From the NCBI GenBank assembly GCA_964019335.1, contig OZ025756.1:124001-188000 (forward strand): a stretch of DNA of 64,000 nt, in the 5' to 3' direction. The stretch comes from Diplonema japonicum (taxonomy: Eukaryota; Protista; Euglenozoa: Diplonemea). This document shows, one piece after another, positions 1 to 64,000 of the stretch. The notes beneath the pieces were generated by a model, which was given only the letters and a program-made list of their open reading frames with translations, was not told the origin of the DNA and ran no database searches. Made by a program: the position numbers and the translations under genes. Numbering within the stretch: the first letter of the stretch is position 1; the number at the start of each line of letters is the position of its first letter.

Positions 1-1067
1 GGTGGCGTTGGAGGTGCTTTCGTGTTTGGAGGATGGGTGTCGGGGGAAAGTGTTGAAGGTACTCTCGTGTCGGGAGGCGTTGAAGGTGCCTTCGTGTCAG
101 GAACATGAGTATCTGGAGCTGAAGTGTCAGGAGCAGGAGTGTCAGGGGAAGGTGTTGAAGGTGCTTTAGTTTCAGGAGCCGGAGTGTCCGTGTCGGGAGC
201 TGGAGTGGGGGTTGTTGAAGGTGCTTTTGTGTATATGGAGCAGGGGTGTCAGGAGCAAGAGTGTCGGGGGAAGGTGTTGAAGGTGCTCTCGTGTCGGGAG
301 CAGGAGTGTCGGGTGTCTTCGTATCAGGAGCGTGAGTAATGGGAGCTGAAGTGTCGGGAAGCGTTGAAGGTGCTTTCGTGTTTGGAACTGAAGTGTCAGA
401 GCAGGGGTGTCGGGGGAAGGTGTCGATGGTGCCTTCGTGTCAGGTGCTTTTGTGTCTGGAGGAGGCGTTAAGGGTGCTTTCGTCTCTGGAGCCGAAGTGT
501 CAGGCGCTTTTGTGTCGGGCTGAAGTGTCTGGGGGGCTGGTTGAAGGTACTTTCGTTTCGGGAGCAGGAGTGTCAGGAGCAAGCTGAGTCCAGGGGGCAC
601 GGGTGCTTCCCGCAGGTGTCGGGGTTCCAGTAGTCGGAGCAGCTTTTTGCTTCTGTACAGCCGCACACATTGGACGCTGCGTCCCACTGGCAGCGAAGGT
701 TGCTGTTCTCAGGGCAGGCCCGGTCCGTGCAGACATCCTGCGCGATGTGCTCTTTGCAGTCAGAGACGGGATTCACCCTGCACCCGCATGAGGAGGTGAC
801 GTCGTTCCACACGCAGCGGGACTTCGCGTCCTCCGGGCATGCGGAGGAGGTGCAGGATGACGGGGACTTGTGGACAGAACAGGCGGCAAGGGGCATGGGG
901 CAGTGGCAGGTACTTGTGATGTTCTGCCACACACACTCAAGGTTCTCGTCCTCCGGGCAGCGACCTGTACATTCATCTTTCGTGTGATCGGCACAACCTT
1001 GCGCTGATGCGCAACAGAGGAGAGAAAGCAGGAAGGGAAGAAGAAAAAGACATGAAAAGGACTCCAT
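1..1067 (-). pseudogene. Secreted/surface protein with Cys-rich repeats followed by Pro/Thr/Asp-rich (APDTxAP) mucin-like repeats; frameshifted, runs off the window
   Basis: ATG at 1067 opens a signal-peptide-like segment (MESFSCLFLLPFLLSLLCCASAQG), then repeated C...C...CP...C.W...C.C modules. This frame stops at 573, but APDT/PSTP repeats continue in other frames down to position 1, with several 1-2 nt indels. Confidence 0.65.
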
Positions 1068-1280
1068 ATGCACAAAGAAAGGGAACAAGATAAGGGAGAT
1101 CTCGCTTGGCCTAGTGGATGGGGGTGTGCGGAGAAAAAAAAAAAAGAAAAAAAAACCAAGTAGATAAGATATTGAAAATGTGCTTTTTTCCCAACGCTCA
1201 CAGCCACTCCCTCCCCCCTCCCCGCCTGTGTGGGTGTAATAATGTGCCATGCTGTTATGACGACGGGAAAAAAAAAAAAA

Positions 1281-1372
1281 CTCAAAGTACAGGACAAGCC
1301 CCCCCCGCTAGAGGGCAGCCTATGGGAGGGGTGTTAATACTCCTTCAGGAGCATTAGCTTTCATCCCGATCG
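1281..1372. repeat. Short dispersed repeat, copy 1 (ctcaaagtacaggacaagccc...gctagaggg...tagctttcatccc)
   Basis: Direct match to 2182-2250; this copy has an extra segment containing a hairpin (aatactcc-ttca-ggagcatt). Confidence 0.8.
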
Positions 1373-1473
1373 AAAAAAAAAAAAGAAAAAAAAAGGAGAG
1401 GGTTCAGTTACAAAGGGAAAGGCTAGAAAAGACGCATTTGTATATTCCCCCTCTCTCCAAACGAGCTTTTGTT

Positions 1474-2046
1474 TCACGCTTCAAAGATAACGTCAGATCT
1501 TAGGATGTACCTGGGTTCTTTGGAGGGGTTGGGAATGCTGTGGTGGACTACCTCATGCGGGAAGAGAATTGCCCGTCCTGTTTCATTGGGCACAGTGCTG
1601 TTGGCCCTATCGAAGTGAGTACCCCCGTCTCCCTTGAGGTAGATGACCAATGACAGGAAAGACTTTTGACCCCATTTTTCTGGTTCGTCAGGGTTTGTGC
1701 GCTTTGTAACCGAGTGCGCGCCATCTTGGTGGGAGAAGAGACCTTCGCTGTTTTTCATTTTGAGGATTCTTACATATTGATTCACGCTTACAGCTTTTTT
1801 ACCGTTTCTTTCTAAGATTCCCGCTCGCTTCACGAGTTTTTCCCACAGGTCTTCCGCTGCCTCTTTTGCAAGATCGCTTCCCGGTTTTAAGACACATCTC
1901 GTGCATTCCTTTATCTCTTGAATGTGCTGTGGTCCCAATTCTTCAAAGCCCACCGCCTCGGCCATGGTGATGTACTTTTCGCATTCTTCAGGGCTGAGCA
2001 GTAGGTCTACATAAATTGCATTTGGTACACCCTCAATATCCATCAT
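1474..2046 (-). CDS. 2OG-Fe(II) oxygenase (prolyl-4-hydroxylase-like superfamily)
   Basis: LLSPEEC N-terminal motif, HxD (HQDG), SLVIYL, GGT.F, distal His (VVHHS) and RYILRSD. Start taken at MMDIEG. Confidence 0.85.
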   Translation of the reverse strand: MMDIEGVPNAIYVDLLLSPEECEKYITMAEAVGFEELGPQHIQEIKECTRCVLKPGSDLAKEAAEDLWEKLVKRAGILERNGKKAVSVNQYVRILKMKNSEGLFSHQDGAHSVTKRTNPDEPEKWGQKSFLSLVIYLKGDGGTHFDRANSTVPNETGRAILFPHEVVHHSIPNPSKEPRYILRSDVIFEA

Positions 2047-2181
2047 TGAACAATGTGTCTGTGTATATAAAAAAAAAAAAGAAAATGGTGAATACCGTAA
2101 AAACAAAAAAGAAAAAAATATCTCGGAAAAAAAAGTAGGAAAAAAAAATTTTAAAAAAAAAAAAAAATAAATAAAAAAAAA

Positions 2182-2285
2182 CTCAAAGTACAGGACAAGC
2201 CCACCGCTAGAGGGCCGCCCTAGCTTTCATCCCCAGCATCCCCGATCGAGGCCGTGAGAGTCTTGCGTCTTGAGTCGGATGATGC
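2182..2285. repeat. Short dispersed repeat, copy 2
   Basis: Matches 1281-1372; the two copies bracket the 2OG oxygenase gene in direct orientation. Confidence 0.8.
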
Positions 2286-2341
2286 AAAAAAAGAAACTGG
2301 GGGGAAAGGGAAAAAAAGAAAAAGGAAAAAAAAAAAGAAAT

Positions 2342-2642
2342 CCCTGCACAAGAACTGTCTACTTACCGCGACCGAGTTGTAGCTTCTGCGTTCCATGGAG
2401 CTATAAGAAGTGCATCAGATGTGTTGTTCGCTGTTGACCTCCGAACAGGCAGCAAACTGCACGAGCTACCGCACGCATTAAGGACACGACGCGGCACCAC
2501 CTTTAAGAAAAAAAAAAGAAAAAAAAAGAACAGAGGAGATAAGAAAGGGGGAGGGGGAACAAAACAAAAAAAATATATGAGTTAAAGGAGGCCGGTGTTG
2601 GCGGCGCCCTGCACAAGAACTGTCTACTTGACCCCACCACCT
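2342..2642. repeat. Rearranged/deleted copies of dispersed repeat family A
   Basis: 2342-2505 contains blocks of the 12066-12391 element with an internal inversion and deletions; 2571-2642 is the left end joined directly to the right end. Confidence 0.85.
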
Positions 2643-2884
2643 CTTGTCTATAACCGCCGATGGTATACCGAGGTATCCCATCATGAGATTTAAAAAAAGA
2701 AAAATATGAGAGGAAAAATAGAAAAAGGGTAGTAAAGAATGAATGCTCAAAAGGCTTCTTCTTCTTTCTTTTTTTTTTTTTTTTTTCTTTTTTAGTTCAT
2801 CACACTTGAATACCAAATATACGCTGAGTACAAAACCCACAAATCACATTTGTAACCTTTTGCAAGACAGGGGTTGAAAATCAC

Positions 2885-2921
<37 letters not shown>

Positions 2922-3362
2922 TATTATTACAGGTTTTCAAGTGTGGTTCTTTATCTTTTTTCTTTTTTTTTTTCTTTTTTTTTTTTTTATTATTATTTTC
3001 TTTTGTTTTTTTTAACAATATTATTATTGTTGAGAAAAGTTAATGGCAGAGTAATGAGCTATTTTCATTAGTGCACGCAAACAAATTTTTTACAGTGAGC
3101 CCCCAACACTGAAACGGCTACCTTTGTTTTTTTCTTGTTCAATTCACTACAAGGAGTAGAAATAAAAAGATTTGATACATTTCGGTGTGGGGTGGGGGGT
3201 GCACCCACAGCAGAAAATTTATTAGCTACTTACAGCACCTTATGGGTTCTTTTCTTTTCTTTTTCTTCTCGTGCTCATTTTTTTTTATTTATCTTTTCTC
3301 GGATGTTCATTATTTAAAAACTGAAAGGGGAAAAAATAGAAACGAAATTGGAATGTAAAAAA

Positions 3363-3397
<35 letters not shown>

Positions 3398-3642
3398 TTT
3401 AAGTTCAGAATTTATAATAATTTCCTATCTTTCTGCCCGTTCATTAAATTCAATATTCTATATGTTCACATGTAAAAAAAAAAAAAAAAAGTTTTTTCTT
3501 TCTTCTTCTTCTTTTTTTTTTTTTTCTTTTTTTTTTTTTTTCTGGTTGAAGTCATAAAAAAATAAAATAAAAATGGATGGCAAAAAATAATATCTTAAAA
3601 AACCAGTTCATCACTTTTTTTGGGGGTCTTTTTTCTCCGTCC

Positions 3643-3681
<39 letters not shown>

Positions 3682-4485
3682 AGTTGTTTGCACCATAAAA
3701 TCTTTCTAAGAAAGCGAAAAACGTTCTGAAAGAACTTTTTGTTTTTTTCTGCCATCACTTTTTCTTCCTTGTTGTTTCAAGTTACACTTTTTTTTTGTTT
3801 TTTTTTTTTTTTTTGTTTTTTTCTTTTAATTTACCCATAAAGGATCGCTGTTTTTGGTCTAAAAAGCCGATTACATATTATTTTCACAACCCCAGCCCCG
3901 GAGCGCAAAGCGACCTGCATATCGAACTGAACGCTGAATGGGTAATTCTGGGAGCAATTTCCGGGTTTTCCTGATGGGTCCCCCATGCAGTGGAAACCCG
4001 CTTTGTAAATCCATATCACCAAACAGTTGTCTTTCAAAACAAAGAAAGACCTTCATCCCATTCCATATCAGGGACATCCCGTTACACTGGCCCTCTACTT
4101 AAAAGACAAAAACGAATGCTAAAGCTTAAATGGGATGCGTCGCTATCACCCCCTAAATCGCCCCCCCCCCCCCCCCCCCCGTGCGTTATGGTATTTGTTA
4201 CTGGGTTTATTTTTAAAAAAATATTAATTTTTTTGATAACGTTATGCTTGCGTTTATAACTTGCAAACATAAACGATGAAGCAAATCAAAATAAATAGCT
4301 GTCTTTGAGCATCCTAAAGTTAAGCAGCAGTAAGTGGCGCTAAGGAGGGGCCTGTTCTTGCTGTACTTTTCTTTTCTTTGCGCAGAATGCGCTTTCCATG
4401 AAAAAAAAGCCCCTTAGGCAAAATCTTTTTTTAAGAAAAATGGGTTTAGAGATATATAAAGGAAAAAAAGAAAAAAAAAAAAACT

Positions 4486-4612
4486 CGATAAAATTTCAGT
4501 GTGCATGGGGGTGCTAAAAAAAAGATTTGCCAACTGATGGCAGGATACGTAAGGAGAAGGAAGAGAATCCGTTCTGCTGCGATATCGCACCTACATTTTC
4601 TCCTCTTTTTGT

Positions 4613-4643
<31 letters not shown>

Positions 4644-4757
4644 TTATCATTATTTACTTTTTTTTCTTTAAACGACGTGAGATCAAGTATTCTGATTCAT
4701 GAAATATGCGATAAATAAAAGTTTCAGTGTGCATTGGTGCTCACTCAAGTAGAAACT
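4486..4757 (+). repeat. Two copies of motif gataaa..tttcagtgtgcat(g/t)gg..gtgct (family D)
   Basis: Copies at ~4486-4515 and ~4710-4757 match ~49299-49341. Confidence 0.6.
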
Positions 4758-4974
4758 CACACCAGTCGGTCGCCGTCTGCGGTTGCTGTCTGGTGCCTGC
4801 GGTGGCTGTTTGTCGCGATGAGATGGACGGCATCTGGGCGAGAAACATTACATGGAGTCAAAAAAAAAAATAAATAATTACTGTAAAGCGAAAAAGAATT
4901 CCGGGAGAGAAAAAAAATTCACTATGATAGGAACGAAGTGGTTAGCAACGGCCCGCAAAGAAAAAAAAAAAAAG

Positions 4975-5039
<65 letters not shown>

Positions 5040-5111
5040 CGTTCCCAGATTTTTTTTCGTTTTACAGCATTTTCTTTTTTTCTTCTTCTTTTTTTTTTCT
5101 TTTTTTTCTTC

Positions 5112-5147
5112 CTACTTCAGGTTTATGTACTCACTTGGCAAAATCCT

Positions 5148-5189
<42 letters not shown>

Positions 5190-6305
5190 CCCATACAATC
5201 CCTTCTTCACAGCAAAGATATCTCCCTTCTTGTTCTTCTGGAAAACCTCGAAAGTGGACGGCGGCACAACTCGACCGTTGAAGAGCACCTCGTAGTTGTT
5301 CTCATGAAGAATGTCAAGAAGCTCGCGTGCCTTGTGCCCAGAGGACACCAAGAAATCTGTGAAGAACTCCGCCTTAATGACATCGACCCCATGCGTCTTG
5401 AGGAGCGTCGTCGCCCCGAGCAGCGCCTCGATCTCATGCCCCTGGCAGTCCATCTTCATGAAGTGGACATGCGTGTGGATCTCACTGTCGAGCGTGGTGA
5501 TCTCTATCTTGACTTCGTCCCAGCCAACATTGCGTCCTTCAAGCATGGCTGTCATTTGCTTCTCGGTCTGACCGGACATAACAATGGAATTTCCCATGTT
5601 CCCTTTCTCGGATTTGATGGTTGTGGTGTGCTTCGTGCTCCCGCACCCCTTGTTGTGCAGGGTGATCCTGTCGCCGTACTTTGCTTTGTTCAGTTCGTTT
5701 GACTTAGCGAACACCGCGTAGTTCTTGTAGACAGGCTCGAAGGCGGTGACCATTGCACCCTCGGACGCCATCACCCAGCTGCAAGATCCGATGTTCCCTC
5801 CCACCTCTGCGATGTTGAGCATTGTGTCTTTTCTCATGTTGAGGACTCTCCTGATGGTCCTCATGATCTGCTCTAAGTGCGGGCAGTCGAACCAGTACCC
5901 GTGTCTGATGAACGCCTCGCTCACCATGTCGTTCTTGCCGTGCGTGCAGAGGTAGAATTGGTTGGAGGTCCTGCTGGAATAGACACGCGCCTCCGACCCA
6001 GGGCATGACTGCGACAATGGGTAAGGGAGATCGTTCCCAACAGTTGGCACCGGCACTGGTATGGTCGGGACCGGGACAGGCAGTTTGAACTTAGGTGGGA
6101 TCGGCGGCATTTGCAGGTTGGTCATCACGTTGTTTGCGGTTTGAAGCGGCGTCGCAGGAACCGGGACAGGCACGGGCACTGGGACGGGCACTGGAACAGG
6201 GATGGGAACGTAAATGGTGTCGGGCTTGCTCAGCGTCCTTGACAGAATTAGCAGAACAAAGGCAAGGAGCACGACGACCGAAAACTTTGCGTTGGAGACC
6301 GGCAT
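5112..6305 (-). CDS. FkbM-family SAM-dependent methyltransferase, type II membrane/secreted
   Basis: N-terminal hydrophobic anchor, PVPV stalk, EVGGNIG (motif I), AFEPV, TTLD, FMKMDCQGHE; poly-Lys near the C-terminus. Confidence 0.85.
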
Positions 6306-6452
6306 TTCTTTTTCTTTTTTTTTTTTTTTTTTTTTTTTTTGTTAAATTTACTGCAGCGGCTGGTGGTGGTTGAAAAAAAAAAAAAAAAAAAAAAAAAAAA
6401 CGGGAAATAAAAGAACTTAACCTGATGCGCACGGAACGCGCAATAAATTGTC

Positions 6453-6487
<35 letters not shown>

Positions 6488-6834
6488 CAAAGTACTTTTT
6501 GAAATCCATACCACCCCCGGTTTAAAAAAAAAAAGAAGAAGAAAAAAAAAAAAAAGAAAATATATATGAGTTGAAGGAGGTCTTTGTGAGACGCCCCCTT
6601 TGTTCATCTACTACCCGTGCAGCTATTCCCTTTCAGCAGCGGTTTCTCCTTCTTCGGTCGTCCCGGCCTCCTCCCCAGCTTGGCTACTTTTTCCCTTCTT
6701 TCTCTTGCCCATGCTTCCCCAACTCCTCTAGATTCGTTCTTGGCCGTCGTGCTGCAAAGATTGCTTTTCTACTCCATCCGAATACCGCCTTCGTCCCTCC
6801 GTTTGATCGTAAAAAAAAAAAAAAAAAAAAAAAG

Positions 6835-7640
6835 AGACATTTAAGGGTACCTGCGGTATGTGGCAGGACGCCTGAGAAAAAAGAATACACGCCAAACAAA
6901 GTGGGCCCTGTGCACACAACGAAGGGGACAAGGAGGATGCGAAGAAGAGAATTTTTTTTTTTTTTTTTAAATATAGGTTCTTCTTCTTGTTTTCTTTTTC
7001 TTTCTCTTTTCTTTTTCTTTTCTGTTCTTTCTTTTCTTTTCTTTTCTTTTCTTTTCAAAACAACAAAAAAAGAGTGTCTGGAATTCATTTACAAAAAAAA
7101 AAATATCCTCTAAGTGACCAGATAGCTAGAGAGTCGAGGAGCCGTTGGGCAGCCTTCGGCCTTATTTTATACCCTTGAGCCCTAGGATAGGGTCTGTCCT
7201 TAGCCCTAGGATAGAGCCTTGAGACTTCTGGCGCTCGGAGATGATTAAAACCCTAGGCTTTTTTTTTTTTTTTTTTATCATCGAAGAAAAAAAGAAGGAA
7301 AAAAAAAAAGAACTCGCTTCTCATTGAAAAAAAAAAAAAAAAAAGAAAACAAAAGAAAATACGAAGCCTGGGTCATTTACAATTCTCCGAATGCCAAAAA
7401 CCATTCTAAAAAGAATGATTTTGCACGCGTGTTTTAAAAATGAAACAAACGGCGAGCATTGTGACCTATATGGTGCACACACTCAGACCGCAATTCTGGA
7501 CACAAAGTGGTGTCGGACTACTTTTGTACTTAGAAATTTTCCGAAGGTTTTACGTTGCAAAAGAGGGAGATTTGTTGACATTTCCCCCCCCTCCCCCCCC
7601 GGACAGACTCATATTTCCATGTTATCCCCACCGCCTTTAA
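6835..7640 (+). mobile_element. Possible family A element with a different interior
   Basis: Left motif ttaagggtacctgcggtatgtggcagg (also at 14838 and 20604) and right motif tttccatgttatccccaccgcctttaa (as at 12370-12391 and 18540-18570). Confidence 0.45.
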
Positions 7641-7689
7641 AAAAAAAAAAGAAGCGATAAGTAAGGTTTTTCCTTCTTTTATTAAAACC

Positions 7690-7720
<31 letters not shown>

Positions 7721-7949
7721 GGCTTTGCACAAACTATAGCCGGTTCCCTTTGTTCTTTCGCTTGTGCAGTTTTTTTTTTTTGAGGTCAAAGTGAGTCAAG
7801 AAAAAAAAAGAGGAAAAAAGAAATGACGTAGAAGAAAAAAAGAATGGCCTCCTTGCCATTCTTAACACAAAAAAAAAAGGAGGGTTATTCGTTCGGGAGA
7901 ATTTCTATTTCTTTTCTTCTTCTTTTTTTTATTCTCATTTTTTTCTTTT

Positions 7950-8457
7950 TTTTTATTTCACTCTTCGTCATTCTCTTCACTCACTAGGGGCCTCATTATT
8001 TAACGCGAAATGGCCATTATTTAACTAGTTAAATAATGAGATTTTGCAGTTAAATATGGCCCTTCAGAGTGAAAAAATGGGTCTCGCCGTGGAAAAAAAT
8101 GCACTCAACCCCTTGAAAAATCTTTTTGGGGTGGGGGCATTTTGACTATTTTTGGCCATCTGAGGCCATTCCAGCCCTTAAAAGTGGGAATAAGTGCCTT
8201 ACTTCCCCTTTAAATGCCACGGCGAAATAGCTACCCTGTATTACCTTAGGAAAATCCCCAAAAAGCTGACCTGCATGAAAAAAAAAAAGCAGTGAAAGCA
8301 GTGAAGAGTGAGTGACTCAAATGACGAAAAGTGAAATAAAACGACTTACTTGCCGCCAAATGAGCCATTATTTAACACTTGTTACCGTTTTTTTGCACGA
8401 GGGCCCGCAGGGCCCTCGTGCAAAAAATTCGGGAACTCGAGTTAAATAATGACTCAT
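7950..8457. repeat. Nested inverted-repeat (foldback) region
   Basis: Perfect 18-bp stem 8389-8406/8410-8427 with a GCA loop; IR 8361-8376/8441-8456; IR ~7950-7985/8300-8340; recurring cattatttaac/gttaaataatg motif. Confidence 0.8.
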
Positions 8458-8740
8458 TACTTGTTGGCAATAAATAGCTATTTTTTTCCTCCTCAAACGA
8501 AGTAGTGCAAGAAGCAGCTAAAACAAAGTGCAAAACAAAACAAAAACAAAAAAAAAAAAAACAAAAAAAAAGGGAAAAAAAAAGAATTTTAGAAATAGGC
8601 GAGTTATTCTTTGCTTTTGTTTTTATAACACATAACATTACAATTGCCACTACATTACTTCCCCCCCCTTTTTTTTTCTTTTTTCTTTACAATATTATTG
8701 TCGAGACTGAAAAAAAAAAAAAATAATTAAAAAAAAAAGG

Positions 8741-9661
8741 TCATCTTGTTCGAAACAACGGAAACTCAGAAGGCGAAATCCTGTTTTTTTTCTTTTTTCT
8801 TTTTTTTTTTTTTTTTTTTTTGATAAATCCATACACTCCCTTTTTCACAGCGAAAACATCGCTTGTTTCATTTCCTTGCAAACCGTCAAACTCAGCAGGC
8901 GGCACCACCCTGCCATTGAAGAGCACCTCGTAGTTGTTCTCATGAAGAATGTCAAGAAGCTCGCGTGCCTTGTGCCCAGAGGACACCAAGAAATCTGTGA
9001 AGAACTCCGCCTTAATGACATCGACCCCATGCGTCTTGAGGAGCGTCGTCGCCCCGAGCAGCGCCTCGATCTCATGCCCCTGGCAGTCCATCTTCATGAA
9101 GTGGACATGCGTGTGGATCTCACTGTCGAGCGTGGTGGTAGAGCTACCAATGGTTTTCGAACTCCCGCACCCCTTGTTGTGCAGGGTGATCCTGTCGCCG
9201 TATTTTGCTTTGTTCAGTTCGTTTGACTTAGCGAACACCGCGTAGTTCTTGTAGACAGGCTCGAAGGCGGTGACCATTGCACCCTCGGACGCCATCACCC
9301 AGCTGCAGGTCCCGATGTTCCCACCCACCTCTGCGATGTTGAGCATGGATTTTCCCGTCATGTTCAGGGATCTCCTAATTCCACGGAGCACCTGCTCCAG
9401 ATGCGGGCAGCCCCGCCAAAACCCATACTTAATGAATGTACTGCTAATGACATCACTTGTAGGCCCGTGTGTGCAGAGGTAGAAGGGGTTTGTAGTGCGC
9501 CTGCTTGTGTACACCCGGGGGTCCTCGCCAGGACAGCTCCACAGGTGGTGAGAGGCCGCCGTGTTGCCCTCACGAGGGTCGCCGCTGTTGACACTTCCAT
9601 GGTGTAATGTGAAAATCGCCAACAGCAGAATGGGACCTCCTACCCATTTCCGATCGGGCAT
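8741..9661 (-). CDS. FkbM-family methyltransferase paralog, 38 aa shorter internally
   Basis: Same motifs as 5112-6305, with long near-identical nucleotide blocks; start at MPDRKWVGG followed by a hydrophobic segment. Confidence 0.8.
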   Translation of the reverse strand: MPDRKWVGGPILLLAIFTLHHGSVNSGDPREGNTAASHHLWSCPGEDPRVYTSRRTTNPFYLCTHGPTSDVISSTFIKYGFWRGCPHLEQVLRGIRRSLNMTGKSMLNIAEVGGNIGTCSWVMASEGAMVTAFEPVYKNYAVFAKSNELNKAKYGDRITLHNKGCGSSKTIGSSTTTLDSEIHTHVHFMKMDCQGHEIEALLGATTLLKTHGVDVIKAEFFTDFLVSSGHKARELLDILHENNYEVLFNGRVVPPAEFDGLQGNETSDVFAVKKGVYGFIKKKKKKKRKKKKNRISPSEFPLFRTR

Positions 9662-9669
9662 TCCCTCCC

Positions 9670-9709
<40 letters not shown>

Positions 9710-9870
9710 ATGGGGGAAAAAAAAAAGAGAGAAAAAAAAAAAAAAAAGAAAGAAAAAAAAAGCATAAGTAAGAGGGAAAGATATCTGGGCGAAAAGAAGG
9801 GGGGGTTTTTTTTTTTTAAAAAACATTATTTCGGCATATCTCTAAAGTGTTATCAGAAAAAAATGGCGTT

Positions 9871-9901
<31 letters not shown>

Positions 9902-10386
9902 CTTTTTTCAAATTTTGCAAGAACGGGTCTTTTGACCTTTGTCTAACAAATTGTTTGGAATGACGGGTTTGTTTAAATAAGATTTTCTCGTTGGCCGGGT
10001 TTCTACCCCCCTTGTGCGTATAAACTTAATTTATACTCTTCCCCCCCCCCTTTTTTTTCTTTTTGGTAATATCGACTTTTTCCGTACTTCGGGCACTGAC
10101 ACCTTTGCAAAAAAGCTAACGGATTTATTTTTTATTTTTTTATAGCTGGGAACACTTCAGAGATATAAAGGAGGGGGTAAAAAAAAATGCTGTAAACGGG
10201 GGACAACCCACACACACACACAAACACAAACACACACGCGGGACCTATCTTCTTTTTTTTTTCTTTTTTTTTTTTTTTTTTCATTTACACAGACACCCAT
10301 GGCGAAGCCCTCAGTGGGTCATTTTTTGTTGCACCAGCAAAAGAGCGGGTGTCTACACGTCTTCGCAGCAATTAATGGGCAGGGCA

Positions 10387-10432
<46 letters not shown>

Positions 10433-10565
10433 CTCCAAGCTGCCCTGCACGATTCCGGTACTTTACGAAAGGGGGGGGGAAAAAAAAGAGAAAAAAAAAA
10501 GGGGGGGAGGAGGGAGAAAAGCAGTTGTTTCGCGAAGCAGAAAACAAAACAAAAAAAAAATCAAA

Positions 10566-11825
10566 TCATCCCAAGAACTGTTGGAAGAAACCGACCCATT
10601 CTTCTACCGCGGATAAATCCTTTAAAGTGAGGAAGAGCACTTTATTCTTCCCGTCACCAAGACGCATTCCATGCTGCCATTTTCTCTCCGTGACTTCTAT
10701 CACCCGACCGGAACCAGAGATCTCAAGTGTGAAACCAGGCTTTGGAATGGCAGTCCCAAGGTCGAGGTTTGCCAATGCGGCAAGAGGCATAGTGGCGCGA
10801 AGCCGCTTCCGACCGCTTGGCTCGAAAAAGTCCAATCGGGGTTGGTCGTCCACAGTGATTTTCATGACACGAAGCCGCCAGATTCGTAGATAACTCGATT
10901 GCTTGATGACTAGACACTCCGGCGGTATAACTCCGTTAAAACTGTGGCCAGCAAGAGTCCTCCTTCTTGTCGGGAGCTTGCAAATTTCCTTGAACTGCAC
11001 ATCGTACTTTTGCAACACTCTGTATAGATACGCAGCATCTGACATACACCGTGAGGAAAAACCACCTACAAGCATGCTTCTCTGCAGGCCTTCCTCGCCT
11101 ACTATCGAATGCCGATCTTCCTGCTCGGTTCCTTCAATTCCCGGAATGTTTTCTATCATTTGTTTCGCTTCTTTGATGTGTTTTAAAGCTTCTGTTTCAA
11201 CCCATTTCGCGTGTTGGAGGATCTGGTCGGCTTTCGTTTCTTTTTCAGCTTCGAGTTCTTGGGTCTCTCGCAAGATGGACTCCTTTATGTGGAACTCCTC
11301 CGATATGTACATATTGGTTGCTTTGTAATGGTTTTTCGAGCTTTCTAATTCAACTATTTTGTCGCGAAGGTCTTGCGTATCCATGTGGTGTTGTTCAGCT
11401 TGGTCTTCAAGTTGCTCTTCTAAATCTATGACACGGTCCACGAGTTCCAAGCCTTTCTCGGAGCATTCTGTTACACGGCCTTCCATGAAAGCGAGCTCTG
11501 TCTCCAGTTCCGCCGCCCGTCTTTTCCAGAACTGGACGGACTCTTCCTTTGGTGTTGACACTATGCTCTCACGTGCTGTTCTTGCTGTGTGAACATCTAC
11601 CCTGGCAGAGGTCAGGATGTCTCTTACACTTTTGAGAATATCCTCGCCACCCATTACCGATAACCGGGACATTCTGAGGGCAGGAACGCTGTCGATGTGC
11701 ATTTTCATTCCTGGTTTTAAGGTGCCCTGTTGTTCCATCTCACCCGTCTCCGTGTCGCTTAGAGTGGTGATGGTGTGGTCCGTCAGTGAGGATCTTGCTG
11801 AAACAGGAGTTTGCATGGATGTCAT
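10566..11825 (-). CDS. Coiled-coil protein with a C-terminal PH-like domain
   Basis: 419-aa ORF; E/K/L-rich heptad region, then KQSSYLRIWRLR...AVEEWVGFF, typical of PH-domain first strands and terminal Trp helix. Confidence 0.7.
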   Translation of the reverse strand: MTSMQTPVSARSSLTDHTITTLSDTETGEMEQQGTLKPGMKMHIDSVPALRMSRLSVMGGEDILKSVRDILTSARVDVHTARTARESIVSTPKEESVQFWKRRAAELETELAFMEGRVTECSEKGLELVDRVIDLEEQLEDQAEQHHMDTQDLRDKIVELESSKNHYKATNMYISEEFHIKESILRETQELEAEKETKADQILQHAKWVETEALKHIKEAKQMIENIPGIEGTEQEDRHSIVGEEGLQRSMLVGGFSSRCMSDAAYLYRVLQKYDVQFKEICKLPTRRRTLAGHSFNGVIPPECLVIKQSSYLRIWRLRVMKITVDDQPRLDFFEPSGRKRLRATMPLAALANLDLGTAIPKPGFTLEISGSGRVIEVTERKWQHGMRLGDGKNKVLFLTLKDLSAVEEWVGFFQQFLG

Positions 11826-12032
11826 TTTTTTTTTATATTTTTTTTTCTCCCCCCCACCCCCCTCCGCCGCTCCTCTTCCGCCTCGTCCTGTTTTTTTTTT
11901 TTTTTTTTTATAATTAATTTGGGGTCATATTTTTAAAAAAAAAAAAAAAAAATACTCCCTTTTTTTCCCCCCCCCTGCCCTTCTCCTCTTTTTTTACAAA
12001 AGAAACTTAGTGCGGTACTTTGTTAAAATAGG

Positions 12033-12064
<32 letters not shown>

Positions 12065-12065
12065 A

Positions 12066-12391
12066 AATATATGAGTTAAAGGAGGCCGGTGTTGGTGGCG
12101 CCCTGCACAAGAACTGTCTACTTGATTACAGGGGGCGCACCGCGGCCGAGTTGTAGCTTCTTCTGCGTTCCGCGTCGTGTCCTTAATGCGTGCGGTGTAC
12201 AGCTCAACCCCAGCCGGGGCGTCCCGGGTAACCAAGATTCTGCGCTCGTGCAGTTTGCTGCCTGCTCGTCACCCTGAGCATCTGCATTATGTTCTTCCAC
12301 TCGGGCGCTACCGGTGATGACCGACGAGGAGGTCAACAGCGAACAACACATCTGATGTTTTTCTTATATTTTCATGTTATCCCCACCACCT
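12066..12391 (+). repeat. Dispersed ~320-bp non-coding repeat, family A (most complete copy)
   Basis: Highly similar copies at 18258-18570 and 20604-20812, plus fragments at 2342-2642. Confidence 0.9.
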
Positions 12392-12900
12392 AAAAAGAAA
12401 GAAGAAGAAAAAAAAATGGGGCTTTTGATTGTACACTAAGTGAGCGTTAAAGTGTGCAACGAAAGAAAAAAAAAAAGAAAAAAGAAAAGGGAAAAAAAAA
12501 GAATGGTTACGATGATTTTATTTTTTAAAGGTAGTGTAGCACTTGACGCTGGCCAAACATTCTTTTTTTTTTTTGTTGATGTAACAAGTGTTTCTGTTCA
12601 AATAAGAAAAAGGAATCACAACCTAGCTTGAAGAAATTCGATGAAGTTTTTTTTTTTAAAAAAGAAAAAGACCATTTTACCACTTACCCCCCATACCGCC
12701 AAAGGATAGACCTTTCCCCCCCCCCCTTTTTTCTTCTTCTTTTTAGAAGAAAAAAAAAAACCATTCTTCTCACCTCTGAGGGTTCCGCATTCCCCCCCCC
12801 CCCCCCCCCCCGGCTCGCAGACCGTCGAGGAAACAACAAAAAAAAAAATCATTACGTTGAAAGGGAAAAAAACTCGCTTTATTTAAAAATTTTATATATA

Positions 12901-13589
12901 CTGTAAAACGAAAAACCCCCGGACGGAAAAATGTCTGAGTTTTTTTTGGCGTCCGGGAATTTTTCCATCCGGGAATTTTTTTTAGGTAAGGCCGTCAGGG
13001 GGCCTGGTCCACTACCACCTACATACTGGCCTGGGCTGCAAACGGCAACCGCGCGAAGAAACCCCCAGGGTTCCCTTTCTGCATCTTTGTCCTCCCTTGC
13101 TGCCCCTGAGGCAATCAGCTTGTCGAGCCTTCGTGTGGCCTACTACCTTTCTTAATAGATGCTTTACAGCTGCGTTCAACCCAATATCCATCGGTTGAAC
13201 CATGTAGGTGAGCCCAGGGGGACAAAAGCAATGTGCACGTTTGCGCCTGCGAACCACTCTACGAACCCATAGGCATAGGTCGTGTGAGTTGTGGTCGCCG
13301 ACAAGCAGCAGAATCGGCCCGTTCGGCAAAACCATGGGAATCGATGATTTATAGCAAAAAGGAAGAAACAGCTCCGTAACCCAGATACCGAGTATCATAA
13401 TTAGCCCAATGACTGGGCATTGAAAGGGGAGGAAAATTCAAACTGCCACGCAGGGTGACATTTTGGCTCTGCACAAGGAATAAAGCCCTTCCAGCAGTCA
13501 AACGTGGTGGGAGCTGCTACCCCCCCTTAAGTAAAAAAACCTCTTCCCAGAAAAACTCCCGGACGGAAAAATGTCCGGGTTTTTTACAG
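12901..13589 (-). mobile_element. Internally deleted pogo/Tigger-like (Tc1/mariner superfamily) DNA transposon
   Basis: Ends CTGTAAAA...TTTTACAG flanked by TA; subterminal cccggacggaaaaat repeats; ORF 13012-13398 has the DDE_1-type motifs LLLVGDHNSH and PPGLTYMVQPMDIG. Confidence 0.85.
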
Positions 13590-13598
13590 TATATATAT

Positions 13599-14606
13599 TT
13601 ACTGCCTCGCGTACATCAAGTTTTGAATGTCATCAGGGGTCTTAGCGGCCTCCATCATGTGTTTGGCGATGCGGAGGAAACAGTTCACCCGCTTCTCCTT
13701 CCCAACAGAGGTAGGGACAGTGGCGGTTTTAGTCGCCCGTGCCTGTCTGTATATCTGGTACGCAAGGCGGATGTCAGCATTGCCAGGACAACACCGGTGC
13801 ACCTGCGTGGCAAGCATTTCACTGTACTCATGCCCAGGGAAGAGAACGGTCTCGTCGGGAAGGCAGTGGTACGTGTTGTACGTGAGCAAGAGCTCCTCAA
13901 CAGTGTCGCACTCAAAGAACGCTCCGACCCCGCAACAAAACAGCGAGTCCCCGGTGAAACACGTTTCCGTGACTGCCCCCTCCGCTTTACAGAGGGTTAA
14001 AATATGCCCCTTTGTGTGCCCGGGGACCATTTTAAACCGGAATTCCATGTAACCAACTTTCATTTGTGTTTCTTCTGTAACGGGAAAGGTGAGCCCATGC
14101 GGGTGGTCGATTGCACTTCCTACAATTTCTATGTCGACCCCTGTCTTCAATTTGACCAGGTCCTTGAGCTCCGCGTTCCCACCTGAATGGTCCCAGTGTT
14201 TGTGTGTTGCGATGATGTGTGTTAATTTTACGTTGAGTCGGTCAGCAGCAGCGTATACTGCATTAGGGTCTGCGGGGTCGATTGCCACAGCTTGCATTGT
14301 TCTTGTGCACCATACTATGTAGCTGTAGTTGTCCATCAAGACGGGAACAGGGAGGACGGAGATACCTTCGCCGTCGTGTTGAAAAGCTTTTGAGTGTGGG
14401 CGGTCCTGTCTTGGGTGCATCACCACCCTTGCTATTTTATACCCGAAGAGCTCCGACGTGTAGATCCGGTACAGCAGCGGGAAGAACGACATCGCTCCGG
14501 TAGTCTTACCAGCGTACCCCAGAGCAATCGTCAGCGGCAAACCATACCACCACCATATTGCGAAGAGGAAGGCGAATGACAGGAATGCTCTCACCGCGGG
14601 GTCCAT
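13599..14606 (-). CDS. Hydroxyacylglutathione hydrolase (glyoxalase II)/PNKD-like metallo-beta-lactamase with an N-terminal membrane segment
   Basis: PVLMDNYSY, IDP, THKHWDHSGGN, PGHTKGH, FTGDSLF, PGHEY and EKRVNCFLR motifs; start at MDPAVRAF after a poly(A) run. Confidence 0.9.
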   Translation of the reverse strand: MDPAVRAFLSFAFLFAIWWWYGLPLTIALGYAGKTTGAMSFFPLLYRIYTSELFGYKIARVVMHPRQDRPHSKAFQHDGEGISVLPVPVLMDNYSYIVWCTRTMQAVAIDPADPNAVYAAADRLNVKLTHIIATHKHWDHSGGNAELKDLVKLKTGVDIEIVGSAIDHPHGLTFPVTEETQMKVGYMEFRFKMVPGHTKGHILTLCKAEGAVTETCFTGDSLFCCGVGAFFECDTVEELLLTYNTYHCLPDETVLFPGHEYSEMLATQVHRCCPGNADIRLAYQIYRQARATKTATVPTSVGKEKRVNCFLRIAKHMMEAAKTPDDIQNLMYARQ

Positions 14607-15057
14607 TTTTTTTTTTTTTTCCTTCCCTCTACGGAGGCTGATGGTAAACGGGCGGCCGTTGAAATCCGCTTCCCCCCCACGCGAAAAAGTGACGCTTGGC
14701 CAAGGCAAGCGCTAATGGGCGTAGCTTCGATTACTAATGAAAGACTTTAACTGGCCAGGTTCACCTTGACGACCTTACGCTGAACGGGTTAGCCGACGCT
14801 GGGTAAATATATTTTTAAAAATATTTATATATAAAAAGAGGGTACCTGCGGTATGTGGCAGGACGCCTCAAAAAAAAAGACGCAACACACTTCTTCTTAC
14901 CCCCCCCCCCCCCCCGGTGTTAATTTCCTCTGGAGCGCTTCTTAGCCTTCTCAAGTTTCTTTCGAAGCGACTTGTTGGCCTCTCGTTCCTCGTGGAGCTG
15001 TTTCTTGACTTCGTGTAGCTCGGATAGACTGGGGGGGAGGAATATTATTATTTATTA

Positions 15058-15654
15058 TTATTTTTTTTTTCTTCTTCTTTCGTACCACGTTGCCAAGGGG
15101 TCCTCTTCCTGCTCCTCTTGCAATGTGCTGCTTTCGACGATCTCCGGGGTGACGCAATTTTCCTCGGTGTTTTCGTCCTCCACGGCCCGGAGCTGCTCGA
15201 TTTGATGCATTTTCCTCGACAAGGAGAGGTGCCTGTGATTGTAGTCGTGGGTGGTGGGCTCGGGTGCCGTGTCGTGCCAGATCTGGGCTTTTTCCGCAGC
15301 TTCCTTAAGCTCTGTGATGAGGAAGTCTGGAACGGCTGTGCTTGGGTTGTCAATGAGGTCGTTCTGCAGCTCAGCAGCGTCGTACAACAGCACTTCTAGG
15401 TCGTTCCTTGCAGAAGCGAACTCTTTTCGCTTCTCCTGCTTCACGTGGATCTTGTTAAGCTTCCTCCTCCCGGCATCGATAACGGCTTTCTCCGTGACCG
15501 CGCTCTGTGTGACATCAATGGGCAACGACGTGTATTTCTCTTCCTCGACCTTCTTGGACATTGGGTTCCCCTTCTTCCCCTTCTTGTTTTTCTTGGCGAC
15601 CTCCACAACTTTACTGACCTTCACAGTGATCTTCGCACGCGTGAGCTCCACGAT

Positions 15655-15693
<39 letters not shown>

Positions 15694-17136
15694 TTTTCAG
15701 CATACCCAGATTCTCTCACAACAACTCGAATCTTAACAGGGACGGGACCCTCCACCCCGGGGCCGGACAGTTCGGTGTGGAGTTGTGCCGCAGAGGTTTG
15801 CACTTTTGATAATTTGTACGCGGATTGTACCTCACTTCCCTGTTTGATCTCCACAGTCAATTCGTCTTCGGCTGTCTCCACGTCAAACTGCATTTTATGC
15901 GGAACGGGTGAAGGGGGGATCGTGAACACCTTCCCGTTGGCAATAACAGTGTACTCAATTGAAGAGTAATGCCGCAGCATGGGAAGCGCCACATCAGGAA
16001 CTGTAAGGTTCGATGCATGCACAGCCGCACCTATGGCAGAGGCTTCATCCTTGTCAAGACGGTTTCCAAGAGCAGACTTCTTGGTGGATTCCATTATTGC
16101 TGCTTGTACGAATGGGATACGGGAGCCCCCACCGTATATCTCCACAGAACCAAGATTGGATGGGGATATTTTCGCTGTTTTCATGGCGGTTTTTATAAGG
16201 CGTTGTAGGCCTGCGATCTGATCCTGATTCACGGATTCGAATTTTTTCCGGGTGACGGTTTTTTTTATGACCCCGAAGTCCTCGATGGTGATCTCGGCCT
16301 CTGTTCGGGATGTGAGGACCTCCATGGTTTTCCTGAACCTCGCGAAGATTTTTCGCCGGTTTTTCCCGTCCTCCAGAACGTGGAGCTCAGCGTCGTTCCA
16401 GTACTCCATCACAAGGTTTCCCACCATTGCATCAACTGATATGTTAGTTGATGTCACAGAGGACAGGATTTGAACGGATCTTTGCATGATTAATCGTTGT
16501 GACCCACCGTCTAGACGGGAGCCCTTCACCAAGGTGCACCTTGCTGCGGTGACGGATGCGTGGGAGGCGGTCAGTGTGACGAACAAAACCTTTGATTTCA
16601 CAGGGTCTTGGTTGCTGAAATCGTGAATATTTGAATACGTAATCAACATTGCCGCTGGGTCTGAAATAATGGTCGGATGTTTCATCCCCGCCATCAACGA
16701 GGCATCGATCACCCTCTGCCGCTGCGAAGAGCTGTAGTAAGGCGGCACAGAAATCGTTGCTGGTTCCACTGTGTTTCCGGACAATATCTTCACGTGTTGC
16801 AGGACCATTCCAAGTGACTCGAGGTGCGTGACGCTGAGATTTTCGCTGATGGTTGCCTCGCCGGTGGGGTCGGTAGCCGCGAGGTCCCTTACGTTGTGAA
16901 CTACGTGATGGCCTTGTGCCCCGCTTTCGCATAGAAGTCGTTCTTCGCCGTCGTCCCGCCACCCGACCAGGCAAGGGAAATACCGTTCTGACATCGTGTT
17001 GAGGACGATCCTCGAGCGGCCCTGCTTTGCCACCGCCGCCCTTATTGTGTTTCGCCCGAGGTCTATCCCCAGCGACTCCTTGTCCCCCGCGGCCATCCCT
17101 GTTATTGTTATCACTGCAAAAAATATTTTTTCGATC

Positions 17137-17141
<5 letters not shown>
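15058..17141 (-). CDS. Hsp110/Grp170 (HYOU1)-like Hsp70-family chaperone, frameshifted at a 31-nt A run (15657-15687)
   Basis: Signal-peptide-like start, GIDLG, ATISVPPYY, VEIYGGGSRIPFVQ, DEASAIGAA. The downstream frame (15058-15651) has ARNDLEVLLY, resembling the Hsp110/Grp170 helical lid. Confidence 0.75.
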
Positions 17142-17169
<28 letters not shown>

Positions 17170-17502
17170 GTTTTGTTCGGGATCTTCCCCCAACCCCCGC
17201 CGCCTTTTTTTTTTTATTTTGTGTTTTGTCGGGTAAAAAAAAGCAAATATGGGAAATGGGGGAATGGTAACAGAGAGAAGAGGAAAAAAAAAAAAAATTG
17301 TAAGGGGAGTTCGGCGCCTAATAGCACCCTTCAAAAAAGTAGCTTTTTTTTTTTTCTTCTTCTTTTTTTTTTCCACAGATCGAGAAATGTGGAGGGGATA
17401 CACTCCCTTCTCACCTTTTTGCCTGTCTTCTTTTTTTTTTTTCTCTTTTTTTGAAGCATTGAACAAAACAAAAACAAAAAAAATTTTCTTTTTTTTTTAA
17501 AT

Positions 17503-17949
17503 TCACCCAGACTTTGAACCAGATTCCTTCTTGGCAGAGACCTTTTTGGCAGAACTCTTCTTTTTGCCAGCTACTTCGGCCTTTGTGTTGCCCTTGCTGC
17601 TCTTCCTGGACACCGCTGCGTGCACGTTCTGAACCACACCTCCGCCTGCGATGGTGACCCCTTGCAGAAGGGTATTGAAGTCCTCATCCTCTCTGACAGC
17701 CAGGCAGATATGCCTTGGCTTAATGGATTGCTGCTTGCTGTAATTGTAGGCAGTTTTACTACTCATGGTCAATAGTTCGTTGCAGGTGTACTCCAAGACT
17801 GCAGCAAGGTACACAGCACAGGTGCTAGACACCCTCTTCGCGTATCTCCCCTTCTTAAGAAGGTTCCCGAACCTACCCACAGGGAAGACGAGCCCAGCCT
17901 TAGCGGACCTGCTGACCTTCTGACGGACTTTCATGGTTTTGCGGGGCAT
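17503..17949 (-). CDS. H2A: Histone H2A, divergent
   Basis: SRSAKAGLVFPVGR, AVYLAAVLEY, IKPRHI.LAVREDEDF, VTIAGGGVV; Lys-rich extended tail. Confidence 0.93.
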   Translation of the reverse strand: MPRKTMKVRQKVSRSAKAGLVFPVGRFGNLLKKGRYAKRVSSTCAVYLAAVLEYTCNELLTMSSKTAYNYSKQQSIKPRHICLAVREDEDFNTLLQGVTIAGGGVVQNVHAAVSRKSSKGNTKAEVAGKKKSSAKKVSAKKESGSKSG

Positions 17950-18257
17950 TTTTTTTTTTTGTTTTGTTTTCTATTTCCGAATTAACGCTGGGTTGTTGGG
18001 GGGGGGGGGGTACTTTTTTTTTCCCCCAATTGTAAAAAAAAAGGGAAAAAAAAAGAAAATGTGCAGAGTCGCGGTTTCCCCCCCCCCCCCCCCCCTTCTC
18101 CCAACCCGAGCAGAGTCGCGGTCAGACTGTATAAGTCCATCCCTTGTGGTTGGGAACCATCTCTTCGCACGGCCCCCGTCCGGCCGTGGGCAGGGTCACC
18201 ACGGGCAGGTGAATGGGGCAGTTGTCTTCCTTCTCAAACCTCCACAAAAAAAAAAAA

Positions 18258-18570
18258 GAAATATAAGAGTTAAAAAAGGCCGGTGTTGGCTCCCTGCACA
18301 AGAACTGTCTAATTGATTACAGGGGGCGCACCGCGGCCGAGTTGTAGCTTCTTCTGCGTTCCGCGTCGTGTCCTTAATGCGTGCGGTGTACAGCTCAACC
18401 CCAGCCGGGGCGACCCGGGTAACCAAGATTCGGCGCTCGTGCAGTTCGCTGCCTGTTCGTCACCTGAGCATCTGCGTTATGGGACCGGATGACCGACGTG
18501 GAGGTCAACAGCGAACAACACATCTGATGTACTTCTTATATTTCCATCTTACCCCCACCACCATTAAGAA
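18258..18570 (+). repeat. Dispersed repeat family A copy
   Basis: Collinear with 12066-12391, with one short internal deletion. Confidence 0.9.
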
Positions 18571-18641
18571 AAAAGGGTGTGGGGGGGACAAATAAAACTT
18601 TTTCTTCCCCTTGTGTAAACAAGAATGAAAGCCCCCCCCCC

Positions 18642-18767
18642 CAGGGCTATGCTGGCAGGAAACGTGGAAACGTTTCCGTTTCCTTCAAAATTTCCCACGG
18701 CCTGTCCTCCAACTGGTATCCAGTTAAGTATCTGAAAAATAAGGAAACGGAAACGCCAACATAACCC
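18642..18767. mobile_element. MITE, family B (hAT-like termini)
   Basis: cagggctatgctggc...gccaacataaccc inverted ends with internal ggaaacg repeats; related to 47998-48352. Confidence 0.7.
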
Positions 18768-18799
18768 CTCGCCCCCCCTCCCTCCCTCCCTCCTTCAAT

Positions 18800-20478
18800 A
18801 TCTCACACTAGACATTTCTTTGTTGTCAGGCAGAGTTACTTCGTGCAAACGTAGCTCAATGCCATTGGATGCTAAACGCAGACCACGATACACCACCTAA
18901 AGGCCGTCAATCTCACAAGGCTCGAAAGGGGAGGCATAGAAGCAAAGCACGTTCACCCGTTTCACAGGTGCAGTCTCAGAGCACAATGTCCCACCCATTG
19001 CAACGCCCGGTCCCATCACTGTCACATACTTCTGTCTCTTGCTCCCGAACGTCCCGTACACAATGCTGCTGGTCGAGGATCCCACATGGAAGGTGTATTC
19101 TCTTCACCGAAGGCGGTCCCGAGCACGGACACCCCAAGCATCTTCACAAACACCAACGAGTTCTCAACATGTGTGGTGTATGGTTTGGTGCAGTTCCAGC
19201 AGACAGCAACCCTGTTCCCCTGAAGCGACACCACTGCTCCGTGTGACCTCTCCGTGCATGTCGTATCTTCGAAAGCCCGGCATTCAAATACTCCCCTTCT
19301 GCTTCAGAACACGTTATTTCAATCATCCCGACAGTTGCGCAGTGGCATTTATGCAGATAACTAGTACCCTCACTCAATCGGCTGACGTTGTCGAAGGACC
19401 CACTCTTGCTGTCTTGTGGGGCCGCTCATCTTCCTGTCCTCCCTCTTCAGCTTAAGTTGTTGCTCAACAAAGGACTTCCTCCCAAGAAGGGAACGGGGGA
19501 GAAGGAAGGGTTTTAGTGAGTCACCCACACCCTTCAGTTCAATTTCCCCCATCGGGATGACAGAGACAGAGTCAAGGGGGCGAGTTGCCTGCATCACCTC
19601 AGGAGTGACAGTGTTGCCGTCGATCCTTGGATGTCGGTGAAGACCACCGAAGACATTTTTGACTGAAGTCCGAGAATGGGGATATCTTTTGTTTGCGCTG
19701 AGTTGTTGTGCATGTTGTGGAAGAGTGCATCGGGGAGGTAGGGGCGGTAGCCTTCGAGGTTTGAGAGGATAGCCATGAAAGACTCGTAAAGGGGAGGGGG
19801 AAGGGAGGCGGCTGAGATGATGTCCTCGGCTGAGACAAGGTCGAAGCGGGAGAGGGAGGTCGCGATGTCCTCTGTGGCGGCGATCACCTTGTTCATCTTG
19901 TCGTGTTCTTGCTGAAGACTGCGAGCGAAACCGTTCGTGAAGTAGAAATCGACTATGAACATAAGAATGTAACTAGCAGCGGGGGAAACAGCGTTGAGAA
20001 ATTCCTGTTTGCAAGGGAGAGAAGCACATGCCACGACGGTCCTTCTGAGAGACCGAAATGATACACAGCTTCGAAAATCAGAACTATCAGCCAGAGATTG
20101 AGAATGGTGAGCAGTACTTTTGCTGCACGGGGGGGCAGACGGACCGCAATGCTGGCATCAAATTAGGAGGATGAAAAACGGCCACTTCCGACTCCCATTG
20201 GAGAGAACAGTTTCTCTTAGATCCGCCGTTATCAGAACCCCCGCATGTATATACATAAGAATTTCAATAAGCCCCGGTCTGACCTTACGCTCGAGTAACA
20301 TTTGCAAGAACAGAACCAGCGCTGCAACGACCCCCACCAGTGACGACGCGTAGCGAAGGTTGGAAAATGCAATGAGGTGCGCGATACTCCCGCTGAAAGA
20401 ACCGATCGCCACTATTCTTTTTACGAAACCTGTTTGTGCATCGTCTGTGGGCCTCAGTAAATAGGCAAAGCATTTCAT
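18800..20478 (-). pseudogene. Adenylate cyclase pseudogene
   Basis: N-terminal TM region (RKWPFFILLI, then stop), DFYFTNGFA, FTDIQGSTAT fused directly to VTPEVM (catalytic core deleted near 19610), then a frameshifted second domain. Confidence 0.9.
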
Positions 20479-20603
20479 ATCTGTTGTTCTCCCCTCCCCA
20501 TCTGTTATTGCGTTGTGTTGACAAACAGGTTTCGCAGTCTCTCCATGAGTTTAGAGATTTACAAGAAAGGTCACAGAAAAATGCAAAAAAAAAAAAAAAA
20601 AAA

Positions 20604-20812
20604 GAGACTATTTAAGGGTGCCTGCAGTATGTGGCAGGGCGCCCTGCACAAGTATCGTCTACTTGATTACAGGGGGCGCGCCTCGGCCTAGTTGTAGCTT
20701 CTTCTGCGTTCCGCGTCGTGTCCTTAATGCGTGCGGTGTACAGCTCAACCCCAGCCATGGTGCCCCTGGTAACCAAGATTCTGAGCCCGTGCAGTTCGCT
20801 GCCTGTTCGTCA
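20604..20812 (+). repeat. Dispersed repeat family A copy, alternative left end, truncated
   Basis: ttaagggtgcctgcagtatgtggcagg joined to the family A body; stops just before the cyclase 3' motif. Confidence 0.85.
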
Positions 20813-20826
20813 AATTGATTCTATCC

Positions 20827-20868
20827 AGCCTTGTTGGAAAACAAGGCTCAAAGAACAAATAAGCTGGT
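20827..20868 (-). promoter_or_regulatory. Conserved 3' motif/hairpin of the cyclase genes
   Basis: agccttgtt-ggaa-aacaaggct is a perfect 9-bp stem; variants recur near 23071, 24008, 27647, 30154, 32457, 32670, 35303, 37666 and 40386. Confidence 0.55.
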
Positions 20869-22992
20869 TTAGTGAGCTGCAAACTGTTCCACCCGAGTCA
20901 TCACCTCCACTTCCAGCAAGCGAAGTGAAGTCCCATCAGGTGCGCCACACGTGCCCTTTTCAGTGAAGATCATGTCTTCCATCGAAGAAATCTCAGAAAG
21001 AGAGCAGGCATAGTAGCACAGAACACCACATGAAACAGCATCGCTGCACAGTGAACTGCTCACCACCACACCAGTTCCAAGAACAGTCATGAATTTCTGT
21101 TTTCTGTCCCCCACCGTCCCATGAAAAATGGTGCTCGTCGACATCCCCACATGGATCGAGGCCTCACCCCCAAGGCCAGCAGACACCCCAAGCATCTTCA
21201 CAAACACCAACGAGTTCTCAACATGTGTGGGGCATGGTTTGGTGCAGTTCCAGCAGACAGCAACCCTGTTCCCCTGAAGCGACACCACTGCTCCGTGTGA
21301 CCTCTCCGTGCACGTCAGTATCCTTGCAAGCCCGTTGTTCACAATGGCACCGACTTCGCTGCCTGACTCGTAGCTCTTTAACGCAACCTCAACCTTCCCA
21401 ACAGTGGCACAGGTGTTGCGCTGCAACGCTTCGTTGCACCCGCCAAGAGAGTACACACTCTCTTTTGCTGAAACCAATGATACACGACTTGCAAGCTTGG
21501 CAGCTGCGAGTTTGTTGGGCTTTCTATTCTCCCTCTTCAGGAGGAGCTGCTGCTCAACAAAGGACGTCCTCCCAAGAAGGGATCGGGGGAGGAGAAGGAA
21601 GGGGTTCAGTGAGTCACCCACACCCTTCAGTTCAGTCGACCCCATCGGGATGACAGAGACAGAGTCAAGGGGACCAACAGCCTCCATCACCTCAGGAGTG
21701 ACAGCAACAGCCCCACCCACACAGACCCCTTCCATCCGAGCCGCCTTGTTCACAGTGTTCCCAAAGTAGTCGTACCTCCCTGTCAGGTTGTTCAGTTGTA
21801 ACGAAACATCACCACAGTGAACACCCACACGAACCCTGAGACCACACCAAGGGCCTTCAGCATCCCACGAACAGTGGTCAACAGTGTCCAAGAGCTCCTC
21901 AGGCCACACACTCTTCACAAGCCTCTCCTGAACAGACAGACCGAACCACACCGCATCAGAAGCACTCTCAAAGGCCACCATGAAGGAGTCCCCAATGGTC
22001 TTCACCTCGTACCCATTGTGCTCAGCGATGCAGTCCCGTATTGCCTGGTTGTGAACCTGAAGTCCCTCCTTCATCCCTTCTGGACATGCCTCCCATGTTG
22101 CCGTCGATCCTTGGATGTCGGTGAAGACAAGGGTTGCTCTCTCAGATTGAAGACCAGGTGGTGGGACTTCAGAATAGCACTTTTTGCTCTCGCTGTGCAT
22201 GCTGTGGAAGAGTGCATCGGGGAGGTAGGGGCGATAGTCCTTGAGGTTTGCAAGGATGTTGCTGAAGGCATCGTAAAGCGGAGGGGGGAGGGAGGCTGTT
22301 GAGATGATGGCCTCGGCTGCTTCAAGGTCGAAGTGGGAGAGGGAGGTCGCGATGTCCTCGGCGGCAATGACAACCTTATTCATATTTTCACGTTCTTGCT
22401 CAACGCTACGAGCGAAGCCTCTGGTGAAGTAGAAGTCGAGGAGGAAGACCATAATTTGGCCTAAGCAAGTGTTGAAAGCATCCAATACGTGACGCTTGCA
22501 GGGAAGGGTTGTGCAGTTATAAATCTCTCGGCGGTCTTCTTGTGAAGGGAGGTGAGAGAGGTCGAAAAGGCCAAATCGAAAAGAGCTCTCAAAAAACAAC
22601 AACACAAACCAGAGAAGAAGTGCTCCCACCAATGTTTTAGCGACGCGTGACTTAAATCGGCAAACAAGGCAGACATCAATAAGAAGTACGAAGAACGTCC
22701 AATCCCTGTTTTCCGAACTACGCGCCATCTGCCTAAGGTCTGCCAAAATCAATACACACCCCAGTGTGTATATCATTAACTCAAGTAACCCAGGTCGAAG
22801 GCGGCGTTCGACAAGGAGCTGCAAGAAGACTGCCGTTGAACTGCAGAATCCCAACACCGATGTAAAAGTCACTTTTTCAATCACAGAAATAAGAAAAGCT
22901 ATGCTTGCCCCAATGGTGCCTACCAGCAATGTCCTCTTCGAAAGAATGGTGTGCGGGCTGTCGTCTGAACGGATAGCACATTGAAAAAACAT
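20869..22992 (-). CDS. Polytopic class III adenylate cyclase with a C-terminal degenerate cyclase domain
   Basis: 707 aa; multi-TM N-terminus; FTDIQGST, EVKTIGDSFM, LRVRVGVHCG, YDYFGNTVNKAARME. Confidence 0.93.
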   Translation of the reverse strand: MFFQCAIRSDDSPHTILSKRTLLVGTIGASIAFLISVIEKVTFTSVLGFCSSTAVFLQLLVERRLRPGLLELMIYTLGCVLILADLRQMARSSENRDWTFFVLLIDVCLVCRFKSRVAKTLVGALLLWFVLLFFESSFRFGLFDLSHLPSQEDRREIYNCTTLPCKRHVLDAFNTCLGQIMVFLLDFYFTRGFARSVEQERENMNKVVIAAEDIATSLSHFDLEAAEAIISTASLPPPLYDAFSNILANLKDYRPYLPDALFHSMHSESKKCYSEVPPPGLQSERATLVFTDIQGSTATWEACPEGMKEGLQVHNQAIRDCIAEHNGYEVKTIGDSFMVAFESASDAVWFGLSVQERLVKSVWPEELLDTVDHCSWDAEGPWCGLRVRVGVHCGDVSLQLNNLTGRYDYFGNTVNKAARMEGVCVGGAVAVTPEVMEAVGPLDSVSVIPMGSTELKGVGDSLNPFLLLPRSLLGRTSFVEQQLLLKRENRKPNKLAAAKLASRVSLVSAKESVYSLGGCNEALQRNTCATVGKVEVALKSYESGSEVGAIVNNGLARILTCTERSHGAVVSLQGNRVAVCWNCTKPCPTHVENSLVFVKMLGVSAGLGGEASIHVGMSTSTIFHGTVGDRKQKFMTVLGTGVVVSSSLCSDAVSCGVLCYYACSLSEISSMEDMIFTEKGTCGAPDGTSLRLLEVEVMTRVEQFAAH

Positions 22993-23069
22993 TTTTTTTA
23001 TCAGTTAACCTGTAATCTGTAAGGAGATGAAAAGCGAGATAAAAACGATTGAACTCAAAAAAAAAATAC

Positions 23070-23575
23070 TAGCCTTGCTGGAAAACAAAAAAAACTCAAA
23101 AAACAGAACGCTGGTTGCTCGTCGACATCCCCACATGGATCGAGGCCTCACCCCCAAGGCCAGCAGACACCCCAAGCATCTTCACAAACACCAACGAGTT
23201 CTCAACATGTGTGGGGCATGGTTTGGTGCAGTTCCAGCAGACAGCAACCCTGTTCCCCTGAAGCGACACCACTGCTCCGTGTGACCTCTCCGTGCACGTC
23301 AGTATCTTAGCACCCTTGAGCCACCCACCCCCTTCAGTTCAGTCTCCCCCATCGGGATGACAGAGACAGAGTCAAGGGGGCGTCCTGCTTCCATCACCTC
23401 AGGAGTGACAGCAACAGCCCCACCCACACAGACCCCTTCCATCCGAGCCGCCTTGTTCACAGTGTTCCCAAAGTAGTCGTACCTCCCTGTCAGGTTGATG
23501 AAGGCAACACCGATACTATAAAGAAGGAACTCTAGTATCACGTTGTCAGACCTGCGAATGACAAACAGCTGGTAT
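23070..23575 (-). pseudogene. Adenylate cyclase relic collapsed by multiple deletions
   Basis: Four collinear blocks (3' motif, second domain, end of catalytic domain, TM region) joined within ~500 bp. Confidence 0.9.
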
Positions 23576-24026
23576 TACAGTTTACTATTGTTGTTTGCGC
23601 ACAGCGGGGCCCCAAAGAGGCAGGAGTATGCAGGAAAGACGAAGAGTACTTTAGTACTTAAGAGTTTTTCATATTTAAAGGACCTCTGCGACCCACCTTC
23701 GTTGCCAGTGAAGGCATCAGATGGTTGTCGTGTGTGAGCACATACTCCAGAGTCAGGGCTTGTCCTGCACGACGATCAGGGTCAGCACCTCGCGCAAAGA
23801 GTACCGTGCTAACCGCGCCTATCGCCGCCCTGTCCCAACTTCAGAGCACCCTAAGCAATCCTATTTGGAAGATGTGGCTGCAGTCAGGTACAAAATGCCG
23901 CTGGTCCACCATGTACCTTCGTTCGTATCAGCTATTCTTCTTCGTCGCATGTGCAAGTGAGGTCATTACTGTAGCTACTGCATTGTGACCTTCCTTGCGT
24001 CGACCCCGCCTGTTGGAAAACAAGGC

Positions 24027-26183
24027 TCAAAGAACAGAAAGCTGGTCCGATGATTCAAACTGTTCCACCCGAGTCATCACTTTTACTTCCAGCAAGCGAA
24101 GTGAAGTCCCATCAGGTGCGTCATATGTACCCTTTTCAGTGAAGCTCATATCTTTTGAAGAAGGCTCAGAAAGAGAGCAGGCATAGTAGCACAGAACACC
24201 ACATGAAACAGCATCGCTGCACAGTGAACTGCTCACCACCACACCAGTTCCAAGAACAGTCATGAATTTCTGTTTTCTGTCCCCCACTGTCCCGTGAAAC
24301 ATGGTGCTCGTCGACATCCCCACATGGATCGAGGCCTCACCCCCAAGGCCATTACCTAGTTCAGCGGTCATCCCAAGCATCTTCACAAACACCAACGAGT
24401 TCTCAACATGTGTGGGGCATGGTTTGGTGCAGTTCCAGCAGACAGCAACCCTGTTCCCCTGAAGCGACACCACTGCTCCGTGTGACCTCTCCGTGCACGT
24501 CAGTATCTTCGCAAGCCCAGCATTCATCTTTTTCATCACTTCACTTTTAGACTCGTAGTTCCTTAAAGCAAGCTCAACCTTCCCAACAGTGGCGGAGGTT
24601 CTCATAGACTGGCCGAGATAGCTCAGGCTATTCTCTTTGTCGTCTCGAAGAGATTTTGCCGACTCACTGCGACATATAATCAGTTTCCTTTCCTCCCTCT
24701 TCACGAAGAGCTGCTCTTCCACAAAGGACGTCCTCCCAAGAAGGGAACGGGGGAGGAGAAGGAAGGGGTTCAGTGAGTCACCCACACCCTTCAGTTCAGT
24801 CTGCCCCATCGGGATGACAGAGACAGAGTCAAGGGGACCAACAGCCTCCATCACCTCAGGAGTGACAGCAACAGCCCCACCCACACAAGCCCCTTCCATC
24901 CGAGCCGCCTTGTTCACAGTGTTCCCAAAGTAGTCGTACCTCCCTGTCAGGTTGTTCAGTTGTAACGAAACATCACCACAGTGAACACCCACACGAACCC
25001 TGAGACCACACCAAGGGCCTTCAGCATCCCACGAACAGTGGTCAACAGTGTCCAAGAGCTCCTCAGGCCACACACTCTTCACAAGCCTCTCCTGAACAGA
25101 CAGACCGAACCACACCGCATCAGAAGCACTCTCGAAGGCCACCATGAAAGCATCCCCAATGGTCTTCACCTCGTACCCATTGTGCTCAGCGATGCAGTCC
25201 CGTATTGCCTGGTTGTGAACCTGAAGTCCCTCTTGCATCCCTTCTGGACATGCCTCCCATGTTGCCGTCGATCCTTGGATGTCGGTGAAGACAAGGGTTG
25301 CTCTCTCAGATTGAAGACCAGGTGGTGGGACTTCTGAACAGTGCCTTTTGCCCTCGCTGTGCATGCTGTGGAAGAGTGCATCGGGGAGGTAGGGACGATA
25401 GTTCTTAAGGTTTGCAAGGATGTTGCTGAAGGCATCGTAAAGCGGAGGGGGGAGGGAGGCGGCTGAGATGATGTCCTCGGCTGCTTCAAGGTCGAAGCGG
25501 GAGAGGGAGGTCGCGATGTCCTCTGTGGCGGCGATCACTTTGTTCATCTTGTCGTGTTCTTTGTGCAGTTCAGAAGCGAAGCCTCGGGTGAAGTAGAAGT
25601 CGAGGAGGAAGATGGAAAGCTGTGTAAAGGTGGCTTCGAAAGTAGTCAAGTACTGTGTCTTGCAAGGTAGGGTGGAACACGATATGGACTCACGGCGCTG
25701 CTGCTGAGTGGAGAGCATTGAGAGGTCGAAGAGGCCAAAACGGTTGGTCTGCTCGACGTAAAGGATGGTGAACCAGACCACCAGGCCGATGATTGTGTTT
25801 ATGGGAACACGCTTAGGGAAGCGGCAGACAAGGCAGACATCTATGAGTACGACAAAAAAGGGCCATATTCTGTTTTCACTGCCCAGCGAAATCTCATACA
25901 AATCGCCACAGATGAAGGTAACACCGATACTGTAAATAAGGAACTCTAGTATCACGTTGTCAGACCTGCGAATGACAAACAGCTGGTACAACATTGGAAA
26001 CGCATTAAGAAGGCCAATAGTGCAAAACACCACCTCGATCTCAACCGGGTCGTTGAGAAGTATCAGGGCGTTCCCAATTAAAACGAACACCGTACCTATC
26101 AACAGAATCTTCTTGATGAAGACTTCATGTCGGTCGTCGCCCGGCCGTATAATATAGCTCAGCAACTTGTCTACGAACATCAT
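24027..26183 (-). CDS. Polytopic adenylate cyclase (MMFVDK subfamily)
   Basis: All catalytic motifs present; start at MMFVDK just downstream of a pyrimidine-rich AG. Confidence 0.93.
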   Translation of the reverse strand: MMFVDKLLSYIIRPGDDRHEVFIKKILLIGTVFVLIGNALILLNDPVEIEVVFCTIGLLNAFPMLYQLFVIRRSDNVILEFLIYSIGVTFICGDLYEISLGSENRIWPFFVVLIDVCLVCRFPKRVPINTIIGLVVWFTILYVEQTNRFGLFDLSMLSTQQQRRESISCSTLPCKTQYLTTFEATFTQLSIFLLDFYFTRGFASELHKEHDKMNKVIAATEDIATSLSRFDLEAAEDIISAASLPPPLYDAFSNILANLKNYRPYLPDALFHSMHSEGKRHCSEVPPPGLQSERATLVFTDIQGSTATWEACPEGMQEGLQVHNQAIRDCIAEHNGYEVKTIGDAFMVAFESASDAVWFGLSVQERLVKSVWPEELLDTVDHCSWDAEGPWCGLRVRVGVHCGDVSLQLNNLTGRYDYFGNTVNKAARMEGACVGGAVAVTPEVMEAVGPLDSVSVIPMGQTELKGVGDSLNPFLLLPRSLLGRTSFVEEQLFVKREERKLIICRSESAKSLRDDKENSLSYLGQSMRTSATVGKVELALRNYESKSEVMKKMNAGLAKILTCTERSHGAVVSLQGNRVAVCWNCTKPCPTHVENSLVFVKMLGMTAELGNGLGGEASIHVGMSTSTMFHGTVGDRKQKFMTVLGTGVVVSSSLCSDAVSCGVLCYYACSLSEPSSKDMSFTEKGTYDAPDGTSLRLLEVKVMTRVEQFESSDQLSVL

Positions 26184-27666
26184 TGTTCGCCTGTAGAAAT
26201 GAAAAATGTAATTGGATTGCGCATAAATTTTCTTCAAGAGCAAAATGAGTAGGTTTGATTGTTTTATGTGCACATGTCTTCCCTTTTTCCCGAATGGGAG
26301 AAGTCACCCTTACGCTTGAGGCCCTGGCCCCTGACGGTCACGTGCCAAGCCCGGCTTCGATACAGAGTGGAAGGCCTCGGCGGAGAATTTCTGCCGTGGC
26401 GCTGCTCGTACTTCCGCCCACGTGCCAGCGCCAGCTCTCCCCACGTGATCGGATGCGGTTGCTCTCAAGCGACACGAGGAGGAGGTGTATTGGGCAGTGT
26501 CGCTTCGCCCGTACAAGCGGCAGCGTCGAACAACGACTTCACAACAGCAAGAGCGCGCCTTTGCTAGTGCTCGAACGCTCTTCCCTTTTCGAAGGGGGAC
26601 TCGGGCAGGTTCTCCCTATAACGGTCCCGGAGCTCTTGCCAGATCTGCCTCCTGAGGTGGGGAAGTTCAAATACCCCTACCCAGCTCGCTGCTTGCGAAC
26701 GTCGAATGAGGCAGGGAGCTCGCGTGGGATCTCTTCCAGACCTCTGCGGCCTGCTGAAACTTCGAGATCCCTGCGACCCTCGGGGCCTCTGCGGCCCTCA
26801 GCAAATTCGAGGTCCAAGTCCTCTGCGGACTTCTGTAGAGTCTGGGTCTCTGCGACCCTCTACGGCTTCCGAGTCTCTGAGACTGGCACGTCTGCAGAGA
26901 GTCTAGAGAAGGAGAGCATCTCTGCGATACCTTCAGCTATAAGCTGACCCCGGGGACTCTGTAGGAAAGCCTTAACGGAGGCCTTGTCGTGGGTCATATC
27001 CGTGTCGGTAGGGGTCTTCTTGGGTGGGGAACGAGAGGTTCCTGATCCACTTGAATACCCCAGGTGCATACGGGGCCCCCGGGAGCTCCACTACCTGACG
27101 TGACGGCTGTCAGCTGCCCTAGGCAGCTGCCCCAGGAGATGCTTATCAAACTCGCTCATTTGACTAGACGGGTATTTCTTGTTTGTGCACCGGGATTAAC
27201 ATGTAGAAGGATAAGCTCAACAATGTTCCCACTACTTTTTAGCAATGTTTGTCTTGTTCAAGTAAAGAACCAAAAGATAATAACAAGATGACCTACTGTA
27301 CCAATCGTACGAGCGTCCTTCTGCTTGGTTGTTGACTCTGGTTGGAAAGTGAGGCTGCTGTCAGACATAAAGAGGTCGGATCCCTCTGCTCACCTAACTT
27401 TAAGACGTCTGGTGCATCTCTCTATCATAAAACCACAGATTCCGTGTTATCCCTGGTCCGCTGTGTGCTCAACGGCCACTGTGTACCATCAGTTTTATTA
27501 GCATGCGTCCTACTTGTGGCCCTCTTAGTGACGGCTTTGTGTTAGTGGATGAAGTGCACCCTTCTTGTTAATTCTAAATCAATATAGCTCTGGTCCCGCA
27601 TGTACGACGATAGCTATTACATTATGACCTTCCTTGCGTCGACCCCGCCTTGTTGGAAAACAAAGC

Positions 27667-29814
27667 TCAAAGAACAGAAAGCTGGTCCGATGATTCAAAC
27701 TGTTCCACCCGAGTCATCAACTCCACTTCCAACAAGCGAAGTGAAGTCCCATCAGGTGCGTCACACGTGCCCTTTTCAGTGAAGCTCATATCTTGCATCG
27801 AAGAAATCTCAGAAAGAGAGCAGGCATAGTAGCACAGAACACCACATGAAACAGCATCGCTGCACAGTGAACTGCTCACCACCACACCAGTTCCAAGAAC
27901 AGTCATGAATTTCTGTTTTCTGTCCCCCACCGTCCCATGAAACATGGTGCTCGTCGACATCCCCACATGGATCGAGGCCTCACCCCCAAGGCCAGCAGAC
28001 ACCCCAAGCATCTTCACAAACACCAACGAGTTCTCAACATGTGTGGGGCATAATTTAATACAATTCCAGCTCACTTGTACCTGGTTCCCCTGAAGTGACA
28101 CCACTGCTCCGTGTGACCTCTCCGTGCATGTCAGCATCTTCGCAAGCCAGGTATTCATCTTTTTCATCACTTCACTTTTAGACTCGTAGTTCCTTAAAGC
28201 AAGCTCAACCTTCCCAACAGTGGCGGAGGTTCTCATAACCTGGCTGAGATCGCCCGCGCTATTTTCTTTGTGGACGCCAAAGGATTTTTCCGACTCACTG
28301 CGACATATAATCAGTTTCCTGTCCTCTCTCTTCACGAAGAGCTGCTCTTCCACAAAGGACTTCCTCCCAAGAAGGGAACGAGGGAGGAGAAGGAAGGGGT
28401 TCAGTGAGTCACCCACACCCTTCAGTTCAGTCTGCCCCATCGGGATGACAGAGACAGAGTCAAGGGGACCAACAGCCTCCATCACCTCAGGAGTGACAGC
28501 AACAGCCCCACCCACACAAGCCCCTTCCATCCGAGCCGCCTTGTTCACAGTGTTCCCAAAGTAGTCGTACCTCCCTGTCAGGTTGTTCAGTTGTACCGAA
28601 ACATCACCACAGTGAACACCCACACGAACCCTGAGACCACACCAAGGGCCTTCAGCATCCCACGAACAGTGGTCAACAGTGTCCAAGAGCTCCTCAGGCC
28701 ACACACTGTTCACAAGCCTCTCCTGAACAGACAGACCGAACCACACCGCATCAGAAGCACTCTCAAAGGCCACCATGAAAGCATCCCCAATGGTCTTCAC
28801 CTCGTGCCCATTGTGCCCAGCGATGCAGTCCCGTATTGCCTGGTTGTGAACCTGAAGTCCCTCTTGCATCCCTTCTGGACATGCCTCCCATGTTGCCGTC
28901 GATCCTTGGATGTCGGTGAAGACAAGGCTTGCTCTCTCAGATTGAAGACCAGGTGGTGGGACTTCAGAGTACCGCCTTTTGCCCTCGCTGTGCATGTCGC
29001 GGAAGAGTGCATCGGGGAGGTAGGGGCGGTAAATCTCAAGGTTCTCAACAATGGTTTGGAAGGCATCGTAAAGCGGAGGGGGGAGGGAGGCGGCTGAGAT
29101 GATGGCCTCGGCTGAGACAAGGTCGAAGCGGGAGAGGGAGGTCGCGATGTCCTCTGTGGCGGCGATCACTTTGTTCATCTTGTCGTGTTCTTTGTGCAGT
29201 TCAGAAGCAAAGCCTCGAGTGAAGTAGAAGTCGAGGAGGAAGATGATAAGCTGTAAAAGGGTGGCTTCGAGAGTAGTCATGTACTGTACCTTGCAAGGTA
29301 GGGTGGAGCATGATGTAAACTCACGGCGTTGCTGCTGAGTGGAGAGAATTGAGAGGTCGAAGAGGCCAAAGCGGTTGGTCTGCTCGACGAAAAGGATGGT
29401 GAACCAGATCACCAGGCTGATGATGATGTTTATGGAAACACGCTTAGGGAGGCGGCAGACAAGGCACATGTCTATGAGGATGACAAAAAAGGGCCACCCT
29501 CTGTTGACACTATTCATAGATATCTCATGCAAATCGCCACAGAAGAAGTTAGCACCAATACCGTAAAAAAGGAACTCTAGTATCACGTTGTCAGACCTGC
29601 GAATGACAAACAGCTGGTACAACATTGGTAACAAAGTAAGGTAGTTAATAATGCAAAACACCATCTGTATTTGAACCGGGTCGTTCAAAAATATTATGGT
29701 GTTCCCAATTATAATACTCACCACGCACGTCATCAGAATCTTCTTGATGAAGACTTCATGTCGGTCGTCGCCCGGCCGTATAATATAGCTCAGCAACTTG
29801 TCTACGAACATCAT
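27667..29814 (-). CDS. Polytopic adenylate cyclase (MMFVDK subfamily)
   Basis: All catalytic motifs present; start by homology with paralogs. Confidence 0.93.
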   Translation of the reverse strand: MMFVDKLLSYIIRPGDDRHEVFIKKILMTCVVSIIIGNTIIFLNDPVQIQMVFCIINYLTLLPMLYQLFVIRRSDNVILEFLFYGIGANFFCGDLHEISMNSVNRGWPFFVILIDMCLVCRLPKRVSINIIISLVIWFTILFVEQTNRFGLFDLSILSTQQQRREFTSCSTLPCKVQYMTTLEATLLQLIIFLLDFYFTRGFASELHKEHDKMNKVIAATEDIATSLSRFDLVSAEAIISAASLPPPLYDAFQTIVENLEIYRPYLPDALFRDMHSEGKRRYSEVPPPGLQSERASLVFTDIQGSTATWEACPEGMQEGLQVHNQAIRDCIAGHNGHEVKTIGDAFMVAFESASDAVWFGLSVQERLVNSVWPEELLDTVDHCSWDAEGPWCGLRVRVGVHCGDVSVQLNNLTGRYDYFGNTVNKAARMEGACVGGAVAVTPEVMEAVGPLDSVSVIPMGQTELKGVGDSLNPFLLLPRSLLGRKSFVEEQLFVKREDRKLIICRSESEKSFGVHKENSAGDLSQVMRTSATVGKVELALRNYESKSEVMKKMNTWLAKMLTCTERSHGAVVSLQGNQVQVSWNCIKLCPTHVENSLVFVKMLGVSAGLGGEASIHVGMSTSTMFHGTVGDRKQKFMTVLGTGVVVSSSLCSDAVSCGVLCYYACSLSEISSMQDMSFTEKGTCDAPDGTSLRLLEVELMTRVEQFESSDQLSVL

Positions 29815-30199
29815 TGTGCCCAATGCCCTGTAGATGAAAAGTAACGAATAATGTGATGAAACGCACTGTATCTTTCCTTGAAGGCCTGGTACTTTGAAGG
29901 CCACCAATAATGTTGTCAGCTACTTGTCGAGGTTGCGCCAGCTTGTTCCAGTACTAACGAGTTTTGCACCTTTACCCAGCATCGCATCTTGTTCAAGACT
30001 TTATTCAGTAAATGTTCTTGCCTTCTTTTAGTGTCGTGAGTAGTATTAGACCAATATTATGTGCACGTGACCACTGCTTACTATGCCATCTTACATCAAG
30101 GACACACAAAATGTGGGACAACAACAAAATAAGTGTAAAGATTTTAACTAACCAGCCTTGTTGGAAAGCAAAGGCTCAAAGAACAGAAAGCTACCCCGG

Positions 30200-32329
30200 T
30201 TATTCAAACTGTTCCACCCGAGTCATCACCTCCACTTCCAGCAAGCGAAGTGAAGTCCCATCAGGTGCGTCATATGTACCCTTTTCAGTGAAGATCATGT
30301 CTTTTGAGGAAATCTCAGAAAGAGAGCAGGCATAGTAGCACAGAACACCACATGAAACAGCATCGCTGCACAGTGAACTGCTCACCACCACACCAGTTCC
30401 AAGAACAGTCATGAACTTCTGATTTCTGTCCCCCACCGTCCCGTGAAACATGGTGCTCGTCGACATCCCCACATGGATCGAGGCCTCACCCCCAAGGCCA
30501 TTACCTAGTTCAGCGGACACCCCAAGCATCTTCACAAACACCAACGAGTTCTCAACATGTGTGGGGCATGGTTTGGTGCAGTTCCAGCAGACAGCAACCC
30601 TGTTCCCCTGAAGTGACACCACTGCTCCGTGTGACCTCTCCGTGCACGTCAGTATCTTCGAAAGCCCCGCATTCATCTTTTTCATCACTTCACCTTTAGA
30701 CTCGTAGCTCCTTAACGCAAGCTCAAGCTTCCCAACAGTGGCGGAGGTTCTAATTACCTGGCTGAGATCGCTCAGGTTATTGTCTTTGTAGTCCCCAAAA
30801 GATTTTGGAGACTCACTGCGACAAAAAATCAGTTTCCTGTCCTCCCTCTTCAGCTTAAGTTGTTGCTCCACAAAGGACTTCCTCTCAAGAAGGGAACGAG
30901 GGAGAAGAAGGGAGGGGTATATCACACCACCCACACCCTTCAGTTCAGTCTCCCCCATCGGGATGACAGAGACAGAGTCAAGGGGACCAACAGCCTCCAT
31001 CACCTCAGGAGTGACAGCAACAGCCCCACCCACACAAGCCCCTTCCATCCGAGCAGCCTTGTTCACAGTGTTCCCAAAGTAGTCGTACCTCCCTGTCAGG
31101 TTGTTCAGTTGTACCGAAACATCACCACAGTGAACACCCACACGAACCCTGAGACCACACCAAGGGCCTTCAGGATACAACGAACAGCAGTTCAGTGTCA
31201 GAAGCTCCTCAGGCCACACACTCTTCACAAGCCTCTCCTGAACAGACAGACCAAACCACACCGCATCAGAAGCACTCTCGAAGGCCACCATGAAGGAGTC
31301 CCCAATGGTCTTCACCTCGTACCCATTGTGCCCAGCGATGCAGTCCCGTATTGCCTGGTTGTGAACCTGAAGTCCCTCCTTCATCCCTTCTGGACATGCC
31401 TCCCATGTTGCCGTCGATCCTTGGATGTCGGTGAAGACAAGGCTTGCTCTCTCAGATTGAAGACCAGGTGGTGGGACTTCAGAACAGTGTCTTTTGCTCT
31501 CGCTGTGCATGCTGTGGAAGAGTGCATCGGGGAGGTAGGGGCGGTAAATCTCAAGGTTCTCAACAATGGTTTGGAAGGCATCATGAAGGGGAGGGGGGAG
31601 GGAGGCGGCTGAGATGATGGCCTCGGCTGAGACAAGGTCGAAGTGGGAGAGGGAGGTCGCGATGTCCTCTGTGGCGGCGATCACTTTGTTCATCTTGTAG
31701 TGTTCTTTGTGCAGTTCAGAAGCAAAGCCTCGGGTGAAGTAGAAGTCGAGGAGGAAGATGGAAAGCTGTGTTACGGTATTTTCTAAAGTAGTCATGTACT
31801 GCGTCTTGCAAGGTAGGGCGGAGCACGATACAAGCTCGCGGCGTTGCTGCTGAGTGGAGAGAATTGAGAGGTCGAAGAGGCCAAAGCGGTTGGTCTGCTC
31901 GACGAAAAGGATGGTGAACCAGACCACCAGGCTGATGATGATGTTTATGGAAACACGCTTAGGGAGGCGGCAGACAAGGCAGACATCTATGAGTACGACG
32001 AAAAAAGGCCAACCTCTGTTTGCACTAGCCAGAGAAATATAGTACAAATCACCTAAGATGAAGCAGATACTGATACTGTAAAGAATGAACTCTAGTATTA
32101 TGCTGTCAGACCTGCGAATGACAAACAGCTGGTACAAAATTGGAAAGAGATTAAGAAGGCCAATAATGCAATAAATCACCTCGATCTCAACCGGGTCGTT
32201 GAGAAGTAACATGGTGTTCCCAATTATAAGAGCCACTGCACTTATCAGCAGAATCTTCTTGATGAAGACTTCATGTCTCTCGTCGCCCGGCCGTATAATA
32301 TAGCTCAGCAACATGTCTACGAACATCAT
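30200..32329 (-). CDS. Polytopic adenylate cyclase (MMFVDK subfamily)
   Basis: All catalytic motifs present; start by homology. Confidence 0.93.
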   Translation of the reverse strand: MMFVDMLLSYIIRPGDERHEVFIKKILLISAVALIIGNTMLLLNDPVEIEVIYCIIGLLNLFPILYQLFVIRRSDSIILEFILYSISICFILGDLYYISLASANRGWPFFVVLIDVCLVCRLPKRVSINIIISLVVWFTILFVEQTNRFGLFDLSILSTQQQRRELVSCSALPCKTQYMTTLENTVTQLSIFLLDFYFTRGFASELHKEHYKMNKVIAATEDIATSLSHFDLVSAEAIISAASLPPPLHDAFQTIVENLEIYRPYLPDALFHSMHSESKRHCSEVPPPGLQSERASLVFTDIQGSTATWEACPEGMKEGLQVHNQAIRDCIAGHNGYEVKTIGDSFMVAFESASDAVWFGLSVQERLVKSVWPEELLTLNCCSLYPEGPWCGLRVRVGVHCGDVSVQLNNLTGRYDYFGNTVNKAARMEGACVGGAVAVTPEVMEAVGPLDSVSVIPMGETELKGVGGVIYPSLLLPRSLLERKSFVEQQLKLKREDRKLIFCRSESPKSFGDYKDNNLSDLSQVIRTSATVGKLELALRSYESKGEVMKKMNAGLSKILTCTERSHGAVVSLQGNRVAVCWNCTKPCPTHVENSLVFVKMLGVSAELGNGLGGEASIHVGMSTSTMFHGTVGDRNQKFMTVLGTGVVVSSSLCSDAVSCGVLCYYACSLSEISSKDMIFTEKGTYDAPDGTSLRLLEVEVMTRVEQFE

Positions 32330-32454
32330 TGTACCCAATGCCCTGTAGATGAAAAGTGACAATGGAACTGCTAACAAAAAGAACTACTTTTTCAACGTCA
32401 ACTTCAAGGACACACAAAATCTGGGGCTACATAAGCCTAAAGATTCTAACACCT

Positions 32455-32625
32455 GCCAGTTAGAAAACAAAGCTCAAAGAACAGAAAGCTGGTTTAGTGA
32501 TTCAAACTGTTCCACCCGAGTCATCACTTTTACTTCCAACAAGCGAAGTGAAGTCCCATCAGATGCGTCATATGTACCCTTTTCAGTGAACCTCATGTCT
32601 TTTGAGTGAAAAATCTCAGAAAGAG
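32455..32625 (-). pseudogene. 3'-terminal fragment of an adenylate cyclase gene
   Basis: Matches the last ~130 coding nt plus the 3' motif of the neighbouring paralogs. Confidence 0.85.
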
Positions 32626-32713
32626 CGCTCTAATCTGATATGAAAGAAATGTACACTTCTACCCAACCTGCCTTGTTGGAAAACAAAGCTCAAAGAATAG
32701 AAAGCTACCCCGG

Positions 32714-34831
32714 TTATTCAAACTGTTCCACCCGAGTCATCACCTCCACTTCCAGCAAGCGAAGTGAAGTCCCATCAGGTGCGTCATATGTACCCTTTTC
32801 AGTGAAGCTCATATCTTTTGAAGAAGGCTCAGAAAGAGAGCAGGCATAGTAGCACAGAACACCACATGAAACAGCATCGCTGCACAGTGAACTGCTCACC
32901 ACCACACCAGTTCCAAGAACAGTCATGAACTTCTGATTTCTGTCCCCCACTGTCCCATGAAACATGGTGCTCGTCGACATCCCCACATGGATCGAGGCCT
33001 CACCCCCAAGGCCAGCGGTCATCCCAAGCATCTTCACAAACACCAACGAGTTCTCAACATGTGTGGGGCATGGTTTGGTGCAGTTCCAGCTCACCTGTAC
33101 CTGGTTCCCCTGAAGTGACACCACTGCTCCGTGTGACCTCTCCGTGCACGTCAGTATCTTCGCAAGCCCCGCATTCATCTTTTTCATCACTTCACTTTTA
33201 GACTCGTAGCTCCTTAACGCAAGCTCAAGCTTCCCAACAGTGGCGGAGGTTCTAATTACCTGGCTGAGATAGCTCAGGCTATTGTCTTTGTCGTCTCGAA
33301 AGGATTTTGCCGACTCACTGCGACATATAATCAGTTTCCTGTCCTCTCTCTTCACGAAGAGCTGCTCTTCCACAAAGGACGTCCTCCCAAGAAGGGAACG
33401 GGGGAGGAGAAGGAAGGGGTTCAGTGAGTCACCCACACCCTTCAGTTCAGTCTGCCCCATCGGGATGACAGAGACAGAGTCAAGGGGACCAACAGCCTCC
33501 ATCACCTCAGGAGTGACAGCAACAGCCCCACCCACACAAGCCCCTTCCATCCGAGCAGCCTTGTTCACAGTGTTCCCAAAGTAGTCGTACCTCCCTGTCA
33601 AGTTGTTCAGTTGTACCGAAACATCACCACAGTGAACACCCACACGAACCCTGAGACCACACCAAGGGCCTTCAGCATCCCACGAACAATAGTTAAGTGT
33701 CAGAAGCTCCTCAGGCCACATACACTTCACAAGACGCTCCTGAACAGACAGACCGAACCACACCGCATCAGAAGTACTCTCGAAGGCCACCATGAAAGCA
33801 TCCCCAATGGTCTTCACCTCGTACCCATTGTGCTCAGCGATGCAGTCCCGTATTGCCTTGTTGTGAATCTGAAGTCCCTCCTTCATCCCTTCTGGACATG
33901 CCTCCCATGTTGCCGTCGATCCTTGGATGTCGGTGAAGACAAGGGTTGCTCTCTCAGATTGGAGACCAGGTGGAGGGACTTCAGAACAGTACCTTTTGCC
34001 CTCGCTGTGCATGCTGTGGAAGAGTGCATCGGGGAGGTAGGGGCGGTAAATCTCAAGGTTCTCAACAATGGTTTGGAAGGCATCGTAAAGCGGAGGGGGG
34101 AGGGAGGCTGTTGAGATGATGGCCTCGGCTGAGACAAGATCGAAGCGGGAGAGGGAGGTCGCGATGTCCTCTGTGGCGGCGATCACTTTGTTCATCTTGT
34201 CGTGTTCTTTGTGCAGTTCAGAAGCAAAGCCTCGGGTGAAGTAGAAGTCGAGGAGGAAGATGACAAGTTGTACAATGATGTTTGCAAAAGCAGCCGAGTA
34301 CTGTACCTTACAAGGTAGGGTGGAGCATGATACGACCTCACGGCGCTGCTGTTGAGTGGAAAGAATCGAGAGGTCGAAGAGGCCAAAGCGGTTGGTCTGC
34401 TCGACGAAAAGGATGGTGAACCAGACAATTAGGACTATGATGATGTTTATGGGAACACGCTTAGGGAGGCGGCAGACAAGGCAGACATCTATGAGTATGA
34501 CAAAAAAAGGCCAACCTCTGTTCCCACCGCCCAGAGAAGTACTATGCAAATCGCCACAGATGAAGGAAACACTGACACTGTAAAGAATGAACTCTAGTAT
34601 TACGCTGTCACACCTGCGAATGATAAACAGCTGGTACAATATTGGAAACACAGCAAGAAAGCTAATAAGGCAAGACACCATCTGGGCCTCAACCGGGTCA
34701 TTGAGAAGCATCATGGTGTTCCCAAATATAATGCTCACTGAACCCATCGCCTGAATTTTCTTGATGAAGGCTGTATGTCGGTCGTCGCCCGGCTGTATAA
34801 TATAGCTCAGCAACTTGTCTACGAACATCAT
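32714..34831 (-). CDS. Polytopic adenylate cyclase (MMFVDK subfamily)
   Basis: All catalytic motifs present; start by homology. Confidence 0.93.
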   Translation of the reverse strand: MMFVDKLLSYIIQPGDDRHTAFIKKIQAMGSVSIIFGNTMMLLNDPVEAQMVSCLISFLAVFPILYQLFIIRRCDSVILEFILYSVSVSFICGDLHSTSLGGGNRGWPFFVILIDVCLVCRLPKRVPINIIIVLIVWFTILFVEQTNRFGLFDLSILSTQQQRREVVSCSTLPCKVQYSAAFANIIVQLVIFLLDFYFTRGFASELHKEHDKMNKVIAATEDIATSLSRFDLVSAEAIISTASLPPPLYDAFQTIVENLEIYRPYLPDALFHSMHSEGKRYCSEVPPPGLQSERATLVFTDIQGSTATWEACPEGMKEGLQIHNKAIRDCIAEHNGYEVKTIGDAFMVAFESTSDAVWFGLSVQERLVKCMWPEELLTLNYCSWDAEGPWCGLRVRVGVHCGDVSVQLNNLTGRYDYFGNTVNKAARMEGACVGGAVAVTPEVMEAVGPLDSVSVIPMGQTELKGVGDSLNPFLLLPRSLLGRTSFVEEQLFVKREDRKLIICRSESAKSFRDDKDNSLSYLSQVIRTSATVGKLELALRSYESKSEVMKKMNAGLAKILTCTERSHGAVVSLQGNQVQVSWNCTKPCPTHVENSLVFVKMLGMTAGLGGEASIHVGMSTSTMFHGTVGDRNQKFMTVLGTGVVVSSSLCSDAVSCGVLCYYACSLSEPSSKDMSFTEKGTYDAPDGTSLRLLEVEVMTRVEQFE

Positions 34832-35324
34832 TGTGCCCAATGCCCTGTAGATGAAATTTAATTGTTAAACGTTTTATACTAGGTACTATTACTAAGAAAA
34901 GTGACAATGGAAATGCGACTTGGTCGGCCCTTTCTTCTCACCTCCGGTTTTACCTATCCTTTGAGGCATCTGGGTGCACCTATCAATCAGCAAGCCACGG
35001 TTTTGTTATAACCGGTATCAACTCACCTCAACTTCGTTATTAGTCCTCTTGGACGGCTTTGTGTTTGTGGAAGTTTTCCTCTCTTATTGATGACTGATAG
35101 CTTTTGCACTACTACCTACCTTACGGCGACCCATGTACCTTCTTTGTATTCTAATTAACGTTTGCGACCTGGAACGCATGTTCCTCGCAGTACTCTGTTT
35201 ACGATCAAAGAAAACATGACCGCTACATTGCAACATTTGCTCACATGCAAGAATGAAAAGACATTTGTATCCAGGAAAATAGGGGTCAATATTCCAACCA
35301 ACCAGCCTTGTTGGAAAACAAAGC

Positions 35325-37463
35325 TCAAGGAACAGAACGCTCAAACCTTTTGACCTGAGTCATCATTTCCACTTCCAGCAAGCGAAGTGAAGTCCCATCA
35401 GGTGCGCTACACGTGCCCTTTTCAGTGAAGCTCATGTCTTCCATCGAAGAAATCTCAGAAAGAGAGCAGGCATAGTAGCACAGAACACCACATGAAACAG
35501 CATCGCTGCACAGTGAACTGCTCACCACCACACCAGTTCCAAGAACAGTCATGAACTTCTGATTTCTGTCCCCCACCGTCCCATGAAACATGGTGCTCGT
35601 CGACATCCCCACATGGATCGAGGCCTCACCCCCAAGGCCAGCAGACACCCCAAGCATCTTCACAAACACCAACGAGTTCTCAACATGTGTGGGGCATGGT
35701 TTGGTGCAGTTCCAGCTCACCTGTACCTGGTTCCCCTGAAGTGACACCACTGCTCCGTGTGACCTCTCCGTGCACGTCAGTATCTTCGAAAGCCAGGTAT
35801 TCATCTTTTTAATCACTTCATTCTCTGAACCGTAGCTCCCAAGTACAATCTCAACTTTCCCAACAGTGGCGGAGGTTCTCATAACCTGGCTGAGATGGCA
35901 CACACTATTTTCCTTGTTGTAGGCTCCAAAAGATTTTGTCAATTCACTGCAAAACAAAATCAGTTTCCTGTCCTCCCTCTTCAGGAGGAGCTGCTGCTCA
36001 ACAAAGGACTTCCTCCCAAGAAGGGAATGGGGAAGGAGAAGGAAGGGGTTCAGTGAGTCACCCACACCCTTCAGTTCAGTCGACCCCATCGGGATGACAG
36101 AGACAGAGTCAAGGGGACCAACAGCCTCCATCACCTCAGGAGTGACAGCAACAGCCCCACCCACACAAGCCCCTTCCATCCGAGCAGCCTTGTTCACAGT
36201 GTTCCCAAAGTAGTCGTACCTCCCTGTCAAGTTGTTCAGTTGTACCGAAACATCACCACAGTGAACACCCACACGAACCCTGAGACCACACCAAGGGCCT
36301 TCAGCATCCCACGAACAGTGGTCAACAGTGTCCAAGAGCTCCTCAGGCCACACACTCTTCACAAGACTCTCCTGAACAGACAGACCGAACCACACCGCAT
36401 CAGAAGCACTCTCAAAGGCCACCATGAAGGAGTCCCCAATGGTCTTCACCTCGTACCCATTGTGCTCAGCGATGCAGTCCCGTATTGCCTGGTTGTGAAC
36501 CTGAAGTCCCTCCTTCATCCCTTCTGGACATGCCTCCCATGTTGCCGTCGATCCTTGGATGTCGGTGAAGACAAGGGCTGCTCTCTCAGATTGAAGACCA
36601 GGTGGTGGGACTTCAGAGTACCGCCTTTTGCCCTCGCTGTGCATGCTGTGGAAGAGTGCATCGGGGAGGTAGGGGCGGTAAATCTCAAGGTTCTCAACAA
36701 TGGTTTGGAAGGCATCGTAAAGCGGAGGGGGGAGGGAGGCTGTTGAGATGATGTCCTCGGCTGAGACAAGATCGAAGCGGGAGAGGGAGGTCGCGATGTC
36801 CTCTGTGGCGGCGATCACTTTGTTCATCTTGTCGTGTTCTTTGTGCAGTTCAGAAGCAAAGCCTCGGGTGAAGTAGAAGTCGAGGAGGAAGATGGAAAGC
36901 TGTGTTAAGGTATTTTCTAAAGTAGCCAAGTACTGTGCCTTGCAAGGTAGGTTGGAGCATGATACGACCTCACGGCGCTGCTGTTGAGTGGAGAGAATTG
37001 ATAGGTCGAAGAGGCCAAAGCGGTTGGTCTGCTCGACGTAAAGGATGGTGAACCAGACCACCAGGCCGATGATAATGTTTATGGGAACACGCTTAGGAAG
37101 GCGGCAGACAAGGCAGATGTCTATGAGCATGACAAAAAAGGGCCACGCTCTGCTGTCACCGCCCAGTGAAATATCATACAAATCACCTAAGATGAAGGAA
37201 ACACTGATACTGTAAAGAATGAACTCTAGCACTACGCTTTCAAACCTGCGAACGACAAACAGCTGGTACAACTGTGGTAACACAGAAACAATGCCAACAA
37301 CGCTGAACACAATCTGGACTTCAATCGGGTCGTTGAGTAGGACCATGCTATACCCAATTAAAATGCCCATCGAACCCATCAGCAGAATCTTCTTAATGAA
37401 TACTATATGCCTCTCGTCGCCCGGCCGTATAATATAGCTCAGCAACTTGTCTGCGAACATCAT
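35325..37463 (-). CDS. Polytopic adenylate cyclase (MMFVDK subfamily)
   Basis: All catalytic motifs present; start MMFADK. Confidence 0.93.
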   Translation of the reverse strand: MMFADKLLSYIIRPGDERHIVFIKKILLMGSMGILIGYSMVLLNDPIEVQIVFSVVGIVSVLPQLYQLFVVRRFESVVLEFILYSISVSFILGDLYDISLGGDSRAWPFFVMLIDICLVCRLPKRVPINIIIGLVVWFTILYVEQTNRFGLFDLSILSTQQQRREVVSCSNLPCKAQYLATLENTLTQLSIFLLDFYFTRGFASELHKEHDKMNKVIAATEDIATSLSRFDLVSAEDIISTASLPPPLYDAFQTIVENLEIYRPYLPDALFHSMHSEGKRRYSEVPPPGLQSERAALVFTDIQGSTATWEACPEGMKEGLQVHNQAIRDCIAEHNGYEVKTIGDSFMVAFESASDAVWFGLSVQESLVKSVWPEELLDTVDHCSWDAEGPWCGLRVRVGVHCGDVSVQLNNLTGRYDYFGNTVNKAARMEGACVGGAVAVTPEVMEAVGPLDSVSVIPMGSTELKGVGDSLNPFLLLPHSLLGRKSFVEQQLLLKREDRKLILFCSELTKSFGAYNKENSVCHLSQVMRTSATVGKVEIVLGSYGSENEVIKKMNTWLSKILTCTERSHGAVVSLQGNQVQVSWNCTKPCPTHVENSLVFVKMLGVSAGLGGEASIHVGMSTSTMFHGTVGDRNQKFMTVLGTGVVVSSSLCSDAVSCGVLCYYACSLSEISSMEDMSFTEKGTCSAPDGTSLRLLEVEMMTQVKRFERSVP

Positions 37464-37699
37464 TGTATCCAATGCCCTGTAGATGAAAAGTGAGATGGAA
37501 TGTGGAAAAAGGAGTACAACGGAAAATAGTTTTACGACGCATATATATTTTTCATCTATTGCGTGAAGGACAGGTTCAAGACACCAGATATTCTGACATT
37601 GCTCACATTAGAAAAGCAACCTTTATCCTACGGGTACATAATGCATGAAAAAACTCAAGATTAACCATTGTTGGAAAACAAAGCTCAAAGAACAGAACA

Positions 37700-39865
37700 C
37701 TAATTCAATGAACCGAACCTTTTGACCTGAGTCATCATTTCCACTTCCAGCAAGCGAAGTGAAGTCCCATCAGGTGCGCTACATGTACCCTTTTCAATGA
37801 GGTTGATATTTTCTATCACAGAAATCTCAGAAAGAGAGCAGGCATAGTAGCACAGAACACCACATGAAACAGCATCGCTGCACAGTGAACTGCTCACCAC
37901 CACACCAGTTCCAAGAACAGTCATGAATTTCTGCCTCTTGTCCCCCACTGTCCCGTGAAAAATGGTGCTCGTCGACATCCCCGCATGGATCGAGGCTGCA
38001 CCCCCAAGGCCAGCGGACACTCCAAGCATCTTCACAAACACCAACGAGTTCTCAACATGTGTGGGGCATGGTTTCATGCAGTTCCAGCAGACAGCAACCC
38101 TGTTCCCCTGAAGTGACACCACTGCTCCGTGTGACCTCTCCGTGCATGTCAGTATCTTCGAAAGCCCGACATTCATGGTGAAACCCACTTCGCCGCCTGA
38201 CCCGTAGCCCCCAAGTACAAATTCCGCATGGCTAACAGTGGCGGAGTTGCTGTGCTGAAGGAGCTTCCGAACGCCTGACTGGTGGCTGATGGCGCTGTCC
38301 TCGGTATCACATCTTGCGGAGGAGCGCATAGTTGATGATGAGTTGGGTGCCTCATCGCTAATACATGTCCTGTCCTCCCTCTTCAGGAGGAGCTGTTCTT
38401 TCAAAAAGACTGTCCTCCCAAGAAGGGAATGGGGAAGGAGAAGGAAGGGGTTCAGTGAGTCACCCACACCCTTCAGTTCAGTCTGCCCCATCGGGATGAC
38501 AGAGACAGAGTCAAGGGGACCAACAGCCTCCATCACCTCAGGAGTGACAGCAACAGCCCCACCCACACAAGCCCCTTCCATCCGAGCCGCCTTGTTCACA
38601 GTGTTCCCAAAGTAGTCGTACCTCCCTGTCAGGGTGTTCAGTTGTACCGAAACATCACCACAGTGAACACCCACACGAACCCTGAGACCACACCAAGGGC
38701 CTTCAGCATCCCACGAACAGTGGTCAACAGTGTCCAAGAGCTCCTCAGGCCACACACTCTTCACAAGCCTCTCCTGAACAGACAGACCAAACCACACCGC
38801 ATCAGAAGCACTCTCAAAGGCCACCATGAAAGCATCCCCAATGGTCTTCACCTCGTACCCATTGTGCTCAGCGATGCAGTCCCGTATTGCCTTGTTGTGA
38901 ACCTGAAGTCCCTCCTTCATCCCTCCTGGACATGCCTCCCATGTTGCCGTCGATCCTTGGATGTCGGTGAAGACAAGGGCTGCTCTCTCAGATTGAAGAC
39001 CAGGTGGTGGGACTTCAGAGTACCGCCTTTTGCCCTCGCTGTGCATGCTGTGGAAGAGTGCATCGGGGAGGTAGGGGCGGTACATCTCAAGGTTTTCAAG
39101 TATGCTGCTGAAAGCGTCGTAAAGGGGAGGGGGAAGGGAGGCTGTTGAAAGGATAGCTTCGGCTGAGACAAGGTCGAAGTGGGAGAGGGAGGTCGCGATG
39201 TACTCTGTGGCGGCGATCACTTTGTTCATCTTGTCGTGTTCTTTGTGCAGTTCAGAAGCAAAGCCTCGGGTGAAGTAGAAGTCGAGGAGGAAGATGGAAA
39301 GCTGTGTTAAGGTGACCACAAGGGAGTCGGCGTACTGTGTCTTGCAAGGTAGGGTGGAGCATGATGTAAACTCACGGCGCTGCTGCTGAGTGGCGAGAAT
39401 TGAGAGGTCGAAGAGGCCAAAGCGGTTGGTCTGCTCGACGAAAAGGATGGTGAACCAGACAACCAGGCCGATGATAATGTTTATAGAAGCACGCTTAGGA
39501 AGGCGGCAGACAAGGCAGATGTCTATGAGTATGACAAAAAAGGGCCACGCTCTGCTGTCACCGCCCAGTGAAATATCATGCAAATCACCAAAGAAGAAGG
39601 AAACACCGATACAGTAAAGAAGGATCTCTTGAGTAACCGCGTGATATCTGCGAATTACAAACAGCTGGTACAACTGTGGTAACACAGAAACAAGGCCCAT
39701 AATGCCTATCAGCACCTGGATCGCAATCGGGTCATTGAGAAGCACCATGCTGTATGAAAGTACAATAACTATCGAACCCATCAGCTGAATCTTCTTGATG
39801 AATACTATATGTCTCTCGTCGCCCGGCTGTATAATATAGCTCAGCAACTTGTCTACGAACATCAT
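37700..39865 (-). CDS. Polytopic adenylate cyclase (MMFVDK N-terminus, different interdomain linker)
   Basis: All catalytic motifs present; linker resembles that of the 54836-56980 copy. Confidence 0.93.
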   Translation of the reverse strand: MMFVDKLLSYIIQPGDERHIVFIKKIQLMGSIVIVLSYSMVLLNDPIAIQVLIGIMGLVSVLPQLYQLFVIRRYHAVTQEILLYCIGVSFFFGDLHDISLGGDSRAWPFFVILIDICLVCRLPKRASINIIIGLVVWFTILFVEQTNRFGLFDLSILATQQQRREFTSCSTLPCKTQYADSLVVTLTQLSIFLLDFYFTRGFASELHKEHDKMNKVIAATEYIATSLSHFDLVSAEAILSTASLPPPLYDAFSSILENLEMYRPYLPDALFHSMHSEGKRRYSEVPPPGLQSERAALVFTDIQGSTATWEACPGGMKEGLQVHNKAIRDCIAEHNGYEVKTIGDAFMVAFESASDAVWFGLSVQERLVKSVWPEELLDTVDHCSWDAEGPWCGLRVRVGVHCGDVSVQLNTLTGRYDYFGNTVNKAARMEGACVGGAVAVTPEVMEAVGPLDSVSVIPMGQTELKGVGDSLNPFLLLPHSLLGRTVFLKEQLLLKREDRTCISDEAPNSSSTMRSSARCDTEDSAISHQSGVRKLLQHSNSATVSHAEFVLGGYGSGGEVGFTMNVGLSKILTCTERSHGAVVSLQGNRVAVCWNCMKPCPTHVENSLVFVKMLGVSAGLGGAASIHAGMSTSTIFHGTVGDKRQKFMTVLGTGVVVSSSLCSDAVSCGVLCYYACSLSEISVIENINLIEKGTCSAPDGTSLRLLEVEMMTQVKRFGSLN

Positions 39866-40058
39866 TGTGCCCAATGCCCTGTAGAAAAAAAGTACAGTGG
39901 AAAATGTGGCTCTATCACCACGACGCTGCTTGTTGGAATCAAGGTTCGAGAGCAAAGCACACCGTACGGAACGCATCGCAACATCCAATTAGGCTGATGT
40001 CTTTAGATGTCTCAGGTAAGAGGGCAGGCACAGGCACAGTAAGAGAGTAGAGTGAATC

Positions 40059-40110
40059 ATCGACATACCCCCAAGGTCAGCGGACACCCCCTGCATCTTC
40101 ACAAACACCA
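40059..40110 (-). pseudogene. ~50-bp relic of the cyclase second domain
   Basis: tcgacat...ccccaaggtcagcggacacccc...gcatcttcacaaacacca matches the paralogs. Confidence 0.7.
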
Positions 40111-40705
40111 TGGGGCGGTTATAACAAGATCAAGGCGGTGAAGGTGCCACGTCAGTTACGCCAAGTTCGAGAAGAAACAAAAACAAACTCAAATTAACAT
40201 GCAAACTCCTAAAGCGAAAGCCGCATGCCCTAAAAAGGGGGTATGGTCAGTACTAGGTATCTCTCAGTTTCGATCTAATCTTGCGACTCCTCCAAGTGCT
40301 GATCTCTTCAGGCAAGTAGCACCCTTCATTGGCTCCGGAGAGTACGTTTCCCGACCACAAACAAAAGAAGGGAGAAACCCCGGCTCGCTGGAAAACAAGC
40401 TCAAGAAAATGGAGATGGAAAGAAGAAAAAAGACTTCTGTGATAAATGAACCGCCTAGCGTACGAGCAACTACTCATCCACTCCAGTGGGTGTTGCTTCT
40501 GCTCTGAAGGTAGGGTGGTCCGCGACAAAGAGAAAAGAAAGAAGAAGGGTGTAAAAAAAAAAGGGAGGGAGAAAAAGAGGGGAAAAAAAAAAAAAAAAAA
40601 AAAGGCGAAGGTATCAAGATAAACCATCAGGGAATTAACAAGAAAACTCGATCCTCTATGTTAGAAAACATCAGAATAGAATACTCGTTTTTTTTTTTTT
40701 TTAAA

Positions 40706-43643
40706 GGGAAAAACACTGTTCACGGTAAGCAAATAACTTTTTTCCGCCGTTTCCTTAAACCTAAAATCTTTTTTCTGCTAAGTACGGCAACCTGTAACCA
40801 CAACTTTTTTTCCACCGTTACTGTAACCACCAGGTATTTTCCTTATGCAACTAACAAACTTTTTTTCCACCATCCACGGTAACCTGTATCATTATTATGC
40901 CGATTAGGGTTTGGGAAAGAACCGGCATTTTTATGCCTGATTAGGGTTTGGAACTTTGAGGAGTGACTAACCCCACCACCCACCAGTTGAGAAATGGGGG
41001 TTCCTGCAGGTTGCAGCATTATGCCCGACCTTTCTGCAGTTGCTGCACATTCTTCCCCTCTCCCTTTTCGCCGGCTTGCCTATTTGTGACATTGTCACGA
41101 TTGGTGGCCTGAGGCCATCCTTCCCGTTTTCACAGGCATAGGGCGGGGGGGTGGAGAAGTACATCAGACGCCATGCAGAGACCTTGAGGTTGACGTGTCG
41201 TTTGAAAACCTTGCGGGCCACAGCGCAGATGTGGGCACAAGGTATACCCAAACCGAAAATGCAAAAAAAATCCGAAATTTCGAAAAACTAAAAATGGGAA
41301 GGTTACTAAGAATAGGAAGGTTTCATGGGAGGGTGGAAAGAAAGTTATGGGCTACCGTACTTGGTTGGAAAAAAAGTTCCAACATACATGGTTTAGTGGA
41401 AATAAGATTAGGTTACCGTGGATGGTGGAAACTTTATTAAAAGAGATGAGATAAAGGAGGTTCTTGTCTTGGAACGTCCCCCTTGTCTCTACTTATCTAC
41501 CTTTCTCCCTTCTGGGGCCTCGGCCTTTCTTTCTTTTTTGGCTGTGTTGCCTTTCTCAAAGTATCCTCTCTTTCTTCTTGCCACTTCCTGCCCAGTTTCT
41601 TAAGGTCCTTCTTGGTTTTCTCTGATGCAAAAACTGGCCTTCTGTTCCATCCCAGACTGATGGTTCTAAGCGCGTGGTTCTTCTGGCTCTCCGCTGGGAA
41701 AATCCGCTTGCCTCTGACCTTCTTCTGTATGCGTGTTGTGTCCCACCCTTCTTGGATTCTTTCCAGTAGGCCGTGGAAACTCCGCGCCTTCTTCTGTATC
41801 ATGGCTAGATCACCCTTCTCACCCTTCTTCCCCGTGATCGGCTCGACGCCCAGCGTGTTCTCGAAGTCTAGTACGAGTTCCATCGTGGTGACTGTCGTCT
41901 TCCTCGGTCCATCGTACCACTTCAGCTTTCTGAGCCACTTGACGGTGTCTCCGTGCTTCATCATCAGGCTCCCGCTCACATGCTTCCTCAGCTCCTTCCA
42001 TTCAGGTGGCGCATGAGCGTTTCCTTCCGTTATCTGTTCCCAGGGGTGCGTCGTGTACGTTTCTAGCATTCTCTTGTCCTGGAGAAGCTGGTCTCGTTTT
42101 GCCACCACTTCCAGCAGGTAGTCCTGCGTCTTCCTCAGCAGGTGTTGGTGTGATCGGTGACCACGCGGAGCGTTCCATGTAGCTGCATGCAGATTGGCAT
42201 TTCCGTCTTGTTGGCCACTACTTATGCATGTACTTCCTTCTGTTGCACCTCTTTCGCCACACTGCGTTCCCATAGTGCGTGTCGTAGCATGTTGCTCTCG
42301 TCCTCTTCCGCACCGCACGCGTCGCATGTGACCTCGTCTGTTGTTGGTCTCTTGTTCACACGCTCGTGTGTCTCGTCCCCTTCCTCTTCCGAGCTGTCCT
42401 CGCTTTCGCTCTGCTCGCCCTCTGGGGGACCCGTCTGGTGATGTTGTCCTGGTAGCACGCCTTTGGGTGGATGTAGAAAACCCCTCCCGCCACGATCCTC
42501 CGGAGGTCTCTCGCTGCCATTGCTCCTTGTGGTCCGAGTCTCCTCAGCTCTCGCCACAGGTCGTTCGTGCGTGGGTCTGCGCCCCGGTCTAGCCCCTCCA
42601 TCGAGCGTCTTCTGTCTTGTATGTGCTCCGCACGTCCCGACCTTAGCTTTTCTCGCACTATATGTGCGAATTTGTCCTTGTTCTCAGCTAGCATTTCGGT
42701 GAACTGCCCCCAGTTCGTGCTGATCTTCGCGATCCACCGCTTCATCGCGTTGCCTATCGGGCCCAAAGGTGTCGTTCTTGTCGGGTCCTGGTACCCTTTG
42801 GCAAGTCTCTGGCACCGCTCCCACACCTCTCCCAGTTTTTGTCTCGTTCTGTATATGGCTGCTAGTGCTCTGTAGGGCGCTGCTACCTCTGGGTCGTGTG
42901 TACAGGTTTGACAGCACCGCCGCTGGTGATCTTGTTCTGTACCTCGGTCCCCACAAGGCGTATGTCGCGGTTGATGTGAGTGATTTGAGGTATCCTTCCG
43001 ACGGCGGCGCGAATGCAACATCATACAGACAGCTGGGTAGCACCGTCGTTCTCAGGACTTCCGCTTTCTGCCAGAACGAGAGCTGAGTGGTCGCGAGCCT
43101 CCGCAGCGTGTCGCCCGCCGCCCTGGCCCTGATGTTGTCCGTCTGCGTCTGACCATCCGTGCGTATCCTCGCCCCCAGGATCTTGATCTTGTTCGTAGAC
43201 CGCAGCTGCCTTCCTGCTACCTTTATCTCTGGTGCCTTCCCTCCTGCTGCGAAGACTTCTTCGTGTTGAGCTCCATGCCAACTATGTCGCAGAACGCGGA
43301 TGCACTGTCCGTGGCTTTTTGTAGTACTTCTGCTAATTTCGCCAACAGGTATGCGTCGTCAGCATACGACAGAGTCTCCGCTCCCGTTCGTTCCTCCACG
43401 CTCCTCATCAAGACCGCTAGTGGAGCGTTGATCATGATCATGATGATGGAGATTGCAGGATTCCGTTCGTGGTTGTGAACTCCTCGCCTACTATTAAAAA
43501 AAAATCGTTTTGGTAGAAAAAAAGTTGTGATTACCGTACTTGGTGGAAAAAAAGTTCCAAGTTACCGTGAACAGAGGTAAAAATTCTGCTTACAGTACTT
43601 GGTGGAAAAAAGTTATTTGCTTACCGTGAACGGTGTTTTTCTC
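40706..43643 (-). mobile_element. Mutator (MULE)-like DNA transposon remnant with a nested LINE
   Basis: ~40-bp TIRs (40706-40748/43601-43643) with subterminal repeats. ORF 40967-41251 has GIPCAH (end of a SWIM finger) and a CSNCRKVGHNAATC zinc knuckle, as in MULE transposase C-termini. Confidence 0.8.
41443..43491 (-). mobile_element. 5'-truncated, frameshifted non-LTR retrotransposon (LINE)
   Basis: RT motifs SYADDAYL, GMELNTKKS and IKILG; C-terminal CDACG...HALWE zinc-finger-like motif; flanked by a tattaaaa direct repeat (41435-41442, 43492-43499). Confidence 0.85.
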
Positions 43644-43662
43644 TTTTTTTTATCATGTTTGA

Positions 43663-45786
43663 CTAAAAAACACCAGTTGCATTCACATCTATGTCCACAT
43701 CTATGTCCAGTAGGCGCAGCTTAGTACCGTCAGTTTCATAGAAACCCGTATCTAGGATTCTGAGCCCCTCCATCCTTGCCTCTGTGGGGAAGGGAGTAGC
43801 ATAGTAGCACAGAACACCATGTGATTCAGCACGACAGCAAAGTGAACTGCTCACCACCACACCAGTTCCAAGAACAGTCACAAACAGCTGCCTTTTGTTG
43901 CCCACCGTCCCGTGAAACATGGTGCTCGTCGACATCCCCACATGGATCGAGGCATCATCCCCAAGGTCAGCAGACACCCCAAGTGTCTTCACAAACACCA
44001 ACGAGTTCTCAACATGTGTGGGGCATGGTTTGGTGCAGTTCCAGCTGACGGCGATCCTGTTCCCTTGAAGTGACACCACTGCTCCGTGTGACCTCTCCGT
44101 GCACGTCAGTGTCTTCGAAAGCCAGGTATTCATCGCACTACCCACTTCGCTGCCTGACTTGTAACGCATAAGCACAATCTCAACCTTCGCAACAGTTGCG
44201 CAGGTGCTCGCCAGCGTCGGGTCATCGTTATGAAAACTATATAAGCTACCAGGCTGCGATTGCCTTTCGGGCTCGTCATAAACCTTAGACCCCAGTTTCC
44301 TGTCCCGTCTTTTGAGGAGAAGCTGCTGCTCAATAAATAACCTCCTTTCACGGTGTGCTTCGGGGAGGAGCATAGACGGGTAAACCATGCTGGCTACACC
44401 CTTCAGTTCAGTCTGCCCCATCGGGATGACAGAGACAGAGTCAAGGGGACCAACAGCCTCCATCACCTCAGGAGTGACAGCAACAGCCCCACCCACACAG
44501 ACCCCTTCCATCCGAGCAGCCTTGTTCACAGTGTTCCCAAAGTAGTCGTACCTCCCTGTCAGGTTGTTCAGTTGTACCGAAACATCACCACAGTGAACAC
44601 CCACACGAACCCTGAGACCACACCAAGGGCCTTCAGCATCCCACGAACAGTGGTCAACAGTGTCCAAGAGCTCCTCAGGCCACACACTGTTCACAAGCCT
44701 CTCCTGAACAGACAGACCGAACCACACCGCATCAGAAGCACTCTCAAAGGCCACCATGAAGGAGTCCCCAATGGTCTTCACCTCGTACCCATTGTGCTCA
44801 GCGATGCAGTCCCGTATTGCCTGGTTGTGAACCTGAAGTCCCTCCTTCATCCCTTCTGGACATGCCTCCCATGTTGCCGTCGATCCTTGGATGTCGGTGA
44901 AGACAAGGGTTGCCTTCTCGGATTTAAGACCAGGTGCGGTGACCTCAGAGTAGCGCCTTTTGCCCTCGCTGTGCATGCTGTGGAAGAGTGCATCGGGGAG
45001 GTAAGGGCGGTACATCTCAAGGTTTTCAAGTATGCTGCTGAAGGCGTCGTAAAGGGGAGGGGGGAGGGAGGAGGTTGAAAGGATAGCCTCGGCTACTTCA
45101 AGGTCGAAGCGGGAGAGGGAGGTCGCGATGTCCTCTGTGGTAACAATCACCTTGTTCATCTTGTCGTGCTCCCGTCTGAGGTTGCTGGAAAAGCTGCGGG
45201 TGAAGTAGAAGTCGAGGAGGAAGACCATACATTGGTCTGCATACATGGTGAGTGAGCTGCCCAAGTACAGGGGGCAGGGCAGAGTGGCGCAATCTACAAC
45301 GGCGCGACGGTCTTCCTGTGGAGTAAGGAAGGCAAGATCGAAGAGGCCAAAACGGTAGGTGCCTTCAAAAGCCAGACAGCCAAGCCACATCATTAAGCAA
45401 ACCACAATATAGTTCGTAACGCGTGTGGGCAGGTGACAGACTAGACACAAATCTATAAGAATGACAAAGAAAGGCCACGCGCGTCCACCCTTCATGGAAG
45501 TTACCATCATGAGGTCAGACATAAGGAACAGTGCACTCAAGACGTACATCAAGATCTCAACCAGCCCATAGCGCACCTTCTTTTCCACCATCAGCTGGAA
45601 GAATAAAAGCAACGAGCTCGTCATGACAGCTAGACGCCTCAGCTGCAGCACCGGAGGGCCTCCGATGAAGAGATAGAAGGCACAGATCACGATGTTGACC
45701 ACACCCCCTGCGGTGAGGATCTTCTTGACATAGACAGTGTGTGAGTCATCGGTGGGTAGAATAAGTCGTAGTGCCTTGCATTGCAT
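43663..45786 (-). CDS. Polytopic adenylate cyclase
   Basis: 707 aa; all catalytic motifs and the degenerate second domain. Confidence 0.93.
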   Translation of the reverse strand: MQCKALRLILPTDDSHTVYVKKILTAGGVVNIVICAFYLFIGGPPVLQLRRLAVMTSSLLLFFQLMVEKKVRYGLVEILMYVLSALFLMSDLMMVTSMKGGRAWPFFVILIDLCLVCHLPTRVTNYIVVCLMMWLGCLAFEGTYRFGLFDLAFLTPQEDRRAVVDCATLPCPLYLGSSLTMYADQCMVFLLDFYFTRSFSSNLRREHDKMNKVIVTTEDIATSLSRFDLEVAEAILSTSSLPPPLYDAFSSILENLEMYRPYLPDALFHSMHSEGKRRYSEVTAPGLKSEKATLVFTDIQGSTATWEACPEGMKEGLQVHNQAIRDCIAEHNGYEVKTIGDSFMVAFESASDAVWFGLSVQERLVNSVWPEELLDTVDHCSWDAEGPWCGLRVRVGVHCGDVSVQLNNLTGRYDYFGNTVNKAARMEGVCVGGAVAVTPEVMEAVGPLDSVSVIPMGQTELKGVASMVYPSMLLPEAHRERRLFIEQQLLLKRRDRKLGSKVYDEPERQSQPGSLYSFHNDDPTLASTCATVAKVEIVLMRYKSGSEVGSAMNTWLSKTLTCTERSHGAVVSLQGNRIAVSWNCTKPCPTHVENSLVFVKTLGVSADLGDDASIHVGMSTSTMFHGTVGNKRQLFVTVLGTGVVVSSSLCCRAESHGVLCYYATPFPTEARMEGLRILDTGFYETDGTKLRLLDIDVDIDVNATGVF

Positions 45787-45984
45787 TGTTCCCCCCCCCC
45801 CCCCCCTAGGCCTGAGTATGGGTTTATGTCATGGGGGGGAGGGGGGGGGGGGGGGGGGTAATAAATAAAAGAAAGCAGTCCGTAGAAAAAAGGATAAATC
45901 ACATATTTTCATTACCTTCTTATTTTCTTTTTTTTCTTTTTTTTCTTTTTTAGAGGAACGAGGGAGCGGCATATAAAACGTTCG

Positions 45985-47661
45985 TTAGTTGTGGCCCACT
46001 TTTAAATGAACATGGGTAACAAGACCACATTCTAATTTCTTTCCCTCCCCATTTCTTTTTTTTTTAAAAAAAGCTTCGAGATGTAAAGCAGCATGCATTG
46101 TCGAGGTGCTTGAGAGAGATGCTTCATCACAAGCACATCTCTTGTCCGTAACCCATAGCTTCCTGTCCTCCCTCTTCAGGAGGAGCTGCTGCTCCACAAA
46201 GGACTTCCTCCCAAGAAGGGATCGGGGGAGGAGAAGGAAGGGGCTTGTCACACCACCCACACCCTTCAGTTCAGTCTGCCCCATCGGGATGACAGAGACA
46301 GAGTCAAGGGGACCAACAGCCTCCATCACCTCAGGAGTGACAGCAACAGCCCCACCCACACAGACCCCTTCCATCCGAGCCGCCTTGTTCACAGTGTTCC
46401 CAAAGTAGTCGTACCTCCCTGTCAGGTTGTTCAGTTGTACCGAAACATCACCACAGTGAACACCCACACGAACCCTGAGACCACACCAAGGGCCTTCAGC
46501 ATCCCACGAACAGTGGTCAACAGTGTCCAAGAGCTCCTCAGGCCACACACTGTTCACAAGCCTCTCCTGAACAGACAGACCGAACCACACCGCATCAGAA
46601 GTACTCTCGAAGGCCACCATGAAAGCATCCCCAATGGTCTTCACCTCGTACCCATTGTGCTCAGCGATGCAGTCCCGTATTGCCTGGTTGTGAACTTGAA
46701 GTCCCTCCTTCATTCCTCCTGGACATGCCTCCCATGTTGCCGTCGATCCTTGGATGTCGGTGAAGACAAGGGCTGCTCTCTCAGATTGAAGACCAGGTGT
46801 TGCCACCACGCCATGCGTCGGGCTGCTGCAGGTGTGCATGCTGTGGAAGAGTGCATCGGGGAGGTAGGGGCGGTAGTCCTTCAGGTTTTCAAGAATCTTG
46901 TCGAAAGACTCGTAAAGGGGAGGGGGGAGGGAGGCTGTTGAGATGATGGCCTCGGCTGCTTCAAGGTCGAAGTGGGAGAGGGAGGTCGCGATGTCCTCTG
47001 TGGCGGCGATCACCTTGTTCATCTTGTCGTGTTCTTTACGAAGGCCGTGCGCGAAGCCTCGGGTGAAGTAGAAGTCGAGGAGGATGATAAGGAGCTGAGC
47101 CACTGTGGTTTCACCACCAAGTGTGATGTCCCGAGTGCAAGGGAGGGAGGAGCAGATCACAAGTTCACGACGGTCTGCCTGAGAAGGGAGGAGGGGGAGG
47201 TCAAACAGCCCGAATCTGGTGGTAATCTCAATCAGAAGTAACAAAAGCCACATAGACAAAGCGGCAATGAGGTTTGTGGTGATTCGTGGGGGCAAATTAC
47301 ACACAAGGCAAATATCAATCAGAATCACGAAAAGAGGCCACGATCGGTCCCCGTTGCTGTAGGAGATATCATGCAAATCCCCCAATAGAAAGGCTACCGC
47401 AAACAAGTAAAGGCCTGCTTCAACCGACGGTCCTTGGACCCGCTTCTGCACGAGAAGTTGAAAGAGGACGAAGCAAGCTGCTGCGATGCCGACGAAGGCC
47501 CCTATGACCTGCAAGGTCCACCCCCACTTCACAAATACCAGCGCGTAGCCTATGAGAGCACCACCACCTATGGTCAGCAGCACTTTTTTCGCGAAGGTGG
47601 TATCAAGGTCATCGCTAGGTAATACCACATAACCAAAGGCGAGACGCAGCCAGCCCCACAT
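45985..47661 (-). CDS. Polytopic adenylate cyclase lacking the second (degenerate) cyclase domain
   Basis: Start MWGWLRL; TM and catalytic domains intact; homology ends in the linker at ~46090 and the frame reads into A-rich spacer. Confidence 0.8.
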   Translation of the reverse strand: MWGWLRLAFGYVVLPSDDLDTTFAKKVLLTIGGGALIGYALVFVKWGWTLQVIGAFVGIAAACFVLFQLLVQKRVQGPSVEAGLYLFAVAFLLGDLHDISYSNGDRSWPLFVILIDICLVCNLPPRITTNLIAALSMWLLLLLIEITTRFGLFDLPLLPSQADRRELVICSSLPCTRDITLGGETTVAQLLIILLDFYFTRGFAHGLRKEHDKMNKVIAATEDIATSLSHFDLEAAEAIISTASLPPPLYESFDKILENLKDYRPYLPDALFHSMHTCSSPTHGVVATPGLQSERAALVFTDIQGSTATWEACPGGMKEGLQVHNQAIRDCIAEHNGYEVKTIGDAFMVAFESTSDAVWFGLSVQERLVNSVWPEELLDTVDHCSWDAEGPWCGLRVRVGVHCGDVSVQLNNLTGRYDYFGNTVNKAARMEGVCVGGAVAVTPEVMEAVGPLDSVSVIPMGQTELKGVGGVTSPFLLLPRSLLGRKSFVEQQLLLKREDRKLWVTDKRCACDEASLSSTSTMHAALHLEAFFKKKRNGEGKKLECGLVTHVHLKVGHN

Positions 47662-47997
47662 GATGGGACCTGTGTGGGATATATTATAACGGAACAGAAA
47701 AATGGTAGAAGAAGAAGTGTGGGGGTGTTGGCTCGCTACAAAAATATGGTAGGCGGCCCACCAGTTTAAAAGAAGTTTTTTTTTTCTCTCTTTTTTTTTT
47801 TTTTCCTTTCTGACAAATACCAAAAGATACTTATTATCGTGCTCTGGTCGGGAATTAATTTTATCTTTTTTTTTTCTTTTTTTTTTTTTCCCGTACTCTA
47901 CTACCGGCATCTTTAGCCATTTGAGGACGTTTTTCAAATGGAAAGTCAGAACCTCGTTCGACCTCAGCATGTGTTGCACCCCCCCCCTCCCCCCCCC

Positions 47998-48352
47998 CCT
48001 ATGCTGGCATGGAAACGCGTTTCCATGCATTTTTTGAAAAAAAGGGAAACGGAAACGGAAACGGAAACGTTTCCTTATGTTTCCTTTAGAAGGAAGCCGT
48101 TTCCATAAGAATTTTGAAAAGTATGGAAACGGAAACGGGAACGGAAACGGAAACGTTTCCGCGTTTCCTGCCAGCATAGCCCCCCCCAGGGCTATGCTGG
48201 CAAGAAACTGGGAAACGTGTTTCCGTATCTGTTTCCTTATTTTTCAAGTACTGAAACGGCCCAAAATAAGGAAATGTTTCCGTTTTCCTTATTTTCAAAA
48301 AAGAAAAAAGGAAAAAAGCTTGGAAACGCGTTTCCTTGCCAGCATAGCCCTA
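47998..48352. mobile_element. Two tandem family B MITEs (hAT-like)
   Basis: ctatgctggca...tgccagcatag inverted ends occur twice (47998-48183, 48187-48352); tandem ggaaac/aaacgg subterminal repeats. Confidence 0.8.
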
Positions 48353-49038
48353 GGCATAGTGGTGAAACAACTCGCATGCGAGAATGCGAGGACGATTCTC
48401 GCACCAAATCCTCGCACATTCTCGCATGCGAGAATGATGCGAGAATCTTTTTTGGCTGAAAACTTCAACAGGGAACCTGGTAACCAGTGCCCGAGTGTCA
48501 AAAATCTTCGAAGGACCTCAACAGGCAGTGCTTTGCCCCGTGGTGGGGCAGGAGTTCATAGCGGGTGGGCGATGTCGTGTTTGGTCGCAGGCACCACTAA
48601 CCACCAAGCAGCAAACACGCCTTCCCAGCATCCCATTGGTGGAGCTCGCGCACATGAAGATACCGACACCAGACACGCTGCTGGCAAAGGGGCCCGGATT
48701 CGAGAAGGAGACAAGGGCTCGAGAAGAGTAAAATAAAGCATCGAAAAGACCCTGTTGCCGTTAAGCACAGACGCCACCAGTGCCAAACATTTCTGGGCTG
48801 GTCGGATACTCAGAGGAGCCCCTCCTCCCCCTGGACATCAAGGAGGGTGAATCACACACGGGGGCGGACGTGAACGCACTGATCGCGTTAGTTCGAGGGG
48901 GGTTATTTTTGACACATGCACACCTGAAGTGCACACTAGCATGTGTGAGAATCGTGCGAGAATGCGACGTCGTTTTGCGAGAATTTCGGCTCAGATTTTT
49001 TTTGTGCGAGAATGCGACTCACTTCACTACTATGCCTA
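48351..49038. mobile_element. Non-autonomous TIR element, family C
   Basis: TIRs taggcatagtggtgaa / ttcactactatgccta; tgcgagaat subterminal repeats at both ends; ~430-bp unrelated GC-rich interior. Confidence 0.8.
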
Positions 49039-49056
49039 GAGGGGTCATAAGGGGGT

Positions 49057-49103
<47 letters not shown>

Positions 49104-49129
49104 CATTTTTCAGTTTTTTTGCTAAGGGC

Positions 49130-49341
49130 ATTTTGGGCCCTTAAAAAACTCTAACCACCCCCAAAAGACGACAACGGGGCCCCCAAAAATTAGAACATCC
49201 TGGTCCTGAAAACCATGGGGAAACGGGGGTTTGGGTGAGCACTTTTGGGGTTAGAGTTTTTTTAAGGGCCTAAAATACGCCATTGCGAAAAAGAAATTCG
49301 ATAAAGTTTCAGTGCATGGGGGGTGCTTACTGTTCAAGTAG
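49130..49341. repeat. Foldback element plus family D motif
   Basis: Arms attttgggcccttaaaaaactctaacc (49130-49156) and ggttagagtttttttaagggcctaaaat (to 49276). Confidence 0.7.
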
Positions 49342-49837
49342 ATAAAAGAAACGTCACCCCTTGATGCCGACCAAGGGAAGCTTTGAACTTTTTTTTGGGG
49401 GGGGGAAGACTAACCGGCCAGCAGTAACAGACCAACATCCTGGAGCGAAATGAGAAATACGAAAGGAGAAGGGTTCAAAAAAGAAGAAAAAAAAAAAAAT
49501 AAAAAGAGTCTTAATCCATCTCTTCAGGCTGTTCTATCCTTGAAAATATTGAATTTTCTTTTCTCCTCCCTCCCAAAAAAAAAAAAAACCGGACTACGAA
49601 AAGAGGGGGGGGGGGGGGGGGGGGGGGTGTCACCTCATACTATTTTAAGTAGGAATTTTGCACAAATGAGAAAATGTGTATAAAAGTGAATACAATCACT
49701 CCCCCTCACCCATAAAAAGCCAAAAAGCTGCTTCTTGTAACACCTTGGTGTTCATGGCACTTTTTTGACCGAGTCGAGAAATAAAAGAGCCACCAAATCA
49801 TCCCAGCTCCAGTGGTATTATAAGTGCAACCCCACCT

Positions 49838-51988
49838 TCAAGCAGAACCAAAGGATGCAATCGAAGTTCTAGTCGTCTCTGCGACACAGCTCACTTGCTG
49901 TAGATACAACGCCGTCCCATTAGGGGCCTCCTGTGTGTCTTCTTCTGTAATACTTAGTCCCTCCATCTCAGAAACAAGGAAGGGGGATATATAGTAGCAC
50001 AGAACGTCCTTCGCCACGGCATCGCTGCACAGTGAACTGCTCACCACCACACCAGTTCCAAGAACAGTCACAAACTTCTGCCTCTTGTCCCCCACTGTCC
50101 CGTGAAAAATGGTGCTCGTCGACATCCCCACATGGATCGAGGCCTCACCCCCAAGGCCAGCAGACACCCCAAGCATCTTCACAAACACCAACGAGTTCTC
50201 AACATGTGTGGGGCATGGTTTGGTGCAGTTCCAGCAGACAGCAACCCTGTTCCCCTGAAGCGACACCACTGCTCCGTGTGACCTCTCCGTGCACGTCAGT
50301 ATCCTTGCAAGCCCGTTGTTCACAATGGCACCGACTTCGCTGCCTGACTCGTAGCTCTTTAACGCAACCTCAACCTTCCCTACAGTGGCACAGGTGCTCA
50401 CCTGCAGGGTTGGTGTGCCTGCATTTGAAGTATTGGAGTGCCAACTTTTAAAACTTGAAGTTATTGACAAGGCATTTTTAGTACTAACGAACGTCCTGTC
50501 CTCCATTTTCAGGAGGAGCTGCTGCTCCACAAAGTCCTTCCTCCCAAGAAGCTCGTACGGCAGCAGAATGAAGGGGTTTACAAAGCCTCTCACACCCTTC
50601 AGTTCGGTTGGACCCATCGGGATAGAGGCTACACGCTCAAGAGGGCCTACTTCATGCAAGACCTCAGGAGTGACAGCAACAGCCCCACCCACACAGACCC
50701 CTTCCATCCGAGCCGCCTTGTTCACAGTGTTCCCAAAGTAGTCGTACCTCCCTGTCAGGTTGTTCAGTTGTACCGAAACATCACCACAGTGAACACCCAC
50801 ACGAACCCTGAGACCACACCAAGGGCCTTTGAGTCTCCACGAACAGCATTCTAGTGACAGCAGGTCTGCAGGCCACACACTGTCGAGAAGCCTCTCCTGA
50901 ACAGACAGACCGAACCACACCGCATCAGAAGTACTCTCAAAGGCCACCATGAAGGAGTCCCCAATGGTCTTCACCTCGTACCCATTGTGCTCAGCGATGC
51001 AGTCCCGTATTGCCTTGTTGTGAATCTGAAGTCCCTCTTGCATCCCTTCTGGACATGCCTCCCATGTTGCCGTCGATCCTTGGATGTCGGTGAAGACAAG
51101 GCTTGCTCGTTGTGAATTGAGCCCGGGGACAGGGGTGCTCTGAGGTTGCCCTTCGGTGCTGGAGTCGCTGTGCATGCTGTGGAAGAGTGCATCGGGGATG
51201 TAGGGGCGGTAGCCTTTCAAGTTGTCAAGAATCTTGCTGAAGGCGTCGTAAAGGGGAGGGGGGAGGGAGGCGGTTGAGATGATGTCCTCGGCTGCCTCAA
51301 GGTCGAAGCGGGAGAGGGAGGTCGCGATGTCCTCTGTGGCGGTGACCACATTGTTCATCTTTTCATGCTCCGCGTAAAGCTCGTACGCAAAGCGGCGAGT
51401 GAAGTAGAAGTCGAGGAGGATGATAATGATTTGACCCTGTGTGTTCTCAAAGGACTCGGCCAGATCTAACCTGCAGGGGAGTGTGGGACACGTGACTAAT
51501 TTCAATCTGTCCTCTTGTGAAGAGAGGTACCGTATGTCGTAGAGGCCAAAACGGTAGGTAGATTCGACTAAAATAAGCAGCAGCCACAGCACAAGCATGA
51601 TGATTAAGTTCCTCGCAACACGAGACGGCATTCTGCACACAAGGCAGACGTCAATCATGATCACAAAGAAGGGCCACGCCCTGTCCCCCGTACCATATGA
51701 CACGTCAAAAAGATCAGCAGCAAGAAGCCCTGCAGCCAGAAAGTATATGGACACCTCCGCTATCCTCAGCCGGAGCCGTTTTTCTATTATTAACTGCGCG
51801 AAGACCGAGAAGAGTGCGATCATGGCCACCACGGCCCCCATCATCTCGAGGTCCCATTTCAGCAGCATCACGGTGAAGATATAACCGATGAAGGCCACAA
51901 TTGAGCCGAGCACCAACACCTTTTTGATGAATATTGTTTTCGAATCGTCTGTTTTGAGGATCACGTGCGAAAATAAAAAGAATTGCAT
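49838..51988 (-). CDS. Polytopic adenylate cyclase
   Basis: 716 aa; all catalytic motifs and the degenerate second domain. Confidence 0.93.
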   Translation of the reverse strand: MQFFLFSHVILKTDDSKTIFIKKVLVLGSIVAFIGYIFTVMLLKWDLEMMGAVVAMIALFSVFAQLIIEKRLRLRIAEVSIYFLAAGLLAADLFDVSYGTGDRAWPFFVIMIDVCLVCRMPSRVARNLIIMLVLWLLLILVESTYRFGLYDIRYLSSQEDRLKLVTCPTLPCRLDLAESFENTQGQIIIILLDFYFTRRFAYELYAEHEKMNNVVTATEDIATSLSRFDLEAAEDIISTASLPPPLYDAFSKILDNLKGYRPYIPDALFHSMHSDSSTEGQPQSTPVPGLNSQRASLVFTDIQGSTATWEACPEGMQEGLQIHNKAIRDCIAEHNGYEVKTIGDSFMVAFESTSDAVWFGLSVQERLLDSVWPADLLSLECCSWRLKGPWCGLRVRVGVHCGDVSVQLNNLTGRYDYFGNTVNKAARMEGVCVGGAVAVTPEVLHEVGPLERVASIPMGPTELKGVRGFVNPFILLPYELLGRKDFVEQQLLLKMEDRTFVSTKNALSITSSFKSWHSNTSNAGTPTLQVSTCATVGKVEVALKSYESGSEVGAIVNNGLARILTCTERSHGAVVSLQGNRVAVCWNCTKPCPTHVENSLVFVKMLGVSAGLGGEASIHVGMSTSTIFHGTVGDKRQKFVTVLGTGVVVSSSLCSDAVAKDVLCYYISPFLVSEMEGLSITEEDTQEAPNGTALYLQQVSCVAETTRTSIASFGSA

Positions 51989-52149
51989 CTTTTTGATGAA
52001 AGCCGGGCTGGAGCCCCCACCTTTCCCCCCCTGTGGTGAATGGGTTTACGTTTTTTTTTTTTTTTTTTTTTTTTCTTTTTTTTTTTTGTTGTCGGAGCCG
52101 TGATGTTCGGAATAAAGATCACATGAGGGCTTTGCTGGAAAGCAAAATG

Positions 52150-52275
52150 TTTATATGTGCGAGAGACTAACTTCAGCCTCTTGTCAAACACCAACGTGTT
52201 TCGCAATCTCTTCTCGATCATGATCTGCACGGAGAAGTCGAGGAGCCACGCAACCATACTTACAACCCTTTTATT
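52150..52275 (-). pseudogene. Possible eroded fragment of a cyclase TM region
   Basis: Translates to WLLDFSVQIMIEKRLR, similar to the paralogs' Q(L/M).IEK(R/K)LR and LLDF motifs. Confidence 0.4.
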
Positions 52276-52321
52276 CGTCTCCCGGTACACAAAGAATTGA
52301 AACAACATAGAAGAATTGTCT

Positions 52322-52367
<46 letters not shown>

Positions 52368-52514
52368 GCGGTTTTTTAATGAGGGGGCAAAAGTCAACAA
52401 ATATGAGTTGCAAAGTGAACAGGGAGTGTAAACAAGGCCACTACTACTGGAGAACACGAGCAAGTAGGGAATACACCTAAGAAGATGAGGCCGTTGTCTT
52501 TACGTATCCCATCA

Positions 52515-52547
<33 letters not shown>

Positions 52548-52589
52548 AAGAAAGAAAACAAAGAAGCAAACACACCGGAAGGTGTGAAG

Positions 52590-54734
52590 TTATTGTTCGC
52601 TATTAAATGGGAGGACTAGCTGGGCCTTGTCATCAGAGCTCACAAGATATGCCTTCTGCATGGACACCTCGCCAGGTACTTCGAAGGTACTTTCCCGCAG
52701 TATGCTGAGACCATCGATGCCGAATAGCTCGTAGGGTGAAGCATAACAGCACAGAACACCACTGGATATAGCATCACAGCAAAGTGAACTGCTCACCACC
52801 ACACCAGTTCCAAGAACAGTCACAAACAGCTGCCTTTTGCTGCCCACCGTCCCATGAAACATGGTGCTCGTCGACATCCCCACATGGATCGAGGCCTCAC
52901 CCCCAAAGTCAGCGGACACCCCAAGCATCTTCACAAACACCAACGAGTTCTCAACATGTGTGGGGCATGGTTTGGTGCAGTTCCAGCAGACAGCAACCCT
53001 GTTCCCCTGAAGCGACACCACTGCTCCGTGTGACCTCTCCGTGCACGTCAGTATCTTCGACATGCAGATATTCATTGTGCTCCCAATAAGGTGAGCCTCG
53101 TAGCTCCTAAGCACAATCTCAACCTTCCCAACAGTGGCAGTGCTCTGTTGCAGAATATTTGCAAAACTCCAGGAGCCATTGTACGACGGACTGGAGCTGG
53201 CAGTGTCGGAGACTAAGTTGTTGGGAATGTCAGTTGATACTTCTAACTTCCTGTCCTCCCTCTTCAGGAGGAGCTGCTGCTCAACAAAGGACTTCCGTTT
53301 GATTAGATTTTGAGGGACAAGAAGGAAGGGGTTTATCACACCACCCACACCCTTCAGCTCAGTCTGCCCCATCGGGATGACAGAGACAGAGTCAAGAGGA
53401 CCAACAGCCCCCATCACCTCAGGAGTGACAGCAACAGCCCCACCCACACAAGCCCCTTCCATCCGAGCCGCCTTGTTCACAGTGTTCCCAAAGTAGTCGT
53501 ACCTCCCTGTCAAGTTGTTCAGTTGTACCGAAACATCACCACAGTGAACACCCACACGAACCCTGAGACCACACCAAGGGCCTTCAGCATCCCACGAACA
53601 GTGGTCAACAGTGTCCAAGAGCTCCTCAGGCCACACACTGTTCACAAGCCTCTCCTGAACAGACAGACCGAACCACACCGCATCAGAAGTACTCTCGAAG
53701 GCCACCATGAAGGAGTCCCCAATGGTCTTCACCTCGTACCCATTGTGCTCAGCGATGCAGTCCCGTATTGCCTGGTTATGAACTTGAAGTCCCTCCTTCA
53801 TTCCTTCTGGACATGCCTCCCATGTTGCCGTCGATCCTTGGATGTCGGTGAAGACAAGGCTTGCTTGTCTTGTCGTCAATCCCGGTGCTGGTGCCTCTCT
53901 GGGTGTGCGCACTTCGCTGTGGAGCTCGTGGAAGAGTGCATCGGGGAGGTAGGGGCGATACATCTCAAGGTTGGTGAGGATCTCGCAGAAAGCGTTATAA
54001 AGGGGAGGGGGGAGGGAGGCGGTTGAGATGATGTCCTCGGCTGCCTCAAGGTCGAAGCGGGAGAGGGAGGTCGCGATTTCCTCTGTGGCGGCGATCACCT
54101 TGTTCATCTTCTCGTGTTGTACATGAAGGCCGTTCGCGAAGCCTCGGGTGAAGTAGAAGTCGAGGAGGAAAATTAAAAGCTGTCCAACAAAAATCCGGAC
54201 GCTACGTGAAATCGACACGGGGCAGGGGAGGTGGGAGCATTCACAGGACTCTCGGCGCTGCTCTTGGGAGCTGAGGAACCAAATGTCGTAAAGGCCAAAA
54301 CGATACACGTTTTCCAGCGATAGGAAGCAAAACCAGCTAGTCAAGAGGATCACTAAAGTAGTGGCAACACGATTGTCCACCCGGCATACAAGGCAGAGAT
54401 CGACTAAGACGACGAAGTAGGGCCACGACCTGTCGTGGTTTTGCACCACCAGAAGCAAGTCAGACAGCAACAGGGAAACACCCATAAATAATATCCAGGC
54501 TACCATTATGCGCCGCCGAAGCTTCTTTTCGATTAGCATCTGCAGGAAAAAAGCGAAGGACAAAACGGCCGTCACTACTCTGTGAACTCGCAACGACGGG
54601 TTGCCGCGAGCCAAGGATACTGCACCATAATATGCCGAGGCGGATGCGCTGGCCACCAACATCACTTTTTTACTAAAGGCAATCGAGGGGTCGTCCGTTG
54701 GCAGCACAACACGCTCGAACGGAAAGAGTAGCAT
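52590..54734 (-). CDS. Polytopic adenylate cyclase
   Basis: 714 aa; all motifs. Confidence 0.93.
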   Translation of the reverse strand: MLLFPFERVVLPTDDPSIAFSKKVMLVASASASAYYGAVSLARGNPSLRVHRVVTAVLSFAFFLQMLIEKKLRRRIMVAWILFMGVSLLLSDLLLVVQNHDRSWPYFVVLVDLCLVCRVDNRVATTLVILLTSWFCFLSLENVYRFGLYDIWFLSSQEQRRESCECSHLPCPVSISRSVRIFVGQLLIFLLDFYFTRGFANGLHVQHEKMNKVIAATEEIATSLSRFDLEAAEDIISTASLPPPLYNAFCEILTNLEMYRPYLPDALFHELHSEVRTPREAPAPGLTTRQASLVFTDIQGSTATWEACPEGMKEGLQVHNQAIRDCIAEHNGYEVKTIGDSFMVAFESTSDAVWFGLSVQERLVNSVWPEELLDTVDHCSWDAEGPWCGLRVRVGVHCGDVSVQLNNLTGRYDYFGNTVNKAARMEGACVGGAVAVTPEVMGAVGPLDSVSVIPMGQTELKGVGGVINPFLLVPQNLIKRKSFVEQQLLLKREDRKLEVSTDIPNNLVSDTASSSPSYNGSWSFANILQQSTATVGKVEIVLRSYEAHLIGSTMNICMSKILTCTERSHGAVVSLQGNRVAVCWNCTKPCPTHVENSLVFVKMLGVSADFGGEASIHVGMSTSTMFHGTVGSKRQLFVTVLGTGVVVSSSLCCDAISSGVLCCYASPYELFGIDGLSILRESTFEVPGEVSMQKAYLVSSDDKAQLVLPFNSEQ

Positions 54735-54835
54735 TTTCTTTTTTTCCTTTTGTTTCGTTGAAAAATAGTCTTAACCAGACAGAAACGGAGACATATGAAG
54801 CATCATGGCTGTAAAGCTATGTTGGGTTCAGCAAA

Positions 54836-56980
54836 CTAAGTAAACTGACGAACAGAAATCGTCTCATCGCACTGCAGTTCTATATGCACCAGATGCATCA
54901 TTGCCCCATTAGGTGCCTCCTGGTTCCCTTGTTTCGACATGTTTAGCCCCTCTAGATCTGTCAGATCGAAGGGAGTGGCAAAATAGCACAAAACACAACA
55001 ACGAATGGCATCGCTGCACAGTGAACTGCTCACCACCACACCAGTTCCAAGAACAGTCACAAACTTCTGCCTCTTGTCCCCCACCGTCCCGTGAAACATG
55101 GTGCTCGTCGACATCCCCACATGGATCGAGGCTGCACCCCCAAGGTCAGACACCCCAAGCATCCTCACAAACACCAACGAGTTCTCAACATGTGTGGGGC
55201 ATGGTTTGGTGCAGTTCCAGCTGACGGCGATCCTGTTCCCCTGAAGCGACACCACTGCTCCGTGTGACCTCTCCGTGCATGTCAGTATCTTAGCAAGCCC
55301 AGTATGCATCGTATAACTCACTTCGCTGCCTGACTCGTAGCTCCCAAGTACAAATTCCGCATGGCTAACAGTGGCGGAGATGCTGTGCTGAAGGGGAGTA
55401 AGTTTCCACGAGTGGTAGGTTATAGAGCTGTCCTCGGTATCACATCTTGCGGAGGAGTGCACAGTTGATGCTGGTGAGTGGGGTGCCTCATTGCTACATG
55501 TCCTGTCCTCCCTCTTCAGCTTAAGTTGTTGCTCCACAAAGGACTTCCTCTCAAGAAGGGAACGGGGGAGAAGAAGGGAGGGGTATATCACACCACCCAC
55601 ACCCTTCAGTTCAGTCGCCCCCATCGGGATGACAGAGACAGAGTCAAGGGGACCAACAGCCTCCATCACCTCAGAAGTGACAGCAACAGCCCCACCCACA
55701 CAGACCCCTTCCATCCGAGCCGCCTTGTTCACAGTGTTCCCAAAGTAGTCGTACCTCCCTGTCAGGGTGTTCAGTTGTACCGAAACATCACCACAGTGAA
55801 CACCCACACGAACCCTGAGACCACACCAAGGGCCTTCAGGCCGCCACGTACAGTGTTCGAGTGTCAGAAGCTCCTCAGGCCACACACTGTTCACAAGCCT
55901 CTCCTGAACAGACAGACCGAACCACACCGCATCAGAAGCACTCTCAAAGGCCACCATGAAGGAGTCCCCAATGGTCTTCACCTCGTACCCATTGTGCTCA
56001 GCGATGCAGTCCCGTATTGCCTGGTTGTGAACCTGAAGTCCCTCCTTCATCCCTTCTGGACATGCCTCCCATGTTGCCGTCGATCCTTGGATGTCGGTGA
56101 AGACAAGGGTTACCCTTTCGGACTTCAGTCCAGGAACGGGAACGTCTAGTTCAGGTGGGCCCTCGCTGTGCATGTTGTGGAAGAGTGCATCGGGGAGGTA
56201 GGGGCGGTAAATCTCAAGGTTTTCAAGAATCTTGTTGAAAGACTCGTAAAGGGGAGGGGGGAGGGAGGCTGTTGAGATGATGGCCTCGGCTGAGACAAGG
56301 TCGAAGCGGGAGAGGGAGGTCGCGATGTCCTCTGTGGCGGCGATCACTTTGTTCATCTTGTCGTGTTCTGTGTGAAGACCAACAGCGAAGCCTCGGGTGA
56401 AGTAGAAGTCGAGGAGGAAGACCAGAACCTGCCCAAAGTAGGCAGGTACAGCTGTGGTATACCCCACAGGGCAAGGAAGGGTGACGCAGTCGCAAGCCTC
56501 TCGGCGGTTTTCCTGCGAGTCAAAGAAGGGTAGGTCGAAGATGCCGAAGCGATGGGTGGTTTCGAAGAAGAGAATGGTCAGCCAGACAATCAAAGATATT
56601 ATTAAAGCAGTGGCAACCCGGCTGTCAAGGCGGCAGACAAGGCAGATGTCTATGAGGACGACAAAGAAGGGCCACGACCTGTTGCCTTGGTTCTGCGCTG
56701 CAAGGTATGCGTCAGCCGACAAGAACATTGCACCTAAAAACCCCAACCAAGCCACCATCACAGCGTGCCGAAGCTTTCTTTCAACCACAATCTGCACGAG
56801 GAAAAAAAGCGATAGAAAAGTGATTCCGAACCTCCGCCACCAGATGTACTGTGCAGCAGGGATAAGCAGCGACAATCCATAGTACGTAGAACACGACACA
56901 CACGAAATGATAACAACCTTCCTTCGAAAAGCAGTCAGCGAATTGTCAGACTCTCTCCAAAGCTCCTTTAACAAAGGCAT
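54836..56980 (-). CDS. Polytopic adenylate cyclase
   Basis: Start MPLLKELW after an A-rich run; all motifs. Confidence 0.92.
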   Translation of the reverse strand: MPLLKELWRESDNSLTAFRRKVVIISCVSCSTYYGLSLLIPAAQYIWWRRFGITFLSLFFLVQIVVERKLRHAVMVAWLGFLGAMFLSADAYLAAQNQGNRSWPFFVVLIDICLVCRLDSRVATALIISLIVWLTILFFETTHRFGIFDLPFFDSQENRREACDCVTLPCPVGYTTAVPAYFGQVLVFLLDFYFTRGFAVGLHTEHDKMNKVIAATEDIATSLSRFDLVSAEAIISTASLPPPLYESFNKILENLEIYRPYLPDALFHNMHSEGPPELDVPVPGLKSERVTLVFTDIQGSTATWEACPEGMKEGLQVHNQAIRDCIAEHNGYEVKTIGDSFMVAFESASDAVWFGLSVQERLVNSVWPEELLTLEHCTWRPEGPWCGLRVRVGVHCGDVSVQLNTLTGRYDYFGNTVNKAARMEGVCVGGAVAVTSEVMEAVGPLDSVSVIPMGATELKGVGGVIYPSLLLPRSLLERKSFVEQQLKLKREDRTCSNEAPHSPASTVHSSARCDTEDSSITYHSWKLTPLQHSISATVSHAEFVLGSYESGSEVSYTMHTGLAKILTCTERSHGAVVSLQGNRIAVSWNCTKPCPTHVENSLVFVRMLGVSDLGGAASIHVGMSTSTMFHGTVGDKRQKFVTVLGTGVVVSSSLCSDAIRCCVLCYFATPFDLTDLEGLNMSKQGNQEAPNGAMMHLVHIELQCDETISVRQFT

Positions 56981-57119
56981 TTTCTTTTTTTTTTTTTTTT
57001 TTCTTTTCTTTTCTTCCTTCTTGGGTTGTGGCGACATCTGAAGAAGGAACAAATACACAAATAGGGCGTAGCTGGGAAGGAGGAATTCTCGCACCTACCC
57101 ACACCCGCACATAATGGTA

Positions 57120-59315
57120 TTAAAAATTAAAAGAATTGCTGGAAAGCAACTCACCCCCACTATTCTGTGTTAAGTCTGCGTTCATCTCCTCGACACTATC
57201 GAATACTTGGACTACTGTTATGATGGACTCCGCAGCACACATTGGGAACGCATCAACCTCCCAGCAACATCGAGGTCCGTCAGGTGCCTCGTGGCTACCT
57301 TTTGCTGTGATTTTGACTCCAACAGGTACTTTCGTTAGCTCGAAGGGGGAAGCATAGTAGCACAGAACACCACTGCATACAGCAGCGCTACACATTTTGT
57401 TACTCACCACCACATCAATCCCAAGAACGGTTACAAACTTCTGTCTGTTGTCCCCCACCGTCCCGTGAAACATGGTGCTCGTCGACATCCCCACATGGAT
57501 CGAGGCCTCACCCCCAAGGTCAGACACCCCAAGCATCCTCACAAACACCAACGAGTTCTCAACATGTGTGGTGCATGGTCTCATACAGTTCCAGCTTATT
57601 TGTACCAGGTTCCCCTGAAGCGACACCACTGCTCCGTGTGACCTCTCCGTGCACGTCAGTATCTTCGCAAGCCCGGTATTCATCGCACTACCCACTTCGC
57701 TGCCTGACTCGTAGCTCCCAAGCAGAATTTCAACCTTTCCAACAGTGCCTGAAGTGCTTTGCAGCACATCAGCCGATGTGGCAATACCGCAGCATGTTGC
57801 TTGAGATGGTTTCGGTCTTCTTATTCTCTTCACATCGAACCCCCTATCCCCTCTGTCTAACAATAGTTGCTGTTTGGCAAATAGTTTCCTCCCAAGAAGG
57901 GAACAGGGGAGAAGAAGTGAGGGGCTTATCACACCACCCACACCCTTCAGTTTAGTCCCCATCGGGATGACAGAGACAGAGTCAAGGGGACCAACAGCCT
58001 CCATCACCTCAGGAGTGACAGCAACAGCCCCACCCACACAAGCCCCTTCCATCCGAGCCGCCTTGTTCACAGTGTTCCCAAAGTAGTCGTACCTCCCTGT
58101 CAGGTTGTTCAGTTGTACCGAAACATCACCACAGTGAACACCCACACGAACCCTGAGACCACACCAAGGGCCTTCAGCATCCCACCAACAGCAGTTCAGT
58201 GTCAGAAGCTCTTCGGGCCACACACTCTTCAGAAGCCTCTCCTGAACAGACAGACCAAACCACACCGCATCAGAAGTACTCTCGAAGGCCACCATGAAGG
58301 AGTCCCCAATGGTCTTCACCTCGTACCCATTGTGCTCAGCGATGCAGTCCCGTATTGCCTTGTTGTGAACCTGAAGTCCCTCCTTCATCCCTTCTGGACA
58401 TGCCTCCCATGTTGCCGTCGATCCTTGGATGTCGGTGAAGACAAGGGTTGCTTGTCTTGTCGTCAATCCCGGTGCTGGTGCCTCTCTGGGTGTGCGCACT
58501 TCGCTGTGGAGCTCGTGGAAGAGTGCATCGGGGAGGTAGGGGCGGTATATCTCAAGGTTGGTGAGAATTCTGCTGAAGGCATCGTAAAGGGGAGGGGGGA
58601 GGGAGGCCGTTGAGATGATGGCCTTGGCTGAGACGAGGTCGAAGCGGGAGAGGGAGGTCGCGATGTCCTCTGTGGTAACAATCACCTTGTTCATCTTGTC
58701 GTGTTCTTTGTAAAAACCGACAGCGAAGAAGCGGGTGAAGTACAAATCGAAGAGGATGACTGCAGCTTGACTAACGAAAGTTTGAAGGTTTCGCGCAAAG
58801 CTCACAGGGCAAGGGAGGTCGGCACAGTTAACAGTAGAACGACGATCTTCCTGTGACTCAAGGAAGGAGAGGTCGTAGAGGCCAAAACGGTACCTGTTCT
58901 CGAGGAAGAGAACGAATAGCCAAGTGCACACGGTTGTGACAAGGCATGTGAACACATGGCTGTCGAGACGGCAGACGAAACTAAGATCAATTAGGAGGAC
59001 GAATACCGGCCAAGCCCTTCCAAGGCCACCAGTGACAAGGAAAAGGTCCGCAACAAGAACCATGACACCCCATAAAACAATCCACGCACCAACGAAGACC
59101 GACCGCAGCTTCCTCTCAATCAAGATCTGCAAGAAGACCGGCAGTGACACGACAGACACAAGCAGCCTGTAGGGCAACGCGATGTTTGAAGCCACTAAAA
59201 ACAACAACGAGAAAGCAACACTTATTAGAGACGCAATAAGTAAGACCCGCTTGCTGAGGGCTGTCATTCGGTCATCCGTCGGAAGCACAGCGTGTGTGAA
59301 CAGGAAGCATCGCAT
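57120..59315 (-). CDS. Polytopic adenylate cyclase
   Basis: 731 aa; all motifs. Confidence 0.93.
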   Translation of the reverse strand: MRCFLFTHAVLPTDDRMTALSKRVLLIASLISVAFSLLFLVASNIALPYRLLVSVVSLPVFLQILIERKLRSVFVGAWIVLWGVMVLVADLFLVTGGLGRAWPVFVLLIDLSFVCRLDSHVFTCLVTTVCTWLFVLFLENRYRFGLYDLSFLESQEDRRSTVNCADLPCPVSFARNLQTFVSQAAVILFDLYFTRFFAVGFYKEHDKMNKVIVTTEDIATSLSRFDLVSAKAIISTASLPPPLYDAFSRILTNLEIYRPYLPDALFHELHSEVRTPREAPAPGLTTRQATLVFTDIQGSTATWEACPEGMKEGLQVHNKAIRDCIAEHNGYEVKTIGDSFMVAFESTSDAVWFGLSVQERLLKSVWPEELLTLNCCWWDAEGPWCGLRVRVGVHCGDVSVQLNNLTGRYDYFGNTVNKAARMEGACVGGAVAVTPEVMEAVGPLDSVSVIPMGTKLKGVGGVISPSLLLPCSLLGRKLFAKQQLLLDRGDRGFDVKRIRRPKPSQATCCGIATSADVLQSTSGTVGKVEILLGSYESGSEVGSAMNTGLAKILTCTERSHGAVVSLQGNLVQISWNCMRPCTTHVENSLVFVRMLGVSDLGGEASIHVGMSTSTMFHGTVGDNRQKFVTVLGIDVVVSNKMCSAAVCSGVLCYYASPFELTKVPVGVKITAKGSHEAPDGPRCCWEVDAFPMCAAESIITVVQVFDSVEEMNADLTQNSGGELLSSNSFNF

Positions 59316-59416
59316 GTTTAGCCCTCAATTTCTTTGTTTACATGTAGATAACATCATGATTGGGTGGGGTAAAAATGTCGTTTATTACACAAAGTGGCGC
59401 TAGAAAGCTACCTGCC

Positions 59417-61570
59417 CTATTGGCCAGAGAGAGAGCGTACAAGCGTTGAAGCATCGTCATACACCGCGAGCTCTACCCGCTTCATGTGTGTGCCGTCGGG
59501 AGTTGCATAAGGACTGCTATTCTTCATGGATAGCCCTTGCATCTCTGCGAGGTCAAAGACAGAGGCATAGTAGCACAGAACGTTATTGGCAACGGCATCG
59601 CTGCACAGTGAACTGCTCACCACCACACCAGTTCCAAGAACAGTCATGAACTTCTGTCGATTGCCCCCTACCGTCCCGTGGTAAACTTTGCTCGTCGAGA
59701 TCCCCATGGAGATCATTGCCTCACTCCAAGAAGAAACCCCAAGCATCTTCACAAACACAAACGCATTCTCAACATGTGTGGAACATGGTTTGGTGCAGTT
59801 CCAGCTCACCTGTACCTGGTTCCCCTGAAGCGACACCACTGCTCCGTGTGACCTCTCCGTGCACGTCAGTATCTTAGCAAGCCCAGCATTCATTACCATA
59901 GCTACACTTGCGGACGAATCGTAACTCCCAAGCACTACCTCAACTTTCCCGATTGTAGCGGAAGTGCTCTGTTGAAAGAGATTGAGCATTGAGGTGCTGC
60001 TCCCTTGGCTTGAGATCGTCTGTTCTGATCCGTGCATGGAGACTATTCTCGGAAGAAGGGTATTATCCGACACGCATAACTTGCCTTCAGTTCGGTTTAA
60101 CAAGTGCTGCTCCACAAAGGACGTCCTCCCAAGAAGGGAACGGGGGAGGAGAAGGAAGGGGTTTATTGAGCCACCCACACCCTTCAGTTCAGTCTGCCCC
60201 ATCGGGATGACAGAGACAGAGTCAAGGGGACCAGCTGCCTCCATCACCTCAGGAGTGACAGCAACAGCCCCACCCACACAAGCCCCTTCCATCCGAGCCG
60301 CCTTGTTCACAGTGTTCCCAAAGTAGTCGTACCTCCCTGTCAGGTTGTTCAGTTGTACCGAAACATCACCACAGTGAACACCCACACGAACCCTGAGACC
60401 ACACCAAGGGCCTTCGGACTTCCGCTTACAGGACTCGAGATCTAAAAGCTCCTCAGGCCACACACTGTTCACAAGCCTCTCCTGAACAGACAGACCAAAC
60501 CACACCGCATCAGAAGTACTCTCGAAGGCCACCATGAAAGCATCCCCAATGGTCTTCACCTCGTACCCATTGTGCTCAGCGATGCAGTCCCGTATTGCCT
60601 GGTTGTGAACCTGAAGTCCCTCCTTCATCCCTTCTGGACATGCCTCCCATGTTGCCGTCGATCCTTGGATGTCGGTGAAGACGAGGGAAGCGTTCTGTGA
60701 CTGTAACCCGGGTGCCGGGATGTCCTTTCTATGTGCGTAACTCTCGCTGTGCATGCTGTGGAAGAGTGCATCGGGGAGGTAGGGGCGGTAGTCCTTCAGA
60801 TTTTCAAGGATTGTGCTGAAGGCATCGTAAAGGGGAGGGGGGAGGGAGGCGGTTGAGATGATGGCCTTGGCTGAGACAAGGTCGAAGCGGGAGAGGGAGG
60901 TCGCGATGTCCTCTGTGGCGGCGATCACCTTGTTCATCTTGTCGTGTTCTTTACGAAGGCCATGCGCGAAGCCTCGGGTGAAGTAGAAGTCGAGGAGAAA
61001 CACAGCTACTTGCCCTGCGAACAACTCCGTACTGAGTGAGAAACCAATAGCGCAGGGGATCTCGGCACAGTCGACTCTCGAGCGACGATCTTCCTGTGAC
61101 TCGAGGAAGGAGAGGTCGTAGAGGCCAAAGCGGTAGGCGTTCTCGAAGAAGGTAATGAACAACCAAGTAACTATCATGAAGATGAGACCGGTAGCCACGC
61201 GGCTATCGAGCCGGCTGACAAGGCAGATATCGACCAGAAGGACGAAACTGGGCCACGTCCGTGTGTGGTTGCCCTCTACGATCAAATCCAAGTCAGACAC
61301 AACTAGCACAGCACCCATTAAATACATCCACACACTGATTACACCTGTGCGCAGCCGCCGCTCCAGCATCATCTGCAAGAAGACTACGAGCGACACGACG
61401 CTGATGAACAGCCTTCTCCACCACACGTGCGGGAGGGAATCGTGCAGAAGCAGGAAAGAGTCAACTATGAAGATGCACAGAGTTGCAATCACCATGATCT
61501 TCTTGCTGAAAACTGTATGCGCGTCGTCCGTTGGTACTACTGCGCGTGTGAACAGGAAACACGGAGGCAT
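59417..61570 (-). CDS. Polytopic adenylate cyclase
   Basis: 717 aa; all motifs. Confidence 0.93.
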   Translation of the reverse strand: MPPCFLFTRAVVPTDDAHTVFSKKIMVIATLCIFIVDSFLLLHDSLPHVWWRRLFISVVSLVVFLQMMLERRLRTGVISVWMYLMGAVLVVSDLDLIVEGNHTRTWPSFVLLVDICLVSRLDSRVATGLIFMIVTWLFITFFENAYRFGLYDLSFLESQEDRRSRVDCAEIPCAIGFSLSTELFAGQVAVFLLDFYFTRGFAHGLRKEHDKMNKVIAATEDIATSLSRFDLVSAKAIISTASLPPPLYDAFSTILENLKDYRPYLPDALFHSMHSESYAHRKDIPAPGLQSQNASLVFTDIQGSTATWEACPEGMKEGLQVHNQAIRDCIAEHNGYEVKTIGDAFMVAFESTSDAVWFGLSVQERLVNSVWPEELLDLESCKRKSEGPWCGLRVRVGVHCGDVSVQLNNLTGRYDYFGNTVNKAARMEGACVGGAVAVTPEVMEAAGPLDSVSVIPMGQTELKGVGGSINPFLLLPRSLLGRTSFVEQHLLNRTEGKLCVSDNTLLPRIVSMHGSEQTISSQGSSTSMLNLFQQSTSATIGKVEVVLGSYDSSASVAMVMNAGLAKILTCTERSHGAVVSLQGNQVQVSWNCTKPCSTHVENAFVFVKMLGVSSWSEAMISMGISTSKVYHGTVGGNRQKFMTVLGTGVVVSSSLCSDAVANNVLCYYASVFDLAEMQGLSMKNSSPYATPDGTHMKRVELAVYDDASTLVRSLSGQ

Positions 61571-62180
61571 GGGTTGCGTTGGCTTTTTTCTTTCTTTTTT
61601 TTTTTTCTTTTCCTTTTTTTTTTTTTTAAAAAAGCTAGTTTTGGAAGTTCGTTGTGATGTTTTTTGTGTCGCAGCTCAAAGCCAAGTACTGTAAACAATA
61701 AAGTATCGGGGGTACAAACTTTTGTCTTCCGGGCGTTTTGGGCTCCCTGGTATATTTTCCTTCCGGAATTAATTATTTTGCAGTATTCAAAAAAAAAAAA
61801 AAGGAAAGAAAAAAAAGAAGAAGAAGAAAGGTAACGTGTTGAAAGTATCAATTTCTTTTTTTGCAAAAAGGGGTTCCTAAAAGGGATCTTCTTGCTGATG
61901 ATCAGCGGGCGGGTTTGTCTCGACATTATAAAAAGAAGAGGGGGCGGGGGGATCAAAATAGAAGGAACCGATTCAATAGCTTTCTCATTCCGGAGTAAAG
62001 TGCCTGGCGAAAACAAAACAAAACAACGAAAAAGCAGCGTTAAATTGGATAGAGCGGAGGCATAGTAAACTCGGATGTTTAAGAAAAGAAGAAAAAAAAA
62101 AAAAAAAAAGAGAGAGAGAAAAGAAAAACAAGGAAAAGGGAGAGGAAGGAAAGACAGCTTTTATGTTTCTCATATCTTTA

Positions 62181-62211
<31 letters not shown>

Positions 62212-62293
62212 CGTCGCCTCAGAAATGGGGACAGGTGTAAGCAACAACCCAACGCACAAAAAAAAAAACCCCCCAGCGTGTTGTTCAGCGTAT

Positions 62294-63349
62294 TTACATC
62301 AAAGCGCATTCACACGAAGATCCCCCGAGCATATTTTTGGCCGAAGAACTCGAAGCCGTCTGTCTGGCTGTCTGGCCATTGTTGTTCTTTGCCTTGCGGT
62401 TCGCGTTGTGTGAGATGAGGAAGCGAAGCATTGCCACCGCATTGCTACGAGCTGCATGGTGCAGGGCCGTGTCCCCATTCCCGTCCTTGCGGTCGACATC
62501 GTCCCCTAGGCTTAATAACACCTGCACCGTGCTGACGTTCTTGTCATCCTGCACAGCGTAGTGAATGGCGCATTTCCCGCACCTGCTGCGTGTCTCAAGC
62601 TGTTCCCTGCCACCCACAGACACGATGGCCCGCAAGGCTTCAGGGGCGTTATACTCAGCAGCTACATGAACAGCCTGCTGGCCCCAGTTGTAGCCGTCCA
62701 GTCCGTTGACCGACTTAGGGTTGGCTGTCAGCATAGTGCGGACGACAGAGCTCACTGCCTCCTTGTTGTTGGTGGTGGTGAGCACTCTGCTGAGCATCTC
62801 AGAGGTTGAGAACTTCATCGCTGTTTGTGGCGGTGCGTAGTTAAGGGGTGTCTGCTTCCCACCGTTTGTAAAGCTAACCAGCGCTCCGTAGGTACTTGTG
62901 TGGCCTTCGACCATCATGTTGATGATGTTCAAGGCACCCGCCTTGAACGCTTCGAGCAAGGGCGGCGTGTCCGTGATGCCCATCATACCCTTTCTCGCAA
63001 ACCAGTATTCGCTGAGCGTTGTATCCCCTCTATACGGCCTGTGGATGTGGTCTTTGAACTTTGCCAGGTTGTCCGTCCGCATGATGTCCAGCGCTTCCGT
63101 CTCCATGCTGGCGTCGCGTTCCGTCCCTCGTGCGACTCCTTCCAGACGTCGGTTTTCCTGGTCTTCTAGAAACTTGTCTTTCCTGTCTTCCTGTTCTTGA
63201 CGTTTAAGCAGGTGTTTCCGGAGTTCCTCCGCCGCCTGAGCCGCCCTGAATGAGGCTTCTTTCGACTCTCTGTGAAGCTTTGCTTGATCTTCCTTCTGCT
63301 TTCGTTTCATCCGCTCCCATTTCTCGTCGTTGTTCGGAAACGATACCAT
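62294..63349 (-). CDS. Ankyrin-repeat protein with an N-terminal coiled coil and C-terminal CaaX
   Basis: GQQAVHVAA, GKCAIHYAV, GDTALHHAA and GQTA ankyrin motifs; ends CECALM. Confidence 0.85.
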   Translation of the reverse strand: MVSFPNNDEKWERMKRKQKEDQAKLHRESKEASFRAAQAAEELRKHLLKRQEQEDRKDKFLEDQENRRLEGVARGTERDASMETEALDIMRTDNLAKFKDHIHRPYRGDTTLSEYWFARKGMMGITDTPPLLEAFKAGALNIINMMVEGHTSTYGALVSFTNGGKQTPLNYAPPQTAMKFSTSEMLSRVLTTTNNKEAVSSVVRTMLTANPKSVNGLDGYNWGQQAVHVAAEYNAPEALRAIVSVGGREQLETRSRCGKCAIHYAVQDDKNVSTVQVLLSLGDDVDRKDGNGDTALHHAARSNAVAMLRFLISHNANRKAKNNNGQTARQTASSSSAKNMLGGSSCECALM

Positions 63350-63498
63350 TGTGTGTGTGTGTGTGCGTGTGTTTTTTTTTTTTTTTTTCTTTCCCACTTT
63401 TTTTCTTTTTTTTTTTTTCCGGTTGAGGCAGAGTCTAAACTACGACAAGGGGGGGGGGGGGGGGGGGGGGGGGGAAGAGAAAAAAAACTACGTTCGCA

Positions 63499-64000
63499 TC
63501 ACTCCACGCCGCTGGGGTCCCACGTGACACGCAGGTTGGAGTGCCACCCGTCGATCTCCCGCATGTGCTTGTCAGAGATCTCAAAGTCGAAGACGTTTCT
63601 GTTCTGCACCGCGCGTGCAGGGTTTGTCGTCTTGGGGATCGTGACGGCACCATGCTGCAGCGCCCACCGAATCAACAGCTGTGCGGGTGCCACAGGAGCC
63701 CCGTCTGCGTGGCTGTGCAGCCCGGCAAGGGAGGCAAGCTTCGTGTCGCTGAGAACCTGCGCCTTGGCGAGGGGAGAGTACCCCTCAACCACAATTCCGT
63801 GATCCTTGCAGAACGAGACAAGACTTTCGGGGCGCTGCCAAGGGTTCAGCTCGAATTGATTGAGTGCAGGGGGGGTCGCCACTTCACCAGAGTGGAGAAG
63901 GTCTTCCAAGTGGGGTATTAAAAAGTTTGACACCCCTATGGACCGTGTAAGCCCTGCGTCAAGCATGCGCTCCATGGAACGCCAGACTGCCACACGGTGC
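63499..64000 (-). CDS. Aldo-keto reductase (3' part; 5' end outside the window)
   Basis: RSIGVSNF, NQFELNP, GYSPLAKA, AQLLIRWALQHG, IPKT, N..VFDFEIS. Confidence 0.92.
   Translation of the reverse strand, partial: HRVAVWRSMERMLDAGLTRSIGVSNFLIPHLEDLLHSGEVATPPALNQFELNPWQRPESLVSFCKDHGIVVEGYSPLAKAQVLSDTKLASLAGLHSHADGAPVAPAQLLIRWALQHGAVTIPKTTNPARAVQNRNVFDFEISDKHMREIDGWHSNLRVTWDPSGVE

Follow-up and report, generated by a model that had tools for sequence, protein, structure and literature searches.

Introduction

The closest described systems to the genes analyzed here include the ESAG4/GRESAG4 adenylate cyclases of trypanosomatids (1FX2, 1FX4), which harbor a large extracellular periplasmic-binding-protein-like domain, a single transmembrane (TM) helix, a catalytic domain, and about 110 variable residues past the catalytic domain. 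These enzymes form large tandem euglenozoan families combining conserved catalytic parts with variable sensor parts (PMC6027212). The catalytic domain of T. brucei GRESAG4 is a monomer in crystals and requires dimerization for activity; a C-terminal leucine zipper (GCN4) led to a 20-fold higher activity of the trypanosome-type cyclase domain, which dimerizes weakly by itself (PMC6027212). The mycobacterial cyclase Rv1625c/Cya, considered as 'half' of a mammalian tmAC, contains six TM helices, a helical linker with a transducer element, and one complete catalytic domain, and is an obligate homodimer (PMC9433096).

Mammalian tmACs and soluble AC (sAC) contain two class III cyclase-fold domains per chain, C1 and C2, whose split complementary residues form one shared site, the other, degenerate site serving regulation. 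Dead copies located beside a live enzyme and conserved for regulation in cis are also found in the JH2-JH1 pair of JAK and in degenerate GGDEF domains next to EAL domains. The two domains are known to pair in every well-known tandem cyclase-domain protein (tmAC, sAC; see also PMC6027212).

Results

Organization of the array

We analyzed a window of 64,000 nucleotides of the Diplonema japonicum genome (assembly GCA_964019335.1, contig OZ025756.1, positions 124,001 to 188,000). Positions 20869-61570 of the minus strand harbor 13 intact paralogues, one copy lacking the second cyclase domain (D2), and three broken relics. A first reading of the locus, based on the sequence only, had proposed 13 full-length co-oriented genes sharing one layout. 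The ORF survey of the window confirmed the count, since 13 of the 14 co-oriented minus-strand ORFs (707-762 aa as ORFs) are full length (g1-g8 and g10-g14), and the alignment of the array confirmed the layout, which comprises a hydrophobic N-terminus, the motif YRPY(L/I)PDALF, the first cyclase domain (D1), a variable linker, and D2. The features are as follows, all on the minus strand.

18837..20469, minus: pseudogene copy in three frames, with internal stops and a deletion of the D1 core (residues 300-407)
20869..22992, minus: g1, intact gene of 707 aa, used as exemplar for modelling (ORF; Pfam; AlphaFold pLDDT 89.4)
23117..23514, minus: relic fragment, end of D1 and part of D2
24027..26183, minus: g2, intact paralogue (coordinates start at the conserved ATG)
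27667..29814, minus: g3, intact paralogue
30200..32329, minus: g4, intact paralogue
32498..32629, minus: relic fragment, C-terminal tail
32714..34831, minus: g5, intact paralogue
35325..37463, minus: g6, intact paralogue
37700..39865, minus: g7, intact paralogue
43663..45786, minus: g8, intact paralogue
45985..47661, minus: g9, open frame of 558 aa with six TM helices, linker and D1, D2 being deleted and an unrelated tail of 58 aa following
49838..51988, minus: g10, intact paralogue
52590..54734, minus: g11, intact paralogue
54836..56980, minus: g12, intact paralogue
57120..59315, minus: g13, intact paralogue
59417..61570, minus: g14, intact paralogue

In every intact gene product, six TM helices precede a helical linker bearing a transducer-like kink (RPYLPDALF), which is followed by D1, a second, disordered linker, and D2. 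In g1, these parts are located as follows.

22336..22956, minus: six TM helices, residues 13-219 (13-39, 43-62, 67-90, 99-110, 115-138, 169-219; hydropathy, model DSSP, conservation)
22195..22248, minus: residues 249-266, NL..YRPYLPDALFHSM, helix-kink-short helix ahead of D1 (conservation, model secondary structure)
21583..22152, minus: D1, residues 281-470, class III cyclase domain (PF00211 8e-32; 1fx4 E 1.2e-29; Z 26.7)
21424..21582, minus: interdomain linker, residues 471-523, of variable length and sequence, with predicted disorder at 493-520
20893..21423, minus: D2, residues 524-700, catalytically dead cyclase-fold domain

Of the 14 array genes, 13 contain D2; g9, from which it is missing, represents a pseudogene or a variant devoid of D2. 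The converse arrangement was found 2.3 kb past the window, in an intact ORF devoid of D1, in which a TM module and a linker of the array type are directly followed by a D2-like domain; this ORF fits the notion that D2-type domains can take the position of a cyclase partner. A LINE insertion is located within the array. An Rfam scan of the window returned no match.

D1 is a predicted active adenylate cyclase domain

Comparison of D1 with PF00211 led to E values of 1e-29 to 1e-33 and to scores of 101-116 bits, for a cut-off of 21.9, in all seven genes tested. The catalytic set of g1, the register of which was checked against 1FX4, comprises D292 and D335 (metal), K331 and D408 (substrate), and N415 and R419 (transition state). 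The motifs FTD, VKT, IGD, YDY, and NKAAR are invariant across the array, and the six residues are kept in 82 of 82 diplonemid homologues, with the Asn in 80 of 82, in agreement with the sequence-only reading, which had assigned all six canonical class III residues to D1. Among solved structures, T. brucei GRESAG4 (1fx4; 34% identity, Z 26.7, rmsd 2.1 Å) is nearest to D1. An insert at residues 361-386 is about 20 residues shorter than the α3-β4 insert of 1FX4. D1 is therefore identified by its sequence as a class III adenylate cyclase domain, predicted to produce cAMP. Since the six residues belong to a single domain both in ESAG4/GRESAG4 and in D1, homodimerization should be needed in both cases.

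D2 is a cyclase-fold domain devoid of the catalytic residues

In present records, a single cyclase domain is annotated, leaving about 180 conserved residues unexplained. This part of the protein contains the motifs HGAVVSLQGN, IHVG, HGTVG, and TVLG. With D2 alone, Pfam provided a best score of 13.6 bits (E 0.051), below the cut-off of 21.9, and no match in four of five copies. At the sequence level, homology became apparent only with a family profile. At E ≤ 1, a profile built from 40 D2 sequences retrieved 47 distinct PDB sequences, of which 46 were class III cyclases, the best being sAC (4e-6). The AlphaFold model of D2 alone had a pLDDT of 92.8. Searching with this model, Foldseek returned cyclase domains for all of the top 50 hits (3et6_B, E 3.5e-11, TM score 0.74). 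VIA-align returned cyclase-fold chains throughout the top 24, with a Z of 19.7 to CyaC (1wc1_A) over 173 residues, versus about 10 for GGDEF domains and 12.7 for the cyclase-like ATP-binding pseudoenzyme 6yii. Thus, the cyclase fold initially proposed for D2 was recovered both by profile and by structure comparison.

The proposed absence of catalytic residues also held at the aligned positions in a census of the 82 homologues. The Lys is replaced by S, T, or A, the second metal Asp by N, S, or A, and the substrate Asp by T; the Asn and Arg positions are variable. The register is ambiguous for the first metal position, which corresponds to G532 or to E535, the latter being invariant in the array and acidic in 37 of the 82 diplonemid sequences. 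D2 displays a signature of its own in the 82 sequences (W581 in 82, G567 in 79, H590 in 78, and N582 in 76), and conserved non-catalytic residues (W-N, H, S/T571, and T636) are located around the former pocket. The best-conserved part is the β4-β5 arm region, G..G.V..G.VG...Q.F.T.LG, which is also the part that matches solved cyclases. Because it is conserved across diplonemids with its own signature, D2 is, on sequence grounds, not a decaying relic.

Profile-profile comparison of D2 with the D1 of the same family (hhalign) did not reveal any significant match, and local runs aligned only LGTGVVVSSSL with FGNTVNKAARM. An origin of D2 by recent duplication of D1 is unsupported, as the trypanosome-type D1 is more distant from D2 than sAC, PAC, and sGC-type domains are.

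TM module and transducer-like linker

In the AlphaFold model of g1 (DSSP), TM6 extends into a cytosolic helix. Apart from one conserved loop of 30 residues (139-168 in g1), which contains two Cys, the protein has hardly any part outside the membrane. Like ESAG4/GRESAG4, the array genes belong to a large tandem family with conserved catalytic and variable sensor parts; they differ by the presence of six TM helices, an almost complete lack of ectodomain, and the addition of a dead but complete cyclase domain after the first. They share with Rv1625c/Cya six TM helices, a helical linker with a transducer-like element, and one complete catalytic domain, whereas the latter enzyme has no second cyclase domain. 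No significant similarity of the TM module to Cya was detected by Pfam or Atlas, and Pfam did not identify any family for the region N-terminal to D1. Bacterial MASE-type membrane sensors were considered for this module; the Atlas feature leads were all below 0.9 and were not counted as evidence.

The linker motif YRPY(L/I)PDALF is invariant in the array and nearly invariant in the 82 homologues. By its geometry and motif, the kink at residues 249-266 of g1 resembles a cyclase transducer element (CTE; geometry from PMC5995499). In the model, the order of helix, kink, short helix, and cyclase domain matches that of dimeric CTE-bearing cyclases.

Divergence within the array

The dN/dS ratio was about 0.96 for TM1-TM3, 0.78 for TM6 and the following helix, and 0.27-0.47 for most other regions tested, including 0.47 for D2. 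Gene conversion, with tracts reaching 278 nt, homogenizes D1 and D2, whereas TM1-TM3 diverges at a dN/dS of about 1. Recent duplication was rejected as the origin of the likeness of the D1 domains since the TM parts of these gene pairs differ by 43-46%. The fast-diverging first three TM helices would provide many input variants on one uniform output. The notion of a chemoreceptor-like repertoire, present in the sequence-only reading, is suggested by the hypervariability of TM1-TM3 in the sequences; it is weakened by the scarcity of material outside the membrane beyond the 30-residue loop.

Distribution and expression

The D. japonicum genome contains at least 150 D2-bearing loci, and a first-look genome count of the D1-D2 cassette ranged from 284 to 449. 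The comparison set consisted of diplonemids rather than trypanosomes. Among the 120 best full-length matches, 103 retained D2, the named sources being four diplonemid genera, with Lacrimia as a fifth. In diplonemids, the cassette follows many types of sensor. It is located past six-TM modules, ammonium transporters, solute-binding domains, and other sensor domains. The sampled matches from Bodo, Euglena, and bacteria were devoid of it. The survey thus identified a layout that is common in diplonemids. No description of the D1-D2 architecture was found in literature searches on diplonemid cyclases, on tandem or inactive cyclase domains, or on the Leishmania RAC-B precedent, and the layout is apparently undescribed.

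The transcriptome-derived proteome of D. japonicum did not contain any transcript of the array genes, and a search with the paralogue-specific N-terminus did not retrieve any fragment; a paralogue located on another contig (C61) displayed a 100% match to a D. japonicum transcript, on the basis of which a kinetoplastid origin of the genome was rejected. No sequencing run containing the array was on record as RNA, and four such runs provided only contigs that extend over intergenic DNA as well and hence do not inform on expression.

Discussion

D2 lacks the catalytic residues, implying that a D1:D2 pair has no complete active site; the earlier proposal that D2 is unable to complement D1 is thereby borne out by the fold and the residue census. 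In tmACs and sAC, the complementary residues are split between the domains and form one shared site, whereas in the array genes all six residues are in D1 and the cis pair would be dead. Catalysis should therefore require D1:D1 pairing, by the dimer logic of PMC6027212. The AlphaFold monomer model of g1 (single chain, pTM 0.57) did not reproduce the C1:C2 docking of sAC or AC9. Foldseek aligned about 460 columns of this model to sAC and to the soluble parts of AC9, and superposition of these two-domain chains involved one domain only (TM score about 0.3, rmsd above 22 Å). With JAK JH2-JH1 and GGDEF-EAL, the D1-D2 pair has in common a dead copy beside a live one; the folds and the chemistry differ, and the likeness is an analogy only.

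Beyond anatomy, fold, residue pattern, conservation, and mosaic evolution, we infer dimerization, a direction of regulation, and sensing by the TM module. Two chains would be joined by their membrane modules of six helices and their helical linkers. Two D1 domains arranged head to tail would be the only arrangement with complete active sites, two in number, and D2, on its flexible tether, would act as a cyclase-type pairing partner with a role in regulation. At rest, D2 would occupy the dimer face of D1, in cis or across the dimer, generating a pair without a complete site. A change arising in the membrane module and relayed by the linker and its transducer-like kink would favor D1:D1 pairing and cAMP synthesis. 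We tentatively favor this reading, in which the array encodes receptor-type adenylate cyclases whose D2 blocks D1 at rest and is released via the membrane module, although we regard it as possible rather than probable. In its favor are the complete D1, the folded and constrained D2 devoid of the six residues, the variable and disordered tether, the pairing of the two domains in the well-known tandem cyclases, the D1-less ORF, and the CTE-like geometry ahead of D1. The absence of C1:C2-type docking from the monomer model and of array transcripts from the proteome weighs against it. A role of D2 as an autoinhibitor is plausible.

The data are equally well accounted for if D2 acts positively, as a clamp or an allosteric module. 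In a constitutive homodimer, D1:D1 and D2:D2 pairs would be stacked, and the dead dimer would either steady the weakly associated D1 pair or, by binding a small ligand (nucleotide or anion) in its degenerate pockets, tune the activity. Since the trypanosome-type domain dimerizes weakly and is activated 20-fold by a C-terminal GCN4 zipper (PMC6027212), a C-terminal D2 that dimerizes could equally be an activator. D1:D1 pairing would in addition be enforced by a coiled-coil or CTE-like geometry, and AlphaFold did not dock D1 on D2. The residues conserved around the former pocket of D2 (W-N, H, S/T571, T636) and the precedent of 6yii (Z 12.7) would agree with ligand binding. However, the positions equivalent to Asn and Arg, which would line the pocket, are variable, and the D1-less variant is explained no better than by an inhibitory D2. 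We consider such a positive role as possible, if somewhat doubtful.

Alternatively, D2 could be a platform for docking or targeting (flagellar or membrane sub-localization, partner proteins) that would not directly affect D1 pairing. In the trypanosome cyclases, a targeting signal and phosphosites are located in the C-terminal region that follows the catalytic domain (PMC6027212), and the surface signature of D2 is conserved independently of catalysis. This is nonetheless unlikely since a full conserved cyclase fold whose dimer arm is intact exceeds the needs of a targeting signal, the trypanosome region (about 110 aa) is too short for a cyclase domain, and the D2 profile had no match in a Bodo saltans cyclase, the one kinetoplastid sequence tested.

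The array could also be a mostly silent reservoir of intact genes that are not, or rarely, expressed and undergo conversion with expressed paralogues located elsewhere. The absence of the array genes and of their fragments from the transcriptome-derived proteome, as opposed to the matched C61 paralogue, the relics and the LINE insertion inside the array, and the conversion tracts of up to 278 nt point in this direction. We nevertheless hold this to be slightly less credible still, as 13 long open frames are present with a dN/dS below 1 in D1, D2, and the linker, and as the transcriptome was obtained in one culture condition only, with an assembler (Trinity) that may fail on near-identical paralogues. 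Finally, the view that D2 is a remnant without function, left from an ancestor with two cyclase domains, prompted by the loss of all catalytic residues and the lack of recognition by Pfam, is close to refuted by the retention of D2 in most of the best full-length matches (103 of 120; four named diplonemid genera, Lacrimia being a fifth), by several invariant positions, by a confident predicted fold (pLDDT 92.8), and by a dN/dS of 0.47.

An extension of our preferred reading, inhibition of D1 by D2, is a switch by exchange of partners. The tethered dead domain would hold D1 without a site, and its release would allow pairing of two live domains. Members devoid of D1 or of D2 (g9) would then be dominant-negative or unrestrained partners, respectively, and hundreds of paralogues, with a uniform output cassette and hypervariable TM1-TM3, could form a combinatorial network of heterodimerizing sensors. 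RAC-B of Leishmania has reportedly a dominant-negative effect, on which this reading does not rely. We consider this extension as speculative and rather improbable.

Well-studied tandem cyclases are not built from a fully competent and a fully dead domain. If the dead domain gates dimerization, the diplonemid genes would reveal a mode of regulation new to class III cyclases, based on a natural, tethered pseudo-enzyme partner. The mosaic evolution of the array, with a homogenized output and a dN/dS close to 1 in TM1-TM3, is a clear case of a receptor family that varies its input and fixes its output. Diplonemids rank high among marine heterotrophic flagellates in both abundance and diversity. 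If the network of exchanging partners exists, it would provide combinatorial sensing to one of the most abundant groups of flagellates of the ocean.

A tandem array of receptor cyclase genes with one truncated member and relics

Alignment of fourteen long open frames (g1 to g14, 707-762 aa) shows one common layout. Read from the sequence alone, the window had been credited with 13 full-length co-oriented genes, a count that proved correct (g1-g8 and g10-g14). In g9, the membrane portion and the catalytic first domain (D1) are retained, the second domain (D2) is lost, and the C-terminus is a 58-residue tail of unrelated sequence. A tblastn search of the window with g1 revealed three additional relics. 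The features of the locus are the following (window coordinates).

20869-61570, minus strand: array of open frames g1 to g14
45985-47661, minus strand: g9
18837-20469: relic copy, in pieces in three frames, with internal stops and the D1 core deleted
23117-23514: relic fragment
32498-32629: relic fragment
41497-43024, minus strand: copy of a LINE-like dispersed element, truncated at its 5' end and splitting the array between g7 and g8
5112-6305, 8741-9826, 13599-14708, 15621-17141 and 62294-63397, all minus strand: flanking genes

Pfam gave no match for the two ORFs within the inserted element. The one that was searched genome-wide (41497-42327) is the 3' portion of an element dispersed at high copy number, with 1118 first-look candidates, many copies being ~95% identical and located inside 1640-aa frames. 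Upstream of g9 (47662-48177), the frame remains open across low-complexity (FP)n, (RF)n, and poly-Lys coding repeats, which are probably non-coding simple sequence rather than an N-terminal extension of g9. About 200 nt located just downstream of the g1 stop codon (20599-20797) displayed a summed contig word depth ~100 to 10,000 times that of neighbouring bins in 4/4 sequencing runs; such a depth identifies the segment as a repeat of very high copy number, perhaps SINE-like. The flanking genes encode two FkbM-type methyltransferases, a glyoxalase II-like metallo-beta-lactamase, an HSP70-like protein, and an ankyrin-repeat protein. Their orientation, identical to that of the array, fits a long cluster of co-directional genes.

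The transcriptome-derived proteome of D. japonicum contained no array gene and no fragment of the array-specific N-termini, an absence that could result from assembly collapse of near-identical paralogues. The paralogue at C61:156288-158441 was 100% identical over 718 residues to a D. japonicum transcript, which assigns the genome to this species. The contrast of this paralogue with the array may reflect differential expression or an assembly artefact. None of the sequencing runs containing the queried gene is recorded as RNA, and the contigs obtained from four runs at the locus all span intergenic DNA as well, which makes them uninformative on expression.

Predicted anatomy of the exemplar g1

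The 707-aa product of g1 was modelled by AlphaFold from 82 homologues (mean pLDDT 89.4). The model contains six membrane helices (residues 13-39, 43-62, 67-90, 99-110, 115-138, and 169-219), as hydropathy also indicates, and the sixth is predicted to extend into the cytosol. It is followed by additional linker helices, a YRPYLP kink, and the short helix DALFHSM, after which the catalytic domain begins at once. Such a helix-kink-short-helix arrangement characterises the cyclase transducer element (CTE) of class III cyclases (PMC5995499), and the g1 element may be termed CTE-like by its modelled geometry and motif resemblance only. D1 (residues 281-470) and D2 (residues 524-700) are separated by a linker that is disordered in the model at residues 493-520 and differs in length and sequence between paralogues. 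The protein has little exposed outside the membrane; the sole sizeable loop (139-168) contains two cysteines and is conserved. If the array proteins are sensors, their variable surface would be intramembrane.

D1 carries all six class III catalytic residues

PF00211 matched D1 in 7/7 genes tested (E 1e-29 to 1e-33). The nearest solved structures were the catalytic domains of T. brucei GRESAG4.3 and 4.1 (E 1.2e-29), and structural alignment with the T. brucei GRESAG4 catalytic domain gave a Z of 26.7 and an rmsd of 2.1 A over 206 residues with 34% identity. All six canonical residues, which the sequence-only reading had assigned to D1, are invariant in the array: the metal-binding D292 and D335, the substrate-specifying K331 and D408, and the transition-state N415 and R419 (g1 numbering). 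They are kept in 82/82 diplonemid homologues, save the Asn, found in 80/82.

The otherwise near-identical D1 copies contain a single variable patch, an insert between alpha3 and beta4 (residues 361-390; window 21820-21910 and paralogous places). Its variants (DTVDHCSWDAE, TLNCCS, and others) are spread mosaically over the genes. The insert would correspond to the 'delta subdomain' of the trypanosome enzymes, a proposed allosteric site.

D2 has a predicted cyclase fold and lacks the catalytic residues

Pfam detected no domain above cut-off in five D2 copies (best score 13.6 bits versus 21.9). A profile built from 13 array D2 copies matched the green-algal guanylate cyclase domain 3et6 collinearly (E 0.0016). 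With a wider profile of 40 D2 sequences from genome-wide paralogues (identity down to 25%), 47 distinct PDB sequences were retrieved at E <= 1, of which 46 were class III cyclases; the best matches were sAC (4e-6) and OaPAC (1.1e-5) across the whole domain. A D2-only AlphaFold model (pLDDT 92.8, pTM 0.89) returned cyclase catalytic domains as all top 50 Foldseek matches in the PDB, including 3et6_B (E 3.5e-11, TM 0.74). In a separate all-against-representatives structural alignment, D2 matched CyaC (Z 19.7) and CyaB (Z 19.6), and 24 cyclase-fold chains outranked the first GGDEF or Palm domains (Z about 10-11). Profile and model-based comparisons thus agree in assigning to D2 the cyclase fold proposed for it earlier.

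The D1-D2 register was derived from three agreeing sources, namely the HMMER alignment to 3et6, one hhalign segment, and matching secondary structure in the model. The position of K331 is occupied in D2 by S571 (S, T, or A in 76/82 sequences), that of D335 by N575 (N, S, or A), and that of D408 by T636 (T in 64/82); the equivalents of N415 and R419 are unconserved. The first metal Asp corresponds to G532 or E535, the register being uncertain there; E535 is invariant in the array and acidic in only 37/82 sequences. Apart from the uncertainty at this first metal position, the census agrees with the claim that D2 has none of the six catalytic residues. D2 displays a signature of its own, comprising W581 (82/82), N582 (76/82), H590 (78/82), G567 (79/82), and F634 (74/82), and its beta4-beta5 arm is well conserved. 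This conservation marks D2 as a pseudo-enzyme domain maintained as such rather than a decaying relic.

Both output domains bear the signature of gene conversion

Synonymous divergence varied about tenfold along the gene (dS of 1.59 for the TM part, 0.14 for D1, 1.2 for the interdomain linker, and 0.27 for D2), and mean nucleotide distances were 0.43, 0.07, and 0.14 for the TM part, D1, and D2, respectively. Nearest-neighbour genes change from segment to segment, and stretches of identity as long as 278 nt link genes that are ~46% divergent in their TM parts, such as g1/g10 and g8/g12. This pattern is the signature of segmental gene conversion affecting both D1 and D2. The ratio dN/dS was computed in the young clade g2-g7, in which dS is unsaturated.

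dN/dS by segment in clade g2-g7
TM1-TM3: 0.96
TM4-TM5: 0.35
Outside loop: 0.27
TM6 and its cytosolic helix: 0.78
Linker: 0.33
D1: 0.45
D2: 0.47

The value for TM1-TM3, compared with the lower ones elsewhere, designates this segment as hypervariable and as a candidate input module, whose variability would reflect either relaxed constraint or diversifying selection.

Possible roles of D2

The active site of class III cyclases spans a head-to-tail dimer, one half providing the metal Asps and the other the base-recognising and transition-state residues (PMC6027212). Since both residue sets are present in D1 and neither in D2, a D1:D2 pair would be devoid of a complete site and a D1:D1 pair would contain two of them. 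That all six are conserved in D1 implies that D1:D1 pairing must take place. Weak dimerisation is described for the related trypanosome domain, whose activity rises 20-fold when a zipper is attached at its C-terminus (PMC6027212).

D2, a second domain of cyclase fold on a tether and with its dimer arm intact, might compete for the dimer face of D1 and so give the off state that the sequence-only reading proposed. In each of the well-known tandem cyclases the two domains form a pair, which speaks for competition, as do the flexible tether between D1 and D2 and an intact 599-aa ORF located 2.3 kb beyond the window end (C109:190333-192129, equivalent to L051:2333-4129). This ORF combines the six-TM module and YRPYLP linker of the array directly with a D2-like dead cyclase domain. 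It was matched by the D2 profile at 3e-16; the D1 profile match was non-significant (E 0.053, score -0.8) and Pfam gave none. The ORF is a natural D1-less variant and a candidate 'decoy'. However, the monomer model (pTM 0.57) shows no C1:C2-like docking of D1 on D2, and two-domain chains aligned with it over one domain only (TM ~0.3). Alternatively, and with nearly equal probability, D2 could act beneath a D1:D1 dimer as a D2:D2 clamp or a ligand-binding module. Competition is tentatively favoured over the clamp by a narrow margin, the data fitting either. The earlier interpretation is sound in logic, and its mechanism is still a proposal.

The D1-D2 architecture across diplonemids

Full-length homologues originated from the diplonemids Diplonema papillatum, D. 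ambulator, D. japonicum, Rhynchopus humris, Lacrimia, Hemistasia, and Sulcionema. Among the best 120 matches to g1, D1 was followed by D2 in 103; the 17 matches without D2 were from Bodo saltans, Euglena, bacteria, and some environmental sources, or were truncated sequences. In the 62.5-Mb genome, at least 150 scored D2 matches were obtained from 284 first-look candidates (449 with the full-length query), nearly all within open frames of 700-1000 aa forming tandem arrays on many contigs. Searching 1.84 billion cluster representatives with the D2 profile identified 3094 proteins at E <= 0.001, including 584 at E <= 1e-10. Among the 150 matches listed, nearly every full-length protein has D2 in its C-terminal part. 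The D. papillatum record is annotated only as 'Adenylate cyclase', and a literature search found no description of diplonemid cyclases or of the D1-D2 architecture. The array proteins belong to a group of class III receptor cyclases that carry a dead cyclase domain in tandem, occur across diplonemids, and are unannotated. In longer members, ammonium-transporter, PA, laminin-G-like, or solute-binding domains precede D1-D2, and this variety of preceding domains suggests that D1-D2 is a general output cassette of diplonemids.
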